DNA of 64,000 nt from Candidatus Moraniibacteriota bacterium (GTDB lineage: Bacteria > Patescibacteriota > Minisyncoccia > Moranbacterales > UBA2206). Made by a program: the position numbers and the translations under genes. The stretch spans positions 64,620 through 128,619 of the forward strand of contig JBAQUL010000026.1 in NCBI GenBank assembly GCA_049297495.1, read 5' to 3'. The notes beneath the pieces were generated by a model, which had not been told where the DNA came from, searched no databases, and was given only the letters and a program-made list of their open reading frames with translations. Within the stretch, counting starts at the first letter, position 1; the number at the start of each line of letters is the position of its first letter. Below are positions 1 to 64,000 of this stretch, one piece after another.

Positions 1-1215
1 AATTCCGGCGGCGGATCAGTCGTCGTCCCCAATGGAACATGGCTCACTGGAGCAATCCACCTCAAGAGCAATATCAACCTTTATCTGGAAAAGGATGCCA
101 CGATTCTTTTCAGCAAAAAGCCTGAGGATTATCTTCCGGTTGTTTTCACGCGCTTTGAAGGTATTGAACTAATGAATTATTCTCCCTTTATCTATGCGAA
201 TAATTGTGAAAATATTTCTATCAGCGGCAAAGGCACACTAGACGGACAAGGAGAGGACTGGCTCGAATGGAAAGCTATCCAAAAGGGTGATGCTCAAAGA
301 CTATACAAAATGGCAGACGAAAACGTGCCAACAGCAGAAAGAATTTTTGCCAAAAAAGGCGATGCCCTTAGGCCTTTTTTTGTGGAATTTGTTAATTGCA
401 GAAATGTTCATTTGTTCGACTTTACACTCAAAAATAGTCCGATGTGGTCAATCCATCCGCTTTACAGTGAAAATGTTTTAATTCGTGGTATCCAAATAAT
501 CACGACTGGACACAATACCGATGGCATTGTCATTGATTCATCAAAATATGTACTAGTGGACAATGTGGATCTGGAAACTGGAGATGATTCCATTTCCATA
601 AAATCAGGTCTAGACAAAGATGGCTGGCGAGTAAATCGACCTTCGGAAAATATTGTCATCAAAAATTCTCGCATGAAGATGGGACACACTGGCATCGCAA
701 TCGGCAGCGAAATGTCCGGCGGAGTCAAAAACATCTACATCCAAAATTGTGCTTTTTCCGATTCGGGACAGGGAGTACGCATCAAATCAATGCCTGGTCG
801 CGGGGGTTATGTAGAAAATATCTGGGCAAGAGATCTTCAAATGAATAATATTGAGAATGCTACATTGCAATTTGATATGGCCTATGACTCTTCAACCAAC
901 GAACCAACAACCGTTGCTCTACCGGACATCAAAAATATTAGCGTCTCCAATGTTAAGACGCAGGGCACTGAACCTAAATATTTAATAAAAATCGATGGAC
1001 TACCCAAACGATCAATGGGAAATATTGCCCTATCCAATATCACAGGATCATCAAAAAAAGGCCTAGAAATTGGAAATGTTAAATCTATCAATCTGGAAAA
1101 TATTACCTTCTCTGCTAAGAAAAAACCATTTGCCGAATTTAACAATGTTGAAGAATTAAACATAATCAATTCTTCTTGTAAAAAAGATGATACCAAGTGC
1201 ATTGAAATAAAATAA
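1..1215 (+). CDS. Glycoside hydrolase family 28-like (polygalacturonase/pectin lyase-fold) protein, 5'-truncated at window edge
   Basis: The reading frame is open from base 1 (NSGGGSVVVPNGTWLTGAIHL...). Parallel beta-helix motifs are present: NTDGIVIDSS, ETGDDSISIKSG, NSRMKMGHTGIAIGSE and QNCAF. Confidence 0.7.
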   Translation, partial: NSGGGSVVVPNGTWLTGAIHLKSNINLYLEKDATILFSKKPEDYLPVVFTRFEGIELMNYSPFIYANNCENISISGKGTLDGQGEDWLEWKAIQKGDAQRLYKMADENVPTAERIFAKKGDALRPFFVEFVNCRNVHLFDFTLKNSPMWSIHPLYSENVLIRGIQIITTGHNTDGIVIDSSKYVLVDNVDLETGDDSISIKSGLDKDGWRVNRPSENIVIKNSRMKMGHTGIAIGSEMSGGVKNIYIQNCAFSDSGQGVRIKSMPGRGGYVENIWARDLQMNNIENATLQFDMAYDSSTNEPTTVALPDIKNISVSNVKTQGTEPKYLIKIDGLPKRSMGNIALSNITGSSKKGLEIGNVKSINLENITFSAKKKPFAEFNNVEELNIINSSCKKDDTKCIEIK

Positions 1216-1216
1216 A

Positions 1217-1241
1217 AGAGTGGAAAAATCCACTCTTTTTC
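1217..1241 (+). terminator. Rho-independent terminator after GH28-like gene
   Basis: A GAGTGGA-aaaa-TCCACTC hairpin is followed by TTTTT. It lies between convergent genes. Confidence 0.6.
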
Positions 1242-1266
1242 TAGCTTATCGCAAGTCAAAAATTAA

Positions 1267-2855
<1,589 letters not shown>

Positions 2856-2874
2856 CTTTAAAAATTTCAAAAAT

Positions 2875-4692
2875 ATGAAAGACCATATTGCTATTTTGGA
2901 TTTTGGTTCGCAGTATATGCATCTCATTGCGAGAAGCGTGAGAGACATGGGCGTTTCGGCAAAGATTTATCCTGATGATATTTCGGCCAAAGAACTCGGG
3001 AGCGCTTCTGGGATAATTATCTCTGGTGGGCCACAATCGGTTTATGATAAAAAAGCACTCACGATTGATAAAAATATTCTAAACTTGGGAGTGCCAATAT
3101 TGGGACTCTGCTATGGCCATCAGCTCCTCGCTCACATGCTGGGCGGGAAAGTTGAAGCTGGAGCACAAGGCGAATTCGGACAAACCAAATTGAATATAAA
3201 CAATGCTACTGAAATTTTTAAGGGCATAAAGAAAAAATCTACAATTTGGATGAGCCACCGCGATTCAGTAACCAAATTGCCAAAGGATTTTAACACACTC
3301 GCTTCAACTGATATTTGCCAAGTGGCTGCTATGGCTAACGATGCAAAAAAGATATATGGTTTTCAATTTCATCCTGAGGTTATCCATTCGCAATTCGGAT
3401 TCGATATGATCCGTAACTTTGTTCTAAATATCTGCAAAGCCAAAAAAAACTGGCACGTTGAAAATGTCTTGGAAAATTTAATAAAGAAAATGCAAAAGCA
3501 AGTCGGAAACAAAAAAGTTTTCATTCTAGTGAGCGGTGGAGTTGATTCGGGCGTAGCCTTCGCACTCCTCACCAAGGCATTAGGAGAAGAGAAAGTTAAG
3601 GGCCTTTATATCGACACCGGATTTATGCGCCTCAAAGAATCGGAGGAAATAAAAAAAGGCTTTCGAGAGGCCGGATTTAGAAATCTGGAAACAGTTGATG
3701 CGAGCACACTTTTTTATAAACGCCTGAAAAATATCTACGAACCAGAGCGAAAAAGAGAAATTATTGGACAAACTTTTTTGGACACAAAGGATATGGTTAG
3801 CAAAAAGCTAAAGCTCAATGACGATCAATGGCTTTTAGGTCAAGGAACGATCTATCCCGATACGATCACATCTGGGGGCACAAAAAATGCACACAAAATT
3901 AAGACGCATCACAATCGAGTTGGCGCTATCAAAAAAATGGTTGAAAAAGGTCTCGTAGTTGAGCCACTAGTAGAATTCTACAAAGACGAAGTTCGAAAAA
4001 CAGGAAGACTTCTTGGTATGCCAGAGCATCTCATTAAAAGACATCCATTTCCTGGTCCAGGACTGGCTATCAGATGTCTATGCTATGATAAAAAGAACAT
4101 TGAAAATCTGTCTTTCGTGGAAAAAGAAGTTGAGGATTTTTATTTGCAAAATTATTCACACATCAACAGGAAACTACTCCCAATCAAATCTGTCGGGGTC
4201 CAAGGCGATGGAAGATCTTATGCTCACCCAGTTGCAATCTGGGGAGAAACTAATTGGGAAAAGTTAGACGAAATTTCTTCCAAAACAACTAATTTTGTCA
4301 AAGGCGTGAATCGAATGGTCCTCCTCCTCAATCCCCCCAAAAAAGGCCAGTTTGAATTTCACAGACCAAAAAAGAACCTCTACATTAGTCCTGAGCGGAT
4401 GGATCTACTTCGTGAAATTGACGCAATTGTTCATAGAACGATCCGCAAGGAGGGTATTTATGATGGGATCTGGGAATTCGTAGTTGTTCTCATTCCCATA
4501 GTGGATGATCGTGGAAGAGAATCGATCGTTCTTCGCCCATTCAATTCTCGCGATGTGATGACTTTGACTTTTTATAAAATGGAATCAAGAATTCTCAAAA
4601 AAATGACCAAAGCCATTCTGGCCACCGGCAAAATATCCTATGTATTTTATGACATAACTAACAAGCCACCGGGAACAACGGAATGGGAATAA
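2875..4692 (+). CDS. guaA: GMP synthase (glutamine-hydrolysing), fused GATase + ATP-pyrophosphatase
   Basis: A GATase motif with catalytic Cys (GLCYGHQLL). A PP-loop (SGGVDSGVA). A dimerisation domain (HPFPGPGLAIRC). The C-terminus ends in KPPGTTEWE. The start was moved to ATG 2875 (MKDHIAILDFGSQY) rather than the ORF-track start inside the palindrome. At about 605 aa it is longer than typical bacterial GuaA. Confidence 0.9.
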   Translation: MKDHIAILDFGSQYMHLIARSVRDMGVSAKIYPDDISAKELGSASGIIISGGPQSVYDKKALTIDKNILNLGVPILGLCYGHQLLAHMLGGKVEAGAQGEFGQTKLNINNATEIFKGIKKKSTIWMSHRDSVTKLPKDFNTLASTDICQVAAMANDAKKIYGFQFHPEVIHSQFGFDMIRNFVLNICKAKKNWHVENVLENLIKKMQKQVGNKKVFILVSGGVDSGVAFALLTKALGEEKVKGLYIDTGFMRLKESEEIKKGFREAGFRNLETVDASTLFYKRLKNIYEPERKREIIGQTFLDTKDMVSKKLKLNDDQWLLGQGTIYPDTITSGGTKNAHKIKTHHNRVGAIKKMVEKGLVVEPLVEFYKDEVRKTGRLLGMPEHLIKRHPFPGPGLAIRCLCYDKKNIENLSFVEKEVEDFYLQNYSHINRKLLPIKSVGVQGDGRSYAHPVAIWGETNWEKLDEISSKTTNFVKGVNRMVLLLNPPKKGQFEFHRPKKNLYISPERMDLLREIDAIVHRTIRKEGIYDGIWEFVVVLIPIVDDRGRESIVLRPFNSRDVMTLTFYKMESRILKKMTKAILATGKISYVFYDITNKPPGTTEWE

Positions 4693-4737
4693 GCAACAGC
4701 ACAAGGACTTGCGTCTAAGCCTAAAAATTAAAAAAAT

Positions 4738-6174
4738 ATGTCAGAAACTATTTTAAAAAAAGTCCAAAAAGAAGTCGGGGCAAAGATTGATATTCTACAT
4801 GACTCAAATAATACTCACAGCCGCTATGCAGTAAACAAAAAAAACTATCGCACCGTGCTGGTCAAAAATATTCCCTTCATCTTCACTTGTGACGAGAAAG
4901 ACAAGCTAGTCATTCTCAAAAATCATTCCATTGCAATCAAAGATGATATCATCACACAAGTTGAGCCATTAGAAAAAATTGAGAAACTTAAATTTGACTT
5001 GATATATGACGCAGGAAAGCGTGGTGGCACCGTTGTCACGCCTGGCCTCATCAATGCCCACGCCCACATCCACATGTATCTCTTGCGAAGTGCAATGATC
5101 CTAGACGAGGAAAAAAGTGTTGACGAAACAATTTCCAACATGGCCGCTTGGCAAAAATTCGAAACAGAAGAATCTCTGTTTTACGCATCAGTCGGCGACC
5201 TGACTGAACAGCAAAAAAATGGCATCACAACAACGCTTACCCACGGTCCCAGCTTTGAATCAGGCGAAATTGCAGCGAGCATCACAAAGCACAACCTAAT
5301 CAATGCCGTAAGTGCTGTGAGTAATTCTCGCCCAAGCAATTCTCCTGAGATGGTGGAAAAATTACTTGAACGCAAAAATCAATTTCATTCAACTCCTGCC
5401 ATCGCCCTTCACTATCTCTATAAAACTCCCTTTTCGACTCTGCGCAAAGTGAAAAAAATTATTGATAAATACCAAACACTATTAACGGTGCACCTGGCAG
5501 AAAGCTTGAATGTGGCGGAAAATACACTACGAAAACACGGCATGAGCGAAGTGGAAGTTTTGAGAAAATTTAAACTCTTAAATTCCCACACTATTGCATC
5601 ACACGCTATTTACATTAAACCGAAAGAAATCGTCGAACTCGCTGAAAACCAAGTCGGAATCGTTCATCTGCCTACTTCAAACGCCCTACATAAAAGTGGC
5701 GTATTTCCTTTTTGGCAATTCAACAATGCTAATGGCTACAGAAACATCTCACTTGGCACTGATAGTGTTGTGAGTAAAAATAAACTAGATCTTCTCACCG
5801 AAGCCTATCAAGCTCGCATCACCCACATTTATTCTCGCCCAATCAAATATGGCACGCTCTTCAAGATGATGACTGCCAATGGCGCGCGCGTTCTCAACCT
5901 CACAGATCGCGGGAAAATTATCCCTGGCATGAAAGCCGACATTGTTTTTTGGAAATTGCGCGATCGTGGATTCATCCCTTTCGACGAAAATAACCCAGCC
6001 ACGCTTATCGGAAATCTCATCACGCATGGAGGAAGAATGGTTCGCGACCTCATGATCAATGGAAAAATCATCGTCAAAGATCGCCGACATCAATTTGTCA
6101 ATGAAACAAAGCTACTTGATGTCCTCCAAAAAAAGCATATGGAAATGCGAAAAAGGAAAGAAAAAAATAGTTAG
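4738..6174 (+). CDS. Metal-dependent amidohydrolase superfamily protein (nucleobase/nucleoside deaminase-like, possibly guanine or MTA/SAH deaminase)
   Basis: N-terminal HxH metal motif (PGLINAHAHIHMYLLRS). Length is about 478 aa. The purine-salvage context next to guaA supports the deaminase guess. Substrate specificity cannot be assigned from sequence alone. Confidence 0.6.
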   Translation: MSETILKKVQKEVGAKIDILHDSNNTHSRYAVNKKNYRTVLVKNIPFIFTCDEKDKLVILKNHSIAIKDDIITQVEPLEKIEKLKFDLIYDAGKRGGTVVTPGLINAHAHIHMYLLRSAMILDEEKSVDETISNMAAWQKFETEESLFYASVGDLTEQQKNGITTTLTHGPSFESGEIAASITKHNLINAVSAVSNSRPSNSPEMVEKLLERKNQFHSTPAIALHYLYKTPFSTLRKVKKIIDKYQTLLTVHLAESLNVAENTLRKHGMSEVEVLRKFKLLNSHTIASHAIYIKPKEIVELAENQVGIVHLPTSNALHKSGVFPFWQFNNANGYRNISLGTDSVVSKNKLDLLTEAYQARITHIYSRPIKYGTLFKMMTANGARVLNLTDRGKIIPGMKADIVFWKLRDRGFIPFDENNPATLIGNLITHGGRMVRDLMINGKIIVKDRRHQFVNETKLLDVLQKKHMEMRKRKEKNS

Positions 6175-7010
6175 TTTTTCTGTCTTAAACTATCTTCAAT
6201 ACCGACCGGCACAATGCCGGTCAGTTTTGTCATGAGAGTATAATCCAAGGAAGTATCCGCTAAAAAATCCACCGGCCTTTCAGTTGGCATTTTTGTAGCG
6301 ATTAAATTATCCGTCGGAACACTAAGTGCCTCCAGTGCCTCTTTGTGAAAATCATAAATACTCATCCTTGGTCCAGCCACATGTATCACTCCTTGAAATT
6401 CAGCTAAACCTAATTTTATTGATGCCTGCGCCACTTCTTCGACACTCAGTGGCGATTTGTACATATCCGAAAAGCGCTCCAGCTTCTCGCCCTTTTTAAG
6501 TGCCTCTGAAGCGTGCCATAAACGAGAATCAAGACGCGTTCCAGAAAATCCATAGATATAACTAGGGCGAATGATGCAATAATTCTTAGAATATTTTTTG
6601 ATTAATTTTTCGCATAATTCCAAGTTCCGTCCATAATTCGTAACTGGCTTCGGGATATCTTTCTCGCTATACATCCCCCGCTCACCAGAAAATATGCCAT
6701 CACTGGAAAGATAAACCAAGCGCATGTCAGCGCAACCAGAAATAAATCGACGCATTGATTTTTCCAAAAGCTCTTTATCTGCTACAAATTCAATTTTTGC
6801 CGACAAAAAAACCACATCGATTTTGTGGTTTTTGAAAACTGCAGAAATATCATCTGAAAAAAAATCAAATTTAACCGAATTAGAATGTTTTGGATTGGTA
6901 TTGTGCGTCACCAAAACATCGCCACCACCCTCAGTTAGTTGCGCCAATATCTCTCCACCCAAAAATCCTGCTCCGATGATAGCTGATGACATAATTTTTT
7001 CATCAATCAT
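6171..7010 (-). CDS. NAD(P)-dependent sugar epimerase/reductase, RmlD-like short Rossmann protein
   Basis: N-terminal GxGxxG (IIGAGFLGGEILAQL). Length about 279 aa. It overlaps the 3' end of the amidohydrolase by 4 bp (convergent) and the upstream gene by 4 bp (ATGA coupling). Confidence 0.5.
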   Translation of the reverse strand: MIDEKIMSSAIIGAGFLGGEILAQLTEGGGDVLVTHNTNPKHSNSVKFDFFSDDISAVFKNHKIDVVFLSAKIEFVADKELLEKSMRRFISGCADMRLVYLSSDGIFSGERGMYSEKDIPKPVTNYGRNLELCEKLIKKYSKNYCIIRPSYIYGFSGTRLDSRLWHASEALKKGEKLERFSDMYKSPLSVEEVAQASIKLGLAEFQGVIHVAGPRMSIYDFHKEALEALSVPTDNLIATKMPTERPVDFLADTSLDYTLMTKLTGIVPVGIEDSLRQKN

Positions 7011-7420
7011 CTTATTTCAGTTTTATACTTTTCCAACATATCTTTATCGCTAAAAACAACTCCACCAATACTTTTTGCCATATCTTCTGAATTCTGATAG
7101 ATTCTGTCTTTCGGATCTTTCTCATCATTACCAATTAACTCACCGCCAGAATCAGTATCCGACGCAGGCATACTCCCGATATTTCTTGGCCTTTCTATGC
7201 CGGCATCTGTCGCTCCAATTTGAGATCTATCTTTCCCATCAATTATTGTCTTGCCCGTTACCGCTCCCGCAATAGCATCACTAGATGGAGCTAGGAACAT
7301 TGCCGCCAATCCAAGTCTAGCCAGAACTTTTCTAAATTTTGACCCAAGTTTTTTCTTTTCATCAGTCTCCTTTTCAGATTTAGCTGCACCACCTAGCATT
7401 TCGCCAAATTTCTCACTCAT
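7007..7420 (-). CDS. Hypothetical protein, low-complexity, K/D/G-rich
   Basis: ORF with start chosen at MSEKFGEML. It is translationally coupled to the downstream RmlD-like gene. No recognisable domain. Confidence 0.35.
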   Translation of the reverse strand: MSEKFGEMLGGAAKSEKETDEKKKLGSKFRKVLARLGLAAMFLAPSSDAIAGAVTGKTIIDGKDRSQIGATDAGIERPRNIGSMPASDTDSGGELIGNDEKDPKDRIYQNSEDMAKSIGGVVFSDKDMLEKYKTEIR

Positions 7421-7632
7421 TTTTTTATGTTTAATGCTTATATCTGCAGTATAGCATAAAATCAGGACTTGCGCGTTTGCCAAAAGCAAGCTTTTCCATA
7501 GCCAGAGTTAATCTGGGAAAAACCTTAATGGTTTTAGGGGTTAAAATAAGTAAAAACGAACTCTAAAAAACCACGCGCCTTAAAGATTGTTTTTGACAAA
7601 TGCGTAAGTCCTAAAATTGAGAAAACAAATCA

Positions 7633-8970
7633 TCACCTAATCAAATTTTCTAATTTTTCCAACATTTCCAATCCTTCAACTATTTCCTGCCTCCGATTCT
7701 CCCATTTGGCCTCAAAGCAGCCATAGTCAATTAACTTAATCTCCAATTTTCCTTCCGTTACTTGAAAAAAAAGATTATCACCAATCATATCAATCATCAA
7801 TTTTTTCTCATCAAGCAATTTCCTCACACCCTCAATAAAGCGCCTTAATACAATCTTATTATCTTCCACTGCTAATGCCGCGACTATCTCTTGCCCATAG
7901 CTACCATCTACAAGTAAATCTATCGTAGAAAGTTTTACTTTCACCGTTGCATCAATTTCCTGTTTTTCCTGAAGTACGAATAGCCGGCTCGAGTTTTCTG
8001 ATTTTAAAATGACCTGCCTGGGCAAAAATTCCTTCCCAACAACATCTCTAATCACTGGATAATAAAATAGTGATCTTTTTTGGTATTCTTGCTTACTCTT
8101 ATCTTCTTTTTGTCTTTCTGCTTTCAGAACATATACAATTTCCTTGGGCACTAAAACATTCCAAAATTCTCCTTGACCTGCGTTGCATTCTTTATCATTG
8201 AGAATTTTGCGTACAATTTGTTTAATTTTTTCTATGCCTAGTTCAGTTAATTCAAAATCGTTAATCTCATTTTCAAAATATTTTGCCAGCTCATTTGCTC
8301 CGCTTTTTTCAAACTCTTCTCTGCCGGCGAAAGCCACCTCGTGAGCCAAGAGTAGTTCACGATATTCAGCTGATATTAATTGCCCACGCAAAACCCGATT
8401 AAAAGACTCATTTAAATCCTTACTATTCGACAATTTATCCATGTACTCCTTATTGTTCAGATCTATCCCCATAAGTTCTACGAGTTTACGCCGTTCATAG
8501 TCAATAAACTTTGCCGAGGTCAAGACATCCAAAAGCTCAGCTTGATTCTCTTCTCGAGGCACAATCCCGAGAGCATCGAGCTTGGCAAGCAAATCTTCAG
8601 CTAACCCAACATTGACCAGCCCCTGTCTTTCTAGTGCTAATCGATCAAACTGTTCATTTTCTTGACCAGCCGATTCCAACACATCGTCAACAATATTTTT
8701 ATGAATCAGCTCATTGGCCTCAACTCCCAGGGGACCAAGTCTTGCTTCCAACTCGCTTTTTTTACTTAAATATTCTTCTTTCCGCTTTTCCTCCAATGCT
8801 TCTTTCTCTTTTTCACCTTCTGCTGCGTATTGAAAATTAGCGATTTCTCGATCAAGCTCCGCCAACCTTGCCAGTCTCTTCTCAGTAGGATTTTTTTCCG
8901 AAATATCAACTTTCACCATATCACAATCTACCATCTCAGACTTTTTCACTTTTTCTTTTTCATCTTTCAT
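7633..8970 (-). CDS. Hypothetical E/K-rich coiled-coil protein
   Basis: A 445-aa ORF with a highly charged heptad-like N-terminal half. The C-terminal segment (KLIDYGCFEAKWE) is faintly kinase/ATP-grasp-like, but no confident motif is present. Confidence 0.4.
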   Translation of the reverse strand: MKDEKEKVKKSEMVDCDMVKVDISEKNPTEKRLARLAELDREIANFQYAAEGEKEKEALEEKRKEEYLSKKSELEARLGPLGVEANELIHKNIVDDVLESAGQENEQFDRLALERQGLVNVGLAEDLLAKLDALGIVPREENQAELLDVLTSAKFIDYERRKLVELMGIDLNNKEYMDKLSNSKDLNESFNRVLRGQLISAEYRELLLAHEVAFAGREEFEKSGANELAKYFENEINDFELTELGIEKIKQIVRKILNDKECNAGQGEFWNVLVPKEIVYVLKAERQKEDKSKQEYQKRSLFYYPVIRDVVGKEFLPRQVILKSENSSRLFVLQEKQEIDATVKVKLSTIDLLVDGSYGQEIVAALAVEDNKIVLRRFIEGVRKLLDEKKLMIDMIGDNLFFQVTEGKLEIKLIDYGCFEAKWENRRQEIVEGLEMLEKLENLIR

Positions 8971-9065
8971 TTTTCTTGAAATATATTAAATTATCCACAC
9001 AAATCCAGTTTGCCACATTTTTCGTATTATGTCATTTATACACGTCAACATACATAACTCTTTAT

Positions 9066-9109
9066 TTTGCATAATAAAACCCCACCAATCGCGAAAGCGA
9101 CCAATGGGG
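9066..9109 (-). terminator. Rho-independent terminator downstream of the PurM-like gene
   Basis: CCCCACCAA-TCGC-GAAA-GCGA-CCAATGGGG forms a GNRA-tetraloop hairpin with an internal loop. On the minus strand it is followed by TTTTATTAT. Confidence 0.45.
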
Positions 9110-9145
9110 CATGCTACAAGGTTAAAGATTTGGGTCAGCAGTAAC

Positions 9146-10363
9146 TCACTCCGGCCTGAGAGAGGAAAGCTCTTTGCCTTCTTTGAAACGAGAATGAATG
9201 ATTATCTCACCCTCTTCAGAAGCCGTCGTTCTGCCAATCACTTGAGCGTGATTACCGTCTTTCCTCGATTCTTCGATAAAAATTTCGGCATCTGCATCAG
9301 CCTCAAAAATAACGACATAGCCAATCGATCCATTGAAAGTCCCATGAGCCCGATAATCAGACAACTTAAGTCTGGGAATATGCCATGAAAGATCTTGAAC
9401 CATGCGTAAAACTTTTGTTGGCTCAGGCATATTATTGAGAACTGCGCCAATACCTTTTGGTAATCGGAGCTTATCCCATATCCCTCCTCCGGTGATGTGA
9501 AACATGGCAATGATTTTTGCGAGTGCTTCACAAATAGTACCATCAGGATTCCAGCCGTGAACCCGCCGAATCGTCTTTGAATAGCTCAAAGAAGGAACCG
9601 CCAAAAGACGCAGTAACTCCATTGCCTCAGGATGTCTATAGAAATCCTGACCATAATAAGCAAGAATGATGTCAATATCAAGAGTAAATCCATTGCAACG
9701 TCCACCACGCTCACTGCAACCCACGATAGGCATATCAGGACGAATACCTGATCCATCCAAATACTTATCCACGTGTGCCAATCCGACACACGTTCCGGCC
9801 ACATTCATAAGCAATTGACTGCCCTGATTTTGATCGCAAAAAGCGGTTACTGCATAGCGAACCACGGCCGATTCGCCTGTGACATTGGCGACGCCAGCTT
9901 CCCGATAAGCATTGCCAAGACCCTGAAGGTATGCACGAAGCAAATGGATATTATTTTCAGTAATTGCCTTCGTATCATAAAAATTGGTCATATAGCATGG
10001 CAGGCCACCACGACGGAGAATATCATGATCTTGCATAACAACTAGGTCATGGCCCAGCCCTTGGAATGCATCTACGGTTCCAAGTGCTCCAACAATTCCA
10101 GGTTTATGCCCACCACCATCGGTCGTCGGGATTTGCCACATAACAGGCTTTCTGCCCCCGGGCGTTTCCACTCTCTCACTCATCAGACTGTTAATATGAG
10201 GTAAGAAGACTACTCCCACCTCACTCTGCCACTCCGGACGACTATCCAAAACAATCTCAATTGCTTTGCAATTCCCGAAGCTTTCTCCATTCGTCTGGAA
10301 GGCCATTGCCGAAGCCATGTTTCCTGGTTTAATCACTTTTTCCTGATACGGGTCTATCTTCAT
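9146..10363 (-). CDS. AIR synthase-related (PurM-like superfamily) protein of unknown specificity
   Basis: The stretch TTDGGGHKPGIVGAL...GLGHDLVVMQDHDILRRGGLP...VTGESAVV aligns with the PurM N-domain (SGTDGVGTKL...IGIDLVAMCVNDL...VGGETAEM). The AGAGGAGGA ribosome-binding site is 7 nt before ATG 10363. The ORF-track start at 10381 would include the ribosome-binding site. Confidence 0.5.
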   Translation of the reverse strand: MKIDPYQEKVIKPGNMASAMAFQTNGESFGNCKAIEIVLDSRPEWQSEVGVVFLPHINSLMSERVETPGGRKPVMWQIPTTDGGGHKPGIVGALGTVDAFQGLGHDLVVMQDHDILRRGGLPCYMTNFYDTKAITENNIHLLRAYLQGLGNAYREAGVANVTGESAVVRYAVTAFCDQNQGSQLLMNVAGTCVGLAHVDKYLDGSGIRPDMPIVGCSERGGRCNGFTLDIDIILAYYGQDFYRHPEAMELLRLLAVPSLSYSKTIRRVHGWNPDGTICEALAKIIAMFHITGGGIWDKLRLPKGIGAVLNNMPEPTKVLRMVQDLSWHIPRLKLSDYRAHGTFNGSIGYVVIFEADADAEIFIEESRKDGNHAQVIGRTTASEEGEIIIHSRFKEGKELSSLRPE

Positions 10364-10422
10364 TGAAAATCCTCCTCTCATCTCGGTTATTAATTTTTGC
10401 CAAACTTCAATCTTGCAAATAT

Positions 10423-10448
10423 AAAAAGAACAGCCTCCTTATTGGCTG
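10423..10448 (-). terminator. Weak intrinsic terminator after the giant gene
   Basis: A CAGCC/GGCTG 5-bp stem followed by TTCTTTTTATATTT on the minus strand. Confidence 0.3.
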
Positions 10449-10519
10449 CCCTCCGCTGCCAATGCTAACCAAACACTAACTGGAAATACTTGAAAAATCA
10501 AGTTTCCGCCAAAACATAA

Positions 10520-11160
10520 TTATTTATAGGGATTTATAACCAATGGCTGACTCCAATCAAACGAGGTCGTGTTTTTGGAAAGCTGGATTGAAACACCATC
10601 CCCAGGATTGACAGAGAAATCCGTTCCCATCCATTGATGGGTAAAAGTATCATAGTAGTAGGACAAGATGTTTTGCGTATCTGGTCGCCATCGAGTAATG
10701 GAAGATATCTTGGCATTGTTTCCATCACCTATCCCGCCCTCCATATCCCGAACCATATCGGACGCTTTTTGATATTTAGTAGTATAGGGAAGAGAGGTCC
10801 AGTTAATATTTGCCTTGGTGATATTCGTTGTAAATGTCTTGGCATTTTGCACGTCACTTCCAGCAATTGTCCAGTTAAAATTAGCTATATTTTTTGATAA
10901 CTGAACAGATATGCCGTCCCCGGGATTCACAGTGAAATCTGTTCCCATCCAATGATGGGTGAATGTATCATAGTAATAGGACAAAATATTTTGTGTATCT
11001 GGTCGCCAACGAGTGATTGAGGATACCTTGGCATTATTTCCATTACCAATCCCCCCTTCCATATCAGCTATTATGTCGGAAGCTTTCTGATATTTCGTAG
11101 CATATGGAAGCGAGGTCCAATTAATATTAGCTTTAGTTGTGTTCGTATTAAAATTCTTCT
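10520..11160 (-). repeat. Tandem duplication (about 321-bp period, about 88% identity) encoding two about 95-aa C-terminal repeats (ANINWTSLPY..KYQKASD..GGIGNGNNAK..RWRPDTQNILSYYYDTFTH.WMGTDF) of the giant protein
   Basis: The DNA repeat was seen directly by comparing 10620-10700 with 10940-11020, and the protein-level duplication by reading the repeats. Confidence 0.7.
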
Positions 11161-14100
11161 TAAGCGATACCGCCATAGTAGAATAGCCGCTTTCTCCAAT
11201 TGAATTTTCCGCACGAAGGATGTAGTAATAGACATTATTCGACAAATCGCTCTGAATTTCAGCCCAGGGAACAGTGTATTCAACTTGCAAACCATCAATT
11301 TCGGCCATTTTCACCCAACTAGTCGCGTCATCAGCTCCATCTTGCATCAGACCACTCAGCTCGCAAAATGGAGTAGTAGCTCCCGGATCACCATAGCGAT
11401 GACCAAATTTAATCTGACTGATACTACAAGGATCCTCAAAAAGTCCGGAGAATTTATTTTGAGTACGATAGAGATTATACTTGGTCGCCCCTAGAGAAAC
11501 ATCCCAGTTAAATTCCAAATTATAAGTTTCGGCAGCAGGCGGAACAGATGTCAGAATTTTTTCAATTTGAAAATTTTTCGGTGCCAGAGCAGGATTATTT
11601 TGCATTACAATATCGCGATGATTATCTTCCGCCAATGTATTATTGCTTGCGTCATAAACTTTGGTATAGAGAAAATATTTCTTATCCGCCACTAATCCAT
11701 TAGTTATGATTGAACCGCTATATTTTCCCGTGCCAATCTTGGTTAGCCCGGAAAGATTCTTAATATATTGGTCGCCAGGAACATCATTACCATTATTATC
11801 TTTCCAAACAACAACCAAATTTTCAGGATCAGCGAATACCCCATTTTGTTTTGTTTCGACCGTAAAATTAAGATTATTCCCAATAGTTAGTGTATCAGCG
11901 CTATAATCAACATTATCAACCCAGCCAGAAACTGGGATATCAATTATTGATTCTCCAGTTACTCCCGTGGCAACATCTATAGCAGAAACTTCCAATGTAT
12001 AATTTCCAGCACTCAAAGCGATCCCTTCGATAGGATTAATATTATAGCTATAGCTCGAAACATTCAAAACTGCTTGCGTGGCCAGAACAGCACCAGATGG
12101 ATCTTTCCATGTAATGCTAACATCAACTAATTTTGCTGCGCCTGTTACCTCATCAATTAATGACAGATCAAAATTCACTCTGCCATAATAATAACCTGTG
12201 TCATCCTTACTGAAAATCACCGGACTATCTTGATAATAATGACCATTATTATTTATCTCCAGATGGGTATTGACATTGATTTTAATCGAGCGAACAATGA
12301 CAGGCAGACTATCATTTGCAATATTTAAATCATCTACGCCACCATCCCAGTCACTCACAGAAATAACCTCCGCTCCAGCTTCACTGTCTTTATAGTAAAC
12401 AACGATGAAGCTCAGGTTTTCCGGAATACTGAATAGTCCATCTTCGATCCAAGGACCGTTCGGATTTAGAGAATATTTTGCAGAATTCGATCCAGAAGAA
12501 AGTCGAATTGGATAACCACCCAGACCAGCATTAGTATTTCTATCATCCGCATCAAACATCCTGATTGTCATTGGCTTTGAAGCGATGTTTTTATTTACCA
12601 CAAGTGGCGAATCAGTATCAGTGAACTTTATTTTATTAACAGGTCCGGCCGTATTGGAAATGACTGTAATATCCTCTTGAACACCGGAAATACTTGCTCC
12701 ATCAGTAACACCTACCCACTTCTCCCCCGCATGCAAAAAGGACACGCCATTTCCAAAAGTATGCAGCCCACTATCAGTCGCAGGAATGAAAGTATAATCA
12801 AGCGGCAATGCTGCATCAAGATCGGAAGAGGCAAAATGAATCGTCCCGGAATATGAGCTAATCACATAATCCTCGGCGTCCTGCGCCATAACCACAACCG
12901 AACTTGGCTCACCCTGAATCTGAGGGTCAGAAATATTAGTCACAAGAAAATGATCCATTACCTGCGCTGCTATCACTTCAGTCTGGACAGCATTTGTGAG
13001 GCCCGTATCAGGAATTGGAGGAAGATTGTCAGAAGCCGTAAGCGTAGGCTCTCCCACTGAAAAATCATGATAGTAAAAATTTGTCGCATCTTGTCCAGCC
13101 AGCATCGTTACATAACTCGCACCCCAAGAACCGCCTACGCTTGCAAGAAATTCACTTTGGTTAGATGATGATCGCAAATATATTCGCTGATCAGTGGTAA
13201 CAGAAGTAGGATTACCATATGCATTTCTCGCTTGAACCTGCATCGGTTCCGAGGGGTGTCTGGTAACTATCGTCTGTGGTGCTGTGACAAATACCAATTG
13301 GGTGATTACTCCAGCACCGACACTAACCGTCCCCGTGGCATTAGTCCATAGGGTGTCCGGTGCTGACACATCCGTATCTGAAGCAGTAACAAGGGGTGTC
13401 CCAGAATTAGAGTCGCGATAATATACTTGGATACTATTTTGACCACCAGGAATGACTACTGATGTGATTCCCCAAGGACCCGAGGGCAAAAGAGCGAAAC
13501 TTCCACCGGCAGAAGAAGAAAAAAGATAGACTATCGCATCACCAAGTACTGGCGCATCCACCGAAAAAGTATTCTGAGTCTTTATGGTGATCGGATCAGA
13601 AATCCCACCAGCAATCACCGCACCCAAATTTTGGTCAAAAATTAACTTAGCAACATTGCCTGCTCGTACAGAAAAAGTTTGCACGGCGTTTAGAAGTCCT
13701 ACGTCAGGATTATCCAGGGGCGTCTGATCGGAAACAGTGATCACGGGACCTCCTATAGTTTCATCTTGATAGTAAAAATTAGCCACAGAAGACCCGGCAG
13801 AAATTATTGACTGACTGATAATATTTCCATCAGAAAAATTAGTACTAGCTGAAAATTTTCCCGTGCCAGAAGTGCTGTTCAAATAGACTGGCAAATCAGA
13901 CGCCGAAACGACTATATTTCCAAAAGCATCACGCACTCCAAATGTGATTTCCGAGGACACTTCTCCCGCCGAGAGATCTTGTGCTGAGGTCAAATAAACA
14001 AGATTGGAAACCGCAGATGGCAAAACAGAAAAACTCTGACTAGTATTCACTATCCCACTATCCGGACTTTCTGGCGGAGTAGACACCTCTGAAAAACTGA

Positions 14101-17100
14101 CTGTAACATTTCCAGAAATAGTATTCCTATAGTATAGTGTTTTTTGAGAACTGCCGGCTGATAATGAAAAATGATTAATGAGGTCTCCCGAATTGAAAGT
14201 TTGACTCAGAGAGAATTTGCCACTGCCATCAGAAGAGGAAAGATAGATCTCAAGAGGACTATCTGGGGCTACTTCGACTCCATATTGATTTTGAATTCTC
14301 AGATCAAATGTCTTATAATTTCCTGCAATCAGTGAGGAATTACCATTGACTAACTGCATCCTCGCCGGACTACCCGGGGCGATCATTTGCACTTGTGCGG
14401 CATTGACAACTCCCAGATCAATAGGATTATCAAGAGTTGATTGATCACTAGCTGTTACAGTTGGCATACCACTTTTCGTATCTTTATAGTAAAATATTGT
14501 CCCGCCACTACCCGCAACGACTGAGATTGAAGTTATCGTTCCAGAAAAACCCGAGTTCTGACTGAAACTACCCTCACTCGACGAAGAATACAGATAGAGC
14601 TCGATTGGTTGCGCAAGTATTTTCGCATTTCCAAATTCATCCCTGAAGCCAAGTGACATCACACTGGAGGCTTGCCCTGCCACGAGCGTCTGACCAGAAG
14701 ACAGAAACACCATACTTGCCAAATCGCCTGCTGACACAACATAGTTTTGTGTTGCGGCTACCAAGCCACTGTTTGGAAACTCATCAGCTGTAAGTGCAAA
14801 TGTTCCGGTTGAAGTATCTTTGTAGTAGAAAAATGCATCATTGGATCCGCTCGGCAAGGTCAGACTCGCAATATCCGCCCAGGCGCCCCCATTTTGCAAG
14901 GAAAACTTTCCAGCAGTGGAAGTTGTTGCAAGGCTTATCGCAAGATCACTTACGGCATTTGAAACGTTATTATAACTATCTCGAAGTTGGATTCGCATTT
15001 GATCGGAAATAAGACCCGCCATTTTTGTTTGTGGCGCATTCATAAAAACAACCTTCGCCGGACTGCCAGCAGTAACTGTTAATTGCTGCGCATCACCGAT
15101 CACATTATTCGCATTTGCACCCAAAGAATATGTACCAGCAATTCTGTTTGTATAATACACGGTAGCGACGCTTGATCCAATTGGCACAATCACTTGATTG
15201 ATTGCTTCAGCATTCTCTTGGGCAGCTATTTTGAAGGCGCTCAAGCCTAAAGGACTAGATGTTAGATTAATGCTAACTGGCACTCCAATAATTGCTGGGC
15301 TACCATCACTTTTTTCCAGCTCAATCGTTATCACCGTGCTATAGCTACCAGCCGAAATTGCTTGTTCACCAGATGTAATTTTCAATTTATTGGGCGTATC
15401 ACCAATGACATCGATTGAAGCGACTGCATTTATAATATCCAAATCTGGATTATCGAGCAGCGCATAATCAGACACGGTAACATTTTTTGTTCCTGGCATT
15501 TGATCTTGATAATAAAAGCTCGCCGTACTCGTCCCAGCTAAGATTGTTACTGTGGATAAATTCCATGGTCCGCTTGAATTAGTCGCGAAACTACCCTGAA
15601 CAGGGCTATAAAGATAGACGGTTTTGTCACTATCGACAAGTACTGCATTACCATATTGATCTTGAGCTTGAACCGTGAAAACATTTGAAGCAGTTCCGAC
15701 TGCAACGGAAGTTGGCTTAGCAATCAAATTCAATTTTTGCACCGCGCCCGCTCCAAATGTTATTTCTTTCGTGCCAGCAATCCAACCTTCCGAAATATTT
15801 TCGTCTACTGTAAGCATTACAGTGCCAGCCGTCGTATCTTTAAAATAGACAGTTTTTGTATATTGTTTTGCTGGAATAGTTACCTGAGTGATGGAATTCC
15901 AAGGAGAACTACTCAAAGAAAATTGACCAGTACTACCAGATTTTGTCAAGTCAAAAATCGTATCACTATTCACTGAAACAGGCAGGCTGGAATTGGTTTG
16001 AGTTTGAATTGTCACCGCTATCGCGTTCCCCACCTGCGAAGCATTAACACTACTCATAATGATTTTTTCAATTGAACCGTTAATCAAGTTTTCTTGCTGA
16101 GAATTAGAAGTAAACTCGGAAGCACTGATGGTAATGATTGGGCTATTAACAATTGCATCTCGATAATAGAAGCTTTTCAAACTTTCTCCAACCAAAAGGG
16201 AAATATCTAAGTCATTCGTCCAATCACTCAAACCATCCAAAGAAAACTCTCCCGTCAAACTATTAGAAACTATATTGGCAGTCATATCAGCCGAGGCATT
16301 AACTCTTATGTCGTTACTATCAGTCAAATAAAAGCTAACTGAACTCGATGGAGTATTTAGTACAATCGTCTGGGGTGCAGACTGGAAGAAAAATTTAGCC
16401 GCGACGCCAGCATTAATTGTTTCTTGCTGAGAAGTTTCTATTATTCCGCCACTTGTCACAGTAATGGTTGGCGTACCGACATTCCAATCTTTATAGTAGA
16501 AAGTAGCGGTACTCTGGCCATTTGCTAACACATAGCTGCTAACTGATGACCATGGAGAAGGCGCACTAGAAAATTGCGCGTGCGTGCTATCCGAACTTAA
16601 TCCAAGCGTTACATTGCCAACTGCTCCGGTCGGGTTATCATACTGATCCCGAAGCTGAACAGTCAATTGTCCTGAATCTAGCGCAAGAATTGTCTGAGAG
16701 TTGCTCGTGAAAGTCAGATGATGCGCAGATCCACCAGCTACAGTAATATCTTGGTTAGCTCCGACGATACCACTCGCAGTTACGGAAATATTTTTCGTTC
16801 CAGCTAACGTATCGCGATAATAAAAATTAACCGCTGAAACACCAGGATTTGCATTAACACTAGCAATATTCCATGGACCTTCTGAAAATGCTGCAAATCC
16901 CCCACTCAAGGCTTCTGTCGAAGCCAGATTGATGACTAAAGAATTATCTAGTAATTTAACATTTCCGTATTGGTCTCGGAATTGAAGGATGAAGGCTGAA
17001 GTAGGATTACCAGCTGAGACGGAAAAAGGATTATTTGCAAAAATCATCTGATACGCACTACTCGCAGAAATATTAAATGAGTAAGTTCCAGACACTATGC

Positions 17101-20100
17101 CATTTTTCGCCGCCGTAATTGTCGGCGACCCAGAGGCAGTATCCTTGTAATAAAAAGTAGTGCTACTTTGACCACTAGCAATAACCACCTGATTGGTTTC
17201 AAACAGGCCGTTATTCTCTGTGTCAAATTTCCCTCCTCCGGAAATAGAGCTCAAGTTAACCGTTGTATCAGCTGTCACTGGAACAAGCTGATCATAATTA
17301 TTGAGCGCTGTCAAAGACAAAGCTCCTGATGGCGATCCAGCGGTAAGAACATTTGACGCACAACTCAAAGCGAATTTTTTTACGACGCCATAAATTATGC
17401 TCTCGTTTTGCGTCGCATTCAAAAGCCCCTGATCAGGAGAATCGGGATATGCAAAATCAGAAATGGTGATTTGCGGATTACCAATTGCAGTATCTTTATA
17501 GTAAAACTCCGCGTTATTCGATCCACTGTTAATCGCAACGGTTGATATCACTTGATCAGCTGCATCAAGAAATACTCCTGTCGCAGACGATGAATGGAGA
17601 TAGAGCGTAGTGTCTGCGCTGACGTTTTGAATATTGCCAAAAGCATCTTGCGTCTCAATCACCATCACTGCACTTTTTTGACCAAGCTCTAATGTTTGCG
17701 CTTCAGTATTCATACTTAGCTTATTAAGCGCTCCAGCTGCAACGTTAAAAGCAAGTGTTCCAGAAGTTTTTCCCGCGGACGCTGCCGTCACTAAAGGAGA
17801 ACCAATTGCTGTATCTTTATAGTAAAAACTGACCGATGATTGATCTTGCAAAATCGTAGCAGAATTTATACTGCCATCAAATACTCCGGAAGAATTAGTA
17901 TCAAATCTTCCAGTCGATGATGCCGAAGATAAATTAACGACCAAATCACTTGACACCGGAACATTGATATTATTAACATTATAGCTTTTGACCGTAACTA
18001 ATGGCGAAACTACGCCAGCCGACAAACTCACATCTGCCGCTTCCAATGTTAGTTTCGTTATCGCCCCCCAATTAATTGTTTCAGTTTGTGTGACATTTTC
18101 CAATCCTTGATCTGGAGAATCGGGATAAGCATAGTCAGAAAAAGTAAGCACGGGACTACCAGCCACATCATCCTTGCAATAAACCGTTGCGCTACTTGTT
18201 CCTGCCAATATTACTACCTGAGTAATCGTGTCGCCAGTTGCATCCAAAAATATTCCTGTTGCTGAGCTAGAATGAAGATGGATAGTTTTATCCGCAACGA
18301 CATTTTGCATATTATTATAGCCATCTTGGGTACGGATATTCACAGCCGCACTCTTTTGTCCTGCTGATAAGGTCTGAGGCGCAGAAGCTATGGCCAGCCT
18401 ACTAGCCGCTCCAGCCGCTACACTCAAAGCTAGTGTTCCAGCTGTTTTTCCTGCGGCTGAAACGGTAAGCACTGGAGATCCAGCTACATTGTCTTTGTAA
18501 TAAATTATTGCGGCAGATTGGTTTTGTAATATTGTAACAGAAGTGATTGACCCATCAAATACTCCAGAACTGCTAATATCAAACTTGCCCGCAGTTGAAG
18601 AAGAGAGACTAGCAGTCAAATCCGAAGAGGTTGGGATATTGATATTTGACGAATTATACACCTTAACATTAACCACTCCAGAAGATGTTCCCGCGACTAA
18701 ATTACTATCACTTATGTCTAATGCTAATTTTGTCACGTTACCATAATTAATATTGGCAATTTGCGTTGCATTCAAAAGTCCCTGATCAGGAGAGTCTGGA
18801 TAGGAATAATCTGAAACAGTGATTTGTGGAGTGCCAATTGTCACATCCTTATAGTAAAGGGTGCTATTACTTGTTCCGGAACTAATTACTATTTCAGTAA
18901 CAACATTTCCAATGGAATCAAAGAATGTTCCAGAAAGAGAGCTAGCATATAAATATATACTAGTGTCACTCGCCAACTTTCTTGAATTGCCATATTGATC
19001 TTGCGTTTCAATGTTAATCGCAGCACTTTTTTGACCAACTTCAAGTGTTTGCGCTGAGCTTATGATAACAATTTTATTCGCGTCACCTCCTAGGATATCA
19101 AATGTCTTCGTTGCAGCAGTTATCCCGCCAGAAGCCGCCGTCACAACAGGCGATCCAACTTTTGTATCTTTATAGTAAAAATCCGCTGATAATTGTCCAG
19201 CTGGAATCGTGACGCTTGTCACACTTCCGTCATATGCACCAGCATTACTAGTATCAAATTTTCCAGTTTCACTAGCGCTAGTTGATAAGTTAACGGTTAA
19301 ATCAGTTGGAGCTGGAATATTTACATCATTGGAATTATATGATTTAACCGTGATTACCGCTGAAGACGCACCAGCAACTAAATTAGTATTATCAACATTT
19401 AACATTAACTTAGAAATACTACCTGGGACGAGCGATTCGTTTTGCGCTGCATCAGAAATTCCCACTCCCCCATCCGGACTAGTATTATTGTCCGAAGCAG
19501 TAATGGAAGCCGACGCAGCATAATTCGATTGCTTGAAATAAAAATTTGCCGTGGATTGACTGTTAGGAATAATAACACTGGAAATAGTGGTTAAAAATGA
19601 ACTACTGCTTGAAAATATTCCACCAGAAGTGGCATACAAATAGACTATTGTATCTTCAACAACCTGAGCCGGATTATTATATTGATCTTGGGCTTGAATT
19701 GAAATCTGCGGAGAAGCTGCTCCTAGTACTGATTCGAAAGCAGCAGTAGCAAAAACGTATTTTGCCACCGCTCCGCCACTAATCGTCAAATCTTTATTGT
19801 CGTCAGTAAGACCAGCAGCACCATTGGCCGGATAAGCATCGGAAAGAATAATATTATCCACACCAGCAACTTGATTTTTGTAATAGATTGTAACTGAAGA
19901 TTGCCCGGCTGGAATAATAACTGAAAAGGAATTTACCCAATCATCCACATTATTGTAGGCAGAAAATTTTCCTGTGGGAGAATTGGTTGTCAAATATATT
20001 CTCTCATTACTGAGTGTTGTAACGATATTGCCATAAATATCTTCGAGAGAAGCAGTTATTGGATCGGAAATATTCCCCGCGGAGACATTTTGACTTGCCA

Positions 20101-23100
20101 CATTAAGAGTAAGTTTAGCTGCTCCACCAGTCAGAGTAGTTTCAGTCTGAGTATCATTAAGCCATCCAACATCAATACCCTCACCCACATCTTCTCGAAC
20201 AGTCAAACCATGTGGACCAAGCGCACTATCCTTATAATAAAAACTTGCTGTTGTAGAATTCTGCTTAATTGTCACAATAAATGGCTCAGTTCCGCTCCAG
20301 TTACTTTCTCCATCGATTGAAAATTGACCAGTCACAGAATCCACGTACACATAAATTGAAGTGTCGACACTAGCTGGAATGCCCTGACCGATAATATCTT
20401 GAGCTTGAATTGTGATAGCTGAACTATGGCTATCAATACCGAACGATTGTGGTGAAGAAATTATTTTTAATTTAGAAATAGTTCCCGCGTTAGGTGTTGT
20501 CACTACAATTCCTGTCTGAGTTCCAGTGATATTCGCATCAGTCGTATCCGTCACTACTACATTCCAACTTCCAACAGTAGTAAACGCCACTCCGTTGACA
20601 AATGTATGCTCGCCTAGCATACCCGCAGTAAAAGTAAAATCAGGAGGAAGTACTGCCCCAATATCTGTCGAAGTAAAATGCACCAACCCTACATAGTCGT
20701 GTAATGGCTGCCCATCAAAATCAACAGCTTGCACCGTTACTGAACTAGGAATTCCCGCCTTAACTGGATTAGTAATGCCAGTCACCAATAAACGATACCG
20801 ACTTGTAACAGATATTTGTTGACTTGCTGCAGTGCTACCAGGGATGGCCGTTGCTCTAGCTTCAATCGTTGGTGTTCCTTTAATATTATCTTTGTAGTAA
20901 AAAGTTACCGACGATTGGCCAGCGGGTAAAACAACTGAATTATAATTCCAACGATTAGAGACGTCTTCCGTCAAACTCCTCGCAAAGAATCCTGAAGTTG
21001 AAGAGGATGACAGATCTAATGCAATATCTTCTGGTGCAACAAGAACATTGCCATCGGTATCTCGAGCCTGAACTGTAAAATTTCCAATTTCTGTTTCTCG
21101 CAAAGTTGCTGGAAATGAGCTAAAAGCATACTTATCAGGATAATAGGCGAATCCGCGAGTGAGTGTTGCACTTGTATCATCTGGATTTGTGATAGTTACA
21201 TCCACAAATCCAGCACTATGCGCCGGAGTAGTCGCAGTGATTGTTGTTGAATCAATAAGCTGAACATTTGCAGCAGGTGTTCCGCCGAAAGTCGCAGGAA
21301 GGAATGTCGCAGTGTACGGATTCGTCTGAGGAGCAAAATTTGATGTCCAACGCGCAATGCCTTTGGAAATTCTGATTTCATCAAGATAACCTTGAAAATC
21401 ATTACCTGCATATCTTCCAATAGACAGTGGGTTAGAATTCGAGCCAAGACTAGCAGATGAAGTCCAACTGTCTGTTTGCGTTCCATTTTTGAAGGCATAG
21501 AAATTATTTTCACTTCTCACCACAGCTAAATGAACCCACTGATTGAGCGTGATCGCTCCTAACGATTTGCCGACGGCAACATCCCAAGCACCACCACTAG
21601 ACATATATATTAACAAATTTCCTCCCGCAGAATAGCCCAAAAGAAAAGGCGCATAACCAGATGTGCTATCCCTTGCAATTGAAGATCTGGTACTATCACT
21701 AGCAGTGCGATATTCCCACCAATCTACCGTAAAATCGCCTGCACCAAAATTAAAATCATTATTCGTCGGCACGGTCAAATAATCTCCCGTTCCATCAAAG
21801 TATGCACTTGCGCCTCCAATTTTAGATTGAACAGTTGAAATTTTAGCACCACCATTAGCGATAACTGTCTTAGCAACTGTTTCACTGTCTGCAAACGCAG
21901 TAGAATTATTTGTTCCATCAGCATGAAGCAAAAGCTTTGTGAAATTTTCTGTGAAAAAGTTTGTCCCAATTATTGTAACATCAGTTCCACCACCTGGAGG
22001 ACCAACACTTGGCACAACAGAAAGTATCGTTGGCGGTGGTTCTGTAAAAACAATTCCGCTGGTCAACGTTCCACTTAATCCATCTGGATTAGTCACGACA
22101 ACATCAAATGCTCCGGTCAAGTGAGCGGGAGTGACAACATTAATCGTATTAGCATCAATTCCATTTACACTTGTCCCGGCTGTTCCACCAAAAGTAACCG
22201 TGGGAGTTCCGACAAAATTTGTTCCACTGATGGTGACTGAATTTCCGCCGGTTTTTGGCACGCTACCTGGAGTAATAGAAGACACCGCGGGAGGATTGTT
22301 GTATGTAAAACCATTAGCTCGTGAACCCACCGTACCGTCTGGATTAGTAATTACTACATTTACCGCACCAGCGCTATGAACGGGAGTGGTGGCAGTAAGG
22401 GTTGTTGGACTAACTACTTGGACATTGGTCGCCAAGGTTCCACCGAAAGATACCAAATTACTTGCCATGGGAACAAAGCTGGATGTCCAACGAGCAATGC
22501 CTTTTGAAACCCGGAGATCATCAAAATAACCCAAAAATGGCTGGGAAGTAAAATCAGCAGAATTTATTCCAAAAATCAAAGCCTGATCTGAATTTGAACC
22601 AGCTACTATAGATTGAGAAGCTTCAAGATTTCCATCTAAAAACATCCGGCAGATTGATCCATCATAAGTAAATGCCGCGTGATGCCAGGCATTTTGTGTT
22701 ATGCTTGTGGTTCCTGTAAGATTCGGCGCCGCTCCACTTTGATATCCTTGTGGAAACCACCCTAATTTATTTGCGCTGGTTACATAGGTAGCCCAATTAT
22801 TCGTTGCATTATAGTTCTGCCAACTATTTAAAAAAGTTTCTTGTACGTTTGACTGCGTTCGATAAAACCAATAATCAATCGTAAAGGATCCTGAGCCGAA
22901 ATTAAAATCTGTTGATGCGCCGACTGATAACCAATCCCCTGCCCCATCAAAATATGCGCTTGATCCTCCAAATTTAGATTGAGCTGTTAAAATTTTCGCA
23001 TTACCATTGGGTGTTGCTGACTTGGGAATTGTCTCGCTATCTACAAAGGTAGTAGAATTATTTGTTCCGTCAGCATGAAGAAGCAACTTATCGTATGTAT

Positions 23101-25843
23101 CCGCAATAATTCCTGAGGAAAAACCCGTCCCCGTAATCGTCACCGGTGTTCCCCCGTCAGGAGGACCGGCACTTGGAGAAACAGAAGTAATCGTCGGTGG
23201 GGGTTCGGTAAAAATAATCCCGTTGGTCAGTGTTCCGCTTACCCCATCTGAATTAGTTACAACAACATCAAAAGTTCCCGCTGAATGCGTCGGAGTAACA
23301 ACGCTGATTGTATTAGCATCAATTCTGTTTACACTCGTCCCAGCTGTTTCACCAAATGTGACAGAAGGAGTTTCGCTGAAATTTGTTCCCGTAATAGTGA
23401 CTGAACTTCCTCCAGTTTTTATTACACTGCTCGGAGTGACAGAGGTAACTGTGGGAGGATTGTTATATGCGAAACCATTAGTTAGTGTCCCCGTTGAACT
23501 GTCAGGATTGGTAACAATAACATCTACAGCTCCCGTGGTATGGGCGGGAATAACCGTTGTGATCGTTGTCGAATTAATAAATTGCGTATTAGTAGCAGTA
23601 ATTCCGCCAAAAGTGACGGTTGGCGATGGTGTTAGATAGCGCACAATAACAATTCCCGAGCCGCCTTTGCCTCCTGCGCTATAAGCAGTTTGATAGTTTC
23701 CTGCCCCTCCTCCGCCTCCAGTATTCGCTTGTCCCGGATTTCCAGGATTATTCATACCGCCTGCGCCAGAGTTTCCGCCACCACCCTTACCGCCAACTCC
23801 AATAGAGCCATTCAAATACGTTCCGCCACCGCCACCGCCTGCAAACCATCCGCCGCCAGGATAATTAATATCACCGCCTACACTTGCAAATTGAGGATAG
23901 CTTACTCCGACACCTCCAGCGCCTCCAGTTGTAGATATTCCATTAACACCAACGCTTCCTGCGCCACCGCCACCGCCTGCGCCATAGTTTCCACCCAATT
24001 GTGTTCCATATCCTCCTGCATTTCCCTGCCCGCTCGTTCCAGCTGCTCCCTGAAGACCTATTTGAGCTGATGCTCCACCACCCGATCCACCAATTAATGG
24101 CGCTCCACCCAGTTGTCCAGAACCGCCACCGCCGCCAATAGCAACTAGAGAACTAAAAGTTGAATTACTACCAGAAACACCAGGAGAAGTACTTCCACCA
24201 AGCCCACCGTTACCACCAGTACCAACTGTAACAGAATAGGCTTGTGCCGTAACAGCGAAAGCTGGATTATATATAACACCACCTGCACCTCCTCCTCCGC
24301 CAATAGCTTCACCGCCACCGCCACCGCCACCAATGACCAACACCTCAACATTTCGAGCATTAGGCACTGTAAAAGTTCCATTCGCAGTAAATGTATGAAT
24401 CGTATATACACCTGAAGTCGTGACAGTTCCGCCTGTTGCAAGACTTGCCGCTGCAAAATTCGTTCCCGTAATCGTTACGTTCGTCCCACCCGCAGTCGAA
24501 CCAATATTGGGAGTAATAGCAGAAATTGTTGGCGGTGGTTCGGTGAAAATTATTCCACTGGTCAGTGCTCCACTTTGTCCATCAGGATTAGTTACGACAA
24601 TATCAAGTATTCCTGATGTATGTGCCGGAGTAACTACACTAATTGTATTAGCATCAATCAGATTCACACTAGTGCCGGCTGTTCCACCAAATGTGACAGT
24701 TGGTGTGTCAGTAAAATTTGATCCGGTAATAGTGACTGAACTTCCTCCAGTTTTTATTACACTGCTCGGAGTGACAGAGGTAACTGTGGGAGGATTGCTA
24801 TAGGTAAAACCGTTGGTTAGTGTGCCCGTTAAACCGTCCGAACCGATAACAGAAACGTCAACCGCACCAGCACTATGAGCAGGAGTCACTACTGTAATAT
24901 TTGCTGAATCAGCTACTTGCACATTAGCAGCTGCAGTACCCCCAAAAGTTACGGAGCCCGTAGAATATGGACTTGTCGAAGGCGTAAAATTTGCTGTCCA
25001 ACGAGCAATACCCTTGGAAATGCGTACTTCATCGATGTAACCTTGAAAATCTTTATTGTTATTGTATCTTCCGATAGAAAGAGGATTGGCATTAGCAGCA
25101 AGACTGAGAGAGGATGTCCAAGTATCGGTTTGCACTCCATTCTTAAAAGCATAAAAAGTATTTCCACTTCTTACCACTGCCAGATGGACCCATTGATTGA
25201 GAGTTATCGCTCCCAGCGTTCTTCCAACAGAGACATCCCAAGCTCCACCACTAGACATGTATATTAATAAATTTGCTCCAGAAGCATAACCAAAAAGAAA
25301 AGACTGGTAGCTGGAAGTGGTATCTCTCGCAATTGCAGGTTTTCCAGCAGTAGATGAAGTCCGATATTCCCACCAATCAACCGTGAAATCACCAGAACCA
25401 AAGTTAAAATCTGCGCTAGTGGGAACTGTTAAAAAATCTCCTGTTCCATCAAAATATCCAGATGCTCCTCCAAATTTAGATTGATTAGTCAAAATTTTAG
25501 CATCCCCATTGGCAGTCACGGTTTTGGGAGTTGTTTCGCTATCAGCAAAAGCGGTGGAATTATTTGTTCCATCTGCATGAAGCGAGAGCTTGGTATATGA
25601 ATCGATGCCTCCGGCAGAAAAGTTTGTCCCGGTGATCGTAACATTTGTTCCTCCAGCAGGCGGACCAGCTGCAGGATTGACGGATGATACTGTCGGCGCA
25701 CTGGCATTGGAAGTTTGCGCATAAGCAACCGCAAAGAAAAATAGTGCTACAAAAATAACTTTTAGTCCGATTTTCGAACTAAAAATTCTTTTTATTTTAC
25801 CTGAAAAGCTTGAATATTTTAAATAAGAAATATTTTGATTCAC
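10520..25843 (-). CDS. Giant secreted surface protein (5107 aa): signal peptide, three LamG/ConA-like + IPT/TIG modules, glycine-rich block, about 25 Ig-like FYYKD repeats, C-terminal tandem 95-aa repeats
   Basis: A single uninterrupted ORF. N-terminal signal peptide (KVIFVALFFFAVAYAQTSNASA). Repeated PxxGxxxGGTxVTITGxNF TIG-like units. LamG-like modules (LHADGTNNST...DWWEYR...YAFKNG...ISKGIARWT) occur three times. Many repeats are about 180 aa and end in FYYKDT. Confidence 0.85.
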   Translation of the reverse strand: MNQNISYLKYSSFSGKIKRIFSSKIGLKVIFVALFFFAVAYAQTSNASAPTVSSVNPAAGPPAGGTNVTITGTNFSAGGIDSYTKLSLHADGTNNSTAFADSETTPKTVTANGDAKILTNQSKFGGASGYFDGTGDFLTVPTSADFNFGSGDFTVDWWEYRTSSTAGKPAIARDTTSSYQSFLFGYASGANLLIYMSSGGAWDVSVGRTLGAITLNQWVHLAVVRSGNTFYAFKNGVQTDTWTSSLSLAANANPLSIGRYNNNKDFQGYIDEVRISKGIARWTANFTPSTSPYSTGSVTFGGTAAANVQVADSANITVVTPAHSAGAVDVSVIGSDGLTGTLTNGFTYSNPPTVTSVTPSSVIKTGGSSVTITGSNFTDTPTVTFGGTAGTSVNLIDANTISVVTPAHTSGILDIVVTNPDGQSGALTSGIIFTEPPPTISAITPNIGSTAGGTNVTITGTNFAAASLATGGTVTTSGVYTIHTFTANGTFTVPNARNVEVLVIGGGGGGGEAIGGGGGAGGVIYNPAFAVTAQAYSVTVGTGGNGGLGGSTSPGVSGSNSTFSSLVAIGGGGGSGQLGGAPLIGGSGGGASAQIGLQGAAGTSGQGNAGGYGTQLGGNYGAGGGGGAGSVGVNGISTTGGAGGVGVSYPQFASVGGDINYPGGGWFAGGGGGGTYLNGSIGVGGKGGGGNSGAGGMNNPGNPGQANTGGGGGAGNYQTAYSAGGKGGSGIVIVRYLTPSPTVTFGGITATNTQFINSTTITTVIPAHTTGAVDVIVTNPDSSTGTLTNGFAYNNPPTVTSVTPSSVIKTGGSSVTITGTNFSETPSVTFGETAGTSVNRIDANTISVVTPTHSAGTFDVVVTNSDGVSGTLTNGIIFTEPPPTITSVSPSAGPPDGGTPVTITGTGFSSGIIADTYDKLLLHADGTNNSTTFVDSETIPKSATPNGNAKILTAQSKFGGSSAYFDGAGDWLSVGASTDFNFGSGSFTIDYWFYRTQSNVQETFLNSWQNYNATNNWATYVTSANKLGWFPQGYQSGAAPNLTGTTSITQNAWHHAAFTYDGSICRMFLDGNLEASQSIVAGSNSDQALIFGINSADFTSQPFLGYFDDLRVSKGIARWTSSFVPMASNLVSFGGTLATNVQVVSPTTLTATTPVHSAGAVNVVITNPDGTVGSRANGFTYNNPPAVSSITPGSVPKTGGNSVTISGTNFVGTPTVTFGGTAGTSVNGIDANTINVVTPAHLTGAFDVVVTNPDGLSGTLTSGIVFTEPPPTILSVVPSVGPPGGGTDVTIIGTNFFTENFTKLLLHADGTNNSTAFADSETVAKTVIANGGAKISTVQSKIGGASAYFDGTGDYLTVPTNNDFNFGAGDFTVDWWEYRTASDSTRSSIARDSTSGYAPFLLGYSAGGNLLIYMSSGGAWDVAVGKSLGAITLNQWVHLAVVRSENNFYAFKNGTQTDSWTSSASLGSNSNPLSIGRYAGNDFQGYLDEIRISKGIARWTSNFAPQTNPYTATFLPATFGGTPAANVQLIDSTTITATTPAHSAGFVDVTITNPDDTSATLTRGFAYYPDKYAFSSFPATLRETEIGNFTVQARDTDGNVLVAPEDIALDLSSSSTSGFFARSLTEDVSNRWNYNSVVLPAGQSSVTFYYKDNIKGTPTIEARATAIPGSTAASQQISVTSRYRLLVTGITNPVKAGIPSSVTVQAVDFDGQPLHDYVGLVHFTSTDIGAVLPPDFTFTAGMLGEHTFVNGVAFTTVGSWNVVVTDTTDANITGTQTGIVVTTPNAGTISKLKIISSPQSFGIDSHSSAITIQAQDIIGQGIPASVDTSIYVYVDSVTGQFSIDGESNWSGTEPFIVTIKQNSTTASFYYKDSALGPHGLTVREDVGEGIDVGWLNDTQTETTLTGGAAKLTLNVASQNVSAGNISDPITASLEDIYGNIVTTLSNERIYLTTNSPTGKFSAYNNVDDWVNSFSVIIPAGQSSVTIYYKNQVAGVDNIILSDAYPANGAAGLTDDNKDLTISGGAVAKYVFATAAFESVLGAASPQISIQAQDQYNNPAQVVEDTIVYLYATSGGIFSSSSSFLTTISSVIIPNSQSTANFYFKQSNYAASASITASDNNTSPDGGVGISDAAQNESLVPGSISKLMLNVDNTNLVAGASSAVITVKSYNSNDVNIPAPTDLTVNLSTSASETGKFDTSNAGAYDGSVTSVTIPAGQLSADFYYKDTKVGSPVVTAASGGITAATKTFDILGGDANKIVIISSAQTLEVGQKSAAINIETQDQYGNSRKLASDTSIYLYASSLSGTFFDSIGNVVTEIVISSGTSNSTLYYKDVTIGTPQITVSDYSYPDSPDQGLLNATQIANINYGNVTKLALDISDSNLVAGTSSGVVNVKVYNSSNINIPTSSDLTASLSSSTAGKFDISSSGVFDGSITSVTILQNQSAAIIYYKDNVAGSPVLTVSAAGKTAGTLALSVAAGAASRLAIASAPQTLSAGQKSAAVNIRTQDGYNNMQNVVADKTIHLHSSSATGIFLDATGDTITQVVILAGTSSATVYCKDDVAGSPVLTFSDYAYPDSPDQGLENVTQTETINWGAITKLTLEAADVSLSAGVVSPLVTVKSYNVNNINVPVSSDLVVNLSSASSTGRFDTNSSGVFDGSINSATILQDQSSVSFYYKDTAIGSPLVTAASAGKTSGTLAFNVAAGALNKLSMNTEAQTLELGQKSAVMVIETQDAFGNIQNVSADTTLYLHSSSATGVFLDAADQVISTVAINSGSNNAEFYYKDTAIGNPQITISDFAYPDSPDQGLLNATQNESIIYGVVKKFALSCASNVLTAGSPSGALSLTALNNYDQLVPVTADTTVNLSSISGGGKFDTENNGLFETNQVVIASGQSSTTFYYKDTASGSPTITAAKNGIVSGTYSFNISASSAYQMIFANNPFSVSAGNPTSAFILQFRDQYGNVKLLDNSLVINLASTEALSGGFAAFSEGPWNIASVNANPGVSAVNFYYRDTLAGTKNISVTASGIVGANQDITVAGGSAHHLTFTSNSQTILALDSGQLTVQLRDQYDNPTGAVGNVTLGLSSDSTHAQFSSAPSPWSSVSSYVLANGQSTATFYYKDWNVGTPTITVTSGGIIETSQQETINAGVAAKFFFQSAPQTIVLNTPSSSVSFYLTDSNDIRVNASADMTANIVSNSLTGEFSLDGLSDWTNDLDISLLVGESLKSFYYRDAIVNSPIITISASEFTSNSQQENLINGSIEKIIMSSVNASQVGNAIAVTIQTQTNSSLPVSVNSDTIFDLTKSGSTGQFSLSSSPWNSITQVTIPAKQYTKTVYFKDTTAGTVMLTVDENISEGWIAGTKEITFGAGAVQKLNLIAKPTSVAVGTASNVFTVQAQDQYGNAVLVDSDKTVYLYSPVQGSFATNSSGPWNLSTVTILAGTSTASFYYQDQMPGTKNVTVSDYALLDNPDLDIINAVASIDVIGDTPNKLKITSGEQAISAGSYSTVITIELEKSDGSPAIIGVPVSINLTSSPLGLSAFKIAAQENAEAINQVIVPIGSSVATVYYTNRIAGTYSLGANANNVIGDAQQLTVTAGSPAKVVFMNAPQTKMAGLISDQMRIQLRDSYNNVSNAVSDLAISLATTSTAGKFSLQNGGAWADIASLTLPSGSNDAFFYYKDTSTGTFALTADEFPNSGLVAATQNYVVSAGDLASMVFLSSGQTLVAGQASSVMSLGFRDEFGNAKILAQPIELYLYSSSSEGSFSQNSGFSGTITSISVVAGSGGTIFYYKDTKSGMPTVTASDQSTLDNPIDLGVVNAAQVQMIAPGSPARMQLVNGNSSLIAGNYKTFDLRIQNQYGVEVAPDSPLEIYLSSSDGSGKFSLSQTFNSGDLINHFSLSAGSSQKTLYYRNTISGNVTVSFSEVSTPPESPDSGIVNTSQSFSVLPSAVSNLVYLTSAQDLSAGEVSSEITFGVRDAFGNIVVSASDLPVYLNSTSGTGKFSASTNFSDGNIISQSIISAGSSVANFYYQDETIGGPVITVSDQTPLDNPDVGLLNAVQTFSVRAGNVAKLIFDQNLGAVIAGGISDPITIKTQNTFSVDAPVLGDAIVYLFSSSAGGSFALLPSGPWGITSVVIPGGQNSIQVYYRDSNSGTPLVTASDTDVSAPDTLWTNATGTVSVGAGVITQLVFVTAPQTIVTRHPSEPMQVQARNAYGNPTSVTTDQRIYLRSSSNQSEFLASVGGSWGASYVTMLAGQDATNFYYHDFSVGEPTLTASDNLPPIPDTGLTNAVQTEVIAAQVMDHFLVTNISDPQIQGEPSSVVVMAQDAEDYVISSYSGTIHFASSDLDAALPLDYTFIPATDSGLHTFGNGVSFLHAGEKWVGVTDGASISGVQEDITVISNTAGPVNKIKFTDTDSPLVVNKNIASKPMTIRMFDADDRNTNAGLGGYPIRLSSGSNSAKYSLNPNGPWIEDGLFSIPENLSFIVVYYKDSEAGAEVISVSDWDGGVDDLNIANDSLPVIVRSIKINVNTHLEINNNGHYYQDSPVIFSKDDTGYYYGRVNFDLSLIDEVTGAAKLVDVSITWKDPSGAVLATQAVLNVSSYSYNINPIEGIALSAGNYTLEVSAIDVATGVTGESIIDIPVSGWVDNVDYSADTLTIGNNLNFTVETKQNGVFADPENLVVVWKDNNGNDVPGDQYIKNLSGLTKIGTGKYSGSIITNGLVADKKYFLYTKVYDASNNTLAEDNHRDIVMQNNPALAPKNFQIEKILTSVPPAAETYNLEFNWDVSLGATKYNLYRTQNKFSGLFEDPCSISQIKFGHRYGDPGATTPFCELSGLMQDGADDATSWVKMAEIDGLQVEYTVPWAEIQSDLSNNVYYYILRAENSIGESGYSTMAVSLKKNFNTNTTKANINWTSLPYATKYQKASDIIADMEGGIGNGNNAKVSSITRWRPDTQNILSYYYDTFTHHWMGTDFTVNPGDGISVQLSKNIANFNWTIAGSDVQNAKTFTTNITKANINWTSLPYTTKYQKASDMVRDMEGGIGDGNNAKISSITRWRPDTQNILSYYYDTFTHQWMGTDFSVNPGDGVSIQLSKNTTSFDWSQPLVINPYK
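23391..23462. repeat. Exact 72-bp direct repeat copy 1 inside giant gene (second copy at 24726-24797)
   Basis: GTAATAGTGACTGAACTTCCTCCAGTTTTTATTACACTGCTCGGAGTGACAGAGGTAACTGTGGGAGGATTG is identical at both sites. It reflects duplicated LamG/TIG modules. Confidence 0.8.
23563..24343 (-). repeat. GC-rich low-complexity block encoding an about 260-aa poly-Gly/Gly-Ala-Ser-Asn region (VLVIGGGGGGGEAIGGGGGAGG...) of the giant protein
   Basis: A local GC spike (ccgccaccgcc runs) in an otherwise AT-rich gene. The ORFs on both strands here (23690-24070 +, 24145-24456 -) are shadows of the repetitive sequence. Confidence 0.7.
24726..24797. repeat. Exact 72-bp direct repeat copy 2 inside giant gene
   Basis: Identical to 23391-23462. 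Confidence 0.8.
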
Positions 25844-25948
25844 TTTTATTTTACCTTAGCTCTCCCTCACCTTTCCTCTCTGCCCTATTAGCTTAAATCC
25901 AGCTCCGCAAAAAGCAGAAAAAATTCATTACAAAGTGGCCTGCTAAGA

Positions 25949-26629
25949 CTATTTTAGCCGATCTAATCCTGCCTTGGCGGCTTGATTTTCCGGCTGCATA
26001 TCCAGCACTTTTTGGAAATTCTTCTTGGCGCCATCTTTGTCACCAGAACCTTCATAGAGAATGCCCAAAAGAACATAAGCGTCGGCACTATCGGGGTTTT
26101 GACTAATTGCCTCTTGATAAACCTTTACCGCTTCATCCTTTTTGTCCAATGAATATTGATACATATTTCCAAGATTAATGTAGCTCGTCATTACTTTTGG
26201 ATCAAGACTGATCGCTTCTTTATATTCCTTAATCGCTTCTTCGTAATTTCCTTGATCTCGAAGCGCATTGGCCAAATTATTATGCGCCACGGCATTATTA
26301 CCATCCACCTTTATTTGCTTTCGATATGTCATCTCCGCTCCAGCCACATCACCTGTGGCATATTGCGCCACAGCATAGCCTTGCAAATCATTTGGATTAT
26401 TATTTTCTGCCTTATTTTTCAATTCAGGTAAGCTATTTTTATACTGCTCAACCAATGATCCGGCGCCATTGGTCTTCTTATTGTCAATATTTTTCTTGGC
26501 CGAAAACTTTGCCACGATTGCACTCCTTTTTGCGTATCCACCAATAAGCCCGGTCAATATGACAACGGCGAGTACCAGTAAAATTATTTTTCTCTTTCTT
26601 GAAGCTGGTTCCACATTTCTATCTTCCAT
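25949..26629 (-). CDS. Membrane-anchored tetratricopeptide-repeat (TPR) protein
   Basis: An N-terminal TM helix (ILLVLAVVILTGLIGGYA) followed by at least four TPR units (e.g. AHNNLANALRDQGNYEEAIKEYKEAISLDP). Confidence 0.75.
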   Translation of the reverse strand: MEDRNVEPASRKRKIILLVLAVVILTGLIGGYAKRSAIVAKFSAKKNIDNKKTNGAGSLVEQYKNSLPELKNKAENNNPNDLQGYAVAQYATGDVAGAEMTYRKQIKVDGNNAVAHNNLANALRDQGNYEEAIKEYKEAISLDPKVMTSYINLGNMYQYSLDKKDEAVKVYQEAISQNPDSADAYVLLGILYEGSGDKDGAKKNFQKVLDMQPENQAAKAGLDRLK

Positions 26630-26704
26630 ATTATATTTTACTAAATTTAATTTTAATTAGACCTCAGGTTATCTTAACACTATATCAATCTATGCGCAAA
26701 GAAA

Positions 26705-29700
26705 TTATTTCGAAGAAAATAACCGTAGAAGCTTTTTCAATAAATCGCTGCCATCCTTAACTTGAAAATTGACTGGTGCACTCTTTTCATCTTCGCCAAC
26801 TACTTTCGCTGAAAGAAAATTATCACTACTTCCCAATTTTTCACCAAAGATCATCATTTTCCAATTGCCCTGCTTATCGCTTGTTGTAGAGCCAATTTCT
26901 TGACCATCACGCCGAGAAACTACGACTGTCCGATGGGGCATAGCCGTTCCCGACACAGTGACTCCCGCATCAGTATCCATCACTAATGAGCCATCCCGTG
27001 GTGAAAGAATGGTTGGTACTGATGATCCGGAGACAGTAATTGTAGCAGCCTGATTATTCACATCTACCTGTTTACTTTGCGGACTGGCATAATAGAAATT
27101 ATTTATTATAATCGTATAATTATTATTAGCAACATTTTTATTGGTAATATTATGATCACCTTCATTTGTGGTATTGTTTTCTGTTACCGTACTAGAAGAA
27201 TTGCTAGTTGCTGCCGGGCTAGCGGAGACTACGTCGGGCTTGATATAAATTGATTGCAAGCCAGACAAGGCTTCTGTGCTTGAAGCTGTTATGGTCATAA
27301 GACCGGAAGCCGAATCTTGATAGTAAAGGTTAGCACAACTAGAGCCGGAAGAAATGGTAATGGAAGTTTTGTCCCAAGGACCAGCAAAATTTGTCGCAAA
27401 TTTACCCGTCGCCGAATTAGCGGCCAGGCTTATCGCCTTATTACTATCAGCTGATACATTGTTGCCTTCGACATTTTGGAGGCAAACAGTAATCGTGCCA
27501 CTAGCAATATTTTTTGCCACTTCTTGCGTCAAGGTCGTAAAGACTAGTCTTGTTCCCGTGAATCCACCGCCACCAGCATTAGTGACATATAGCACAGTAG
27601 ACGCTAGCCCTGGAACGCTTGCCGTTACAGTTTCTAGGGAATCCGATGAGCCCAATGTCCAGCTCACCGAAGCAAGCCCCGTCTCTCCAACAATGACTGA
27701 CACGGGACTAACAGATCCAGAGCCACTGGCTGGAGTGAACATAACGGTTTTGCCACTCGCCGGATTGCCACTACTATCAATTACTTTCGCGACTAAAGGT
27801 TGAGGCAATGTAGTCGAAGGACTTCCTGTCTGATTATTACCAGAGACATAGGTCAAAACAAATGACTCAGCATAACTAACAACAATATTATTTGACGTCC
27901 CTGAAATAGTACTGTCAGTGGCGATGATTTGAGTTATTTCCGCCTTCACTAGTGTAGTATCCAATTGAGTACTTGCCACACCACCGACAAATGTTACCCC
28001 GGCGGTATACACAGGATGCGTACCAGAATCACTGTCGTCCGGACCAGAATAGCTAATTGTTTTTGAGCCACTATAGTCCGTTGCCACATTGCCATACAAA
28101 TCAAGCGCTCGAAGAGACGCAATAATAAATGGTAAATTGACAATCGCTGTTGCTGGCGCCATTATATTAAATTGATTTGTATCAGCGGGCTTCACAACTA
28201 TCGACAAAGAATCACCACTTAGTCCACCACTACTAACGGTTAGTGTCACAGTTTCCGCCTTGTATAGAGTCGTGCTGACAGCATTATTTTGTCCATCACT
28301 AAAATCAACGGATGAGGAATATACTGGAGCAGTGCCACTCGGACTTGCATGTGGACCACTATAACTAACGACCTTTGTGCCATTATACGCTGTCACCACA
28401 TTTCCAAATGCATCGATTGCTTTGATGGTAATTGCAAAAGGTACTCCGGCAATCACCTCGGAGGGCGCAGTTACATCTAGCAATGTCGGCACAGAAGGCA
28501 CTCCATCTGCATAAAAAACAATCGGCGTTCCAAAAAGTCCCGCAACTCGTGCCTCACCCTGATTAAGTCCTGCTCCTGACATCGAACCCAACCTCCAAAC
28601 AGTTTGCGCCCTACCATCAACATCAGTGACAGCAGAACCCGGTGCCATTGATCCATCCCCAATTGTCACAGCGAATGTGACGGCCTGTCCACTTTTAGGA
28701 TTTCCATAAACATCTTTCACTAAAACTACCAAAGGATTGGCCAAATTAGAATTGACGATACCAATCTGATTATTACCAGAATAATATTCAATTGATCCAG
28801 CTGCGCCAGCTTGAACAGCAATATCATTACTGTCTCCACTAATTGCGCCTTCTGTAATATGGATTGTTGCCGTCTCAGTTCTAAAAAGTTCGGTCATGAG
28901 TGCCGTCGTTGAAACGCCATTAACAAATTCAACTGCGGTTGTGTAGCTAGGACTATCTCCCAGAGCACTCGCAGACGGTCCGGAATAAACAATAGTCTTG
29001 TCACCCGAATATCCCGTGGCGACATTACCATACTGATCTTGCGCTGTAATTGAGGTAAGACTGAAACTAACTCCAGCCGTTACTGTTGCTGGAGAAACTA
29101 AATGCAAATGCGTAGCCGTTCCCGCAGAAACAACAACATTTCCCGACTGACCGGAAATCGAGCCTTGAGTAAGCGTAATCTTGACTGTTTCCGCCCTGAC
29201 AAGCACAATCGGCGCTATGCTTGAAGCCACGCCAGACGTAAAAATTGCTGTTACGGAACTAGTTGGCGCACCAGATTCTGGCCCGCTCGCAGGACCGGTT
29301 AGTATCAAGGTTTTACTGCCATCATATCCCAAAGCCACATTGCCATATTGATCCTTAGCTGTAATTTGCGTATTAGAAAAACCCACGCCAGTCGTAGCAG
29401 TCGCCGGAGCCGAAACATCAAAAGTTCGAGCGCTACCAGCCTCGACAGTAATCGTTCCGGTAACATCAGTCATACCACTGCCAGCATCAAAATGAATCAC
29501 TCCTGATTGTGGAGTCATATGTGGTGAAAAACTTATCGTACTAGCATTATTCACATCAATCTGCGCAAAACTATCCCCACTGTCAAAACCGGTCACAGTC
29601 CAATGTCCCGTTGTCGCATTATTCACAAAATTTCCCGAAACGTCATAGCCTGCCATCCAAAGATTCAAAGGAGCATCAACATTTATTGTGACATTAGAAA

Positions 29701-31957
29701 TCTCAGCTCCCCCTGCGCCTAATGCATTATTAATTCTCACACTATTTGTCGCGCCAGCTTGAATCGTTGTGCTAGCATTACCAACTTTTCCATTATCACT
29801 AGTAGCTGTCAGAGTATAAGTCCCAATAAGCCCCGTGTATTTTAATTTTCCAGCTAGATTTGCAGTTCCACCAACAAAATCACTAGAAAGATCCAGCACT
29901 GGTGTGCCGCTGTCCTGAACTGTCATAATTCCGCTGCCACTCACTGAAAATAGCACCCCTTGACCAACGGTCGATGCATCATAATCGATAACCACATTGC
30001 CATACACATCTTGAGCAGTCACATTAGCAGTGACAAAATAAGTATCATTGATTTGAGGAGAATTTATGCTCATTCCAAATTTAGCAAAAACACCAGGACC
30101 AAAACTAACTGCATCACTCAATGAATTTGCCGATCCACTAACTGCCCTAAATTGCCGACTGCCAGACAGCCCTCCATATTTTAACTTGCCAGATAAATCA
30201 CAAACACCATTTGTAAAATTACCGACTTGATTGAGGACATTATTATTTCCCGATCCCAGCCCACTTACTATTCCCGCCGCAACCGATTCGGTGATAGTCA
30301 CATTATGCACCGAAGCGTCAAAGTCAGTGACAACATTTCCGTCAGCGTCCTTGACCGTTAAAGTATCCACCCCTGAAAAAGCAGCGTCCATAACTTGAGG
30401 AGAAGTCAATGAGAAATCAAACGAAGCATAATCACCCGCCGAAATATTCACCACTCCGCTTGTTGTGGTTTTTGCATCAGCAGATGTGGCTGTAAAATTA
30501 TAGTTTCCGATAATTCCAGAAAAAATTAGTTTTGCTGTTAAGTTTGCAACACCATTAGAAAAATCGGCATCAAGATTGAGCTTATTCACGCCAGACAATC
30601 CACTGACAGCTCCATTGGCTGGAGCAACGGTGAACGTCACATTATTAGTCGCTGCCTGAAAATCAGTTTTAACGTTTCCAAATGCATCATAAGCAGTGAG
30701 CGTATTGGTTCCAGTAAAAGTTTTTCGATTCTGCTGAGTTGCTGCTAAGGTCAAATTTAAACTGCCAAAAACACCAGGACCAACTGCCACCACTTGAGTT
30801 CCGTCTGTAAGCGCGGGCGAAACTGGTGCAGTCTGGTGAGCGGTCATCATCCAGGTGGGAGAGGATATTTTTTCGTCATAATAGCAAAATTGAACCGATG
30901 AATTGCCAGTTGCCACAACAAATTCAGTAATTTCCGTACTAGTACAAACACCGCCAGAAACACTATAGAATTTCTTATTGACCCCACTAGAATCTGATGA
31001 AAGCGCCACAGTCGTATCAGCCTTCACCGCTTGAACATTTCCCGCCACGTCACGAGTTTCCACTGTGATTACTGCAGATTTATTGCCTGCCGCTATAGTT
31101 CTTTGCGGCGAAGAAAAAACTAAACGAGTTGGATCGCTTGAAGCATTTGCCACAGCTGACGACGGACCTTGCGCACTAGATTCAAAGTAGTTGGGCGTAT
31201 GCACTGTCCAAGTAAAAAGCACTGACAACTTATATGTATAACTATGACCAGATTGCACTGTCGTGTCCGCGTAAGTCACAGCTCCACCGGCATTTTGTGT
31301 CGCAAGTGCTGCTAATTTTTGATAAGCGCCACTATTATCACTACGATAAACCCCATAACCAGTTATCGTATTATGTGCCGTTCCACCTGCCGCGCCAGTA
31401 TCGTTATTCCAAAGACCAGTCCACTGCAAGTCTACTGCCGCAACTGTCGCGCTAGTAATTGAAGGAGTGGGAATCGGTTCCATCACAATAGCGGATAAGC
31501 CATAATGCAGACCAGAATTCCAAATATCATCTTGAGTAATCTGCCTTTGCCCAGAAGCTCCAACCCAAGAAACTTCAGACCAACCATTAAGCCCACTATA
31601 TGTTTCCGCCACAGTCACCGCCGTATCACCAACTGTAATCGAAGGCGACCAAGAAGAGCTTCCCACGTCCCAATTGAAATAAGCCGCTATTCCAGCGCCA
31701 TCAGCCGGATAAATCTGATCAATATCTGGAGTATCAGAACGAGAAAAATTATTATTAATATTTAAACGATAACCGGTCACAACCGCCTTGCTATTCGGAC
31801 TATTAGCGTCTCCCGTAAGAAGACTTCCGCCACTCCGATAGGGCACATAACCGCGCAAAGAAAAAATATCCCCCGCTTTGGCGGGAGTTGCCCAAAAAAT
31901 AATCGAGAAAATGCTTAAAAAGAAAAAAGTTTTTTTTATTTTATTTTCGTATTTCAT
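26705..31957 (-). CDS. Large secreted protein (about 1750 aa) with tandem bacterial Ig-like (Big) repeats
   Basis: Signal peptide (MKYENKIKKTFFFLSIFSIIFWATPAKA). Repeated about 100-aa units (GVSFSLTSITAQDQYGNVATGYSGDKTIVYSGP...). A C-terminal Ig-like domain. The ORF-track start at 31972 overlaps the upstream gene by 4 bp. The ATG at 31957 gives a canonical signal peptide. Confidence 0.8.
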   Translation of the reverse strand: MKYENKIKKTFFFLSIFSIIFWATPAKAGDIFSLRGYVPYRSGGSLLTGDANSPNSKAVVTGYRLNINNNFSRSDTPDIDQIYPADGAGIAAYFNWDVGSSSWSPSITVGDTAVTVAETYSGLNGWSEVSWVGASGQRQITQDDIWNSGLHYGLSAIVMEPIPTPSITSATVAAVDLQWTGLWNNDTGAAGGTAHNTITGYGVYRSDNSGAYQKLAALATQNAGGAVTYADTTVQSGHSYTYKLSVLFTWTVHTPNYFESSAQGPSSAVANASSDPTRLVFSSPQRTIAAGNKSAVITVETRDVAGNVQAVKADTTVALSSDSSGVNKKFYSVSGGVCTSTEITEFVVATGNSSVQFCYYDEKISSPTWMMTAHQTAPVSPALTDGTQVVAVGPGVFGSLNLTLAATQQNRKTFTGTNTLTAYDAFGNVKTDFQAATNNVTFTVAPANGAVSGLSGVNKLNLDADFSNGVANLTAKLIFSGIIGNYNFTATSADAKTTTSGVVNISAGDYASFDFSLTSPQVMDAAFSGVDTLTVKDADGNVVTDFDASVHNVTITESVAAGIVSGLGSGNNNVLNQVGNFTNGVCDLSGKLKYGGLSGSRQFRAVSGSANSLSDAVSFGPGVFAKFGMSINSPQINDTYFVTANVTAQDVYGNVVIDYDASTVGQGVLFSVSGSGIMTVQDSGTPVLDLSSDFVGGTANLAGKLKYTGLIGTYTLTATSDNGKVGNASTTIQAGATNSVRINNALGAGGAEISNVTINVDAPLNLWMAGYDVSGNFVNNATTGHWTVTGFDSGDSFAQIDVNNASTISFSPHMTPQSGVIHFDAGSGMTDVTGTITVEAGSARTFDVSAPATATTGVGFSNTQITAKDQYGNVALGYDGSKTLILTGPASGPESGAPTSSVTAIFTSGVASSIAPIVLVRAETVKITLTQGSISGQSGNVVVSAGTATHLHLVSPATVTAGVSFSLTSITAQDQYGNVATGYSGDKTIVYSGPSASALGDSPSYTTAVEFVNGVSTTALMTELFRTETATIHITEGAISGDSNDIAVQAGAAGSIEYYSGNNQIGIVNSNLANPLVVLVKDVYGNPKSGQAVTFAVTIGDGSMAPGSAVTDVDGRAQTVWRLGSMSGAGLNQGEARVAGLFGTPIVFYADGVPSVPTLLDVTAPSEVIAGVPFAITIKAIDAFGNVVTAYNGTKVVSYSGPHASPSGTAPVYSSSVDFSDGQNNAVSTTLYKAETVTLTVSSGGLSGDSLSIVVKPADTNQFNIMAPATAIVNLPFIIASLRALDLYGNVATDYSGSKTISYSGPDDSDSGTHPVYTAGVTFVGGVASTQLDTTLVKAEITQIIATDSTISGTSNNIVVSYAESFVLTYVSGNNQTGSPSTTLPQPLVAKVIDSSGNPASGKTVMFTPASGSGSVSPVSVIVGETGLASVSWTLGSSDSLETVTASVPGLASTVLYVTNAGGGGFTGTRLVFTTLTQEVAKNIASGTITVCLQNVEGNNVSADSNKAISLAANSATGKFATNFAGPWDKTSITISSGSSCANLYYQDSASGLMTITASSTEALSGLQSIYIKPDVVSASPAATSNSSSTVTENNTTNEGDHNITNKNVANNNYTIIINNFYYASPQSKQVDVNNQAATITVSGSSVPTILSPRDGSLVMDTDAGVTVSGTAMPHRTVVVSRRDGQEIGSTTSDKQGNWKMMIFGEKLGSSDNFLSAKVVGEDEKSAPVNFQVKDGSDLLKKLLRLFSSK

Positions 31958-31968
31958 GCAATAAGTTA

Positions 31969-33114
31969 TCATTTTTTCCGCCTCATCTTCCCCACAATCT
32001 TTTCCCGCATATCTTCCACCTTCAAAGCGGCTTCATTGACTTCTTTGGATACATTAATAAGCTCCTCTTCTACACCATCAATATCTTTTTCCAATCCCTC
32101 TTCGGATGAAATCTCATCAAAATTTTTCTGTTTCCTTTTTTTATTTATTTCCAGGCGATCTCGTTTAAGATTTTCCACCTTCCGCATTGACGCATTCACC
32201 TCTTTCGCCACATCAATCAGCTCCTTTTCAACGTCTAATGCTTCTGAATTCAAATCAATTAAACTCTGATTTGTTGACGATTCTTCTTGCGGCGCATCAA
32301 CCTCCTTATAATCAATGATTCTTAGTGTTTGCTCGTTACCCGAATTATCACCCTTGAAAGAATTTTGATCAGAATAAAGATTATTTTTTTCCGCTGCAAC
32401 CCTGAAGGAAATTCTTCTTTTTCTCAAAAAGAAGAAATAGCCAAGCGCTATTGAGATGCCTATACCAAAAACAATGCTGAACCATACACTGCTAATCAGA
32501 TACCAATGACTTGCACCGTCAGAATCGACTATTGTAAAAAACACCCGATTACTTTGTATTGTTCCTAATTTGGCATCAGCAAATGAAGCTGTTGCCGAAT
32601 ATTCTCCCGGCACAAACTGAAATTGAGGGATAAAAACCCATTCACCATTCTTATCCGCTGTTGCATTGCCATTGAGCCTTGAACTCGATTGATGCTGATA
32701 AAATTTTCTATTAATATCTTCATCAGTCACAACCACATCAACAATCACTCCGGGAGAAGTTTTCCCAGAAAATTTCACGCCCGTATTGACCACAGCCTCC
32801 CTGGAGCGAGGGAACTCAAAACTAATCACTGACTTATCATTGTCTTTTATATTGACTTTCTCCTCATTCAACGTTGGATCGATAATGGACGGAGCAGTTG
32901 AAGCAGCATTATCCTCAACCGTATATTCATTATTAGTAACATTAACTTTCCCTTCCGAATCATTTTCTATGGCACTTTCGATAATACTTTTAACATCTTG
33001 TGGTGTCGCATCAATTGCCAAAACAGTTTTGGAATAAAATAAAAATCCCATCACGAATAGGATAGAAAGCAAATAGCCCAAATTTAAAACAAAAAATTTA
33101 ATTTTATATTTCAT
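31969..33114 (-). CDS. Type I membrane protein: signal peptide, Ig-like ectodomain, TM helix, cytoplasmic coiled-coil with internal repeat
   Basis: N-terminal signal/TM segment (FFVLNLGYLLSILFVMGFLFY). A second TM (WYLISSVWFSIVFGIGISIALGYFFFL). The C-terminal repeat (IDVAKEVNASMRKVENLK and INVSKEVNEAALKVEDMR) occurs twice. Confidence 0.6.
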   Translation of the reverse strand: MKYKIKFFVLNLGYLLSILFVMGFLFYSKTVLAIDATPQDVKSIIESAIENDSEGKVNVTNNEYTVEDNAASTAPSIIDPTLNEEKVNIKDNDKSVISFEFPRSREAVVNTGVKFSGKTSPGVIVDVVVTDEDINRKFYQHQSSSRLNGNATADKNGEWVFIPQFQFVPGEYSATASFADAKLGTIQSNRVFFTIVDSDGASHWYLISSVWFSIVFGIGISIALGYFFFLRKRRISFRVAAEKNNLYSDQNSFKGDNSGNEQTLRIIDYKEVDAPQEESSTNQSLIDLNSEALDVEKELIDVAKEVNASMRKVENLKRDRLEINKKRKQKNFDEISSEEGLEKDIDGVEEELINVSKEVNEAALKVEDMREKIVGKMRRKK

Positions 33115-33225
33115 AAAAAAACGAGGAATCGACACCTCGGGAAAGGTTGCTATTATTCGCAACTAGAGGATAACCTTTCCATCGCTAGTATCATATCAGG
33201 GAATCAGTAAATATGAAAGGCTGCA

Positions 33226-33266
33226 AATAAAAAACACTTCGACGTAAATTCGAAGTGTTTTTTTGA
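33226..33266. terminator. Bidirectional rho-independent terminator between the beta-helix gene and the next gene
   Basis: AAAAAA-ACACTTCG-ACGTAAAT-TCGAAGTGT-TTTTTTT. Confidence 0.65.
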
Positions 33267-33279
33267 TCTACCATGATTG

Positions 33280-36200
33280 CTAAAATATAAGATACGAAAT
33301 TGTGCCAGTCTTGGTCCCAGTTTTCAAATCAACCGCATACCAATTATACCAACCAGCTATTTTACGAATTTTGTAATCTACCAAGAAATTTCCACTAGCG
33401 TCCGTTTTAACCTGAACTGGGGCATAGTAGCCACCCCAAGCACCAGAAAAATAGAGCGCAACATCACTATTGGGAGAAAATTTCTCTCCTGATTGATGCA
33501 TAATTTCTCCCTTATGCCCTCTTTTGGGCAGGTTGAAAATTGAATACGGCGCAGGTTCAAACGTAACCTCTTTTTTGTAGGTATCGGAAGTATTGCCATT
33601 TTTATCTTTAAATTTGAAAAAGAATTGTTGTTCATCCCTTTCTTTCTGGCTAATTTTGAGTTCAATATCTTTTTCCATCTTATTCCAGTCCGCTTTTTCA
33701 AAATGAGAAAAATGCGATACCTTGTAGCGCTTGATACCTGAGATATTTTTAAACTTCAAAGTCACTTCCTTTTTTGATGTTTTTTCATGCTTAACATCCT
33801 TCTCGCTAAAAACAAGCTTAAGATCATCAAAATAATCCTCAGTGTCAGGAGCTGGCGTGGGAGTCGGAGTAGGAGTTGGCGACGTTGATATATTCACACT
33901 CACCACATAAGCTTTCGTCGAATTATCTTGCGCGGTAACCGTATATGTGACAGGCAAAGTAAAATCTCGTGCCACGCCCGAAGCAGGACTGACAGACGCA
34001 CCGCTGTGAATAATTGTGGGAACCAGCGCAGTCACATCAGTGCCAAAGGGAACCGTAATTGTGATAGTCTGAGCACCATTGTCTATTGTGCCATGCACAG
34101 CCGGATTAAGATTATCAAACGAAAAACTTGTAATATCCTTACTCGTTGGAGAAGGTGCACTAGCCACTGTCACAGTTATGACATACACCTGTGTCGAAGC
34201 ATCAGCCGCCGTAACAGTGTAGTTGACCGGATTGGTAAAGTTTTGCGCCACACCACTCGCGGGACTGACGGATGTTCCAGTAATCGTGATTGTCGGAACC
34301 AGCACAGTCACATCAGTGCCAACTGGCATGGTAAGCGAAATAGTACGCGCACTCTCGCTGATTGAGGTTGCACCAACTTGACCAGGCACAGTAAAGGCAG
34401 TAATCGCTTTCAGCGATGAAGGATTAGGCGCAACCGTCACGGTCACAACATAAGCCTGGGTTGAAGCATCCGCAGCAGTCACGAGATATGTCAATGGATC
34501 CGTGAAATCATTTGGTGTTGTACCGCTAATTTGAACAATTCCATTCACTGAAACTGAAGTGCCTGTAGCAGTAAAAGAAGCAACTAAAGCAGTAGTTGCA
34601 GTGCCGTGAGGCATGGTTAGTGCAATTGTATGTGCACTTTGATTAATTGTAGTTGATCCGATTTGGCTAGGAATAGTAAAAGTGGTAATTGATTTAGTTG
34701 AACTAACCAAACCTTGATATTCAAAAGCTCCCATATCCACCTGACCAACAATTGATTCTCCATCATAATCAGTCGTAAAAAGACTGGTCGATTCTCCGAC
34801 ATTTATACATGGCGAACTTCCCCCTAGATGATAGTCGTGGTTACCTCTATTTTTAAACAAAGGGTCTCCTGTGACAGAATGCGACCCCTCAGTAACATTA
34901 ACAAAGTTGGTTCCGTTACTGTGAACAGCATTATAGTCATTATCGATTGGCGTACTGGTATCATTCCAAAGAATCGTGTTAACAATTCCGTAGGAAGCAT
35001 TAAAAGCCACGATATTATTTCTCAACTTAATATTCTCTCCACTTCCTGCCTTAGCGATACCAACCACATTGTCCGCAACAACATTGTTATAGATATTCAA
35101 ATCATGCGGAGAATCAAGCCCGGGAGGATGGCTTTCGCTTGGACTTTTGTCATAATACGCACTGATACCTTCCGTATTGCCATAAACGATATTCTGATAC
35201 ACATCGATATCATATACGCCTTGAGTAAAAGCAATACCGGTAGAATTTGCCCCGTAATCACTACCTAATGGACTAAAGTTATGGATATCATCATGTCCAT
35301 AGATCGTATTTCTCCGCGCAATGCAATCATGCGATACAGTTGACCCCGTTCCACCGCCCCAGTCAAAATACAGTCCATTCCCCTCCCAGCGCGTATTAGT
35401 ATGATTATTGTAAATCGTATTGTCCTCCACAACCAAACCAACACAACCAGCAATCCAAACTCCACCGATTGGCGCCTTATATGAATTATCATGGACGCGA
35501 GAATTTTTAATCACACTCTTTGTTTGCCCACTGTCATCAATGTTCCCAAAAGAAATTCCGCCACCATCAACTTCATAAATATCCAAATTATCAATCGTCA
35601 CGCTGTGCCCCGTAATTCGATAATCTTCCGACGTCAAAAGAATTCCAGCGTTAATCTGACCAGTTCCCTTTAAATTATAAATCGAGCCATCTTTGATTGT
35701 GATATTATATGGCTTCCCAGTCACACCGCCCACGCCCCAATAAAAACTTATTCCATGATAAAAAGCATAGAGCGGATTAAAATCATGCAAGTTAAAGTTT
35801 TTAATTTCAATATTATAAACATCACTTGACCCAGTGTTATACCAAAAAATTCCGGAATAGTTCATTCCCGATATATCAATATTGCTGATCGAAATATCAT
35901 GTGGCCCATTCCAAAGACCGACTCCGCCATAGCTATCCATCAAAGTCACATCGGACATGTCAATATGATGCGCCAGATCTGAAAGACCGATGCAATAGGC
36001 GTTATTCGCAGTAAAGTTTCGAAAAGTAAGAGCAGTGATATTTAAATAACTTTTTCCTCCCGCATATATCCCAAAATTTTGCGTCCCGCCGCCATCAAGG
36101 ATTGGATCGCTACCACTGCCATAAGCACCAAAACTAATCGGGTTACCAGCCGCGCCAGAATTGGGAACTGTCAAGGTCTCTCCATTCCAAACGCTACCTT

Positions 36201-36411
36201 TTTTAAAAAGAATATTATCGCCAGCCAAAAAATTGGACGTGTTAATCTTTTCAATTGTTTTCCAGGGTTGAGTAGAGTCTGTTCCGACATTAGCGTCATC
36301 TCCTAGGGAAGAATCAACATAATAATTGGCAGCAAAGGCATTTTTTCCAAACAGAAAACAACTCAGAAATGCCGCTAAGATAATTAATTTATTTAATCTT
36401 ATTTTAAACAT
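33280..36411 (-). CDS. Secreted right-handed parallel beta-helix (pectate-lyase-fold) protein with three about 90-aa C-terminal repeats and a PT-linker
   Basis: Signal peptide (MFKIRLNKLIILAAFLSCFLFGKNAFA). N-terminal motif (NYYVDSSLGDDANVGTDSTQPWKTIEKIN). Many beta-helix rungs (NxxxG/NIxIxNN). Three repeats (TAFTVPGQVGATSISESARTISLTMPVGTDVT...). A PTPTPTPTPAPD linker. Confidence 0.75.
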   Translation of the reverse strand: MFKIRLNKLIILAAFLSCFLFGKNAFAANYYVDSSLGDDANVGTDSTQPWKTIEKINTSNFLAGDNILFKKGSVWNGETLTVPNSGAAGNPISFGAYGSGSDPILDGGGTQNFGIYAGGKSYLNITALTFRNFTANNAYCIGLSDLAHHIDMSDVTLMDSYGGVGLWNGPHDISISNIDISGMNYSGIFWYNTGSSDVYNIEIKNFNLHDFNPLYAFYHGISFYWGVGGVTGKPYNITIKDGSIYNLKGTGQINAGILLTSEDYRITGHSVTIDNLDIYEVDGGGISFGNIDDSGQTKSVIKNSRVHDNSYKAPIGGVWIAGCVGLVVEDNTIYNNHTNTRWEGNGLYFDWGGGTGSTVSHDCIARRNTIYGHDDIHNFSPLGSDYGANSTGIAFTQGVYDIDVYQNIVYGNTEGISAYYDKSPSESHPPGLDSPHDLNIYNNVVADNVVGIAKAGSGENIKLRNNIVAFNASYGIVNTILWNDTSTPIDNDYNAVHSNGTNFVNVTEGSHSVTGDPLFKNRGNHDYHLGGSSPCINVGESTSLFTTDYDGESIVGQVDMGAFEYQGLVSSTKSITTFTIPSQIGSTTINQSAHTIALTMPHGTATTALVASFTATGTSVSVNGIVQISGTTPNDFTDPLTYLVTAADASTQAYVVTVTVAPNPSSLKAITAFTVPGQVGATSISESARTISLTMPVGTDVTVLVPTITITGTSVSPASGVAQNFTNPVNYTVTAADASTQVYVITVTVASAPSPTSKDITSFSFDNLNPAVHGTIDNGAQTITITVPFGTDVTALVPTIIHSGASVSPASGVARDFTLPVTYTVTAQDNSTKAYVVSVNISTSPTPTPTPTPAPDTEDYFDDLKLVFSEKDVKHEKTSKKEVTLKFKNISGIKRYKVSHFSHFEKADWNKMEKDIELKISQKERDEQQFFFKFKDKNGNTSDTYKKEVTFEPAPYSIFNLPKRGHKGEIMHQSGEKFSPNSDVALYFSGAWGGYYAPVQVKTDASGNFLVDYKIRKIAGWYNWYAVDLKTGTKTGTISYLIF

Positions 36412-36574
36412 ACCAATATTCCCCTTATTTGAGCTATTTACTGCGCCGCTAAATGAAGTCAGCGACCAAAAAGCATAGCACAACTGCGAAATTTGTCAAG
36501 GGCGAAAGGCACATAAAAAGGCCCTTGAAATGAATAATTCCAAGGACCTCACTTTTCCAATACGTAACGGCACA

Positions 36575-37021
36575 CTATGATGAATAGCTGCGCCGAAAAT
36601 TTTCTATGGGCTTGCCCTTTATGAACCTTAGGACACCCCCGGGACAAACTACAGCAAAAACTGCGCAAGCCAAGATAAACGATACTCCCACAGCAGCGCA
36701 TACGATACCGTTGATGAGATATATAATCATTGACTTGCAAAAAAATCCCAGTTTGCGACATTGCTCCGGATATGTTCTTCGGAGAGCCCTGATAACAATC
36801 ATAGGTTTGAAAAGTACCACAATGACACCAGTAAAGACCGATGACACCGCAACACCAACAAACACAAAATAGTTTATCAGGAATACCACCACCGCCTTCA
36901 GCGAAGAATGATTCAATCGCACCGGCGTTTCTCCTCCATGAGAGAAGTAAATAGTGGCTACATAGGCCAAAAAACTGACAGCGATAGACACTGTCACTGT
37001 ATTTTCCCAAAAATATTCCAT
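36575..37021 (-). CDS. Hypothetical small integral membrane protein (about 4 TM helices)
   Basis: Hydrophobic helices (VTVSIAVSFLAYVATIYF, AVVVFLINYFVFVGVAVSSVFTGVIVVLF, IIYLINGIVCAAVGVSFILACAVFAVV). It was preferred over the overlapping Cys-rich frame 36549-37010. Confidence 0.4.
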   Translation of the reverse strand: MEYFWENTVTVSIAVSFLAYVATIYFSHGGETPVRLNHSSLKAVVVFLINYFVFVGVAVSSVFTGVIVVLFKPMIVIRALRRTYPEQCRKLGFFCKSMIIYLINGIVCAAVGVSFILACAVFAVVCPGGVLRFIKGKPIENFRRSYSS

Positions 37022-37173
37022 AATACCTCCTGACAATCCCCCTTACTGAAATATCGGCAATATTGCCACAATCGCATTGATATAAAAAATTGGTAAAAAG
37101 CTAATATAATATATTAGCATATAATTATACCTTTGTCAAATTCGGGAATGCAAATTCTATTCTGAAATGCAAA

Positions 37174-37208
37174 CAAAAAACCCGAGGTCTCTCACTGAGA
37201 GTCCTCGG
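37174..37208 (-). terminator. Strong rho-independent terminator downstream of ricin-lectin gene
   Basis: A 29-nt near-perfect palindrome (CCCGAGGTCTCTCA-C-TGAGAGTCCTCGGG) preceded by A6 on the plus strand, which is T6 on the minus strand. Confidence 0.7.
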
Positions 37209-37259
37209 GTCAATACAAACTAACTATCTACGGCACACCAAGCGCTCTGATTCGAACTC

Positions 37260-37706
37260 TTAGAGACGAATCATCCGCCACGTTTGATTGGCCTGATCTG
37301 TGTGGTGCCATATCACAATAGGTGCATGATAGTCTTTCCGCCACGAGCCGACATCGATGGCCAAGTGCATGTTAACTTTCGATATAAGGTGCACGCCATC
37401 TATTGTTTTTGACCGTCGGATTTTCCAAAGCTGGTTATCTCCCAAATGACGGCCAAACTGATACACAGTTCCACTGGGCCTACCGCAAGTAGAATCATCC
37501 AACACCTTAAAAGATTTCTTATTAACTATCTCATAGAAACCGCCCTCCCTCGGCACGAACATCCAATCCTGATGACTCGCATCGGGGTGCATCTTTTCTA
37601 TGCACACACGGGAACGATCCTCATGCCGACCATGAGCAACAGCTAAAACAATATTGCTGTCGCAATGCATCGGAGACAACTTGAAATACTGTACTAGTCT
37701 AGTCAT
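37260..37706 (-). CDS. Ricin-B (beta-trefoil) lectin single-domain protein
   Basis: QxW repeats (DNQLWKI, ANQTWRM). Length about 148 aa. GC content is locally higher than the flanks. Confidence 0.55.
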   Translation of the reverse strand: MTRLVQYFKLSPMHCDSNIVLAVAHGRHEDRSRVCIEKMHPDASHQDWMFVPREGGFYEIVNKKSFKVLDDSTCGRPSGTVYQFGRHLGDNQLWKIRRSKTIDGVHLISKVNMHLAIDVGSWRKDYHAPIVIWHHTDQANQTWRMIRL

Positions 37707-38152
37707 AATAATTCTCCTTTCAAAGTACGTGGCTTGTCACGGATAATCCGCTGAAAAACGAGAAGTTTTTCTCACTCTTCAAGGCCATGCCTTCCGAGCA
37801 AAGCTTTCCAGAAATTAGCTCACTTAAGCCACTTTTTGGAAAGATTTCCTAATAAATCCTACGATCAAGTCGCTATTTCAACTACGCTAGCTCCTTGAGT
37901 CACCTTTAAATTCAGGCATATGTCCATGACCACTTAATATAACAGTCTGGCAGCTATAGATATCTTTGTCAAGCCCGCATTCTCATTGGTAGTTTGACAG
38001 AAAATCCAGAATACATTAGGATTTTGAGATACAGTTCTTTTACGCAAACAACTACCACTCGTTGCAATTTATTGTTTAGAGCGTCTTTTGTACAATAGTC
38101 GATGTTTGGATTAGCTTACGCAAAATAACTTCTTCGAACAATTATCTAGATT

Positions 38153-38160
38153 CTAGGAGG
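38153..38160 (+). promoter_or_regulatory. Shine-Dalgarno TAGGAGGT upstream of small basic protein gene
   Basis: AGGAGG lies 6 nt before ATG 38165. Confidence 0.6.
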
Positions 38161-38164
38161 TAAC

Positions 38165-38392
38165 ATGAGAAAAAGCGATCGGGAAAAAATTATTCGCCTT
38201 GGAAAGGCTAAGCGGAAACTTTCCAAAAAAGCCAGAGCTCTTGAAAAAAGTATCCGCCAAGGTCAAGGCACAACTCGTAATTACACAACCAAAAACACTG
38301 CTGCCAATCAAAGTGAGTTGGCCAAAACCCAAAATAAACTCAAAAGTATCCGCCGAGCGAAAAGAAAAATCCATCGTCGCAACAGCTTTTAA
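38165..38392 (+). CDS. Small highly basic protein (75 aa, K/R-rich), unknown function
   Basis: It has a strong Shine-Dalgarno sequence and a downstream terminator. No family was recognised. It is one of the few plus-strand genes. Confidence 0.5.
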   Translation: MRKSDREKIIRLGKAKRKLSKKARALEKSIRQGQGTTRNYTTKNTAANQSELAKTQNKLKSIRRAKRKIHRRNSF

Positions 38393-38430
38393 TCGAATGC
38401 TTCAGAACAAATATATCCTTATGCTTCCAG

Positions 38431-38465
38431 CCGGACACAAAACTCGTGTCCGGTTTTATATTTTC
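38431..38465 (+). terminator. Rho-independent terminator
   Basis: CCGGACAC-aaaactc-GTGTCCGG followed by TTTTATATTTTC. Confidence 0.65.
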
Positions 38466-38509
38466 AAAAAAATCAAAAACACCCATAACAATCCCAGCTA
38501 TGGCTCATT

Positions 38510-41500
38510 CTATTCAAAATTCTCATAACTCGAAAAGTTCCTATTTTCAATAAGTTTTTCTAGATTTGAAATATTTTTTATAGAAATACTGTTACCAACA
38601 AATGCATAGTCATCCTTTTTGAATCCAACAAAAAATAGCATTTTTGAAAATATTTGTTCAACACTTTTGCGAACCCTCTCTTTTGTGCTTTCTGGCATAC
38701 TAGCTCTCAAGTTCTGATTAAGATACTGGTTGTAATAGAAAGCAATTTCTCTCTCTAAATTTTCTTTCGTCAGCTTCAAATGATTGGGGATTTCTTCAGA
38801 CAACACTTTCTTTGTCCAATCAGTATTACGAAGGCTTGATTCAAAATCTTTTCCTCCAAATTTATTATAAGCGTTCGCCATTCCAATTTGATTATATAGG
38901 GCAAAAATATATCGCCTTGGATCATCAATGGCATTTTTCACTAAATCCCTTTTTAGCTCGAATTGTCCGGCACTATTTTTCATTTCCGTCCGCATTCTCT
39001 TGGCAAGATCAACCTCCTCAGCCATCCCAACCCTCGCATTAAACCCTCCCACCTTGGCGTATAGCTCCGCAGAAAAAGACCCGAGTCCTATATTTGATTT
39101 TCCTCTGGTCCACAATCTATTCAAGCCACTTTGCATCACATATAAAACATGCAGCATTGGAAGTTTTTTGATAACTTCCAGAGGAAGTCTTGATTCGCTC
39201 TTATAAACTGCAACCTTTGGATCCTGAAATCTTTCAATGACAGTCGATAAAAACTGCGAGTTTTTATCCATTGCGTCAGCCCCGCCGGTTCTCATAATTA
39301 ATCGGCTTTTATTTTCAACATTATTCCTTTCCATATTCCGATGCAAAGCCAAATCAGCCATCAGCTTATAAATCTGACCCATAATAGGCCTATCTCCAAA
39401 ATTAAAAGTTTTCCTGACCATATTTACATGATATTCAGGATGTTCTTTTTTAAATCTCTCCACTTCTTGTATTGTTTTATCGTCAAAAGGAATACCATCA
39501 TTCCTCCTGTTAATCAAAACGTTTATCTCAAACAGCTCCGGATTTAACTTTTCACCCTGCTCGTCTTTCTGTTTGACAGAATATTCTTTCAATGTTTGGT
39601 AAATATTTTTTTCCCTATATGCTGGCAAATTTATCGACATTCTACATCCCTCTGACATGGGAGTGGACTGTTTCGCCAACTCAGCCAATTCCCGTCTATC
39701 TTTGCCATACACTCTATCAAGATAATCCTCTTGCATTTTCAGACTATTTCGCTCTCGTTCTTCTGGATTATCAACATATACTCCGTTGCTTTCCGGATGA
39801 GGTTTTTCGCCATAAGGAAGCTCTCTGTACGGATCTTCGCCATATGGATCACTGCCATATGGATCAGAAACGAATGGTCTCTCGAGATAATAACCAGCTC
39901 CGAGCTTTGCATCTTTTTCCATCGGCCTCCGCCCCGCCATCGGAATAACAAATGGCCAATCAACTTCGTAGTCAGATGGGATCATAAATTTTGTGGAATG
40001 CTCAGCCACCTGGAGGAACGTGCTTGTTTTGTCCACAGCCGGGATGTCGATAACATCACGGATTGGTCCAAGACCATCCCCGGTGTGAGTGGCAAGGATG
40101 CCCATTTGCTCGACGCCGTTTTTCATGCCCAACGATTGCGCCACTTCCGCAAATTTTCCTTTGAACACCGCATGTCCCTTGGCGTCCATTCCAAATAACA
40201 ATTTTCCATTCTCACTGTTTGGATCAATGCTGATATGCCCCTGCGCATCAATCGGCACTTCAATTACATTGTTTTGCGTACCACGCGTCAATGAGAATAA
40301 CATTTTCATTTTTCCCTCACCCATCAGCTTTTGCGCATCAGCGGAAAGACCACTATGAAAAGAGCCATCTTTTGTCATATGCGAAATATCCATCACAAAT
40401 TTCCCACTCTTATCAATCCCCGTTCCATGCACCCCACCCCAGCGTAATTTCAATTCATTATGATCAAATTTTGGTTTCGGCGTATCATTGTCATACCAAA
40501 GCCGACTGATCCGATGAAATTTGTCGGTATGCTTTGCGACATATTCTTTTGGATCGAAAATATATTCTTGATGCTTGGCATCAGAGATGTGCTCCGTAAC
40601 ATTTCCCCAACTCACGCCTCTTTGTGTCAGGGCGTCTTTCGCTTCTTGTGAAAGCGAACCATCTGAATTGAGTTTCAAATTTTCAATGGAAATATTACCA
40701 CCCGGCCCTTTTGGTCCAATCAAGTCATATGTTCCAGCGGGATTTTTTACAAAACTAAATCCTTGTGGTAAGTTGTAATTTGAATTACCAATAATCCTTT
40801 GATCCAAAATTCCCTTGCCAGGAATACCAATCGGCACGGCGTCAGCGGTAATCCCCTGACCCTGCAACAAACGCAGGCTCTCGTCGGTCAACGTTCCATC
40901 CGGTTTCAATTTTAGCCCGGAAAGCATCATATCTTGCCCGCGCATCAAATTCAGTCCTGTTGGACCGTTTTGCAGCGCAAATCCTTTTGGCAAACTAAAA
41001 TGATTCTGTCCAACAATTGTTTCTGCATATGGGCCGCCATAATTTTGATGCAGCTCGCCCGTAAACATTCGTCGCACATATTCCAAAGATGTATAACGTG
41101 GCACCGGAGTTGGCTCAGGAAGACCGGAAGGCACATCCGCCGCATGAGCAGAATTTGGAGTGAAAACTCCTTCAGAGCCATTCCAAATTGTCGCCACTTC
41201 TTGCACTGCCATTCCAACGCCGACCCCAATTGCAACTCCTTTCACAACCGCTTTCGCCACTTTCAACCGCTTCATTTTATTGAAAGCTTTATCTTTTTGC
41301 TCTTTTTCTTTCGAAAATTTATCCTCAAACTCAATCTCTTTTGCCAAAAACAGGTAATCTTTGAACCCGGCCTCATCCTCAAAAGGTAGATTAATCTCAA
41401 CTTTACCGGCTTTTTTTTCGGCCAAAAGTTTCCTTACATAAACCTTTGCTTCCGCTCTCAGTCTGTCAAGTTGCGTTCTCTCTTTTTCGATTGATTTCAC

Positions 41501-42694
41501 ATCGCTATAATGAATGAGATCAATATTTGAACGATCAGAAAAAGTAATCCGACCTTCCACCTCATTGAGCCTCGCGAGTAACAGATCAAAACTTGCTTTT
41601 TGTGGGTCAGCTTTTAGTCTTTCCAAACTCGTTTCCAAATCGTGCGCTAATCCAGACGCACTTTTGGTTTCATATTGAAATTGTTCCATCTCCGCCCGTC
41701 TTTCCGCGCCTTTTTCAAATGTTTTTCCCCGCGCCCGCTCCCGAGCATGCTGAGCTCTTTCTTCTTTCAGGCGCTTATTTTCCCTCGCCCCAGCTACCGC
41801 GCCACCGATACCGGCGCTAATACCAAAGCCAAGCGGCCCTAATATTTTTGAAGCGGCGCGAGCACCACCCAATGCCACTTTTGTGCCAAGTGCATACACA
41901 GCTGAAACAGCGGCAGCAACCGTCGCCTCATTAGCAATGCTACCGATAAATTTTATTTTTTGAATCTTCTCAATCCAACGATCAACCCGATTAAACTGCG
42001 CTTCGGTCCGCTCTCCTGAGCGCGCCCGGCCAACAACAATGTCAAAATCAGTATCCAGCTCTTCGAGCTTCGCTCCATGTTCGATTGATTGACGCAATTG
42101 CTTAGCAATCTCCAAAAGATTATCTGCATACATCTTACCTTTCCGAGCAATTGCCTCTCCAGATTCGCCCTTTATCTCTTGCAACTCCTGACTGAATACC
42201 GCGTTTTTTTCCAAAACAAACTGCTCATCAGATAAGTTCCCCTTCGCATAATCCTGAACCAGTCCTTGGATGCGTTTTTTCAATTCCCCTCCTTCTTGCG
42301 AATCACTGCTAATCGTTTTTTTCTCCTCTCCTTCATGAATCATTTCTTCCTCATACTCACTTGCAAAGCGCTCCATTACCGATCCCATTGCCAAGTCGTG
42401 TGCTTCTTTTCCTAATCTTTCGTTTACATACACATTGCCACTCTCTTCAATTTTCTTTCTGGCAATAAATACTTCTTTCTGTCGAAAATATTCATGAAAT
42501 AAATTATGCTTCCAAACCCTCGTCAAAAGACCCTTGAAACCACGCAGGCTTTCCTTATTTTCCGTCATCTTCGCCTCCGCCGCCGTGAACGCCTCCCGCT
42601 CCAACGCGTCGGAAGTATCCACGATTGTAACTTTAATTTTTTTTGGAGCATTCTCCTGGCCATAAGGAGCCGGTACGTTTTCATTGTAGGGCAT
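38510..42694 (-). CDS. Large multidomain protein (1394 aa): N-terminal coiled-coil, two Gly-zipper hydrophobic segments, repeated LPxGF..LKLxxDGxL modules, (DPYG)n repeats, C-terminal possible GT-A glycosyltransferase-like domain
   Basis: Hydrophobic Gly-rich helices (AAVSAVYALGTKVALGGARAASKILGPLGFGISAGIGGAVAGA and AVVKGVAIGVGVGMAVQEVATIW). Repeats (LPKGFALQNGPTGLNLMRGQDMMLSGLKLKPDGTLTDESL and LPQGFSFVKNPAGTYDLIGP...NLKLNSDGSLSQEA). The repeat stretch SDPYGSDPYGEDPYRELPYGEKP. The C-terminal SINLPAYREKNIYQTLKEY resembles the GT2 N-terminal motif (tentative). Confidence 0.6.
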   Translation of the reverse strand: MPYNENVPAPYGQENAPKKIKVTIVDTSDALEREAFTAAEAKMTENKESLRGFKGLLTRVWKHNLFHEYFRQKEVFIARKKIEESGNVYVNERLGKEAHDLAMGSVMERFASEYEEEMIHEGEEKKTISSDSQEGGELKKRIQGLVQDYAKGNLSDEQFVLEKNAVFSQELQEIKGESGEAIARKGKMYADNLLEIAKQLRQSIEHGAKLEELDTDFDIVVGRARSGERTEAQFNRVDRWIEKIQKIKFIGSIANEATVAAAVSAVYALGTKVALGGARAASKILGPLGFGISAGIGGAVAGARENKRLKEERAQHARERARGKTFEKGAERRAEMEQFQYETKSASGLAHDLETSLERLKADPQKASFDLLLARLNEVEGRITFSDRSNIDLIHYSDVKSIEKERTQLDRLRAEAKVYVRKLLAEKKAGKVEINLPFEDEAGFKDYLFLAKEIEFEDKFSKEKEQKDKAFNKMKRLKVAKAVVKGVAIGVGVGMAVQEVATIWNGSEGVFTPNSAHAADVPSGLPEPTPVPRYTSLEYVRRMFTGELHQNYGGPYAETIVGQNHFSLPKGFALQNGPTGLNLMRGQDMMLSGLKLKPDGTLTDESLRLLQGQGITADAVPIGIPGKGILDQRIIGNSNYNLPQGFSFVKNPAGTYDLIGPKGPGGNISIENLKLNSDGSLSQEAKDALTQRGVSWGNVTEHISDAKHQEYIFDPKEYVAKHTDKFHRISRLWYDNDTPKPKFDHNELKLRWGGVHGTGIDKSGKFVMDISHMTKDGSFHSGLSADAQKLMGEGKMKMLFSLTRGTQNNVIEVPIDAQGHISIDPNSENGKLLFGMDAKGHAVFKGKFAEVAQSLGMKNGVEQMGILATHTGDGLGPIRDVIDIPAVDKTSTFLQVAEHSTKFMIPSDYEVDWPFVIPMAGRRPMEKDAKLGAGYYLERPFVSDPYGSDPYGEDPYRELPYGEKPHPESNGVYVDNPEERERNSLKMQEDYLDRVYGKDRRELAELAKQSTPMSEGCRMSINLPAYREKNIYQTLKEYSVKQKDEQGEKLNPELFEINVLINRRNDGIPFDDKTIQEVERFKKEHPEYHVNMVRKTFNFGDRPIMGQIYKLMADLALHRNMERNNVENKSRLIMRTGGADAMDKNSQFLSTVIERFQDPKVAVYKSESRLPLEVIKKLPMLHVLYVMQSGLNRLWTRGKSNIGLGSFSAELYAKVGGFNARVGMAEEVDLAKRMRTEMKNSAGQFELKRDLVKNAIDDPRRYIFALYNQIGMANAYNKFGGKDFESSLRNTDWTKKVLSEEIPNHLKLTKENLEREIAFYYNQYLNQNLRASMPESTKERVRKSVEQIFSKMLFFVGFKKDDYAFVGNSISIKNISNLEKLIENRNFSSYENFE

Positions 42695-42720
42695 ATGTTT
42701 TCATTTCAAAACTAATTTAA

Positions 42721-43032
42721 TTATTCCCCAGTACCTAAATAGGTATTACGAAAAGCTAAAAGTTCTCCAGCGATTAGCTGGTCCATGTTCCCAATCTTTT
42801 CATGGCAATATGTTGAAATAGCCTCAGGATCACCAGCGTCCAATAGCGCATCAAATTCATCCGCATTTTCCTCCGGTAAATTATTCAGAATCACAGCATT
42901 AATCCTGTCCTCCACTCGCAAATAAAGATCTTCCTGAATTTGACTTAAAACTTCCGGCAAAAGATTCTCAAATTTTTTCTCCGCAACCAGCTGAGAAACA
43001 AACTGCTCAATCGCATCGCTTTTATTTTCCAT
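42721..43032 (-). CDS. Small acidic hypothetical protein (103 aa) immediately upstream of the 1394-aa gene
   Basis: The ORF ends 27 bp before the large gene start. A TATAAT -10 lies upstream on the minus strand (plus coordinates about 43088-43093). Confidence 0.45.
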   Translation of the reverse strand: MENKSDAIEQFVSQLVAEKKFENLLPEVLSQIQEDLYLRVEDRINAVILNNLPEENADEFDALLDAGDPEAISTYCHEKIGNMDQLIAGELLAFRNTYLGTGE

Positions 43033-43249
43033 ATTTGTTTTTTTTAAGTTTGCTAATTATTAAAAAGTCTCTCTTAACTATTGCGATAATTATACTCCAT
43101 TTCACAACTAGATGCAAAATATAATTAGTTCATTTGTACGGCTTACGCGTTTGCCAAAAATTTAATCATTTTCTGGAAATAAAAAAACAACCAGTGACCC
43201 GTCCCTCCTTTCGTTGGGGTCACTGGTTGTAAAGTTCAAGTTATTGATA

Positions 43250-44350
43250 TCAGGAATTCGCTTGCGACAATAAGCATTTTTCGCGATATGCGGAAAATAG
43301 CGTATCCCGCTTGAAAATTACCCGCACATCAGAAACATATTGACGGATATTTTCTATCCCACCCTCCTGACGGTCCACGAGGATAACAACGCATACAACA
43401 TCCAATCCGTCGGCCCTCGCTCTTTCAATCGCCTTTATAGTTGAACCTCCGGTCGTTGCCACATCGTCAATGACGCATGCCCTATCACCGGGATGAATAT
43501 CTCCCTCAACCCACTTAATAATACCATGCGCTTTCTGGTCCTTGCGAATTGAAAAAGAGTTTATCGGTTTTCGCTTCAATTGGGATGTGTAGGAGACGCT
43601 GTTTGCAATTGGGTCAGCACCAAATGTTAGACCCCCCACCGCAACCAAATCTTCTACATCAGCAATTGCATCAAAAATCAAATTTCCCGCTAAAAACATT
43701 CCTCGAGAACCAAGGGTTGCAGGCTTACAATTGCAATAAAAGTTACTCATAGCACCACTGACCAGCTTGAAGATTGGTTCTTCTGAATACTTAAATGATT
43801 TTTCGAGAAGTATTTCCAGGAATTCCTTTTTAAAACCAAATAGGGATTGTTCGACGATTTCCCTGAGATCCTTTCTTGCTCCCATGTCCAGTTCGCCATA
43901 ATCCTTCTCCAGTCTCATTGAAACCTGCTCCAACTTCGGATAGAGCTCGTAAAAATACTTCGAGACTTCCAGCAGTCTTTGCAAGTATCCATGATAATTA
44001 AATCCTGAAAAATCATCTTTTCTGACAATTCTTTTTTCATATTGCAAAGCTTCTTGGATCCAACCCCCAAATTTTCCCTCCTCCCACAGGGGGCGTTCAT
44101 CCCTCATTTTTCCTGGATGAAACCGAAACTCAAGTTTCTCATCATGTTGTCCATATTTTGCAATAATAACAATATCTGCCGGATCGACATATAAACGAGC
44201 TGTACCGCTATAAACCTCCGGGGTTATTTTTTGTCCTTCATCCGAAAGAATTCCAGCCATCAACGATAGATACCCCACAAGTTCGTCTGATGGAATGGCT
44301 CCTTCTATCGATTTGCCGAGTAAAAGTTCTTTAAAGCCATCCTTTTTCAT
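43250..44350 (-). CDS. pyrE: Orotate phosphoribosyltransferase-like protein with about 180-aa N-terminal extension of unknown function
   Basis: The C-terminal half aligns to OPRTase (FKLVSGAMSNFYCNCK, PRPP-binding ACVIDDVATTGGSTIKA, VVCVVILVDRQEGG). The N-terminal 180 aa has no recognisable domain. Confidence 0.65.
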   Translation of the reverse strand: MKKDGFKELLLGKSIEGAIPSDELVGYLSLMAGILSDEGQKITPEVYSGTARLYVDPADIVIIAKYGQHDEKLEFRFHPGKMRDERPLWEEGKFGGWIQEALQYEKRIVRKDDFSGFNYHGYLQRLLEVSKYFYELYPKLEQVSMRLEKDYGELDMGARKDLREIVEQSLFGFKKEFLEILLEKSFKYSEEPIFKLVSGAMSNFYCNCKPATLGSRGMFLAGNLIFDAIADVEDLVAVGGLTFGADPIANSVSYTSQLKRKPINSFSIRKDQKAHGIIKWVEGDIHPGDRACVIDDVATTGGSTIKAIERARADGLDVVCVVILVDRQEGGIENIRQYVSDVRVIFKRDTLFSAYREKCLLSQANS

Positions 44351-44400
44351 CTCTACATCTTTCCTTTCGCCCCAACTTTTCAGTCGAGGCTACACAGCCA

Positions 44401-45591
44401 TTAAAAGGGATACCGAATTCCGGCGTCGATAACCTGAGGCAAATTAAACGCCTCTTCCTCGAGAGCGCGATGCTCGCCGATGGCGCGATCAAGATCTGCT
44501 TCCAGGTTGTTAACGTCACCGCTCCCACCATATTCCGTTTTCCAGGGAAAAAGGTTATTACGCGAACTGCTCCAGATGCCGCCTGTCCCGTTGAGCTTTT
44601 TGTCATCATCTCGTCTGAGCTCCAGGATAACTTTCTTGTACGGAATCAGAGGATCTTTTGCGAGTTTTTCTTTGCTCTGAGCGCCAAAACCCGGGTTTAC
44701 ACTCGTGTGTGTCGGAAACATTTTCCGAATCGATCCGTCGCAGAAGTTGGTAGCACCCACAACCAAGCCCAGATGAGAAACGCCGCCTTCTTCGAGACCA
44801 TGTTTTTCGGACAGATCCCTGGCATCCATGGCATTTTTCAAGTATAGTGCCATTTCTACGTTTCCTTCTGTCTTCACGAGTAAATCCTGATACTGCTTGC
44901 CGGAAGGATTGCTGGTTTTATTTACATACACCAGACCCTTGCCTTCGCGCAGGAGATTGAGACCGATCATGGATTTTTTGGTACCATCTTTTCCCACATC
45001 TTCCAGACACATCGCATCCTCGCCCATCCATGGGCTCGGGTTGGTCACATCGAAATTGAACGGGGAATGGTTAATACCCCAGGACTTCAAGAGATTTCCG
45101 AGATAGCCCAGAAAATATCCGCCCTGAGTGAGAGAAACGTCTCCCGGTTTTGCATCGATAATCGCGATCAGTCGCCGCCCGACATCTTCCGACAGAGTTT
45201 CAATCTTTCTTCGGAGCCGCTGCAACAAAAACATGCCCGCCGGACCGAATTGAATGTAAAGCCCAAACTGTGGCTTAAATACACCCAGATTACACTTCAG
45301 GACAGATAGTTCGAGGACATAGAATAAATAGTCCTCAATCGCAGCCAGGAGGCCGGCGTATTTGGAACGCTCCGCGCCTATCAGACCTTCCAGGGAAACG
45401 ACTCTCTCATAGAATCCATAGGACTCTGTGCCTGCAGCGATTTGACCACCATTGCGAAAACCATAAATTGCCATGTTGGCCGCCCAGGTGTTTTGAGCAA
45501 GATCTTTTTGCGGATGAATATCAAATCCCCCGCAATAAAGTGTTTTGCTCGCTTTTTGCACATCAACCAAATCAAGAAATGCGTGATTCAT
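44401..45591 (-). CDS. pyrF: Orotidine-5'-phosphate decarboxylase, type 2 (long form with extensions)
   Basis: VFKPQFGLY, IIDAKPGDVSLT (the DxKxGD catalytic motif of type-2 ODCase), and DVTNPSPWMGEDAM. The AGGAG ribosome-binding site is 7 nt before ATG 45591. At about 396 aa it is longer than typical type-2 PyrF. Confidence 0.7.
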   Translation of the reverse strand: MNHAFLDLVDVQKASKTLYCGGFDIHPQKDLAQNTWAANMAIYGFRNGGQIAAGTESYGFYERVVSLEGLIGAERSKYAGLLAAIEDYLFYVLELSVLKCNLGVFKPQFGLYIQFGPAGMFLLQRLRRKIETLSEDVGRRLIAIIDAKPGDVSLTQGGYFLGYLGNLLKSWGINHSPFNFDVTNPSPWMGEDAMCLEDVGKDGTKKSMIGLNLLREGKGLVYVNKTSNPSGKQYQDLLVKTEGNVEMALYLKNAMDARDLSEKHGLEEGGVSHLGLVVGATNFCDGSIRKMFPTHTSVNPGFGAQSKEKLAKDPLIPYKKVILELRRDDDKKLNGTGGIWSSSRNNLFPWKTEYGGSGDVNNLEADLDRAIGEHRALEEEAFNLPQVIDAGIRYPF

Positions 45592-45841
45592 CAGACTTCT
45601 CCTTTCCAACTAGAGGTTAGTGAAAACTTATTACATGACATATCAACAACTGCAAAAGCAGTATTGTTTTTTCAATTGGAAACGAACTAAGAAAAAATCC
45701 CCAAAAGGGACCTTTTCTTTCTAAAAACGAACTACTACCAAATTAGCCTTAATTGAGTGATTAGTCAAATGGCTGCGAAAAGCGAAAAAAGACGACCAAG
45801 CACCCTTTTTTCTTGCAAAAAATAGCACCACAATCCCAATC

Positions 45842-47671
45842 CTAGACAATACGCACCACATTTTCCAATTTAACCTTCCCCATAACATGCAACTCGGAAA
45901 TTGCCCGAGTGAGCGCCACATAGAGCAAGTCTTTTTCGATTCTTTTTTTCCCTTCTGCCAATTCCGCGTATGCACCATCTTCATAACTAACTGACAAATC
46001 CCTCCCAATTCCCACCAAAACAACCACATCAAATTCCACGCCCTGCGCTTCGTTCATGGTCATGACATGGATTTTTTGATTCGCCAAAAAAGCCTTTCTG
46101 AAATCCGCCAAATATGCGCCTTCCTTAGCTAAGATTCCCATACTGGCAAATTTACTCTTTTTGATTATTTTTTCAATTTGCTCAATTTCAGTGTTTTTAG
46201 TTTCCAAGACATATTCCCCCACCTCCGCTCCAATCCTCAACTGCTCAGGAATTTCAATCACATAACCCAATTTTCGAATAAACTGTAAAATATTTTTCGT
46301 ATTGCGATAGACTTTCTCCAAAACGACTTTTCTTTCTGCTTTCATTTTTTCTTCAATCTCCTCCCACTGACGAATCGTTCCCAATTTCACTTGCTGAGCC
46401 ATATCGCCGACATAAAGCGCGGCTTGTGTTTTTTTATTTATGCATGCTTTCACTAACTTCAATTGATCCGGCAAGTAATTCTGAAACTCATCAATAACGG
46501 CCAGCGAGTATTCCAAGTTAATCGGTCCTCTTTTCTTTTTCAGCTTGCCATTTTTTTGCTCAACATAATAATCCCGCACCACATTCAATTCCCCATTGTT
46601 TTTCTGAAATATTTTTAAAAGCACCGTAAGATCAATCCGGTCATACAGATTTTCCCCACTTTGACGCCGAAACAACACTTTCTGTTTTTCATCAAAATAC
46701 GTGCCATATATCTTCTCTAGCGCCAAAAAAGTATTCGTTGTGCGATAGGTCTCTTTTGACATTTTCTTCAAAGCTTTTAATTTTTGAAATTCATACAAAT
46801 CCTTCTCCCGCTCGAAACTTCCATAGCGATCAATAGCGTTCCCCTTGACACCCAAAATCTCAAACGCCCACTCAAAAAAAGTAGTTATTTTCACATCAGA
46901 AATCCCCAGCTCAGGGAGAAGGTGAGAAAAATATTCTTTCGTTCCATTGTCTTGGACAAAAACAACAATTGATTTTCCCGTGTAAATCTGCGCCAGATCA
47001 GGCGATTGCGCCAGATAGGCCACGCGATGCAATGCCAACGTCGTCTTTCCACTTCCTGCCGGACCGGAAATAAGAAATGGTCCAGCATGGTGAGCTCGAA
47101 TCACCGAATCTTGCGCTTTTTCCATCTGCGCCACAATTTCCGGTAAAATAAATCCGCTTTTCTGAGTGGAAAAATATTCTTCATAGACAAGTTCTCTTGG
47201 CGCATCGATTGCCTCGCTAGAGAGAAATTTCAGCTTCCCCGCCACAATCATATATTGATCTTTTCGCAAAAGCCTGGCTTTTTGCAGCGTGCCATCAGGC
47301 CGCTTATAGCAAACATCGCCCGGCTTTTCAAAACGCATCACCGAGGCTGGCGTTACCCAGGAATAAATCGCTTCTTTATCGAAACCAAATTTGGCGAAAT
47401 ATATGCTCGACTCTGTTTCGTCATTTTGAAACACAACATCACAGCGCACAAAATAGGGTGATGTTTTCAAATGCTCAAGTTCGTCAGTTCTTTTCTTTCC
47501 AAAAGCGATGACACTGCGCTCCACGATTTGATCGCCATAGGAAAGACTACTGAAACGCTCTTCACTCAGTTTCAGAGTTTTTTGCAGTTCTTTGTAACTC
47601 TTTTTTATACCCACGAAAACTTCGGCCAAATGCTCTCTGGCCGCGAAAAGAATTTTTTCTTTATTATTCAT
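45842..47671 (-). CDS. UvrD/Rep-family ATP-dependent DNA helicase, HelD-like
   Basis: Walker A (LISGPAGSGKTT). Motif II (AVIDEFQNY). C-terminal (VMTMNEAQGVEFDVVVLVGIG). A HelD-like N-terminal region. Confidence 0.75.
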   Translation of the reverse strand: MNNKEKILFAAREHLAEVFVGIKKSYKELQKTLKLSEERFSSLSYGDQIVERSVIAFGKKRTDELEHLKTSPYFVRCDVVFQNDETESSIYFAKFGFDKEAIYSWVTPASVMRFEKPGDVCYKRPDGTLQKARLLRKDQYMIVAGKLKFLSSEAIDAPRELVYEEYFSTQKSGFILPEIVAQMEKAQDSVIRAHHAGPFLISGPAGSGKTTLALHRVAYLAQSPDLAQIYTGKSIVVFVQDNGTKEYFSHLLPELGISDVKITTFFEWAFEILGVKGNAIDRYGSFEREKDLYEFQKLKALKKMSKETYRTTNTFLALEKIYGTYFDEKQKVLFRRQSGENLYDRIDLTVLLKIFQKNNGELNVVRDYYVEQKNGKLKKKRGPINLEYSLAVIDEFQNYLPDQLKLVKACINKKTQAALYVGDMAQQVKLGTIRQWEEIEEKMKAERKVVLEKVYRNTKNILQFIRKLGYVIEIPEQLRIGAEVGEYVLETKNTEIEQIEKIIKKSKFASMGILAKEGAYLADFRKAFLANQKIHVMTMNEAQGVEFDVVVLVGIGRDLSVSYEDGAYAELAEGKKRIEKDLLYVALTRAISELHVMGKVKLENVVRIV

Positions 47672-48013
47672 AAACTTAGAAACTTACACGTAAGTCCCAG
47701 AAAAAGTTCGCACGTTCGTCTTTTTTAGCATCCGAGGCTTCCAGTAGACCAGTAAGGGCACACTAAAATGAGGAAACCGTGCTCTCGAGAATTTTTTTTT
47801 GGGGCTTATGTGCAAGTAGTAGAGATAAAAAAAACGACTTAATTAATTATAAGCTCGGAAATTGCCCAACTGGATACAATTTGTTCCGAGTTTTCATCAA
47901 GTCGACTTCAAGTAGAAACTATTATTTTTTTCGCGCAAGTTTATTTCAGTTATTAAATAGTAGCATATTGGGGAAATTTAGGCAAATTACAAAATAATTT
48001 CAGCAGAACGGTC

Positions 48014-48520
48014 CTATTTTCCTCGCATCGCCTTTCCCATCAGCATTCCGGTTAGAAGCGAGAAGGCAAGCACATAGAAAGCAAACACGAAAGAAAAACG
48101 CCAACCGAAATAATAGGCAATCACAGGCAGATAGGCCAACTGCACATTACGATTACTCATAAAAACCGCAATGAGCGAATATTTCATTCCTTCCTTGCGC
48201 AACTCCCCTAGCAATGGAAACAGTACGTATGACGGACCCGAAATAACAATCGAACCAATAATTGCATAAACCCAACCTTTAATTCCAGAGTTACGACCAA
48301 GTTGCCGTTTGACCATTTTCGGCTTGACAAAAACGAAACTGAAAAACATTACCAAATATACAATGAGGAGAATCGGCAGCACATGGGAAAAGGTAACCAG
48401 AAAATTTCCAAAAACACCCGCAACAAACTCAGGCTCAGTCAAAGCTGAAACTCCATAGATAAACAACACGATAAACAGAAATATCATCCCATTGGGAATT
48501 TTTAAAATTCGGTCCGACAT
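48014..48520 (-). CDS. Predicted permease, membrane subunit B (multi-TM)
   Basis: All-hydrophobic 168-aa ORF. It is start-overlapped (ATGA) with the upstream membrane gene. It is likely a two-gene permease. Confidence 0.45.
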   Translation of the reverse strand: MSDRILKIPNGMIFLFIVLFIYGVSALTEPEFVAGVFGNFLVTFSHVLPILLIVYLVMFFSFVFVKPKMVKRQLGRNSGIKGWVYAIIGSIVISGPSYVLFPLLGELRKEGMKYSLIAVFMSNRNVQLAYLPVIAYYFGWRFSFVFAFYVLAFSLLTGMLMGKAMRGK

Positions 48521-48927
48521 TAAATTATTTTCAAAGTCAAAATGGTTAGAATGGCGATCAGAATCGCCGCCACAAAATTAATTGCATTTCGGATAATGGC
48601 AAATTTCTTGCCCAAGTGCGCCGCTTCCAATGGCAACATCGGAATCCCCACAGTTGTCCAAGAGAAAATAAAAGCGGTCACGGCCAAAAGACTCACACCT
48701 GCCCTCAAAAGTTCTCCGCCAGTCACATAACTCGCCACGGGAATGCCAAAAGAAACACTTCCGGCGAGAGCACCGACCAGAGGATCGATAATATAGTTTC
48801 CCGTAAATACCTGGGAATAATATTTTTCCAAGATTGGACCAAGATAACTGAGCAGCATCAAAATGCCCACAACAATCGGCAAGGATGTTTTCACAGTCTG
48901 AAAAGTTTTTTGCGTTGCAATTTTCAT
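48520..48927 (-). CDS. Predicted permease, membrane subunit A (multi-TM)
   Basis: A 135-aa ORF with four hydrophobic helices. Its stop overlaps the start of the downstream membrane gene. Confidence 0.45.
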   Translation of the reverse strand: MKIATQKTFQTVKTSLPIVVGILMLLSYLGPILEKYYSQVFTGNYIIDPLVGALAGSVSFGIPVASYVTGGELLRAGVSLLAVTAFIFSWTTVGIPMLPLEAAHLGKKFAIIRNAINFVAAILIAILTILTLKII

Positions 48928-48971
48928 CTCTCTTAACTATAAATTAAAAAAATATAAAAATCCAGCTTCAA

Positions 48972-49012
48972 TACAAAAGAAAGAAGGACAAAACGCAAGC
49001 GCTTTGTCCTTC
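48972..49012 (-). terminator. Rho-independent terminator
   Basis: A perfect 10-bp stem (GAAGGACAAA-acgcaagcgc-TTTGTCCTTC) followed by TTTCTTTTGTATT on the minus strand. Confidence 0.6.
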
Positions 49013-49127
49013 GGGTTAAGCTAAGGGAGGGAAAGGTTCTTGTTCTTCCCAATGTCCACACGATCGTGGAGAGGAAAATTTACCCTTTTAGTGGAATCAA
49101 TGATTCCAAACCCGGCCTTTTTTCAAA

Positions 49128-49376
49128 TCAGCTACTTTTCTTCTTTTTTCCAGCTTCCTCTTTCCATGTAAAACTTGACGCGTAATCAACGAGATCATGG
49201 AGAAAGGCCCGAGTAAACTCCTGCAACTCCTCTCTGCCAACGAGAACGCCAGGCAGCTGGGTAACAAGATTTCCCAAATCACGTCTCACACGATTGGGAT
49301 TCAACTCAAGATTCTCCTTGCCCAAAGTCACAAGAAGAACGGCATAAGCAATTTCATTCTTTCTGTTCTGTTCCAT
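49128..49376 (-). CDS. Hypothetical small protein (82 aa)
   Basis: ORF starting at MEQNRK with a terminator downstream. No domain recognised. Confidence 0.35.
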   Translation of the reverse strand: MEQNRKNEIAYAVLLVTLGKENLELNPNRVRRDLGNLVTQLPGVLVGREELQEFTRAFLHDLVDYASSFTWKEEAGKKKKSS

Positions 49377-50064
49377 GAAAAAATCTCCTTTTTTGCGTAA
49401 AAATAAAAAGAAAAAAAATAAAGGTACTCCGTGCGAGGCACAATTGCCTCTTATTATTGACGCTCCTCCTTTTAGCATCAATATACCTTTATACAGGATT
49501 TTCCGTTTCTTGTCAAGCTAAAAAATCCAAATTAAAGGCATGAACCCCAGGGCAAGCACTAGACTCTATTTGTGGCAAGCCATGGAGAATTTACTCCAAG
49601 TTAGCTCGTCCGCCGAATCCGCCAGCTGGCGGAGTAGGAGGATTAAAAAGCGGGTATCCTATGAAAGAATACTCGCTTTGCTTTGGGAGAGGCAAACCTC
49701 CCATTATGCCATGCTATTTTTTGCAGATTGTTTGGCACCAGTCTTACTCGGTGTCCACATCAGAATCAGGCAGGAAATATTGATGCCATATCTGCATCTG
49801 CTCCTCTTCGGTCAGCGGAAAGTACAGGGCCAAGCTGGAGCCCGCGCTGCTACTGTATGGTGGCCAAAATGAAACCGTGTCCCCATTTTTTCTGTTTAGC
49901 CCTTTTACCACCTTACGCATCAATGCGTGAAGGTCCTTATTTTTTATGGCAATTGGGTTCATTCCCTCGCGAGTCGCAAAGGAACAAAAAGAAATTTCTC
50001 CCAATGCATCCATCGAACGAAAGATATTATGCGTTGCATCATTCATCTCAATTCCTCTCTCTTA

Positions 50065-50436
50065 TTATTTTTGTTCATCAATTTTTTTGCAAAGCTCTCC
50101 AAGCCAATCCTTTCTTTCTTTAAGCAAGGAGAAAATTGCGACACCTACCTTTTTTCCTACTCTGTCAACTTTTTCCCGCTCTTCCGGGGTTAATTTTCCA
50201 TACCCTTCTGCCGCACCATCAACGGCTTCAAAAAACAACTTGATGCCCCAGCCAGTACATAACAGTAATGTAATGGCGAGGTTAATGCTGGGGTATAAGG
50301 TTGAAACATTTTCTTGGAACAACGATCTAAACAACCATATCCCGGAAAATAAAATTGAGACAATCAGGTACAGAACCAGAATAGCTTCAATTAAGAAGCC
50401 ACCGCTTTCCGATTTTTTGTAAGGAACCATTCTCAA
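50065..50436 (-). CDS. Hypothetical small membrane protein
   Basis: Two hydrophobic helices (FLIEAILVLYLIVSILFSGIWLF, INLAITLLLCTGWGIKLFF). The coding assignment in 49500-50450 is uncertain because both strands have ORFs and local GC is high. Confidence 0.3.
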   Translation of the reverse strand: MRMVPYKKSESGGFLIEAILVLYLIVSILFSGIWLFRSLFQENVSTLYPSINLAITLLLCTGWGIKLFFEAVDGAAEGYGKLTPEEREKVDRVGKKVGVAIFSLLKERKDWLGELCKKIDEQK

Positions 50437-50538
50437 TCCTCCTCTTTCTTTATAGATGATTTCAGATTTCAGCCACGATATTTAATTATACACCATTTCG
50501 AGGCTAAAGTCAAGAGTCGCGTAATCATCAAATTCTCA

Positions 50539-50578
50539 CAAAAAAACAGCGGCAACAGATTCACTCTGCTACCGCTGT
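50539..50578 (-). terminator. Rho-independent terminator after the small gene downstream of the DHODH gene
   Basis: Minus strand reads ACAGCGG-tagcagagtgaatctgttg-CCGCTGT-TTTTTTT. Confidence 0.6.
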
Positions 50579-50630
50579 GCTGATTTGCGCCAAAACGATT
50601 TTGACAAAAAATCAGTGCCCCTGCAGTCTT

Positions 50631-50900
50631 CTAGACTGCTTTTCTGAGCTCCGCAAACGTATCGTATCCCCACAACTGTTTGTCATCATTGCCGTCCTTG
50701 CCCCTAACTTCGACAACATCGCCACTGGCAATATTTTCCAACCCGCAATGGGCGAGAAAGCCTTTTCTGGCTATCGTGGTAATCCAAGACTCCACAAAAG
50801 AAATCTGCAAGTTATTCCCTGAGGGTTCAGTTTCGCTCACCGATTCAACAGTGAGGCGACGATATTCAGTTTCTTTCTTTTCTAACAAATGATCTTTCAC
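50631..50900 (-). CDS. Hypothetical small protein (89 aa) co-transcribed with DHODH
   Basis: The ORF begins 28 bp after the DHODH stop. A perfect palindrome (GCAGTCTTCTAGACTGC, 50623-50639) overlaps its stop codon. Confidence 0.4.
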   Translation of the reverse strand: MKDHLLEKKETEYRRLTVESVSETEPSGNNLQISFVESWITTIARKGFLAHCGLENIASGDVVEVRGKDGNDDKQLWGYDTFAELRKAV

Positions 50901-50928
50901 TTAATTGCCTCCTTTTTTGCTCATCGTT

Positions 50929-52692
50929 TCATTCTGCCACCAGCATAATACCAACCAGTTTTTCAGTAGCATCGAATCCGTGGAAAATAGCAACTTCTGC
51001 CAACTCCCCGATTGCTTGGACGTAGATATTTCTATTGGAAAATCCCGAAGTGCCAAATGCGGTTGCGGAAGCGCCGGCCATCATCAGCTCCGCTGCTGTG
51101 TAACCATTTTCATTTCCGCCCATTCCGATAATTGGAATCTCAACTGCGCGCGCCACCTGAATAATTTTCGCCACGGCGATGGCCCGAATGGCTGGTCCAG
51201 ATAATCCTGCGACCACAGTTCTAATTTTTGATCGGCGTGTCCAGATATCAATCGCCGCTCCCTCAACAGTGTTGATGAGCGAAATAATATCCGTTCCCGC
51301 GTCCACTACGGCCCGAGCAATTGGCCCAATATTCGTCACATTTGGAGTTAGCTTGGTTATCAATGGCAAATTCGTAGAATTGCGAACATGCGAAACAACC
51401 CGGAAAGCCATCTCAGAATCTTTCCCAAACAACATTCCACCGGCCTTAACATTGGGACAGGAAATATTAATTTCAATCGCTGCCAAACCGACATCGTTCA
51501 AACGTCGCGCAAGCTCGGCATATTCATCAACTGAATTCCCGTTAATATTGGCAATAATTGGAATGTCGAATTTGAGCAGTCGTGGCAAGACTTCTTTGAG
51601 AAATCTTGACAGGCCGATGTATTCAAGGCCAATGGCATTGAGCATACCCGAAGGTGTCTCACATACCCGCGGCATCAGATTGCCTGCACGCTCGTGAAGA
51701 GAAAGGCCCTTTATGACAAATGCGCCCTGCATTTCAGTCCCTACACTTCCATCACAAAAGGCATCGAGATCTAAAGTTCCCGAACAATTCATTGTAGGAT
51801 ACTTGAGGGTCAACGGTCCAAGCCGACAGGTGAAATCGATTTGAACATTTTCCTTGGGCGACCGAATATCACGCACTGAAATTATTGATGCTGAAATAAA
51901 TTTCGGCCAGTCAATCCACTTCGCATCAAAGGTCGGACCATCACTGCAAACATGCTTAACTTCTTTTCCACCTATGCCACCAAAAATGGCACAACCTTTG
52001 CACGCTCCCATTCCGCAGGCCATAATTTCTTCGACAATCACCTGGCAATCATTTTTGTGCTGCGCGCAAATTTCAGCCACTTTTCGAAGCATCACTTTCG
52101 GCCCACAGGCGATTACCTCAGAAACTCCACCGTCAATCGCCAGAGCTTCCTCAAGCAGCTCAGTGACAAAACCCTTTCTGCCTGGTCCATCTTCCGTTAT
52201 GGTAACAAGTTCGATTCCTAGATAACGAAGAAAACTTAATCCGGCAAACTGATTTTCGTTTTTTGCGCCGAGGTAAACAGTAACTTTTTTGCCTTCGGAG
52301 ATAGCCTTGCGAACCGGCTTCACAATAGCCGCTCCGCCGATACCACCAGCAATAAATATGCACCGCTTACTTTTTGGATTGAAAACAATTTCCGTTCCTT
52401 GCGGACCAATGAAATCAATCCGCTCTTTCGCCTTCAACTGCGCATAAAACTTGGTATTTATCCCTACCACTCGTAGCATAATAGTCAACACCGATTTATG
52501 GAAATCCACAACCGTGAATGGCCGTCGCATGACTAAAGTTTCAACACTTGGCAAAAGGGCAACAAACTGCCCTGCCTCGGGATTGAAACTTTCCGCCGCA
52601 TCCACCAACAATCGAAGAACGATTGTTTCTGACCCTTTTTTCTCGGGTCGGCATTCCAATACAATTCCTTTCCGCGCCTTTCTGGCTTTCAT
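50929..52692 (-). CDS. pyrKD: Dihydroorotate dehydrogenase class 1B, fused electron-transfer (PyrK-like, FAD/2Fe-2S) and catalytic (PyrD) subunits in one polypeptide
   Basis: The N-terminal half has the PyrK features: ferredoxin-reductase fold and cluster motif CGMGACKGC. The C-terminal half has the DHODH motifs: MNCSGT, INISCPN and IIGMGG. Confidence 0.75.
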   Translation of the reverse strand: MKARKARKGIVLECRPEKKGSETIVLRLLVDAAESFNPEAGQFVALLPSVETLVMRRPFTVVDFHKSVLTIMLRVVGINTKFYAQLKAKERIDFIGPQGTEIVFNPKSKRCIFIAGGIGGAAIVKPVRKAISEGKKVTVYLGAKNENQFAGLSFLRYLGIELVTITEDGPGRKGFVTELLEEALAIDGGVSEVIACGPKVMLRKVAEICAQHKNDCQVIVEEIMACGMGACKGCAIFGGIGGKEVKHVCSDGPTFDAKWIDWPKFISASIISVRDIRSPKENVQIDFTCRLGPLTLKYPTMNCSGTLDLDAFCDGSVGTEMQGAFVIKGLSLHERAGNLMPRVCETPSGMLNAIGLEYIGLSRFLKEVLPRLLKFDIPIIANINGNSVDEYAELARRLNDVGLAAIEINISCPNVKAGGMLFGKDSEMAFRVVSHVRNSTNLPLITKLTPNVTNIGPIARAVVDAGTDIISLINTVEGAAIDIWTRRSKIRTVVAGLSGPAIRAIAVAKIIQVARAVEIPIIGMGGNENGYTAAELMMAGASATAFGTSGFSNRNIYVQAIGELAEVAIFHGFDATEKLVGIMLVAE

Positions 52693-52937
52693 TTCGTCAT
52701 CCTTTCCCCTATGATTGTTCCTGATTTACTTTTCCGATATATCAAATTCGGTCATTTCCCGAAGTTTGTCAACGAACAAAAGCCCTATAATCGGGGCCCC
52801 TCCTTACAGACACACTACTGAAATTAACAATAAAAAGCAAGCTTTACGACATAATGTAAATTGCCTTATATATAAATAACATAAAAAACAAAGACGCCCA
52901 TCTTGAGCGTCCCTGCTTAATATATTTTTCTATGAAC

Positions 52938-53906
52938 TTATTGATTCCCCTCTTCTTTCTTCTTAAATATCTTCATAAAAATCACTTTGCCTATTCTATA
53001 GATTATCCAAAACAGAACCAAATAGAGCGCCATGGTCGGAAGGAAGGTTATCACAAAAACAATCAGAAAATCGACAAAATTTTGCACTTTCACAACTAGC
53101 GATCGAGTGGCATCCTTTGCCACTTGCCAGGGACGCCAAGAATCAGAGACTGTGATATTGGAGTCTTCGGACATGCTAATCGCAATGGTTGACATATCAG
53201 TCTGAGACGCTAGATAGCGTAATTTTCCTTGCAACGATTCAATTTCTCCCCTCACTCTTGAAAGCGCTTGAGTCACTTCGAGAATATCGCTAATTTTTTG
53301 TGCTTGATCTAAAACTTTTTGATAGGCCGCCTCTTCTGTCTGTTTATTCTTAATCCGCCCTTCAAGATCCTGATATTGTTCCGTCACATCCTGACCGCTA
53401 GTTGATTCGCGAAGGACAGCTGCCGCCACTTTTTTTGCTTCCGCGAAAGTTTTTTCAAAATTGGCAACTGGGACCTTAACTGAAAGTGTTCCACTTTTCA
53501 GATCCTGACTATTTTTAGAAAAATTGGAAGAAAATAAATCCCCACCATTATCTTTGGCTATTTTTCCAATTTTCAAAACCGCATCATCAACATCATCCAC
53601 TTTCAAAGTCAGATTTCCATTTTTAATCACTTTTTTATCCGTCTCCGCAAGAACTGTTTCCGACTGGCTATTTCCAGACCAATTACCGCCTGAAGTCGCC
53701 ATCTTCTCTTGACTTCCACCCATCGGACTGCTGAACGTTGAACTTGATGGTGAAGGCAAGCCCATCGAAACGGAGTCATCAAAACTATTTTGCAACATCG
53801 AGTTTCCCCGCATACTTCTCGATACCGTTCCAAAAACAGAAACAAGCACCGCAAAAACTAGGATAAAAATCCCGATTGATATCGCAATGATTTTTGTTTT
53901 GTTCAT
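52938..53906 (-). CDS. DUF4349-like membrane protein (N-terminal TM, coiled-coil core, C-terminal TM)
   Basis: Architecture and the segment (NGNLTLKVDDVDDAVLKIGKIAKDNGG ... DVTEQYQDLEGRIKNKQ ... EVTQALSRVRGEIESLQG ... STIAISMSE) match the DUF4349 pattern. TM helices are present at both ends. Confidence 0.55.
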   Translation of the reverse strand: MNKTKIIAISIGIFILVFAVLVSVFGTVSRSMRGNSMLQNSFDDSVSMGLPSPSSSTFSSPMGGSQEKMATSGGNWSGNSQSETVLAETDKKVIKNGNLTLKVDDVDDAVLKIGKIAKDNGGDLFSSNFSKNSQDLKSGTLSVKVPVANFEKTFAEAKKVAAAVLRESTSGQDVTEQYQDLEGRIKNKQTEEAAYQKVLDQAQKISDILEVTQALSRVRGEIESLQGKLRYLASQTDMSTIAISMSEDSNITVSDSWRPWQVAKDATRSLVVKVQNFVDFLIVFVITFLPTMALYLVLFWIIYRIGKVIFMKIFKKKEEGNQ

Positions 53907-53959
53907 TTTTTTTAAATTAAAATTTAGTTGAATTTATTATATAACAAAATCTTGTTTCT

Positions 53960-54000
53960 GAGAAATAAATAAAATCCCCCGTCCATTGGCTGGACAGGGG
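53960..54000 (-). terminator. Orphan minus-strand intrinsic terminator inside the 470-bp intergenic region
   Basis: Minus strand reads CCCCTGTCCA-gccaa-TGGACGGGGG then ATTTTATTTATTTCT. The nearest upstream minus-strand gene ends about 375 bp away, which suggests an unannotated small RNA. Confidence 0.4.
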
Positions 54001-54377
54001 TTCTGACATCGCCGTGTCAGGTTGGGGGCTAGATTACCCCATATATAGCTTCAACGAAAAAACCAGCCCCGATTATTAGTCGTAATAACGTATAATTCCT
54101 CAAACCTTTTCACCTCCCTTCAACAAGAATTGCTATCGATTTAAAAACAATTGAGTGTATCCAAACCAGATGCTACTGGTGATGGAAAGAGTGAATCCAA
54201 TGATTATTAGTCGCTGTAGTTTTTTTTGCATTTTACCGCCTCCCTCAAGGAACTATAATAAATAGAAAAAGAAAGTTAAAAAACAAAAACACCTAAGGGT
54301 AGGTATTTCAATTTTCATCCTTTTCCAAACTTAACTCTAACGGAAAATTAAAATTTTGTCAACCAGTGTTGTTCAAA

Positions 54378-54893
54378 TTAACATCTAATTACTATTAGCT
54401 GCCTAACAATAAGCTCGCTTGATTTTATGTATTTGCCCTTGAAATCAAACCAGACTCGTATGAAATCAGCCTTTTTCAGTTTTCTGATCTTGCCAATTTC
54501 CGGGTCTTGAAGATAGATATATTTTTCGTCCAATCCTACCACAACCGAATAGTGGCCATCCGCCACATCTGCATCAGTATAGTCCCTTCTCCCCCGCGTG
54601 AACCAATTCACAATTACCAGCACGCCACTCTTAAGCCATTTTTCGATATCCCCAAAACTGCTATTATTTTTTATATCCACTTTAAATCCCAAACTCTCTG
54701 CCGCCCGCTTGATTCCCTGAGCATCAACTCCCAACTCCTTTTTTACCCCACATAATTTCGCCAACTCTTTCTCCGACTTCTCTACGCCAAAATAGCCCAA
54801 AACAATCTTAAGCGAAGCCGGGCCACACATGCCAGCATTTAGCGTTTCTTGAAAGGGTTTTGTTTTGAGCAGTATTTTCATATAGTTTGGCAA
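54378..54893 (-). CDS. Peptidase C39-like papain-fold cysteine peptidase domain protein
   Basis: Q...CGPASLKIVLGYFG (catalytic Cys motif) and GHYSVVVGLDEKYIYLQDP (His, and the DP motif). Confidence 0.6.
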   Translation of the reverse strand: MPNYMKILLKTKPFQETLNAGMCGPASLKIVLGYFGVEKSEKELAKLCGVKKELGVDAQGIKRAAESLGFKVDIKNNSSFGDIEKWLKSGVLVIVNWFTRGRRDYTDADVADGHYSVVVGLDEKYIYLQDPEIGKIRKLKKADFIRVWFDFKGKYIKSSELIVRQLIVIRC

Positions 54894-54910
54894 TTTTTTA
54901 ATTTAAAAGA

Positions 54911-55369
54911 TTACAGGGCTATTTCAAGTATAATCATATCTCGACACTGAATTCCATTTTCATAGATAAGACTTTTGTATTTTTTGATAAAATAATCTTT
55001 CTTGATTTTTGCCATCCGAAAACCGCACTTTTGATAAAACGCCAATTGGTTGATACTGGAATTTCCGGTGCCTACGATAAGCTTTGTTACTCCAGCTTTT
55101 TTCGCTCGCTTTATCGCGTCAGCTACTAGCAATTTTCCGATGCCCCTATTTTGTTTTTCTTCAACTACAGAAAGATTAATAATTTCCAACGTATCCACAC
55201 TCTTTGAAATTAAGACGTACACCCCCACGACTTCACCACCTTCAAGCGCAGCAACGCAGTTCCCCTTTTTCAAATATTTTTTAACCGCCTCAAAAGAAGG
55301 ATCAGCCAAAAGCAGCAGCTCAAGCGGCGCTTCGCTACTTTTTATTTTTTTAATAGCAATGTTTTTCAT
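54911..55369 (-). CDS. GNAT family N-acetyltransferase
   Basis: Acetyl-CoA-binding motif (EEKQNRGIGKLLVADAIKRAKKAG). Start chosen at MKNIAIKKI. Confidence 0.7.
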   Translation of the reverse strand: MKNIAIKKIKSSEAPLELLLLADPSFEAVKKYLKKGNCVAALEGGEVVGVYVLISKSVDTLEIINLSVVEEKQNRGIGKLLVADAIKRAKKAGVTKLIVGTGNSSINQLAFYQKCGFRMAKIKKDYFIKKYKSLIYENGIQCRDMIILEIAL

Positions 55370-55419
55370 TTTTAATTTTTGGTTACCAACTAGCATTGCT
55401 CTTTCGCTTACCGTCAAAC

Positions 55420-56043
55420 TCATTTCTTGAAAGCTGACAAGCAATAATGATTTCCCTTATCCAGATGAATATCGGAAACATTAAAATTTGAAAAAAAATC
55501 GGTCAACTCCTCTGGGTTAAAATAATGGTGAGGGAGACCTTTCTCTTGACCGTCCAGCGGAACATACGTATTTGGCTCGATCATTTCAAATTTATTTCCC
55601 TGATTTTTAAACCTTGGGACTGTAATAAAAATAAATCCATCCTTCTTAAGTGTTCTTTCGATTTCCGATATAATTTTCTTTATAGTATTAACGTCCGCAT
55701 GGTGAATAACTTGCACCGAGATAATCGCATCAAAAAAATCATCTTCCCAAGGAAAATTATCCGTCATTTCTTGCTTGGTTAGTTCAGCTCTCAGGCCTTC
55801 ACGCTCAAGCTCTTTTTTTGTCATTTCTATGCCCGTCGCAGAATTATCCAGACCAAAAACTGAAAAGCCCTTTCTAGCTAAACCCATTACATGCCTCCCG
55901 CTCCCAGAACCCAGATCCAAAATTTTTTTCGCACCACGCTCTTTCAGTAACTGAATTATAGCATTCATATCTTCATGCACTTCCATGAAAACTTTACCGT
56001 CTTTCTGAAAAATTTTTTCCCAAGAATTTGTTATTTTTTTCAT
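55420..56043 (-). CDS. Class I SAM-dependent methyltransferase
   Basis: Motif I (KILDLGSGSGRHVMGLARKGFSVFGLD). Motif post-I/II (DAIISVQVIHH). Confidence 0.75.
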   Translation of the reverse strand: MKKITNSWEKIFQKDGKVFMEVHEDMNAIIQLLKERGAKKILDLGSGSGRHVMGLARKGFSVFGLDNSATGIEMTKKELEREGLRAELTKQEMTDNFPWEDDFFDAIISVQVIHHADVNTIKKIISEIERTLKKDGFIFITVPRFKNQGNKFEMIEPNTYVPLDGQEKGLPHHYFNPEELTDFFSNFNVSDIHLDKGNHYCLSAFKK

Positions 56044-56074
56044 ATCTCTATTCTAATATAAATTTGATGTAACA

Positions 56075-56644
56075 CTATTTGGCTAGCTTTTCAATGCTCC
56101 GCACAACATCCGGCAATTCCATGCAAGATTCCTCGCCCTCTATTGCGCCAGAAAAATGCTTAGCGTCATGCTTCACAATAATTTCCGCTCCTAGCTTTTC
56201 TCTGAAAATATCTGCGAATTTCAAATTCACATAGGGATCATCATCAGAATGAATTGCCACAAATCCATTTTTTGATTTGGTTTTAATTTTCGCAAGATCA
56301 AATGGGGTTTCAAAAAAATTCTGAATTTCATCATAACCGATACTCTCATTGTACCCAGCTACTAAAACCACACCTCCGACCTTTTGCTTTTCAGTCAAAG
56401 TTTCCAGATATCGCATAATCGTGGCGCAACCGATGCTGTGGCCAATGAGATATAAGTCTCCATCTGGCTCGCCAATCACTTCCTGAAGTTTCGGCACCCA
56501 CCTATCCATCCTTGGCAGTTCCGTTTCCGGAAAAGCCGGTACTTTGACCTGGAAACCTTTCGCCTCCAGTTCTTTTTTAACCCAAGGGTACCAACAATAA
56601 GCTGGATAGCCTTCCCAACAATGAACAATAATTGCTCGTTTCAT
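56075..56644 (-). CDS. YdeN/RBBP9-type alpha/beta serine hydrolase (paralog 1)
   Basis: About 189 aa. Nucleophile elbow (LIGHSIGCAT). N-terminus (MKRAIIVHCWEGYP). It is a paralog of 60719-61261. Confidence 0.6.
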   Translation of the reverse strand: MKRAIIVHCWEGYPAYCWYPWVKKELEAKGFQVKVPAFPETELPRMDRWVPKLQEVIGEPDGDLYLIGHSIGCATIMRYLETLTEKQKVGGVVLVAGYNESIGYDEIQNFFETPFDLAKIKTKSKNGFVAIHSDDDPYVNLKFADIFREKLGAEIIVKHDAKHFSGAIEGEESCMELPDVVRSIEKLAK

Positions 56645-56660
56645 AATAAGTTACCAATTG
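56604..56660. repeat. 57-bp segment (5' end and upstream leader of the YdeN hydrolase gene) duplicated at 57986-58042
   Basis: 54 of 57 positions are identical between the two copies. Confidence 0.75.
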
Positions 56661-57094
56661 ATATTATTCGCTCGCAAAAATACCCTCGAACACAGTGACC
56701 CCTCTTTGGCTGATTTTTTTAAATCAGTCACATCGTCAGTCCATTTTTGTTCAACATATTGAGTCACACCTTCGACCGCTTGAGGAACAACAGGTTCTCC
56801 GGCTATTATTCTCGCTTCATAATCCCGAAGGACTAAAACATATTTCCCACGATCGATGGTATCTTCCCCAAGCATTTCTACTATCTCCACATCAACACCA
56901 AGCTTGTTTTTTGCCGCTCTTTTTATCGTATCCTCCCATTCTTCCGCAATATCTTTTTTGGAAGCAGCAGGAAATCCCCAATGACCCGCCATGTCAGAAT
57001 CGTCTTTGGGACGTTTCACGATCAAAAACTTTGACCGATCTTCATTATAAATCACCAAGGCAACAGAAGTTGTTACTGGTTTTGGATTATTCAT
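56651..57094 (-). CDS. NUDIX-fold protein with degenerate Nudix box
   Basis: Nudix-like beta-strand and loop pattern (VALVIYNEDRSKFLIVKRPKDD...GHWGFPAASKKDIAEEWEDTIKRAAKNKLGV). The REx2EE catalytic residues are replaced (KRAAKNKLG). Confidence 0.4.
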   Translation of the reverse strand: MNNPKPVTTSVALVIYNEDRSKFLIVKRPKDDSDMAGHWGFPAASKKDIAEEWEDTIKRAAKNKLGVDVEIVEMLGEDTIDRGKYVLVLRDYEARIIAGEPVVPQAVEGVTQYVEQKWTDDVTDLKKSAKEGSLCSRVFLRANNINW

Positions 57095-57131
57095 TTTATC
57101 GATATGGCTAACGATTACTAATTATGCGGTA

Positions 57132-57140
57132 ATTATATCA
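57132..57140 (-). promoter_or_regulatory. Extended -10 (TGATATAAT) for the NUDIX-fold gene, about 40 nt upstream of ATG 57094
   Basis: Minus strand reads CGTGATATAATT. Confidence 0.4.
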
Positions 57141-57157
57141 CGTCACGGATTACGGAC

Positions 57158-57180
57158 TAGTCGAGAACCGTCCTCGATTT
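57158..57180. promoter_or_regulatory. Palindromic element TAGTCGAGAACCGTCCTCGATTT (copy 1 of 2), at -35 position of the NUDIX-fold gene promoter
   Basis: A near-identical element is at 59495-59517. Copy 2 contains the perfect 18-bp palindrome TCGAGGACCGGTCCTCGA. Confidence 0.5.
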
Positions 57181-57187
57181 ACTGGAT

Positions 57188-57916
57188 TTACTGCGCCGTC
57201 CAGCCTCCGTCCACATAGAGGATTGAACCCGTCACAAATTTTGATTCGTCAGACGCCAAATACACCGCCGCGTAAGCAATATCTTCTGGTTCCCCCATAT
57301 GTCCCAAGGGGGTCGCCAAAGAAATTGCTACGTTAGCCCCGGCATCATCCTGCATTCCTTTTGTCATTTGAGTTTTGATGAAACCTGGAGCAATGGAATT
57401 CACCCGAATCCCATCAGCTGCCATTTCCAATGCGGCTGTGCGCGTAAGTTGATTTACTCCGCCCTTGGACGCACAATAAGCCCCCGCTGTTTTGAAACCA
57501 ACTTGTCCCAAAATAGAAGCCATATTGATAATTGAACCTTGGATGTTCTTTTTTTTCATACTACTGCCCGCCTCTCTTATTCCATAAAAAACCCCGCTCA
57601 AATTTACTGCGATTACTTTTTCCCAAACTTCATCCGACATCGTCGCAATCTCTCCCACCAATCCGACACCGGCATTGTTTACCATGATATCCAATTGTCC
57701 AAATTTTTCCACTGCAACGTCTATCAGCTTTTTTATGTCCTCTTTTTTGGAAGAATCCGCTTTGACAAAAATTCCATTTTCTCCCATTTCATCCGGATAA
57801 GGATTGACATCAGAAAAAACCACCTTGGCTCCCTCGGACAGATACATTTTGACAATTGCCTTGCCGATACCAGAGGAAGCTCCGGTCACAATCGCCACTT
57901 TATTTTCCAGTCGCAT
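57188..57916 (-). CDS. Short-chain dehydrogenase/reductase (SDR) family oxidoreductase
   Basis: VAIVTGASSGIGKAIV (TGxxxGxG), NNAG, and the catalytic YCASKGG (YxxxK). Confidence 0.85.
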   Translation of the reverse strand: MRLENKVAIVTGASSGIGKAIVKMYLSEGAKVVFSDVNPYPDEMGENGIFVKADSSKKEDIKKLIDVAVEKFGQLDIMVNNAGVGLVGEIATMSDEVWEKVIAVNLSGVFYGIREAGSSMKKKNIQGSIINMASILGQVGFKTAGAYCASKGGVNQLTRTAALEMAADGIRVNSIAPGFIKTQMTKGMQDDAGANVAISLATPLGHMGEPEDIAYAAVYLASDESKFVTGSILYVDGGWTAQ

Positions 57917-57985
57917 AGTTTTTTTATTAATAATTAGCCCTTAATTTCACCTACTAATTATAGCACGAATCTCTTAGGCATTTGC

Positions 57986-58042
57986 GGATAGCCTCCCCAA
58001 CAATGGACAATAATTGCTCGTTTCATAATAAATTACCAATTT
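57986..58042. repeat. Duplicated 5' fragment of the YdeN hydrolase gene (ATG + 12 codons + upstream leader) located upstream of the SDR gene. Encodes a 22-codon remnant (MKRAIIVHCWGGYPQMPKRFVL*)
   Basis: It aligns to 56604-56660. It is followed by GTGCTATAAT (an extended -10), then the SDR start. Confidence 0.7.
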
Positions 58043-58044
58043 AC

Positions 58045-58476
58045 TTAAACTTTCTTGTTATAGTATCCATACCATTTTTTGCTTATTATAATCAACTCTT
58101 CAACTCGCCCATCCACACCACTTTTGATTTGCAGATGCCTGAGGGGAACACTATCGTTTTCAATGTCATCGCTAAAAGATGGTAATGCATAGACATTACC
58201 GCTCTCAGGATGATCGCCTAAAACTATTTTCATTCCGTCTTGTTTGAATCTTTTTATTAACTCATCGACTGGGGTAGTAAAACCTGGATACTCTTCTTCA
58301 GTAGCTTTTATTTTTGCATAACCCTCAGGGTCAATGCCAGGAAAAAAATAGAATTCTCTTTGCCGTTCAAGCTCCCGTCCCAATTCAATCATTCTCTTTC
58401 TCATTTGCTCCTTTCTCTTTTCCGTTAGTTCAACCACTTCAATAGTGATCATATTCAACATTTCAGGATTAGACAT
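58045..58476 (-). CDS. Hypothetical protein (143 aa)
   Basis: ORF in the operon. No family recognised. Confidence 0.4.
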   Translation of the reverse strand: MSNPEMLNMITIEVVELTEKRKEQMRKRMIELGRELERQREFYFFPGIDPEGYAKIKATEEEYPGFTTPVDELIKRFKQDGMKIVLGDHPESGNVYALPSFSDDIENDSVPLRHLQIKSGVDGRVEELIIISKKWYGYYNKKV

Positions 58477-58554
58477 ACTTTATTTTTTACAAATGATTTA
58501 ATATTGACGCTTTTTTATCAATATGACATTAATTACCACCACTTATTAATAATA

Positions 58555-59472
58555 TTAACTCTTTTTTTCATTAATGCCTAGCCAATCAGCCACAATCTTC
58601 GCCATTTTTGCTTTGTGATTTCTGAATGAATGATCGGCGCCTTTCACAATTTCATAGCTAAAATCTGGTTTATAGCCTTTCAACGTGTCCACACTCTTTT
58701 TAATATCCACCCCGGAGAATTCATCAATCTCGCCATAGACGACCAGGGTTTGTTTTTTGATTGATTTGAAATGACGAAAGTGTTCTTTCGTGGATAGCTT
58801 AATACTATTCAGCACTTCGTGATAGGGAAATGTGTTGTAATCCCCGTCTGGATTAGCAGTATCATAGAAACTGGCATAGGAATAGATGAGATCATAGGTC
58901 AACAGTTCTGGCATAATTTCCGTGCCTTTTCCTGCTTTAATTTTTTTCTTGGCCTCGAGAAGCATTGCGGCAAATTTTCTTTTTCCCAGCATCTCATAGA
59001 AAATGCCAGTGTCATCTCCGCCAGAAAGCAAGACGTATTTGGCAATTTGGTTTTTTGGTTTATAGAAATTATACACACAAATCTTGTTAGCTCCGGTAGA
59101 CTCGCCAACCAGATAGAACTCTTCGAAGCCTAATTTTTTGAGAAAACTAATCGCCCCGTCAATGTCTTCCACGCATTCTTTTATCTTTTCATAAGCAGTC
59201 CCATATCTGATTCTCTCTATTTTCCCATGTTTTCTCACATTCAGTTTTTTGATGATATGCGCTCCACGGTTATTAAAAAACAAACTGGAAATCCCCCGCT
59301 TCTCCAGCGCATCTGCCAATGTTCGATTTTGCACTTCATCATAAAAAACCGACGAGCTCCCATTACCGTGGAGCGTAATGGCCACTTTCTTGGATTTTTT
59401 CCCAGCGTACAGAAGCCCTGGAAGAGTCAGTCCGTCTTTTGTATTGAATTCGATAAATTTTGGGTTTGACAT
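58555..59472 (-). CDS. Alpha/beta hydrolase fold protein
   Basis: Nucleophile elbow (YLVGESTGANK). Length about 305 aa. Confidence 0.55.
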   Translation of the reverse strand: MSNPKFIEFNTKDGLTLPGLLYAGKKSKKVAITLHGNGSSSVFYDEVQNRTLADALEKRGISSLFFNNRGAHIIKKLNVRKHGKIERIRYGTAYEKIKECVEDIDGAISFLKKLGFEEFYLVGESTGANKICVYNFYKPKNQIAKYVLLSGGDDTGIFYEMLGKRKFAAMLLEAKKKIKAGKGTEIMPELLTYDLIYSYASFYDTANPDGDYNTFPYHEVLNSIKLSTKEHFRHFKSIKKQTLVVYGEIDEFSGVDIKKSVDTLKGYKPDFSYEIVKGADHSFRNHKAKMAKIVADWLGINEKKS

Positions 59473-59493
59473 AGATGTGTTAATTTAGTCAAT

Positions 59494-60024
59494 TTAGTCG
59501 AGGACCGTCCTCGATTTTTCCCCCGCAAACAGCTTAGCAAGAAAATCATCTGCACCGCTTCTATTTTTTATGTGGATTATTTTATCTTTAAAACCTTCAA
59601 TTGCTTCCTCAATTTCCGGTCTTTCTCCACGTCTCCACATGACTTTCAAATAATTCCAGTCAAATTTTTCAATACACCCAGCCGCCATTTCCGGTCTGGT
59701 TTTGCCTCGACATTTCCACCATCTGCTTAAACCACCCCGAAATGCCTGCCAGCCAGAATAATCCAAGTAAATTATAGTATCTGCATTTTTCAATTTACTT
59801 TTGGCGGCTGGGTGGATAAAGCCTTCAATAATCCACTTATCTTTTTTGATAACCTCTTCTAATTTTTGTTCCACTATTTTTTCATCTATTTCTTTCCAAT
59901 TTTCGCCCCAAACAAACTCGTCATAATGGGTGACTGGAATTTTTAAAAAGTCGGATAATTTTCTTGCCAATCTCGTTTTACCAGTTCCACTTATCCCGAT
60001 GATTAAAACCTTGTTCATTGTCAT
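59494..60024 (-). CDS. P-loop NTPase, adenylate-kinase-like topology-modulation (TopM/FlaR-like) family
   Basis: Walker A (IIGISGTGKTRLARKL). Length about 175 aa. The lid-less AK-like pattern. Confidence 0.5.
   Translation of the reverse strand: MTMNKVLIIGISGTGKTRLARKLSDFLKIPVTHYDEFVWGENWKEIDEKIVEQKLEEVIKKDKWIIEGFIHPAAKSKLKNADTIIYLDYSGWQAFRGGLSRWWKCRGKTRPEMAAGCIEKFDWNYLKVMWRRGERPEIEEAIEGFKDKIIHIKNRSGADDFLAKLFAGEKSRTVLD
59495..59517. promoter_or_regulatory. Palindromic element TAGTCGAGGACCGTCCTCGATTT (copy 2 of 2), 22 nt upstream of the alpha/beta hydrolase start codon. Overlaps the last codons of the kinase gene
   Basis: A perfect 18-bp palindrome. Compare 57158-57180. Confidence 0.5.
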
Positions 60025-60103
60025 GAAAAGTTTACTATTTTGCATAACTTGATTATATCAGACACCCCTGAAAAACCATCCTAGGGTGATTTTACAGAAA
60101 AAA

Positions 60104-60682
60104 TCAAAAAACTAGCTTCAATTTCTCAACAAACCTATGCATATTAGGGTCAAATTCTTCAATGGGCGTTGAGAGAATCTCGTTAAAACTGAGCCAGCGA
60201 TAACCACCAAATTCTCTCTTGAATTCATCAGTTTCGCTTTTTATTGGCGCAGATGAATCCCCTTTAAAAACATACCACAAATCAACATCAATATGTCCCG
60301 CAGTAAGACCTACGGTTTCTGTAATAGTAACAAATAACGGTGATTCGGTATCGAAAATTGGCTTCGGCTCAATTCCTAATTCTTCCACCAATTCCCTCTT
60401 AGCTGCTTCAAGTGGCAGCTCATCCTTGTTGATATGTCCCCCGCCGGGAAGTTTTTTTAATGCTTTTTTATGATCTAGCAATAAAATTTTTCTTTCTTCG
60501 AAATCGACCAAAACCGAATAACTGACCAAATGCTTCAATGGTGTGGCTGGTTTTTCAATACGAAAAACCTCCACTCCACTAGCAATCCAATCCAAAATGT
60601 CCTTCTGATGCTTTCGCTCAATCTCATCAAAGGGAACGACAGCTTGAATTAATTTATTTATTTCTTCCCTAATATTATTCAC
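60104..60682 (-). CDS. NUDIX hydrolase
   Basis: Canonical Nudix box (GGGHINKDELPLEAAKRELVEELGI). Confidence 0.8.
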   Translation of the reverse strand: MNNIREEINKLIQAVVPFDEIERKHQKDILDWIASGVEVFRIEKPATPLKHLVSYSVLVDFEERKILLLDHKKALKKLPGGGHINKDELPLEAAKRELVEELGIEPKPIFDTESPLFVTITETVGLTAGHIDVDLWYVFKGDSSAPIKSETDEFKREFGGYRWLSFNEILSTPIEEFDPNMHRFVEKLKLVF

Positions 60683-60718
60683 AATAATTTGTTGGTGCGT
60701 GGCTGTGCATAAATATTA

Positions 60719-61261
60719 TTAATCAATCAACTTTAATAACAGAGGAAATTCTTTATATGGCTGCTTGTGATAATTTGAACCCATATGCCCTTCGTGAAGG
60801 ACAATTTGTATCCCACCAAGCTTATCAAACATTATTCTCCCTTGCGTATCATCACAAGTCCAAGGGTCATTGTCGGAATTGATGAAAATAAACTGCTCGG
60901 ATTTTGGTCTTATCGCTTCCCAAACATAGTCATCGACATTTTTTTCACTATCCGCAGTTTTCCGCAAAGCCTTTGCATAACCGGAAACTAGAATAGCTTG
61001 CTTGATTTTCACTTCAATATTTTCCAAGAGACTCAAAATTATCTGGGCGCCCGCTGAATGACCAATAATTATTGTTTCTTCGCTAAATTTTCCACCTTCA
61101 AGCAGAAATGGAATCCACTCCTCACGATTGGGATATTCGGGATTGGGAAGACTCGGAAGCCAAACTTCATAGCCCCGCTTTTCCAGTCCACTTTTTAAAT
61201 AAGGGAACCAAAAATCAGTTGGCCTGTCTCCTGTCCCGTGTAGTATTATTGCGTTTTTCAT
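60719..61261 (-). CDS. YdeN/RBBP9-type alpha/beta serine hydrolase (paralog 2)
   Basis: IIGHSAGAQ. N-terminus (MKNAIILHGTGDRP). The extended -10 TGCTATAAT ends 7 nt before the ATG, which suggests a leaderless mRNA. Confidence 0.6.
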   Translation of the reverse strand: MKNAIILHGTGDRPTDFWFPYLKSGLEKRGYEVWLPSLPNPEYPNREEWIPFLLEGGKFSEETIIIGHSAGAQIILSLLENIEVKIKQAILVSGYAKALRKTADSEKNVDDYVWEAIRPKSEQFIFINSDNDPWTCDDTQGRIMFDKLGGIQIVLHEGHMGSNYHKQPYKEFPLLLKLID

Positions 61262-61267
61262 ATTTCA

Positions 61268-61276
61268 ATTATAGCA
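61268..61276 (-). promoter_or_regulatory. Extended -10 (TGTGCTATAAT) immediately upstream of YdeN paralog 2 start
   Basis: Minus strand reads TTTTTTGTGCTATAATTGAAATATG. The same GTGCTATMAT motif recurs upstream of the cupin gene (about 61770) and the SDR gene (about 57958). Confidence 0.45.
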
Positions 61277-61278
61277 CA

Positions 61279-61304
61279 AAAAAGAGCCTGGTATCCCAGG
61301 CTCC
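61279..61304 (-). terminator. Rho-independent terminator after cupin gene
   Basis: A perfect 8-bp stem (GAGCCTGG-TATC-CCAGGCTC) with TTTTTT on the minus strand. Confidence 0.65.
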
Positions 61305-61325
61305 TTGTTGGCTATTAAAAAGTGG

Positions 61326-61724
61326 CTATTCCGTCGTCTTTCCGTCGAATTCGGCGTCGTTAGCCTCGGCCTCCTCTTTGGTGGCTCTGACAATTCCATC
61401 TTTGTGATGCGCTGGGGAATAGATCGTGTACATTTTTAAGTCCTCGATTTGGGAAGTATTGATGATATTATGCTGAGCGCCGGCCGGAACAATGATTGCC
61501 ACACCATCTTTTAAATCATACTCATTTCCGTCAATGACACATTTGCCCTCACCCTTTTCAAAACGGAAAAATTGGTCATTCTCCTCGTGAACCTCCATCC
61601 CAATTTCCTCTTTCGGTTTTAGGCTCATGAGAACCAACTGGCTGCTTTTCCCAGTATAGAGCACACGGCGAAAATTGGTGTTTTCCAAGGTATCCTTTTC
61701 AATGTTAATATTAAATCCTCTCAT
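61326..61724 (-). CDS. Cupin (cupin_2 barrel) domain protein
   Basis: GMEVHEENDQFFRFEKGEGKCVIDGNEYDLKDGVAIIVPAGAQHNIIN matches the cupin two-motif pattern G(x)5HxH...G...P.G..H. Confidence 0.65.
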   Translation of the reverse strand: MRGFNINIEKDTLENTNFRRVLYTGKSSQLVLMSLKPKEEIGMEVHEENDQFFRFEKGEGKCVIDGNEYDLKDGVAIIVPAGAQHNIINTSQIEDLKMYTIYSPAHHKDGIVRATKEEAEANDAEFDGKTTE

Positions 61725-62182
61725 ATGGTTTTTTGTTAATAATTACTTTTTTATTATTCGCACATTAATGATAGCACAAAAAAACAAAATAGAGTAAACT
61801 AACCACAAAAAGAACTCGTTCCAAAGAAATAACGCAAAAAAACACTCTACCTACCGGCAAGCAGGCATTTAAGGTATTTTTATCAAAAGTCACAAACTTT
61901 TGCGATTTCCTCCTGCGCACTTACAAGCTTCGGTGGATAAAAGTCCAAAAGTTGAACATCTTAATCTTTTACAATTAGTCCGTGTCCGCATTACTACCTG
62001 CCGGATATACTAACATAAGTCATGTAGGCGGGCCAAAAAACAAATCTAAATCTTCTAAAGAAATTCACTAGTGAATAAATAAGTAGGGCAATAGATAGGT
62101 TCTGGCTGATGAGTAACTGGCTTCAGTCAAAATAAAAACAGGATTATCGCACCTGTCTCGCGCTCCGTTAGGAGAGTTTGAA

Positions 62183-62527
62183 TTAAAAAACAAGTTCCAC
62201 ACATCTTCCTAATGGAACAATGTCGCTGTCCTTAATGAAACGCCCATTATCGGCAAGGGTGTCCTTGCCTTCTTCCCTCTGATAAAGAATGAATGGCCTG
62301 TGGCTTGTTTCCTTTTTAAATCTGACAGTCCATCCATTATTGGAACGCTCTGCCGCTATTACAACGAAGACGTCCTCGGGAGAAATTCTCACCTTATGAC
62401 GTGGAGAGAGCCCCTCGATGTACTGCGAGCCAAACAAGCCCATCGGCACATAGAAGTATCCGGAACAGCTTCCCAGAACGGCAATCTGTGGCAATGCAAA
62501 ACCGAAGCATTGATTTTTTTCGAGCAC
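62183..62527 (-). CDS. Hypothetical protein (114 aa) at the distal end of the purE-purC operon
   Basis: The ORF lies 48 bp downstream of purC. No family recognised. Confidence 0.35.
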   Translation of the reverse strand: MLEKNQCFGFALPQIAVLGSCSGYFYVPMGLFGSQYIEGLSPRHKVRISPEDVFVVIAAERSNNGWTVRFKKETSHRPFILYQREEGKDTLADNGRFIKDSDIVPLGRCVELVF

Positions 62528-62575
62528 TTTAATCCTCCTCTTGATGGTTAGTTTTCATTTGGAATAGTTCAAACC

Positions 62576-63463
62576 TCATTCAATCCCGTGACCAGTAAGT
62601 CTCTCGAGCGCTTCCAGGTAACGAGCTTGAGTGCCTTCAATGATTGCTTGCGGCAGCCGAGGCCCCGGAGGCTGTTTGTTGAATTTGATGCTCTCCAGGT
62701 AGTCACGGACAAACTGTTTGTCGAAACTGTTTTGGGGTCGACCAGGCTCATATTCATCGGCTGGCCAGAAACGCGATGAATCAGGCGTCAGCACCTCGTC
62801 AATCAGAATGAGCTCATCATCATAGATTCCGAACTCAAACTTGGTGTCAGCGATGATAATGCCCTGACGCAATGCGAGCTCAGCGCCTTTTTTATAGATT
62901 CGCAAAGAGAGATCTCTGACCCGCTCAGCTATTTCACGGCCGATAATGCCGGCCGCCGTATCGAAATCGATATTTTCATCATGCTTGCCCAGTTCTGCTT
63001 TCGTCGAAGGGGTAAAAATCGGTTCAGGCAAGCGATCCGATTCCCGCAGGCCTTTTGGCAGTTTTATGCCACAAATTGTACCGTTTTCCTTGTAACTTTT
63101 CCAGCCACCGCCAGAAAGATAACCACGTACGATACATTCCACTTCCAGGGGAACGGCTTTTTTCACAAGGATGGAGCGGCCCTCCAGAATTTCAGCATAG
63201 GGGTGAAGAATTTTCGGGAAATCCTTGACTAGATGCGCCACCACGTGATTGGGTATGATACCCGCCATTTGCGCAAACCAGAACAATGAGATTTGATTGA
63301 GCACTTTGCCTTTTTCAGGAATACAGTCCGGCATCACCACGTCAAAAGCGCTCAGCCGGTCCGGGGTTATCATGAGGAGATGATCGCCCAGGTTATATAT
63401 GTCGCGAACCTTTCCTCTCTTCAATAATGGTACTACTGAAATATTTGTTTCCAGAAGAATCAT
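62576..63463 (-). CDS. purC: Phosphoribosylaminoimidazole-succinocarboxamide (SAICAR) synthase
   Basis: [30 protein letters not shown] and the C-terminal SAICAR synthetase signature region. It overlaps purE by 4 bp. Confidence 0.85.
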
Positions 63464-63981
63464 GATTCCTCCTTTCGCCCGGCATTCGCCAGATCCTGTT
63501 GCAGCTTTTCATCATCCGCATAAATTTTTTCCTTTTTTGTGTCTCTGACTTTCAAGATTTTGACTGCCAGAGCCTGATCAGTCATCGCCAACAATTGTGC
63601 CGCATACCATGCGGCGTTCTCAGCACCATCAATCGGCATAGTGCCGACAGGAATGCCTGGCGGCATCTGCACAGAGGAAAGCAATGCGTCTACCCCCGCC
63701 AGTGGAGAAATATCGGAAGTCAACGGCACAGCAATGACGGGCTTAATAGTAATAGCCGCCACCGCACCAGCCAAATGAGCCGCCATTCCAGCGCCACAGA
63801 TAAAAATTTGACAGCCCTCCTTTTCCGCGTCATACACAAGTTCCCGCGTACGCTTCGGCGTTCGATGAGCACTCGCAATGTGCATCTCACACCCGACGCC
63901 CAATCCGTCCAAAATTTCTTTTGCCGGCAGCATCTTCGGGATGTCAGACTTGCTTCCAATGATAATCATAACCCTTGCCAT
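63460..63981 (-). CDS. purE: N5-carboxyaminoimidazole ribonucleotide mutase
   Basis: [17 protein letters not shown] ... ASAHRTP ... [24 protein letters not shown]. The GGAGGG ribosome-binding site is 9 nt upstream of ATG 63981. Confidence 0.85.
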
Positions 63982-64000
63982 AATCAAAAGCCCTCCTTCA

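Follow-up and report, generated by a model that had tools for sequence, protein, structure and literature searches.

Small foldback MITEs between the genes of Candidatus Moraniibacteriota, most likely mobilised in trans by an IS701-family insertion sequence

Background

The Correia elements of Neisseria (CREE/NEMIS) are foldback MITEs of 100-155 bp with inverted repeats of about 26 bp, and hundreds of copies, with a TA duplication, are scattered through intergenic DNA. They are often co-transcribed with their neighbours as long hairpins, they occur in size variants formed by internal deletion, and promoter, IHF-site and RNase III functions have been shown for them; we know of no cognate transposase. 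ERIC/IRU and RUP are small imperfect palindromes, each confined to one lineage, extragenic, inserted in either orientation and present or absent at orthologous sites; RUP is tied to an IS630-type transposase (TA duplication), and a clear duplication is absent from ERIC. REP/REPIN sequences are intergenic palindromic repeats found as inverted pairs and singletons, which depend on a Y1 transposase and generate no target duplication, while the attC sites of integrons are recognised by GTTRRRY core sites in cassette arrays adjoining intI. Genomes of the CPR/Patescibacteria are streamlined, measure about 1 Mb and are known almost only through metagenomes. Among complete insertion sequences, IS701 itself makes a 4-bp duplication. 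ISAba11, of the IS701 family, is about 1.1 kb long (PMC7885321, PMC9771954) and makes 5-bp duplications (PMC7885321).

The family analysed here lies between the genes of a Candidatus Moraniibacteriota (CPR) genome and is a new MITE family of an ordinary, known kind; none was found described for CPR/Patescibacteria in the searchable literature. Like the Correia elements, its members are small intergenic foldback MITEs with inverted repeats, but they have a 5-bp duplication, probably tens of copies and a candidate transposase. Lineage restriction, placement and presence/absence are as in ERIC/IRU and RUP, with no sequence similarity to either. Inverted pairs and singletons are shared with REP/REPIN, from which the 5-bp duplications and a DDE partner set the new family apart. 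As in ISAba11 and the IS701 family, the partner insertion sequence is about 1.07 kb long, encodes a single DDE transposase and makes AT-rich 5-bp duplications, and the ends and duplication length of the MITEs are the same as its own; it differs from ISAba11 in sequence and host, being found on CPR-like metagenome contigs rather than in Acinetobacter.

Results and discussion

A repeated motif confined to intergenic DNA

In the window (the whole stretch of 64 kb that was analysed), the 9-mer GGACTTRCG has four exact matches (4705+, 7465+, 7603- and 47689-) against 0.45 expected, a number reached by none of 100 shuffled windows, in agreement with the initial annotation, which had noted four or five related copies where less than one exact 9-mer was expected. 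When one mismatch is allowed, the 9-mer is not enriched in the window (17 versus 15 expected), so the signal resides in the exact copies. The long form, CTTRCGCRTTTGYCAAAA, has three exact matches (7468+, 7591- and 43142+), the corresponding expectation of 0.70 being computed with up to three mismatches. All five copies reported initially were recovered at their positions, and a sixth, TGACTTGCGATAAGCTAGAAAAA, was found on the minus strand at 1236-1258. Intergenic DNA makes up only 8.4% of the window, yet all of the motif copies are intergenic, as had been claimed (for the shorter GACTTRCG, five of six matches). Their proximity to genes, also pointed out before, is true but uninformative, because the intergenic spacers of this genome are tiny.

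The intergenic location and the closeness to gene starts are what a lineage-specific promoter element or transcription-factor operator serving the neighbours (guaA/amidohydrolase, helicase, DUF5663 and others) would show, as the initial annotation had suggested. In addition, the tail TTTGCCAAAA, when reverse-complemented, gives a -35-like TTGGCA/TTGACA, and on inspection the ordinary promoters of the window resemble TTGACA-N17-TAnnnT. However, the spacing between the -35-like and -10-like hexamers is 24 nt rather than 17 at both 7464 and 43140, the distances to start codons and -10 boxes vary on inspection, both orientations relative to the flanking genes are found, and the neighbours are unrelated housekeeping genes (murD, a histidine kinase, guaA, pyrE). 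Moreover, the motif always ends a discrete mobile unit of 135-150 bp and is missing from orthologous spacers in which the extended -10 (TGCTATAAT) is intact. A promoter scan of the window gave no excess over shuffles. We therefore regard a promoter or operator function of the motif as very improbable.

Complete elements and solo arms in the window

The motif is very probably the terminal inverted repeat of non-autonomous foldback MITEs, whose ends are those of an IS701-family insertion sequence and which are most likely mobilised in trans. Confined to CPR bacteria of the Candidatus Moraniibacteriota type, the family comprises at least three subfamilies (A, B and C), which differ in their interiors and have the ends x-AGGACTTRCG...CGYAAGTCCT-A in common. 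Of the copies in the window, one is an intact type-A element and one a decayed type-B element; the other three are solo arms. The MITE-like terminal repeats that had been proposed for the pair at 7464/7612 alone prove to be correct and to cover all copies, full elements and solo arms alike.

The complete type-A MITE (151 bp, C-AGGACTT...AAGTCCT-A) occupies positions 7463-7613 on the plus strand and is supported by its fold (z -5.4), by covariance model R1 (164 bits), by alignments and by an empty site in the related strain L048. The inverted pair described initially is real, but its arms are longer, at about 35 nt each (7464-7499 and 7577-7612). The element is flanked by the two copies of a 5-bp target-site duplication, AAAAT at 7458-7462 and AAATT at 7614-7618, identical at four of five positions, and it is antisense to both of its neighbours, hypothetical genes of 445 and 137 aa. 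The type-B MITE (145 bp, 47677-47821, plus strand) scores 18 bits with model R1 and aligns with seven other type-B copies at 76% mean column identity. Its tips are degenerate (AGAAACTT...AAGTAGTA), no target duplication survives, and it begins 6 nt upstream of the ATG of a UvrD-like helicase gene (47671). The short form noted at 47688-47700 is present, but it is not a reverse-strand copy: it makes up the inner half of this plus-oriented element's 5' arm.

Two of the remaining copies are of the type-B kind. The first is the minus-strand solo arm at 1236-1258, with the same architecture as the second and as the 5' arm of a type-B copy elsewhere (L023:3212-3360); it sits between a convergent glycosyl-hydrolase gene and guaB, beside a terminator hairpin. 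The second, a solo arm or mini-palindrome, AGGACTTGCGTCTAAGCCTAAAAA, lies between guaA and the amidohydrolase gene (4704-4727, plus strand), and all 24 of its nucleotides are identical in L048, where the preceding spacer differs at five of ten bases. The third, a solo type-A arm, TACGGCTTACGCGTTTGCCAAAAA, is flanked by the pyrE terminator and the DUF5663 gene (43137-43160, plus strand). Compared by eye, about 13 nt beyond this arm retain a resemblance to the insertion sequence's left end (TTTAATCAT versus TTTGATTCT), and for this reason the arm may be a relic of such an end.

Structure and distribution of the family

Full copies are 133-151 bp long and have a 26-bp consensus terminal stem. By inspection, their coding capacity amounts to a single 12-codon ORF in the window copy, which is not conserved in other copies. 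The 15 full type-A copies align with 77% mean column identity, and full-length copies score 120-174 bits with model R1 at loci in Moraniibacteriota MAGs and 98-174 bits at metagenome loci. More than 30 independent copies were collected across these MAGs and metagenomes. A search of 185,579 species genomes gave 46 matches, about 20 of which come from a small number of MAGs of Moraniibacteriota or Patescibacteria (at most five per MAG); none of eight matches in viral sequences was an element. Several dispersed copies occur per genome, as in the window, in MAG JAPLXG (at least six full copies in five loci) and at locus L122 (three copies within 6 kb). From the two full copies in 64 kb, a rough estimate is that a genome of about 1 Mb probably carries tens of copies. 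Each copy checked was intergenic, typically 0-20 nt from either neighbouring gene, and orientation relative to the flanking genes was nearly balanced (about 17 sense and 15 antisense).

Insertion as DNA

Perfect flanking 5-bp duplications were found at 7 of 30 independent copies, compared with 1.1% in a cross-pair control (p = 4e-8), and a match at four or more of the five positions at 15 of 30, compared with 9.3% (p ~1e-8). Of the 14 copies in the second batch, which was gathered only once the offsets had been fixed, three have perfect duplications. An empty site for 7464-7612, which the initial annotation had proposed to look for in related strains, was indeed found: the spacer holding 7463-7613 is 212 bp long in the window and only 65 bp in L048, where the flanking protein is 87% identical and the element is absent. 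At a second polymorphic site, L098 carries the element and L044 does not. Together, the duplications and the empty sites show that insertion occurred as DNA.

The elements are imperfect palindromes whose central part varies in length (about 50-150 nt) and one strand of which folds better, and local runs in the same orientation occur at L122 (three copies), L062, L098 and in the window. These features would suit REP/REPIN-like or attC-like hairpins, that is, single-stranded substrates of a Y1 (RAYT) transposase or an integron-type recombinase. Against this stand the 5-bp target duplications, which to our knowledge neither Y1 enzymes nor tyrosine recombinases produce, the identity of the element ends with those of a DDE-transposase insertion sequence, and the housekeeping nature of the flanking genes, which are not cassettes. 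The scanned proteins of the window included no RAYT/Y1_Tnp or IntI. Such hairpins are thus highly unlikely. As specific candidates, REP/REPIN-RAYT is contradicted by the target duplications and the DDE transposase partner, and an integron attC site by ends that read AGGACTT/AAGTCCT and not GTTRRRY, with housekeeping flanks and no cassettes.

The putative partner insertion sequence

The first 22 nt of the MITE are identical to the left end of an insertion sequence on L078 and related metagenome contigs. This is a unit of 1,073 bp (L064, L078, L115 and L119) bounded by TAGGACTTACGCGTTTGCCAAAA...GCAAACGCGTAAGTCCTA, with inverted repeats of 17-21 bp enclosing a single ORF of 322 aa, whose stop codon is located inside the right inverted repeat. 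The encoded transposase matches NCBIfam NF049921 (transpos_IS701_2) with 375.7 bits, above the cut-off of 250, as well as Pfam DDE_Tnp_1 (PF01609) and DDE_5 (PF13546). Perfect 5-bp duplications, the same length as in the MITEs, flank four independent copies of its variants: ATATT (L115), GAATT (L144/L145), ATATA (L146/L147) and ATAAA (L143). They are absent at three nearly identical copies (L064, L078 and L119) and at L140, for which chimeric assembly is only a guess. No contig or genome examined holds both this insertion sequence and a MITE, and none of the GTDB representative MAGs holds an assembled copy with this end; the copies are mostly on contigs of about 1 kb, which are prone to loss from MAGs. 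The window carries non-coding derivatives only, with no transposase gene.

As judged from the shared ends, the MITEs probably derive from an IS701-type insertion sequence, although no clear derivation of their interior from it was found beyond the first 22 nt or so. The IS701-family transposase would bind the ends common to both, for which we use the notation AGGACTTACGCGTTTGCC, and move the MITEs in trans; a staggered cut of 5 bp would let them integrate at AT-rich sites between genes and would leave the 5-bp duplication. Internal deletion of the long palindrome would then yield the solo arms and the 'mini' copies of about 50 nt. The arms of L011, L122c and type B depart from the end of the insertion sequence after the first 8-9 nt, and such copies may be immobile or depend on another transposase.

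If the MITEs and their IS701-type partner are active, the intergenic DNA of these reduced genomes is still being remodelled by DNA transposition, and some contig breaks would be explained, because copies of the insertion sequence sit on contigs of about 1 kb. Filled and empty sites could then serve as strain-level markers, and hairpins of 50 kcal/mol would lie within operons and no more than a few bases away from start codons, where they may affect expression. For annotation, the repeated ends should not be taken for regulatory motifs.

RNA structure and possible co-option

The long terminal stem is retained, with double (compensatory) changes in 7 of 28 pairs, and in 30 of 35 copies the fold of the model strand is more stable than that of the complement, with a mean difference of about 7 kcal/mol. 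Together with the fold z-score given above, the unaltered mini copy at 4704 and orthologous copies that exceed the neighbouring genes in conservation (98.6% identity between L044 and L098, versus 86-92% for flanking genes), this might suggest that the elements act, or have come to act, as functional structured RNAs, either small RNA genes or operon hairpins for stability, processing or termination, in which case the motif would form the base of a stem conserved in the RNA. However, no Rfam model reached its gathering score in the window (the element itself gave an E-value of 0.38 at best), the interior has no consensus structure or covariation, which is limited to the terminal stem, and orientation relative to transcription is random. 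The wobble pairs recur at the same few high-frequency columns, since differences between the left and right ends are inherited, as in the insertion sequence itself; co-variation of the arms is equally expected if one transposase must bind both ends, and is seen in variants of the insertion sequence too. The duplications and empty sites show insertion as DNA, and the orthologous pair L010/L015 evolves faster than its flanks (86% versus 91-92%). A general RNA function is hence improbable.

The excess conservation of some orthologous copies is not predicted for a purely selfish, decaying element. In these tiny, densely packed CPR genomes, some copies could have been co-opted as operon punctuation, acting as RNA hairpins (processing, stability, termination) or as protein-binding sites, which we consider rather unlikely; if so, this would be the equivalent, in CPR bacteria, of the functions of REP/BIME or Correia elements. 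The candidates for co-option are the solo arms, mini-palindromes such as 4704-4727, and the full orthologous copies that are better conserved than adjacent genes.

Motif copies in the window

The window comes from a Candidatus Moraniibacteriota MAG (DUF5663 was also noted); its G + C content is 41.8%, its genes are tightly packed and transcription runs mostly leftward. All five copies of the motif RGGACTTRCG(C) reported in the initial annotation were recovered, and a sixth, absent from that list, lies on the minus strand at 1236-1258. The exact 9-mer GGACTTRCG occurs four times against 0.45 expected, a count that none of 100 shuffles reached, and the long form, CTTRCGCRTTTGYCAAAA, has three exact occurrences; when one mismatch was allowed, the 9-mer showed no enrichment in the window (17 versus 15). 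Five of the six GACTTRCG matches are intergenic, in a window of which just 8.4% is intergenic.

In the usual sense of the term, these repeats form a MITE family, for which all of the testable defining features were observed, and the family is tied to an insertion sequence (IS) of the IS701 family. In form it is similar to foldback repeats of the Correia or ERIC type; no earlier account of such elements from CPR bacteria was found in the literature. A MITE had been suggested for the pair at 7464 and 7612, and this suggestion was right and extends to all copies.

The type-A element and its relatives

The copies at 7464 and 7612 are the outer portions of inverted arms of approximately 35 nt, which enclose about 80 nt in an element of the type-A subfamily at 7463-7613; the whole unit folds at -51.6 kcal/mol (z = -5.4). 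A scan for GNCTTRCGCRTTTGYCAAAA in one genome per species (185,579 species) returned 46 matches, compared with about 35 expected by chance on our own estimate, and approximately 20 of the 46 cluster in a small number of MAGs of Moraniibacteriota or Patescibacteria, each contributing at most five. In those MAGs, about 150 nt after the motif are conserved and close with the inverted motif. Fifteen full type-A copies were aligned (mean column identity 77%), and the covariance model derived from them gives the window copy 164 bits and recovers copies beyond the reach of the pattern. Searching metagenome contigs with the pattern and then the model yielded more than 20 additional copies, including three within 6 kb on contig L122 and two each on L062 and L098; eight pattern matches in viral contigs contained no elements.

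About ten unrelated contigs (L053, L071, L079, L084, L095, L105, L107, L110, L120 and L125) match the search pattern through a stretch of conserved coding sequence (...GIRGLRICQNEDCKLPQNRDRTGASNIG...). This stretch is unrelated to the MITE and looks like the C-terminal zinc-ribbon/RuvC part of proteins of the TnpB/Fanzor kind.

Target duplications and empty sites

With the element boundary set at x-AGGACTT...AAGTC(C/A)T-A, 7 of 30 independent copies have the same 5-mer on both sides, compared with 1.1% of unrelated pairs (p = 4e-8), in a register picked after the first batch had been viewed, the initial 9-mer test having been weakly positive (p = 0.0007) and followed by 6 bp and then 5 bp. At least four of the five positions match in 15 of the 30 copies (9.3% of unrelated pairs), and a later batch of 14 copies included three perfect duplications and seven with at least 4/5. 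The type-A copy of the window is flanked by AAAAT and AAATT.

The empty site proposed for 7464-7612 was found in a relative, where the spacer is 65 bp versus 212 bp in the window; the 445-aa protein is 87% identical, and the extended -10 box and flanking genes are kept. A second filled and empty pair consists of L098, with a copy right after a gene, and the 92%-identical L044, with none. The site of this MITE in L044 (approximately 4800-4870) harbors a short run of GAGAGTTA units in tandem. For the junctions at 43140 and 47680, orthologues were sought through the 366-aa product of pyrE, with its apparent extension, and no close relative was found.

Subfamilies, solo arms and short copies

Type-B elements (e.g., L023:3212-3360, L045 and L072) have a different interior, and their arms are the same in some copies and different yet complementary in others. 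The type-B element of the window, at 47677-47821, scores just 18 bits with the covariance model and shows 76% mean column identity with seven type-B copies. The short form GGGACTTACGTGTAAGT had been placed correctly but read as a reverse-strand copy, and is the inner half of the 5' arm of this element. A third subfamily, type C, is found in L050, L059 and L117, and copies of approximately 50-65 nt in L024, L018 and L063 retain just both tips. Arms standing alone were also observed in the window: a type-A arm at 43137-43160, and the type-B 5' arm architecture (GACTTGCG-N-TAAGCY-A-run) at 4704-4727 and 1236-1258. Composite transposons bounded by distant inverted arm pairs were considered and rejected, the enclosed genes being a MurD-like ligase, a histidine kinase and hypotheticals, with no transposases.

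Downstream of guaB, a solo arm and a terminator hairpin are apparently reversed in both order and orientation between the window (1216-1266) and the related strain L048 (15567-15666), in which GACTCTTACGTGATT... follows the hairpin and similarity to the window is weak; the difference may represent an inversion or an independent relic. On metagenome contig L058 (35% G + C), a solo type-A arm at 1754-1773 stops 6-7 nt before a putative tRNA gene (GGGCTTGTAGCTCAGTTGG...). A plus-strand ORF of 72 aa (47779-47997), probably not a gene, overlaps both the spacer ahead of the helicase gene and the type-B element at its 3' end. Two type-B copies have a short MRKP... frame that begins within the element and is not conserved in the others.

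Genomic context

All checked copies are intergenic and typically fill the spacer, leaving 0-20 nt on either side before the neighbouring genes, which are unrelated housekeeping genes. Approximately 17 copies are sense and 15 antisense with respect to the flanking genes, and with this near equality a promoter or a cis-regulatory RNA tied to one strand is ruled out. The promoter suggested in the initial annotation failed on spacing as well, the -35-like TTGGCA of the arm lying 24 nt from a -10-like hexamer in the two window cases and at no consistent distance elsewhere, and a promoter scan gave no excess. An outward "hybrid promoter" reaching into the flank was also discarded for inconsistent spacing. 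Because guaA/guaB and a UvrD-like helicase adjoin copies, PurR, LexA and sigma-54-like boxes were considered for the suggested operator and rejected, since their half-sites and spacings misfit and the motif is the end of an element. No tRNA or tmRNA genes were found in the window.

An IS701-family insertion sequence as candidate partner

Seven metagenome matches with the shared arm continue as TTTGATTCTGATTAGTGATAATGAG..., which on four of these contigs forms the left end of a unit of 1,073 bp; the other three stop at the contig edge. The unit closes with ...GCAAACGCGTAAGTCCTA and carries one ORF of 322 aa, located at 684-1652 on L078, whose stop codon lies inside the right repeat. The protein scores 375.7 bits with the NCBIfam IS701 model (cut-off 250) and also matches Pfam DDE_Tnp_1 and DDE_5. 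Its relatives at E <= 1e-20 number more than 5,000, mostly on contigs of 1.0-1.3 kb, short lengths that are expected because the repeat breaks assemblies. Perfect 5-bp duplications (ATATT, GAATT, ATATA and ATAAA) were found at independent IS copies or variants, and none at three near-identical copies and L140. A characteristic 5-bp AT-rich direct repeat has been described for ISAba11 (~1.1 kb) (PMC7885321), which belongs to the IS701 family (PMC9771954).

Because the ends (AGGACTTACGCGTTTGCC) and the duplication length are identical, we infer that this IS may mobilise the MITEs in trans. The type-A MITE and the left end of the IS are identical over their first 22 nt; past these 22 nt the similarity is just gappy, and the idea that the IS ends gave rise to the MITE interior was rejected. 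No contig or genome was seen with both IS and MITE, five extra IS-bearing contigs included, and a 20-bit match in L146 proved to be an unrelated GC-rich palindrome. A tblastx comparison of IS flanks with MITE-bearing loci gave weak matches only, and the window contains no transposase or remnant.

In L137/L138 (1-7000), a truncated IS lacking the right end lies beside genes for a PIF1-type helicase, a tyrosine integrase, a DnaG-type zinc-ribbon protein and a DUF5659 protein, a region that possibly represents an integrative element of some CPR-like genome. An intact IS with the GAATT duplication (L144/L145) lies amid a terminase-like gene, DNA methyltransferases and an AlwI-type restriction enzyme; thus, DNA of phage-like or defence-island type harbors this IS variant as well.

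A possible RNA role of the elements

A minority reading is that the elements act as RNA or include co-opted copies. The terminal stem is kept, with double changes at 7 of 28 pairs, a whole arm segment is replaced on both sides in L011 and L122c, and the model strand outfolds its complement in 30 of 35 copies. However, this strand asymmetry was set aside as RNA evidence, since the wobble positions are shared by descent and it is not independent: the wobble pairs are confined to a few shared columns and match differences between left and right ends that are also present in the IS, and the two ends of IS variants co-vary likewise. Moreover, the interior has no consensus structure, and Rfam returned no match at gathering score for the whole window and nothing credible at E <= 10 for the element. 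Orthologous copies gave a mixed picture of conservation relative to their flanks, with 86% versus 91-92% in one pair and 98-99% versus 86-96% in two other pairs.

Other genes in the window

Four very large minus-strand ORFs, at 10520-25843 (5107 aa), 26705-31972 (1755 aa), 33280-36483 (1067 aa, with DUF5018 domains) and 38510-42694 (1394 aa, with no Pfam match), probably encode giant surface proteins, which are common in CPR genomes. Genes of nucleotide metabolism are abundant: pyrE, guaA, guaB, SAICAR synthetase, two NUDIX genes and a 587-aa protein (50929-52692) in which a PyrK-like electron-transfer part (NAD_binding_1, DHODB Fe-S) is fused with dihydroorotate dehydrogenase (DHO_dh). The orotate phosphoribosyltransferase (43250-44350) has 366 aa and no Pfam match at E <= 0.001; its homologues of approximately 200-250 aa span just about half of it, and approximately 170 aa appear to be a lineage-specific extension. 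The 803-bp spacer at 37707-38509 is unusually long for this genome and contains a lysine/arginine-rich plus-strand ORF of 109 aa (38199-38528) with GGAGG ahead of it.

Follow-up and report, generated by a model that had tools for sequence, protein, structure and literature searches.

A cassette of four minus-strand genes in an uncultivated, ultra-small bacterium of Candidatus Moraniibacteriota (CPR/Patescibacteria) probably encodes a cell-surface fibre system, centred on a Sec-exported fibrillar adhesin with an exchangeable head that would attach the cell to a host or another surface. The cassette lies within the window, by which we mean the whole 64,000-nt stretch analysed here (GC 38–48%), taken from a metagenome-assembled genome. 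Homologues of its four genes are neighbours in other patescibacterial genomes, while in some sister strains of the source organism the whole segment is missing at this site. A surface and attachment role had already been proposed in a preliminary description of this DNA, and it remains the best reading of the architecture and of the export and membrane signals predicted from sequence.

Organization of the Locus

The five co-oriented minus-strand ORFs of the preliminary description were all recovered in an ORF check (Table 1). Together they span 25,964 bp, closer to 26 kb than to the ~27 kb first given, and make up 40.6% of the window, in line with the original estimate of more than 40%. The PurM-like gene that was said to follow them is an AIR-synthase-related (AIRS) ORF. 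All five products have N-terminal segments that fit the signal peptides or transmembrane (TM) helices ascribed to them, as judged heuristically from hydropathy and AXA-type motifs, and the reported LamG, TIG, Ig-like and TPR modules were confirmed with Pfam, the beta-helix with PDB and NCBIfam. The window also carries genes for a GH28 polygalacturonase and a RicinB lectin; no tRNA or Rfam family was detected within it.

Table 1. Features of the cassette and its surroundings, in window positions.
Feature	Position	Strand	Basis or remark
Four-gene cassette, presence/absence segment, 22,723 bp	10506..33228	minus	
AIR-synthase-related (AIRS, PurM-like) ORF	9146-10381		follows giant gene
Terminator-like hairpin past giant gene	10425..10454	minus	in conserved flank; -17.6 kcal/mol, z -2.56
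Giant fibre protein, 5107 aa	10520..25843	minus	NCBI MFZ2189017.1, 'IPT/TIG domain-containing protein'
Giant, signal peptide (aa 1-42, ...FFFAVAYA/QTS)	25718..25843	minus	sequence and hydropathy, heuristic
Giant, head (aa 43-1554), 7 TIG domains	21182..25717	minus	Pfam
LamG nested in TIG 1	24968-25606	minus	
Gly_rich_2 nested in TIG 3	23624-24448	minus	
LamG nested in TIG 5	22460-23110	minus	
LamG nested in TIG 7	21308-21952	minus	
Giant, stalk (aa 1555-4500), 24 FYYKD Ig-like repeats and two HF Ig-like domains	12344..21181	minus	
HF Ig-like domains of stalk	20498-20842 and 12650-12982	minus	
Giant, conserved base (aa 4501-5107)	10523..12343	minus	
~255-aa beta-rich region of base	11579-12343	minus	
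FN3 domain of base	11159-11578	minus	2 conserved Cys
Twin ~105-aa alpha/beta domain of base	10523-11158	minus	
TPR protein (226-aa ORF), single N-terminal TM aa 15-33	25949..26629	minus	Pfam TPR families, hydropathy
1755-aa ORF	26705-31972	minus	
Second exported fibre protein (1750 aa from M6)	26705..31957	minus	Pfam, hydropathy, alignment
397-aa ORF	31969-33162	minus	
Type-I membrane protein (381 aa from M17, NCBI start; ORF to 33162)	31969..33114	minus	hydropathy and sequence
Promoter-like site TTCATA-16-TATGAT with TG	33190..33217	minus	inside cassette, upstream of 397 gene; consensus match only
Intrinsic terminator of 1067 gene, upstream cassette edge	33229..33263	minus	-16 kcal/mol, z -4.45
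1067-aa ORF	33280-36483	minus	
Exported beta-helix protein (1043 aa from M25)	33280..36411	minus	cassette neighbour, not member

The Giant Fibre Protein

The giant protein (~520 kDa) is acidic and rich in S, T, G, A and N. Its ORF is intact over 15.3 kb and evolves under purifying selection (dN/dS 0.06–0.15), and it has colinear homologues, among them some of 40% identity located on a 1.1-Mb contig; judged by these features, it lies far beyond what chance would produce. The same features weigh against an assembly chimera, which the preliminary description had named as one finding that would undo its interpretation. The encoded protein is highly repetitive, as would suit a collapse or mis-join at internal repeats, but all DNA repeats inside the gene are at most 80% identical, the identical protein is deposited under four NCBI accessions, and a colinear orthologue occupies the same site in GCA_037132035.1 (88% nucleotide identity over 10.8 kb). 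A chimeric origin is thus hardly credible.

The N-terminus has the layout of a signal peptide, with a basic n-region, a 16-residue hydrophobic core and the sequence AYA/Q at aa 40–43 (assigned by eye and from hydropathy). In the head, Pfam identifies TIG domains (11 stretches across the protein, E 2e-78), three Laminin_G_3 domains (E 2e-51) and one Gly_rich_2 domain (aa 487–736, E 2e-19); aa ~2500–5107 gave no Pfam match. The LamG and glycine-rich modules are nested in TIG domains: plain TIGs have 11 aa between their 'ITGTNF' and 'VTFGG' motifs, and the four of seven that are interrupted have 226–285 aa. Laminin_G_3 and TIG are domain types with known ligand-binding members, and the head is accordingly predicted to bind; the LamG fold is also found in enzymes and in non-adhesive proteins.

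The stalk holds 24 copies of the FYYKD repeat (the preliminary description had counted about 25), each of ~108 aa and 22–46% identical to the reference copy. An AF2 model of the repeat is a 7-strand beta-sandwich (pLDDT 91.9) with weak Foldseek matches, among them domains 4–6 of the S-layer protein SbsC (TMq 0.55, 22–23% identity). A profile of the repeat had no match among PDB sequences at the default cut-off, the best being a camelid nanobody (E 0.0087). Neither the repeat nor the C-terminal base matched a Pfam, NCBIfam or PDB sequence family; no fold was identified for the twin C-terminal domain, and a lenient Pfam scan (E up to 5) of the base, the HF domain, the N-terminal domain of the 1755 protein and the C-terminus of the 1067 protein returned nothing meaningful.

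The preliminary description did not recognize the giant's combination of modules as a described family. This is borne out for the repeat and base, which lack database models, but the giant is not a unique protein. An exhaustive profile search found the FYYKD repeat in 7,994 representative proteins, a spread to which word-indexed homologue searches were nearly blind (28, 3 and 4 matches). The layout R-HF-R(20–24)-HF-R-post-FN3-twin, that is, the stalk and base of the giant, is kept in at least 12 representatives (50% clustering) that are mutually at most 50% identical, and the stalk repeats are positionally orthologous across giant homologues. The heads of these proteins differ, featuring LamG, Gly-rich/ALK_LTK_GRD, Kelch with DUF2341, or TIG only.

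Partner Proteins

The protein of the 397-aa ORF features a signal peptide, a Big_13-like Ig ectodomain (Big_13 E 1e-3), a TM segment at aa 228–246 followed by RKRR, and a charged, probably cytoplasmic tail of ~150 aa. In the second fibre protein (1755-aa ORF), the signal peptide is followed by a conserved N-terminal domain (aa ~33–170), an FN3-like region, Ig-like repeats, among which are two FYYKD-type copies and Big_1-like units, and a C-terminal Big_6-like domain. Its Pfam matches to Big_1 and Big_6 are weak (Big_1 is borderline, 35.7 bits against a cut-off of 34.9), it had no match among PDB sequences, and the invariant columns of its family alignment are concentrated in aa 1–500 and 850–1025. 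The TPR protein has homologues of 34–43% identity in six other loci, where the charges flanking the TM segment favour an N-in/C-out orientation; by charges alone the copy in the window is ambiguous. The TPR part is thus probably located outside the membrane.

In the giant itself, searches with Pfam, NCBIfam, regular expressions and hydropathy revealed no LPXTG, SLH, CWB, RTX, lipobox or C-terminal TM anchor. Since no recognized anchor is present, its retention at the surface is an assumption. The preliminary description had cast the TPR protein as the anchor; that role was an inference, and the 397 type-I membrane protein is the better candidate for a membrane anchor.

A Conserved Unit of Four Genes

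The 397, 1755, TPR and giant families are adjacent, in shuffled order, in six to seven other patescibacterial loci, with identities of 23–47% among the homologues. All four families occur at L005, L006, L013, L014, L016 and L017, and in each of these six, as in the window, the stalk layout, the post-FN3-twin base and the three partner genes were found together. Partial contigs (L003, L004 and L015) add to this set: 397 homologues of the same layout are present in the six loci and in L004, and 1755 homologues (35–47% identity) in the six and in both L003 and L004. A metagenome scan with the 1755 alignment recovered L003 again and one 2.4-kb fragment. That the neighbourhood is kept despite rearrangement of gene order argues for a functional linkage of the four genes.

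Within the window, the intergenic gaps of the cassette are 75–105 nt, with the 397 and 1755 genes nearly abutting; no strong hairpin lies between cassette genes, and terminators bracket the unit. The cassette is thus probably one transcription unit, to go by these sequence signals. The upstream bracket has a stem of 14 bp, flanked by A and U runs, and is conserved in sister strains.

This terminator also bears on the proposal, made in the preliminary description, that the 1067-aa beta-helix protein belongs with the other four to a single surface apparatus. The five genes do lie side by side in one orientation, and each product has a predicted export signal, yet the terminator after the 1067 gene is strong, the gene is kept beside AIRS in sister strains that lack the other four, and no 1067-type gene was found beside the cassette in the examined flanks of the six complete loci. 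A five-gene apparatus is therefore very improbable and, as far as gene neighbourhoods tell, only four of the five genes form the conserved unit. The AIRS gene was likewise rejected as a member, as it is conserved in cassette-less strains, is separated from the giant gene by a terminator-like hairpin and, in other loci, does not lie close to the cassette.

The beta-helix protein comprises an N-terminal export signal (heuristic), three DUF5018 Ig domains, a PT linker and a C-terminal domain, and matches NCBIfam choice-of-anchor Q. Its aa 51–279, the most that any PDB match covers, resemble the N-terminal part of the beta-helices of GH136 lacto-N-biosidases (PDB 5gqc, 7v6i and 6kqs; E 1e-6 to 3e-15). 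Against the NCBIfam GH136 equivalog it scored 43.5 bits (cut-off 2500), over aa 51–126 only, leaving the catalytic part uncovered; compared with the GH136 enzyme LnbX (5gqc), it thus shares the N-terminal part of the beta-helix, the remainder being choice-of-anchor Q and DUF5018 Ig sequence. Such a neighbour, along with the lectin-type LamG heads and the GH28 and RicinB genes of the window, would be in keeping with a different function, in which the fibres would capture nutrients by binding polysaccharides or particles from the environment and serve as a scaffold with secreted glycan-active beta-helix enzymes. The beta-helix gene, however, is a separate transcription unit that is kept without the cassette and does not accompany it in the examined flanks of the six loci, and the cassette proteins contain no catalytic or cohesin/dockerin-type module (Pfam and NCBIfam). 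We consider nutrient capture unlikely, and attachment remains the preferred reading.

Presence, Absence and Probable Head Exchange Among Strains

Four sister contigs (L009–L012, 84–91% nucleotide identity) are colinear with the window from 43230 to 33229 and again from 10505 to 1. In these contigs the two flanks of the cassette are only ~65 nt apart and window positions 10506–33228 are missing. At least four sequenced sister contigs thus have no cassette at the syntenic position, and the same gene order is seen in two more records, which are available without DNA. This makes the cassette accessory and overturns the earlier suggestion that the locus defines the cell envelope. No tRNA and no repeat was found at the junctions, which gives no support to a classical integrative element. 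An insertion was considered and set aside in favour of ancestral presence and later loss, because the dS of the giant (0.40–0.43) matches that of the flanks (0.49–0.60) and because the cassette-bearing L015 is equally close to the cassette-less strains and to the window.

The giant was compared region by region between the window and L015. The base is 94.9% identical at the amino acid level (dN/dS 0.056) and the stalk 88.1% (dN/dS 0.153, dS 0.40), while the head is 55.6% identical with a dS of ~2.4, which is saturated. The low identity and saturated synonymous divergence of the head, set against base and stalk, make it look like a replaced allele, which indicates that the head is replaced between strains.

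These patterns also help to evaluate the possibility that the proteins are structural components of the envelope, such as an S-layer-like coat or sheath, instead of adhesins. The weak structural match to SbsC and the acidic, S/T-rich composition point in that direction. Against it, the cassette is missing at the syntenic site of several sister strains, and S-layer proteins that form lattices do not resemble beads-on-a-string proteins of 5107 and 1750 aa. Neither SLH nor any other domain for wall binding was found, and the variable head suits ligand recognition better. A structural coat is accordingly improbable.

Proposed Function and Significance

In the fibrillar adhesin that we favour, the giant would be exported by Sec and form a long modular fibre. 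The TIG domains of the distal N-terminal head would carry, inserted into their loops, lectin-like modules of the LamG/ConA type and a single glycine-rich module, and the 26 Ig-like domains of the stalk would measure ~100 nm if extended (at ~4 nm per Ig domain). The conserved C-terminal base would most likely dock the fibre to the cell through the 397, TPR and 1755 partners. The head, exchanged among strains, would bind a ligand, most likely glycans, and the most likely function of the fibre would be to attach the bacterium, in a strain-specific manner, to a host cell or some other surface. A bolder reading, which we rate as less likely than not, is that the cassette specifies an undescribed, Patescibacteria-wide surface organelle: a fibre of fixed length (26 Ig-like domains, at least ~100 nm), held by the dedicated 397 and TPR proteins in place of any known anchor, whose heads, swapped through recombination among strains, would govern the host or surface to which the episymbiont can attach.

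Beyond a few cultivated Saccharibacteria, how CPR/Patescibacteria recognize and hold their hosts is largely obscure. A recurring unit in which the base, the stalk length and three partner genes are conserved and the head varies among strains provides candidate determinants of host range, and its presence/absence polymorphism could be used to correlate cassettes with hosts or habitats in metagenomes. The FYYKD repeat, the HF domain, the base and the N-terminal domain of the 1755 protein are families to be modelled. Should the fibre turn out to be an ordinary adhesin, the main gain would be improved annotation.

Comparison With Known Systems

The type I-secreted RTX adhesins MpIBP (PMC5550230), SiiE (PMC6272769) and the LapA type resemble the giant in their mass of hundreds of kDa, their Ig-like extenders and their terminal ligand-binding modules. 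They differ in that they are exported C-terminus first and feature RTX repeats and an N-terminal retention module, whereas the giant has an N-terminal Sec signal. It contains no GGxGxD (RTX) motif, its C-terminus consists of the FN3 and twin domains, and no T1SS ABC, MFP or outer-membrane export gene was found among the window ORFs scanned, so this class was rejected. An SLH-anchored S-layer protein was rejected as well, given the absence of an SLH domain (Pfam and NCBIfam) and a mass of ~520 kDa compared with 40–200 kDa. Intimin/invasin was discarded too, as the borderline Big_1 match is confined to the 1755 protein and no barrel was found.

Closer counterparts are found among the fibrillar adhesins of monoderm bacteria, such as staphylococcal Embp (PMC9302970) and the Mobiluncus mulieris adhesin, which has 7651 aa and 51 Ig-like domains (PMC10619420). 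Like these, the giant has an N-terminal Sec signal, a distal binding region and a tandem Ig stalk, and is by far the largest protein of a small genome. The secretion signal, Ig stalk and ligand-type domain that characterize fibrillar adhesins are thus present, while the giant is without LPXTG/sortase or any known wall anchor. Its stalk repeats are old, divergent (22–46%) and positionally conserved, in contrast to the recent, near-identical copies of monoderm adhesins, and the cassette stands apart through its three co-conserved, dedicated partner genes and through binding modules nested inside TIG domains. In Apilactobacillus kunkeei, Giant1–5 are described as five genes in a row that encode extracellular proteins of 3,000–8,000 aa, in a 1.5-Mb genome (PMC12863079). 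As far as that description goes, both systems cluster very large extracellular proteins that take up a big share of a small symbiont genome; the cassette, from another phylum, differs in combining one giant with a 1750-aa fibre and two small membrane proteins.

Within the CPR, one Saccharibacterium has essential genes for predicted surface adhesins (PMC11665869), genomes typically carry concanavalin/lectin, pectin-lyase and FN3 surface proteins (PMC5220378), and giant membrane proteins of 1392–4163 aa have been proposed for host attachment in Vampirococcus lugosii (PMC8080830). The proteins of the latter two reports share with the cassette the bacterial group, the domain repertoire and the proposed role in host recognition or attachment. 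In the papers searched, neither the FYYKD repeat and the fixed stalk nor the conserved base and the four-gene cassette were found described. Predicted adhesins of giant size have been known from the CPR before, and whereas those two reports provide lists of proteins, what is added here is a defined and conserved four-gene unit.

Gene content and the conserved unit

Five minus-strand ORFs, named here by length in amino acids or by domain, lie where the preliminary description had placed them, and together they span 25,964 bp (40.6% of the window). The giant is found in NCBI as one identical protein sequence under four accessions. No tRNA or Rfam family was detected in the window.

Features of the window, with positions in window nucleotides and NCBI product names in quotation marks
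Feature	Position	Strand	Description
Divergent stretch	2859-4070		mid GMP synthase gene
445-aa ORF	7633-8970		no Pfam match
AIRS ORF	9146-10381		next after the five ORFs; "AIR synthase-related protein"
Cassette	10506-33228	-	397, 1755, TPR and giant genes
Giant, 5107 aa	10520-25843	-	"IPT/TIG domain-containing protein", MFZ2189017.1
Giant repeats 5-10	17367-19195	-	two-repeat unit, three times
TPR gene, 226 aa	25949-26629	-	"tetratricopeptide repeat protein"
1755-aa ORF	26705-31972	-	"hypothetical" (1750-aa NCBI product)
397-aa ORF	31969-33162	-	"hypothetical" (381 aa from NCBI start)
1067-aa ORF	33280-36483	-	"choice-of-anchor Q domain-containing protein" (1043-aa NCBI product)
Hairpin	36518-36550		strong (z -4.08); between the small ORF and the 1067 gene
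Small ORF	36575-37036	-	three predicted TM segments; called as a 143-aa gene in sister strains
Second window-specific segment	37210-38272		about 1.06 kb
RicinB-type lectin gene, 148 aa	37260-37706	-	inside the second segment; no signal peptide
1394-aa ORF	38510-42694		no Pfam match; sister-strain 1460-aa orthologue recorded with PF01075 (Glyco_transf_9)
PyrK-PyrD, 587 aa	50929-52692		fused dihydroorotate dehydrogenase
Peptidase_C39 protein, 171 aa	54378-54893		stand-alone domain

The further proposal that all five genes form one locus was not borne out. Homologues of the 1755 protein led to two other patescibacterial loci (L005 and L006, the latter on a 1.1-Mb contig) and homologues of the giant to further ones, in which the same four gene families recur together in shuffled order. 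The window order of 397, 1755, TPR and giant is replaced by giant, 397-like, 1755-like and TPR-like in L005 and L006; by giant 6281, 326, 1452 and TPR in L016; by 362, giant 5592, 1396 and TPR in L013; by 282, giant 6927, 1506 and TPR in L017; and by 278, TPR, giant 7116 and 3135 in L014. In the fragments L003 and L004, the end of a giant is followed either directly by a 1755-like gene or by a 397-like and then a 1755-like gene. The 1067 beta-helix gene was not found beside the cassette in the examined flanks of any of these loci. Gene content across these genomes indicates that the true conserved unit is the four-gene set of 397, 1755, TPR and giant.

Strain-level distribution

The fibre cassette is accessory at the strain level. 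Sister-strain contigs (84-91% nucleotide identity) align colinearly with the window to the left and right of the cassette and lack the 22,723 bp of the cassette itself, passing from a 1067 homologue and its terminator through about 65 nt to the AIRS gene. On its left the cassette begins directly after the hairpin that forms the terminator of the 1067 gene, a strong one at -16 kcal/mol (z -4.45). On its right it ends 15 nt beyond the giant stop codon, and the conserved flank that follows contains a hairpin resembling a terminator; neither junction showed a tRNA or a repeat. In a third lineage (L015, GCA_037132035.1) this site is occupied by an orthologue of the giant, again with the AIRS gene after it. 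Since the flanks of L015 are as close or closer to the cassette-less strains than to the window, and the giant (dS 0.40-0.43) has diverged about as much at synonymous sites as the flanks (0.49-0.60), a cassette that was ancestrally present and later lost is more likely than one recently inserted. An assembly chimera is excluded by the DNA repeats within the giant gene, all of which are at most 80% identical, together with the same-site orthologue, colinear distant homologues and purifying selection.

Other differences were observed around the site. The 1067 gene is intact in three sister contigs (L009, L011 and L012; 1039-1063 aa); in the fourth, L010 (5629-9811, corresponding to window 33229-37209), it is split into ORFs of 165, 131 and 345 aa and so looks like a pseudogene. 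The second window-specific segment is absent from all four, where its flanks are contiguous. The 445-aa ORF is conserved in L009-L012, and two short ORFs (66 and 54 aa) stand in its place in L015. The stretch within the GMP synthase gene has 68% nucleotide identity to the sister strains versus 84-91% for neighbouring DNA, and may represent a divergent allele or a recombination patch within a housekeeping gene.

Architecture of the giant and its partners

The giant is acidic and rich in S, T, G, A and N, and no LPXTG motif, RTX repeat or C-terminal TM segment was found in it. Its N-terminal 1560 aa, which hold the head, match TIG (11 stretches), Laminin_G_3 (three times) and Gly_rich_2 in Pfam, and there is no Pfam match beyond about aa 2500. 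Sequence reading and motif spacing resolve the 11 stretches into seven TIG domains. In a plain TIG, 11 residues separate the "ITGTNF" strand from the "VTFGG" after it; in TIGs 1, 3, 5 and 7 the gap widens to 226-285 residues and holds LamG, Gly-rich, LamG and LamG modules, respectively. The putative binding modules thus sit in loops of the TIG scaffold, as insertions into alternate domains.

The stalk (aa 1555-4500) carries 24 repeats of ~108 aa (consensus ...FYYKD...G.P..T), whose identity to a reference copy is 22-46%, and is broken up by two Ig-like HF domains (aa ~1668-1782 and ~4288-4398), named after the motif HF.S.D..A.LP.DYTF. An AlphaFold2 model from the 24-copy alignment is a confident seven-stranded beta-sandwich (pLDDT 91.9), for which Foldseek returned only weak, generic Ig-like matches in the PDB (best E 7e-3), including S-layer SbsC domains 4-6, Ig domains of GH2 enzymes and filamin; the repeat profile found no credible homologue among PDB sequences. 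The base, the last 607 aa, consists of a beta-rich region of ~255 aa, an FN3 domain in which two cysteines are conserved, and two ~105-aa alpha/beta domains in tandem.

An exhaustive profile search with the FYYKD repeat recovered 7,994 representative proteins at E <= 1e-3, of which 1,126 passed E <= 1e-30. Many of them have lengths of 4,000-7,100 aa and contain 20-50 copies, and a few come from outside Patescibacteria. Among these outsiders, represented by L002 (a 716-kb contig) and P0011, are a "Myxococcales" PKD protein and an 1174-aa protein whose gene lies within a few kb of Flp/Tad pilus genes. The layout R-HF-R(20-24)-HF-R-post-FN3-twin (R, FYYKD repeat; post-FN3-twin, the base) recurs in at least 12 representatives, always running to the C-terminus, with heads that vary: LamG x0-4, TIG x2-11, Gly-rich/ALK_LTK_GRD, or Kelch propellers with DUF2341. 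Window repeats 1-4 and 11-24 best match the corresponding positions in 22-repeat homologues, and this positional orthology argues that the array is old and stable in length. Repeats 5-10 are a two-repeat unit in three copies (675-678 nt apart, 63-76% nucleotide identity), every one of which corresponds to repeats 7/8 in those homologues, and so provide the sole sign of expansion. Between the window and L015, amino acid identity falls from 94.9% in the base (dN/dS 0.056, dS 0.43) to 88.1% in the stalk (0.153, 0.40) and 55.6% in the head segment (0.163, ~2.4), and the position of the Gly-rich module differs. On this comparison the head is evidently swapped out, not just faster-evolving.

The 397 protein is a type-I membrane protein with a predicted signal peptide and an ectodomain of Big_13-like Ig type; its TM segment (aa 228-246) is followed by RKRR and a charged tail of ~150 aa. 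The TPR protein has a single N-terminal TM segment followed by TPR repeats. In the 1755 protein, a predicted signal peptide and a strongly conserved N-terminal domain precede an FN3-like region; many Ig-like repeats follow, some of them of the FYYKD type, and the C-terminal end is Big_6-like. The neighbouring 1067 protein features a predicted signal peptide and a right-handed beta-helix, its first ~230 residues matching GH136 lacto-N-biosidase structures, and then three DUF5018 Ig domains, a Pro/Thr linker and a C-terminal domain.

Discussion

The best-supported reading, held with moderate confidence, is that the cassette encodes a Sec-exported surface fibre system, in which the base and stalk are conserved, three partners are conserved with them, and the lectin-type head would be exchangeable. 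We infer that the genes would be co-transcribed, that the 397 and TPR proteins would provide anchoring, and that the fibre would serve in adhesion and glycan binding. What the preliminary description observed is confirmed, and its interpretation as an envelope or host-attachment locus is partly supported. The surface-fibre reading fits general CPR reports: CPR genomes are said commonly to encode surface proteins bearing concanavalin/lectin, pectin-lyase and FN3 domains (PMC5220378), giant membrane proteins have been proposed for host attachment in Vampirococcus (PMC8080830), and predicted adhesins are essential in a Saccharibacterium (PMC11665869). While a cassette of this kind is itself unsurprising, it offers CPR biology a useful, well-defined candidate host-attachment module; no description of the four-gene cassette, the FYYKD repeat or the fixed stalk was found in the literature searched.

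Among known systems, many adhesins carry recent, near-identical repeats, from which the stalk array of the giant differs. The giant also lacks the recognised anchor of classical fibrillar adhesins and has none of the defining features of T1SS RTX adhesins or of SLH S-layer proteins. On these grounds it is assigned to no named family and is likened to a fibrillar adhesin, in whose manner it would be expected to work.

Follow-up and report, generated by a model that had tools for sequence, protein, structure and literature searches.

The window, a 64,000-nucleotide stretch from the MAG of an uncultured Candidatus Moraniibacteriota (Moranbacteria, CPR), contains a giant gene on its minus strand (10520..25843; 5,107 codons, GTG start), delimited from the ORF list, its translation, Pfam and self-comparison. 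The Logan gene call has the same start as the ORF list. The translation begins with a predicted Sec-type signal (KIKRIFSSK, a hydrophobic stretch and AYA-Q, in this order), followed by an array of TIG domains and cassettes (aa 49-1568), and a stalk of approximately 25 diverged Ig-like repeats of about 112 aa each (aa ~1570-4500), which are 25-60% identical at the protein level by self-comparison. The C-terminal region comprises two repeats of about 100 aa each. All features described below are encoded on the same minus strand.

A fixed pattern runs through the first 1,570 residues: a split TIG carrying an inserted cassette alternates with an intact TIG linker. The cassettes in the split TIGs are, in order, LamG, Gly_rich_2, LamG and LamG. 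The three LamG cassettes, identified by Pfam and a local HMM parse, interrupt split TIGs a1 (24956..25606, aa 80-296), a3 (22457..23107, aa 913-1129), and a4 (21305..21952, aa 1298-1513). Split TIG a2 is formed by an N-terminal half contributing strands A-B (24455..24535, aa 437-463) and a C-terminal half (23462..23620, aa 742-794), both recognized by the local HMM parse; spliced together, they cover positions 1-82 of the 84 in Pfam TIG. Between them lies the only Gly_rich_2 domain (PF21722) of the giant gene (23636..24385, aa 487-736; Pfam E=2.3e-19). The intact linkers are TIG b1 (24542..24793, aa 351-434; local HMM parse and Pfam TIG), TIG b2 (23207..23458, aa 796-879; Pfam and local HMM parse), and TIG b3 (22043..22294, aa 1184-1267; local HMM parse).

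Two of these linkers share a 72-nt sequence, as the first-pass annotation had reported. Copy 1 (24726..24797, aa 350-373, NPPTVTSVTPSSVIKTGGSSVTIT) encodes the N-terminal strands of TIG b1, and copy 2 (23391..23462, aa 795-818, also NPPTVTSVTPSSVIKTGGSSVTIT) encodes the start of TIG b2. The copies, both within the single giant-gene ORF, are identical over exactly 72 nt, with a mismatch at the next base on either side. An all-against-all 25-mer scan of the 64 kb window found no further exact direct repeat exceeding 25 nt, and no inverted 25-mers. The surroundings had been described as diverged TIG/LamG units of about 1.3 kb; the divergence holds (~70% identity), but the 1,335-nt unit bounded by the 72-mers (23463..24797, 445 codons) carries TIG b1 plus split TIG a2 and its Gly_rich_2 cassette, and LamG is absent from it. 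The periods of the repeat units (family D8) are 1164, 1335, and 1164 nt.

When the three paralogous units are aligned by codon, U1 and U2 are 74.7% identical overall and ~70% identical outside the tract, while both are 68-70% identical to U3. After the 72-nt run, the next-longest run shared by U1 and U2 is 17 nt. A run of 72 nt was reached in none of 100,000 codon-column shuffles (largest shuffled run, 53), whereas the longest U1/U3 and U2/U3 runs (16-17 nt) are attained in 24-39% of shuffles. The third paralogue, TIG b3, is 67-73% identical at the position of the tract and does not carry it. The 72-nt identity is therefore confirmed as real and far beyond chance. Selection at the protein level is ruled out as its cause by the synonymous identity over 24 codons. 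Recent duplication is likewise ruled out, as ~48% of the flanking codons for conserved residues differ synonymously, against 0 of 24 within the tract.

The intact TIGs b1, b2, and b3 are 76-82% identical among themselves, but at most 61% identical to the TIGs of the homologues P0344, P0393, and P0074. Split TIGs are no closer to each other (59-63%) than to foreign modules (64-65%). This contrast is a classic mark of concerted evolution and indicates that the giant gene homogenizes its intact TIGs, although lineage-specific duplication, rather than conversion, could be part of the source of their similarity. Cassette type and number differ among homologues: P0344 carries LamG, Kelch, LamG, and LamG with an extra TIG; P0393 carries Gly, LamG, Kelch, and Gly; and P0357 carries four Gly cassettes with a 522-aa perfect internal repeat. 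These differences, and the perfect internal duplication in P0357, show that modules do turn over by gain and loss in the evolution of the family. The Gly_rich_2 cassette of the giant gene has a 53% identical module in P0074. The collections searched hold no conspecific sequence, and accordingly yielded no length-variant allele.

We consider it probable, at roughly 70%, that the 72-nt identity is a short gene-conversion tract, or the result of an equivalent template switch, between paralogous intact TIG linkers. Non-reciprocal intragenic recombination would have copied the tract between two intact linkers of one secreted-protein gene, and the 72-mer would be the newest, still unmutated patch of intact-TIG homogenization. 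Its length fits gene conversion, since published tract estimates lie between 50 and several hundred bp (PMC3924818). RecA-type initiation is difficult between sequences that are ~70% identical and share no other run longer than 17 nt, and the initiating mechanism is uncertain. Once formed, the island of identity may sustain itself, with new exchanges starting inside it and aborting in the ~70%-identical flanks. As a by-product, the 72-mer would offer unequal exchange a short though legitimate substrate, and the exchange would remove or duplicate one TIG and the glycine-rich cassette with the domains intact; any product would be in frame, because the 1,335-nt spacing corresponds to exactly 445 codons.

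The first-pass annotation had proposed a recombination hotspot, at which RecA-mediated unequal exchange between the 72-mers yields longer and shorter alleles and hence a surface protein variable in size or cassettes. This exchange is physically possible, as 72 nt exceeds the minimal processing segment given for RecBC (23-27 bp) and falls within that for RecF (44-90 bp) (PMC12074656). In a comparable case, 113-bp direct repeats drive a 2.5-kb reversible deletion in Salmonella (PMC12074656). The frame-preserving spacing and the varied cassette content of P0344, P0393, and P0357 are also compatible with module gain or loss. We nevertheless regard ongoing exchange as unlikely. No variant allele was seen. 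The MAG contig passes through both copies, and an allele with the deletion or duplication, if common, should normally have branched the assembly, the 72-mer being shorter than ordinary reads. The LamG-then-Gly-rich module order is kept in the distant homologue P0074, the repeat DNA is just ~70% identical outside the patch, in contrast to proteins of variable length (PMC8201768), and the frequency of exchange drops as the distance between repeats grows (PMC12074656). The data suggest that the 72-mer arose by recombination, as the footprint of a gene conversion, and give no sign of an active hotspot. Short conversion patches between repeats are commonplace in large modular surface proteins and do not amount to evidence of a size-switching gene; overall, the observation is real, explained, and ordinary.

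An assembly or polishing artefact, whether a merging of reads from the two paralogues or a miscount of the 1,335-nt loop, is improbable. Fragmentation and mis-joins are known to arise from exact repeats in giant genes rich in repeats (bioRxiv 10.1101/2023.11.21.568195). The repeat had been flagged as an assembly trouble spot, correctly so: two k=31 Logan contigs from run SRR28062512 break exactly k-1 = 30 nt inside the copies. Contig SRR28062512_1760, 100% identical to 24768-36614 of the window (11,847 nt), ends at 24768, 30 nt into copy 1. Contig SRR28062512_14139 starts at 23420, as computed from coordinates, has the final 30 nt of copy 2 at its beginning, and carries a 4,299-aa 3' gene fragment ending at record position 12901. 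The 72-mer is thereby shown to collapse de Bruijn graphs with k below 72, and the k=31 graph takes the form A-R-(B-R)n-C, in which n is not fixed by the contigs alone. The same breaks argue against an artefact, because their position k-1 nt inside each copy is what a true shared segment predicts and implies that the tract ends have two true contexts in the reads; tract positions 32-41 are taken from the submitted assembly alone. The two independent assemblies are concordant, and frame and domain pattern are unbroken through both copies. Any assembler using k > 72, or reads at least ~100 nt long, would be expected to resolve the junctions directly. A k-mer size of 72 is, to our knowledge, not among the standard ones.

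A nucleotide-level functional element kept in two copies (an RNA structure, internal promoter, recombinase site, or DGR repeat) would account for perfect conservation that includes synonymous sites, but is most improbable and already largely refuted: folding energies of the 72-mer on either strand are not distinct from shuffles (z = -1.65 and -1.19), the window has no Rfam matches, the third paralogous position is not conserved to this degree, the Pfam scan of the 29 ORFs of 150 aa or longer turned up no reverse transcriptase, integrase, or transposase, and a DGR pair should differ at adenines, whereas these copies are identical.

Several known systems resemble parts of this arrangement. The periscope proteins and variable-length adhesins SasG, Aap, Rib, and Sgo_0707 are, like the giant protein, large, secreted, and built of Ig-like arrays, and intragenic recombination between their repeats has been proposed to alter module number (PMC8201768). 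However, they need long, highly identical tandem repeats and vary in repeat number between strains, in contrast to the single 72-nt patch found here. The 113-bp direct repeats flanking wzy in Salmonella Typhimurium (PMC12074656) are likewise perfect, ~100 bp long, a few kb apart, and able to mediate precise segment loss; they are intergenic and their deletion is experimentally demonstrated, whereas the 72-mers are coding and their in-frame exchange is hypothetical. Giant genes in metagenomes also break short-read assemblies at repeats, leaving gene ends at contig edges as in the Logan contigs, but those are Omnitrophota proteins above 30,000 aa with other domains (bioRxiv 10.1101/2023.11.21.568195), compared with a 5,107-aa Moranbacteria protein broken at a single repeat. 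In the M. tuberculosis PE_PGRS/PPE pairs (PMC12046097), as proposed for the giant gene, short exact tracts pass from one diverged paralogous coding repeat to another. Here, donor and recipient would be modules within a single gene of a CPR bacterium, separated by 1.3 kb, the background identity (~70%) falls far below that of the mycobacterial pairs, and the event is read from one genome rather than observed between strains. The signature is nonetheless shared: either an identical run or a dense cluster of variants, with sharp edges, in surface-exposed repetitive proteins (PMC12046097).

The giant gene contains two identical 72-nt segments in direct orientation, at 23391-23462 and 24726-24797. 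Their identity, claimed in the first-pass annotation, is exact and has sharp edges, with a mismatch at the adjacent base on both sides. Both 72-mers lie inside one ORF (10520-25843, 5,107 codons, coding strand minus), are spaced 1,335 nt or 445 codons from copy to copy, and encode the same peptide, NPPTVTSVTPSSVIKTGGSSVTIT (aa 350-373 and aa 795-818). An exhaustive 25-mer comparison of the 64-kb window gave a single further exact direct repeat, of 25 nt (56625/58007), and no inverted repeats of at least 25 nt. This shorter repeat is part of two near-identical 5′ gene starts (56590-56700 and 57972-58082; sequences ATGAAACGAGCAATTATTGT.CATTGTTGGG.AGGCTATCC, MKRAIIVHCWEGYP), one belonging to a Ser_hydrolase gene (56075-56644) and the other to a paralogue that looks short or truncated and lies upstream of an SDR gene (57188-57916).

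A Sec-type signal peptide is seen in translation at the N-terminus of the giant protein, with lectin-like cassettes nearby; no recognisable anchor was found at the C-terminus by Pfam and inspection of the translation. The first 2,500 residues contain 11 TIG stretches, three Laminin_G_3 domains and one Gly_rich_2 domain (PF21722, aa 487-736) in Pfam, the IPT/TIG profile (PF01833) being matched above gathering score (11 stretches, 259 bits). Beyond these residues Pfam gave no match. Self-comparison identifies, between aa ~1570 and ~4500, ~25 diverged Ig-like repeats of ~112 aa each that share 25-60% identity. It also shows two repeats of ~100 aa at the C-terminus (aa 4896-5098, window 10550-11158), which are 81-85% identical at the protein level, have no Pfam match, and are also kept in the homologues P0344 and P0393. 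The genomic surroundings are chromosomal (guaB, guaA, a GH28 enzyme, dihydroorotate dehydrogenase and SAICAR synthetase). The IMP dehydrogenase encoded there is 100% identical to an NCBI/Logan protein assigned to Candidatus Moraniibacteriota (CPR/Patescibacteria), and its next relatives are from Moranbacteria (89%). Upstream of the giant gene and on the same strand, 26705-42694 encodes more large secreted or uncharacterised proteins, of 1,755 aa (Big_1/Big_6), 397 aa, 1,067 aa (DUF5018) and 1,394 aa (no Pfam match); these and the giant gene make up a ~32-kb surface-protein locus.

Local HMMs of the TIG N-half, the TIG C-half and the cassettes give the module order (N-LamG-C)(N C)(N-GlyRich-C)(N C)(N-LamG-C)(N C)(N-LamG-C). 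Four TIGs are therefore split by a cassette after their first ~27 residues, alternating with three intact TIGs. When spliced in silico, the halves of the split TIGs match Pfam TIG positions 1-84, 1-82, 1-84 and 1-75 of 84 (57-70 bits), and this full-profile match supports a true domain insertion of the cassettes. The 72-mers, copy 1 at 24726-24797 and copy 2 at 23391-23462, lie at the start of the first two intact TIGs, b1 and b2 respectively, so the intervening unit consists of the rest of b1 and a split TIG with the only glycine-rich cassette of the gene. The repeat units had been described as encoding TIG/LamG modules; the TIG part of that description stands, but the unit between the copies has the glycine-rich cassette and no LamG. 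LamG-bearing units have a period of 1,164 nt. A PDB sequence search with the Gly_rich_2 module matched nothing but the IPT N-termini of plexin, COE and Met (E at least 0.0056), and no solved-structure homologue of the cassette, which lies within 23459-24538 (aa 436-795), was detectable by sequence. AlphaFold2 modeling of the split TIG with its glycine-rich module, from an alignment of just two sequences, gave a pLDDT of 31, too low for use.

Independent contigs show how the repeat behaves in assembly. Two Logan contigs of run SRR28062512, each in two samples, were reached via the neighboring TPR protein and the IMP dehydrogenase. The first (_1760, 24,863 nt) matches 24768-36614 at 100% identity and breaks off at 24768, after precisely 30 nt of copy 1. 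In the second (_14139, 30,078 nt), the giant gene is represented by a 3′ fragment of 4,299 residues that ends at record position 12901; the first base of this contig therefore falls at 23420, and its opening 30 nt are precisely the last 30 of copy 2. The k used for Logan contigs is 31, and where two paths enter a segment and two leave it, a de Bruijn graph halts k-1 bases inside. Each end of the tract is thus truly shared between two read contexts, and the repeat demonstrably breaks up assemblies made with short k, bearing out the suspicion that exact repeats are a source of assembly trouble here. Because the graph has the form A-R-(B-R)n-C (R, the 72-mer; A and C, flanking segments; B, the loop between the copies), contigs alone cannot fix n. 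An assembler with k > 72 should meet no ambiguity unless variant junctions exist, 72 nt being shorter than an ordinary read. That the 72-nt identity is itself an assembly artefact is unlikely, given that the two assemblies are concordant and the reading frame is intact. The foremost practical value of the repeat is as a verified break point in short-k assemblies of the giant gene; any protein length quoted from contigs alone is provisional, since it depends on the copy number of the glycine-rich module.

A functional RNA or DNA element at the 72-mer, which would hold the two copies identical, is also unlikely. Folding z-scores are -1.65 and -1.19, covariance models find no Rfam match at gathering score in the whole window (which likewise has no tRNA genes), and conservation at the tract position does not extend to the third paralogue. 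Chance and protein-level selection were weighed in a codon-by-codon alignment of three paralogous 513-nt units (U1, aa 296-466; U2, aa 741-911; U3, aa 1129-1299). DNA identity is 74.7% overall for U1/U2 (~70% outside the tract), 68.0% for U1/U3 and 69.8% for U2/U3. The second-longest identity run of U1/U2 is 17 nt, against 72 nt for the tract. A 72-nt run was reached in none of 100,000 codon-column shuffles, the largest shuffled run being 53, while the longest U1/U3 and U2/U3 runs (16-17 nt) were matched by 24-39% of shuffles. Synonymous differences between U1 and U2 are absent from the 24 tract codons, as against 47 of the 98 conserved-residue codons in the flanks. In the terms of a GENECONV-type analysis, the identity run is far above that expected from background divergence, and it includes synonymous sites, beyond protein-level constraint. 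From run length and synonymous identity together it follows that neither protein-level selection nor recent duplication accounts for the tract; the latter is ruled out as its origin by flanks that are only ~70% identical. The template and variable repeats of a diversity-generating retroelement (DGR) are excluded, since the copies are identical instead of differing at adenines and no reverse-transcriptase domain turned up among the 29 ORFs (150 aa or longer) that were scanned against Pfam. As judged from the aligned units, a localised copying event at the nucleotide level can account for the 72-nt identity.

Exact scans of genome_contigs and viral_contigs for the 72-mer gave no matches. No conspecific allele was found in genome_contigs or metagenome_contigs, where the repeat-bounded unit finds just distant loci (38-48% identity, protein-guided). 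A homologue search with aa 1-1570 was dominated by generic multi-TIG proteins and missed the source protein. The giant protein of the related MAG GCA_964500125.1 (P0344, 5,027 aa; contig CAZCMV010000010.1, at about 3,060-18,150) is collinear over its last 1,540 residues at 48% identity, and has the order LamG, TIG, Kelch propeller, TIG, LamG, TIG, TIG, LamG; its second cassette is thus a Kelch propeller where that of the window's protein is glycine-rich. In P0393 (4,729 aa), a Gly-rich and then a LamG cassette come first, followed by a ~330-aa insert of cassette size that is similar in sequence to P0344's Kelch repeats, and by a glycine-rich insert of ~260 aa, the size of a Gly-rich cassette. 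In P0074, LamG is followed by Gly-rich, as in the window's protein. P0357 (2,181 aa) contains four cassette-sized, glycine-rich inserts (275-282 aa) and a perfect internal repeat of 522 residues (419-940 = 1312-1833), which may stem from a tandem duplication of two modules in the very recent past or else from misassembly. The alternation of intact TIGs with split ones bearing a cassette (LamG, Kelch propeller or Gly_rich_2) is seen in 21134-25843 of the window (aa 1-1570) and in P0344, P0393, P0074, P0310 and P0357. From these module orders, the split TIG-cassette-intact TIG pattern is conserved, while the identity and number of cassettes shift over evolutionary time; differences in cassette number and type are seen between distant homologues only.

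The intact TIGs are 76-82% identical within the gene and at most 61% identical to any TIG of P0344, P0393 or P0074, whereas the split TIGs are 59-63% identical to each other and 64-65% to foreign ones. Paralogues within the genome are thus closer to each other than to homologues elsewhere, the pattern by which concerted evolution is recognized, and, as this closeness is absent for the split TIGs, the intact linkers evolve in concert. The 72-mer is best read as the freshest patch of this process. A further Logan contig (L023, SRR8925823_78899) starts at about residue 1,311 of P0344, adjoining a 14-residue exact repeat (1222-1235 / 1308-1321) common to two adjacent intact TIGs; this hints at a comparable island of identity, 31 nt or longer, near residue ~1,311 in this relative. 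The giant gene's neighbourhood differs in gene order between 25843-31972 of the window and the loci of two relatives (L021, GCA_964500125.1, CAZCMV010000010.1; L019, JGI Ga0485169_0052485). In the relative with a 62% identical TPR protein, the giant orthologue lies upstream of a 1,766-aa Big_1 gene and not downstream of the TPR gene, and in the relative with a 92% identical TPR protein, a second TPR gene and a different gene with TIG domains come after the TPR gene.

We infer that the 72-nt tract arose via gene conversion or template switching between paralogous intact TIG linkers. Its length fits published estimates of conversion tracts, which lie between 50 and several hundred bp (PMC3924818). 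Such an island could be maintained because exchanges starting inside it would abort in the ~70% identical flanks. The minimal processing segment is given as 23-27 bp for RecBC and 44-90 bp for RecF (PMC12074656); as 72 nt is above the former and within the latter, a rare in-frame unequal exchange would be possible, which would delete or duplicate the 445-codon TIG and Gly-rich unit. It is tempting, if rather improbable, to speculate that the split-TIG array is a cassette-exchange scaffold, in which linkers are kept similar by conversion, islands like the 72-mer serve as crossover points, and whole cassettes (LamG, Kelch propeller, glycine-rich) are swapped, lost or multiplied within and between giant adhesin genes. 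Were this so, the scaffold would give episymbiotic CPR bacteria a means of retargeting their attachment to hosts, and exchange through identity islands would offer a simple diversification route for their attachment proteins. The analysis provides a record of linker domains evolving in concert within a giant secreted protein from a Moranbacteria (CPR) genome, and exposes a conserved split TIG and cassette pattern whose cassette content varies among homologues.

The 72-nt identity is real and explained, and adds one more case to a well-known process. The fragmentation of giant genes by repeats has also been described before (bioRxiv 10.1101/2023.11.21.568195). The size-variable surface protein proposed in the first-pass annotation corresponds to the Periscope-type proteins of variable length, which are defined by long repeats of high identity (PMC8201768). 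Repeats of that kind are absent from the giant gene, and the proposal is unlikely: in contrast to Periscope proteins, its units share 68-75% DNA identity, its stalk repeats 25-60% protein identity, and the window scan gave no exact repeat longer than 25 nt besides the 72-mer. Gene conversion among paralogous repeats of surface proteins, as in PE_PGRS/PPE of M. tuberculosis (PMC12046097), is the nearest known parallel.

Follow-up and report, generated by a model that had tools for sequence, protein, structure and literature searches.

What do the two genes at positions 38510 to 43032 of the window (the whole stretch of 64,000 nucleotides analyzed here) encode, and is their larger product a membrane-embedded machine for polysaccharide synthesis, as an earlier note on this DNA had suggested? 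Both open reading frames are real and lie where that note had placed them, on the minus strand, as do all features described below; they encode a protein of 1394 amino acids (38510-42694) and a small acidic protein of 103 amino acids (42721-43032). The answer toward which we lean, while rating it at slightly less than an even chance, is a CPR-specific module in which a scaffold at the cytoplasmic face, together with the small protein, carries a swappable cytoplasmic catalytic head.

The small protein, with 22 acidic (D+E) against 7 basic (K+R) residues and a pI of 4.1, matches the Pfam family DUF5663 (PF18908; E-value 2.5e-8, 34.8 bits, gathering cutoff 23.7). Conservation of the gene pair had been put forward earlier as a point to look for in related genomes, and the DUF5663 gene indeed adjoins the large gene across the CPR, at 9 of 9 annotated loci and at 46 of 46 testable loci in reference genomes, unlike the other neighbors of the large gene, which differ between loci. 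The adjacency is thus effectively obligate. DUF5663 is a Pfam family without a described function and no mention of it or of PF18908 was found in the literature searched, and its obligate pairing with the scaffold protein appears not to have been reported before.

The two genes, separated by 26 nt, are best explained as a self-contained operon. On the upstream side a terminator-like hairpin (43180..43230; stem 43230-43187, followed by a T-run at 43186-43180), recognized by reading the sequence, lies 20 nt past the stop codon of the upstream pyrE-like gene, and position 43230 is also where DNA homology to the closest relative (locus L002) starts; this hairpin marks the 5' boundary of the two-gene unit. 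A second terminator-like hairpin (38483..38503) immediately follows the large gene's stop codon. The TATAAT promoter assigned to the operon in the earlier note can be located as a sigma-70-like candidate (TTTGCA-18 nt-TATAAT, 43118..43089) by consensus match (10 of 12 positions), but it is weak evidence, because such sites are no more common in this region than in shuffled sequence. The upstream motif is there as claimed: TTTTGGCAAACGCG occurs upstream of the operon at 43146-43159 and in one other exact copy at 7472-7485 (minus strand), and five matches were obtained with up to two mismatches allowed, against 0.8 expected.

The large protein can be divided into a core (residues 1-926) and a C-terminal head. 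Its N-terminus, described earlier as a coiled coil, is not simply that: in the AF2 model an alpha/beta domain, predicted to be cytoplasmic, occupies about residues 20-245 (41960..42637) and only then do long helices follow. Many polar positions of this domain are invariant, and it has no Pfam or PDB match. Two hydrophobic helices rich in Gly, Ala and Ser (residues 249-303, 41786..41950; hydropathy, AF2 pLDDT below 50) lead into a basic, highly charged region of long helices (residues 304-478, 41261..41785; pI 9.2; alignment and AF2), which contains the pattern RExKRxKEERAQHxRExAKGK and is conserved more strongly than any other part of the family. A glycine-zipper helix follows (residues 479-504, 41183..41260; G486, G490 and G494; hydropathy and AF2) as the terminal part of a continuous helix at 441-505, with K485 conserved and Q498-E499 invariant. 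The two LPxGF...LKLxxDG repeats of about 60 residues reported earlier are genuine; the alignment places these beta repeats at residues 561-619 (40838..41014) and 635-698 (40601..40792) with 28% identity and a pairwise E-value of 3e-9, and 151 members of the family have one copy and 11 have two. The core closes with a beta-rich domain (residues 715-926, 39917..40552; AF2 and conservation) that contains a stretch of the type WYDNDTPxPxFDKNELxLxWGG, has high pLDDT and many invariant residues, and matches nothing in the PDB, among viral proteins or in Pfam. Its last residues form the junction motif GRRP(M/L)E (residues 921-926, 39917-39934).

No match to the core was obtained in scans of Pfam, NCBIfam, PADLOC and PHROGs, run with the whole protein and member by member, and PDB sequence and profile searches returned none for either the core or the DUF5663 protein. 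Foldseek searches with the model of residues 1-930 were likewise negative against the PDB (best E-value 0.53) and BFVD (best E-value 0.02, probability 0.10). The one recurrent match was to GvpG, in 10 of 38 members and always below threshold; it was rejected, as the composition of the charged helix probably accounts for it. No relative of this architecture has been described, and the earlier impression of a novel combination of parts stands.

For the head, a GT-A fold had been the expectation to be checked, prompted by a GT2-like start of the C-terminal region, which is present as INLPAYREKN at residues 1021-1030. The AF2 model of residues 930-1394 (pLDDT 80.6, pTM 0.82) was matched by Foldseek to GT2/GT-A enzymes with probability 1.0, first to PcManGT (6yv7; E-value 1e-7) and after it to hyaluronan and cellulose synthases and mannosylglycerate synthase; the 31 PDB matches at E-values up to 1e-3 were essentially all GT-A glycosyltransferases. 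According to this model the C-terminal 420 or so residues have a GT-A/GT2 fold, and the head (residues 976-1394, 38513..39769) also matches the family's own GT-A HMM with an E-value of 9.5e-53. General profile libraries recognized the query head less readily, with no Pfam glycosyltransferase match at threshold, 14.9 bits to NCBIfam EpsD, and only sub-threshold GT2 matches in the PDB profile search; two relatives (P0032 and P0042) do pass the Pfam gathering score for Glyco_tranf_2_3 (PF13641). The head is preceded by the DPYG stretch noted before (DPYG, DPYG, DPYR and LPYG at residues 944-962, 39809..39865), a low-complexity linker with pLDDT below 50 that lies in the variable part and is found in this allele alone among 198 members.

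The Foldseek matches to hyaluronan, cellulose and chitin synthases would suit the strongest form of the proposed synthesis machine, a processive polysaccharide synthase and exporter whose glycine-zipper helices oligomerize into a polymer channel; glycine zippers are common in channel-forming helices, and at one locus (L003) a polysaccharide deacetylase gene follows the large gene. These matches have TM-scores of no more than 0.3-0.4, and those to soluble GT-A enzymes are about as good. Neither the head nor the family contains QxxRW, at whose position T..RRA is found, and no multi-pass transmembrane domain adjoins the glycosyltransferase domain to provide a channel. With the exchange of the head described below, these features make a synthase a very improbable reading.

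The active-site residues bear on whether the head of this allele is an enzyme. The DxD motif expected for a GT-A enzyme is not canonical here: the query has G1138-A-D1140, so that the second Asp alone is kept, and the first-position Asp is present in 115 of 123 GT-A heads. Residue E1227 likewise stands where 115 of the 123 have Asp ('ED' motif), a site read as the catalytic base from its position in the motif and not from structural superposition. Together, G1137, G1138, G1205 and E1227 replace N, D, N and D, which are found there in 102-117 of the 123 heads. The canonical state, with DxD and the catalytic Asp, is kept in 111 of 123, and most heads therefore evolve under selection as enzymes. 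As DxD has lost its first Asp here, and the catalytic Asp and two nearly invariant Asn are missing as well, this allele may be inactive, and the head could then be a pseudo-enzyme whose task on the scaffold is regulatory or structural or lies in binding nucleotide-sugars or glycans. The lack of a Pfam GT2 match at threshold would agree with such a role, as would the divergence of the head, whose identity is only 23% in a comparison with a relative that shares 92% of the core. However, the combination of GGAD (instead of NDAD) with Glu for the catalytic Asp recurs in 3 of the 123 heads, and the two other members (P0134 and P0190) keep the query's variant positions, the RR pair and the second DxD Asp at only about 38% identity, which points to a maintained subtype under purifying selection and not to decay. 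The change from Asp to Glu is moreover conservative, and metal-independent or single-Asp GT-A enzymes exist. We therefore regard a pseudo-enzyme as rather improbable; the head, a conserved GT2 variant (GGAD, GLG and EE), probably still binds nucleotide-sugar, with altered metal or base chemistry.

Clustered at 50% identity, the family defined by the core has at least 1037 clusters, and all the sources that carry a name are CPR/Patescibacteria MAGs with the exception of one record titled Bdellovibrionales. A search of cultivated Saccharibacteria for homologues, with a Saccharimonadia member as query, returned 6 MAG proteins only, a result that is uninformative since the search was limited by its word index. 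A phage origin was considered and rejected, as viral contigs lack any relative. In alleles with cores that are 92% and 87% identical, the head is either an unrelated GT2 or a GT9, the DNA homology to close alleles ends exactly past GRRP(M/L)E at residue 926, and discordance between core and tail recurs throughout the family; by these sequence comparisons the head is exchangeable at a shared breakpoint. Among 198 members, 123 heads (62%) are of the GT2 type with conserved chemistry and 16 are GT9, the remainder being PPP-like phosphatases and unclassified types; ten of the 123 GT2 heads additionally carry a Hanks kinase, fused behind the GT2 with no hydrophobic segment between the two. Since the head can be swapped, and not only among GT2 but also for GT9, kinase or phosphatase, the conserved 'machine' is the 926-residue core with DUF5663 and not the glycosyltransferase; a dedicated synthase core is incompatible with such replacement.

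A variable C-terminal module behind a sharp conserved junction, with close strains carrying different heads, would also be expected of a contact-dependent effector anchored at the cell surface. The third hydrophobic segment would then be an N-in/C-out signal anchor and the beta regions an extracellular stalk, and the head would enter a host cell, possibly after cleavage at GRRPxE, to modify host targets with host nucleotide-sugars or ATP; head swapping would reflect an arms race between a CPR epibiont and its hosts. In agreement with this, the family is confined to the CPR, whose lineages are believed to live as episymbionts, the set of GT-A, kinase and PPP-like phosphatase heads is similar to what intracellular pathogens have as effectors, and a target in another species would explain the missing immunity gene. 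Against it, one GT2 type accounts for 62% of the heads, which is more housekeeping-like than a diversified arsenal, and the searches revealed no known domain for secretion or translocation and none of the pre-toxin kind. The 64,000-nt window contains neither orphan head cassettes nor paralogues, no downstream gene was found to co-vary with the head, and the family is absent from viral contigs.

The 'membrane protein' label of the earlier note is an interpretation, which had been based on two Gly-zipper segments; there are in fact three Gly/Ala-rich stretches (residues 257-275, 284-303 and 479-504), and they do not convincingly span a bilayer. Their KD values are 1.45-1.8 and their crude insertion-energy sums about +4.4 to +6 (KD 1.5 and crude dG +4.4 to +5.1 for the first two), as compared with KD 2.2-3.1 and crude dG -4 to -1 for single-anchor transmembrane helices elsewhere in the window. 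In 72 homologs the second segment spans 20 charge-free columns and the first only about 14, and the two may pair as a hairpin or be an element peripheral to the membrane. The third is a possible weak N-in/C-out anchor: across the family the preceding 25 residues contain 27.8% K/R and the following 40 are net acidic, an asymmetry that fits the effector. If it is a transmembrane helix, the positive-inside rule would place everything past residue 504 outside the cell, which counts against our preferred reading, as does the surface-like composition of the Pro-rich linker and repeat region (residues 505-714; 17.6% KRDE, 38% STNQG), which in turn speaks for the effector. The third segment is nevertheless far below genuine single anchors in hydrophobicity and has a conserved Lys and an invariant Glu within it. 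No signal peptide was found, the N-terminal extensions of relatives being hydrophilic, and no further hydrophobic segment was found past residue 504.

Composition gives further indications on both sides. Secreted proteins are often poor in Cys, and the cores contain 0.08% Cys compared with 0.96% in neighboring genes; this extreme depletion can be counted for the effector and against a cytoplasmic location, but it is uniform over all regions and was rejected as a topology marker because it does not discriminate between them. The head and the N-terminal regions have a cytoplasm-like 31-44% KRDE, as opposed to 12-15% in the giant surface proteins of the window. All identified heads (GT2, GT9, Hanks kinase and PPP-like phosphatase) need cytoplasmic cofactors, and the DUF5663 protein is acidic (pI 4.1) and the helical region (residues 304-478) basic (pI 9.2); these observations count for the scaffold with a cytoplasmic head. 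On this evidence the effector is an unlikely reading.

In the scaffold model that we prefer, the module would comprise the acidic helical DUF5663 protein, the 926-residue scaffold (an alpha/beta domain, basic long helices flanked by glycine-zipper helices, one or two beta repeats and a beta domain) and the catalytic head joined past GRRP(M/L)E. The scaffold, probably bound by DUF5663, would be located at the cell membrane or on its cytoplasmic side, where it would serve in localization and substrate recognition; as the core has no known fold, this role is purely what we infer. The head would carry out its chemistry in the cytoplasm of the cell itself. For the majority of members, a Mn- or Mg-dependent GT2 would move a sugar from a nucleotide-sugar to an envelope-bound or protein acceptor, and recombination at the junction would swap the head, change the modification and thereby diversify the cell surface between strains.

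Neither an acceptor nor a pathway partner was found, nor a glycan gene that is conserved as a neighbor, which counts against this model. A three-component pathway of the Gtr type (GT2, flippase and GT-C) was rejected since PMT-type GT-C genes are near only 3 of 60 loci, and the downstream ricin-B lectin gene was dismissed as a co-varying or immunity-like partner since it adjoins no other member.

Much of the diversity of bacteria belongs to the CPR/Patescibacteria, and their envelope building and host interaction are mostly obscure. A large CPR-restricted family, until here annotated only as 'hypothetical', is now defined together with an obligate partner and a junction, DUF5663 gains a genomic context, and the head type offers a handle on strain-level diversification of surfaces or effectors in CPR.

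Among known systems, non-processive membrane GT2 enzymes of the DPMS/PcManGT type (6yv7) are the best structural match of the head, with nearly all of the 345 target residues aligned, and their likeness extends to the sequence, where the motif of the first beta-strand agrees below threshold and the family consensus has DxD, the acidic motif 'ED' and two basic residues, RR. They differ in that TM-scores are 0.36-0.46 and identity is 14%, no transmembrane helices follow the GT domain here, which instead ends an unrelated 926-residue scaffold, DxD/ED is replaced by GGAD/EE in this allele, and no GT-C partner could be linked to it. Mannosylglycerate synthase (2y4j) and GpgS (4dec) are stand-alone cytoplasmic enzymes of compatible-solute synthesis. 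These soluble GT-A enzymes align over about their full length, including the helical C-terminal part, at E-values of 6.5e-5 to 8e-4 with 9-15% identity and no sequence-level match, and the head is likewise predicted to be soluble. Processive GT2 synthases (BcsA, HAS and chitin synthase) are set apart by the QxxRW motif and the multi-pass transmembrane channel that are missing here.

Polymorphic toxins, in contrast to the present family, come with known trafficking, repeat or pre-toxin domains, of which Pfam, NCBIfam, PADLOC and PHROGs revealed none here; the window holds no orphan cassettes, no immunity gene co-varies with the head, and the heads are transferases, kinases and phosphatases, dominated by one type, instead of nucleases or pore-formers. 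As generally known of CdiA-CT, Rhs and LXG proteins, however, these toxins likewise combine a conserved N-terminal region, a short junction motif and a variable C-terminal module, and LXG toxins have small helical Lap partners encoded upstream, to which the small helical protein of this locus can be likened. It is conceivable, if somewhat doubtful, that DUF5663 and the core form a CPR-wide surface or host-interface apparatus of new fold that presents or delivers interchangeable modifying heads; if so, it would be the CPR counterpart of polymorphic effector systems, suited to an episymbiotic way of life.

The large protein (1394 aa; 38510..42694, minus strand, from the ORF listing), which served as query, and the 103-aa protein encoded beside it (42721..43032, minus strand) are separated by 26 nt. 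NCBI holds an identical sequence of the former, on a 129-kb MAG contig, and a match of 100% identity to the latter, labelled "DUF5663 domain-containing protein"; the small protein is acidic (pI 4.1) and belongs to Pfam DUF5663 (E 2.5e-8). The DUF5663 gene lies immediately upstream of the large gene on the same strand at all nine annotated loci, which cover Parcubacteria, Saccharimonadia, and Daviesbacteria and whose remaining neighbours are unrelated housekeeping genes. Using an HMM of the partners, it was found upstream at 45 of the 46 reference-genome loci with enough upstream sequence, so that with locus L028 the pairing with an acidic protein, which the earlier note had suggested looking for, holds at 46 of 46. 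At L028, the sole order reversal seen, the gene is immediately downstream (4360-4668, plus strand) and DUF5663 is missing from the 559 nt upstream. Since neighbour clustering at the family loci returned no further recurrent gene and DUF5663 is constant, the module, as judged from gene context, comprises two genes.

The elements flanking this unit are regulatory-looking: a terminator-like hairpin read from the sequence at 43230-43180, after the upstream pyrE-like gene, a promoter candidate TTTGCA-18-TATAAT at 43118..43089, and a terminator-like hairpin at 38503..38483, directly 3' of the stop codon of the large gene. The motif TTTTGGCAAACGCG (43146-43159) recurs exactly once more, at 7472-7485 (minus strand), close to the 5' end of the ORF 7007-7489, and about 110 nt from there a diverged inverted copy at 7591-7604 (plus strand); the copies near this ORF and near the two-gene unit may represent a common regulatory site.

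All named sources of the 72 proteins retrieved by the first homology search were CPR/Patescibacteria (Moraniibacteria, Parcubacteria, Uhrbacteria, Spechtbacterales, Saccharimonadia, and Daviesbacteria). The exhaustive HMMER search with residues 1-930 returned representatives of 1037 clusters (50% identity) at E<=1e-3, 577 of them also within E<=1e-30, and 50 family loci were present in GTDB species representatives, on Patescibacteria MAGs except for one record titled Bdellovibrionales; no member was found on viral contigs. Residues ~1-550 and ~700-927 are conserved in essentially all members. The core (residues 1-926) had no match in Pfam, NCBIfam, PADLOC, or PHROGs, in Pfam scans of the N-terminal and beta regions (38 members each), in the PDB by sequence and profile searches, or by Foldseek of the 1-930 model (pLDDT 76.7) against the PDB (best E 0.53) and BFVD. 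Core and DUF5663 together have no known counterpart; that they constitute a categorically new CPR apparatus is possible, though we are inclined to doubt it.

The C-terminal head was modelled with AF2 as residues 930-1394, using 36 homologues (pLDDT 80.6, pTM 0.82; confident from residue ~975 on). Foldseek against the PDB matched it to GT-A glycosyltransferases at probability 1.0, namely PcManGT (6yv7, E 1e-7), Chlorella virus hyaluronan synthase, BcsA, mannosylglycerate synthase, and GpgS, at modest TM-scores of 0.3-0.5 and identities of 8-15%. The query has no match to a Pfam GT domain; two relatives exceed the PF13641 gathering score, and the query matches an HMM built from the GT-A heads of the family at E 9.5e-53. 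The GT-A fold, the central prediction of the earlier note, is thus borne out, and the modelled structure identifies the head as a divergent GT2-like GT-A domain. That the module is a processive synthase with a channel is very improbable, because the QxxRW motif and the channel are missing and the head is replaceable. The motifs N-D-A-D, G-x-N, (E)D, and RR are present in 111 of the 123 GT-A heads; the query has G-G-A-D, G-L-G, E-E, and RR, a state shared only with P0134 and P0190. The query allele thereby fails the canonical DxD test, as it does the Pfam threshold, and its head could be a pseudo-enzyme, which we consider improbable: P0134 and P0190 keep the same substitutions despite being only ~38% identical to the query in the head and 32-37% in the core, which makes the head a conserved subtype rather than a decaying domain, one that may be catalytically active.

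The heads are exchanged at a sharp border. Over residues 1-930 P0001 and the query share 92% identity, but in the head only 23%, and P0002 combines a core of 87% identity with a GT9 head (PF01075). DNA homology to two relatives' loci, L002 (43230..39918, 89%) and L003 (43033..39923, 84%), ends abruptly at ~39920, and the three alleles are identical in protein as far as ...VDWPFVIPMAGRRP(M/L)E (residue 926), after which they are unrelated. As synteny with L003 picks up again only at ~36981, the variable island comprises the head and a ricin-B-type lectin gene (37260-37706, minus strand; 148 aa, PF14200, E 2.7e-13, no obvious signal peptide), which was found beside no other family member; the L003 island holds a GT9 head and a polysaccharide deacetylase. 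Such discordance recurs family-wide, with core identities of 70-92% but tail identities of 0-35% in many pairs. The census of 198 members gave 123 GT-A heads (10 with an appended Hanks kinase), 16 GT9, 22 unknown "type 2", seven "type 3", one kinase-only, and 29 short or other heads. P0009, P0022, and P0063 carry a PPP-like metallophosphatase (GDxxDRG/GNHD motifs) as a fusion; at locus L001 this enzyme has a separate downstream gene (10398-11858, plus strand; 486 aa, calcineurin-like/PPP motifs GDILGDRG, GNHD, and GHS) adjoined by a Pkinase gene. At locus L018 the GT-A head is a separate 396-aa ORF (5218-6405, plus strand) ~220 nt past the end of the core match; the gene may be naturally split here, or a frameshift or an assembly error may be the cause.

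Upstream, the pyrE-like and pyrF-like genes (43250-45609, minus strand) are unusually long, at 366 and 402 aa; the PRTase match of the former is confined to residues ~190-340, and the match to OMP decarboxylase, at 67.7 bits with TIGR02127 (under the cutoff of 110.6), is weak. DNA homology to the close relative L002, where an OMPdecase of 300 aa and a protein of 226 aa are encoded instead, is broken across 45588-43230, which looks like a second variable segment adjoining the module. Nucleotide-biosynthesis genes are plentiful for a CPR genome (50929-52692, minus strand, and 1267-6174), among them one for a 587-aa protein that joins a DHOD-B electron-transfer-like domain to dihydroorotate dehydrogenase, and those for IMPDH, GMP synthase, an amidohydrolase, and an AIR-synthase-related protein. 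The two copies of a 56-nt direct repeat (family D19, 95% identical; 56604-56659 and 57986-58041) fall at or close to the beginnings of two minus-strand ORFs. Downstream, three giant minus-strand ORFs (10520-25843, 5107 aa; 26705-31972, 1755 aa; 33280-36483, 1067 aa) have many internal repeats (families D1-D16) and a surface-type composition (12-15% charged, ~40% S/T/N/Q/G), and are probably adhesins or S-layer-like surface proteins; the 1067-aa ORF has a syntenic counterpart in L003, a Beta_helix/DUF5018 protein.

The compositional features that the earlier note had described in the large protein were all found again, the DPYG run being peculiar to the query allele (one of 198 members). The N-terminus is more than the proposed coiled coil, since the AF2 model shows an alpha/beta domain there with long helices after it, and the weakly hydrophobic Gly/Ala-rich segments number three rather than two (257-275, 284-303, and 479-504). 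As the N-terminal extensions of relatives are hydrophilic and have no signal peptides, the N-terminus is predicted to be cytoplasmic. The segments score KD 1.45-1.8 and +4.4 to +6 in a crude sum over the Hessa scale, compared with KD 2.2-3.1 and -4 to -1 for single-anchor TM helices within the window; the segments' scores are roughly matched by those of hydrophobic beta-stretches in the window's soluble giants. Together with the only ~14 uncharged columns of the first segment in the family alignment and the conserved Lys and invariant Gln-Glu of the third, these values are evidence against classical TM helices. Conversely, the third segment could be an N-in/C-out anchor, judging by the 20 charge-free columns of the second, the flanks of the third, which follow the positive-inside rule across the family, and the Pro-rich, surface-like region after it. 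Cys depletion is extreme across the 198 members (cores 0.08%, GT-A heads 0.33%, neighbouring genes 0.96%; one Cys in the 1394 residues of the query) and, being even across regions, does not discriminate between topologies. The cytoplasmic cofactors needed by all identified heads and the cytoplasm-like head composition point to a cytoplasm as the place where the heads act.

The main rival places that cytoplasm in a host cell, the protein being a C-out contact-dependent effector, which we judge unlikely yet deserving of weight. Our preference, held with somewhat less than even confidence, is for a scaffold lying at the membrane's cytoplasmic face and bound by DUF5663, which would position a modifying enzyme that can be exchanged on its acceptor, a protein or part of the envelope; a change of head would then make the modification differ between strains. 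With respect to known systems, the family fails all the immunity-gene, orphan-cassette, and trafficking-domain tests for polymorphic toxins, but its conserved core and swapped C-terminal head follow a similar modular logic. The query head is closest in structure to PcManGT and mannosylglycerate synthase, and taken together we regard the system as a GT2 enzyme set in a modular architecture that is without precedent and extends across the lineage.
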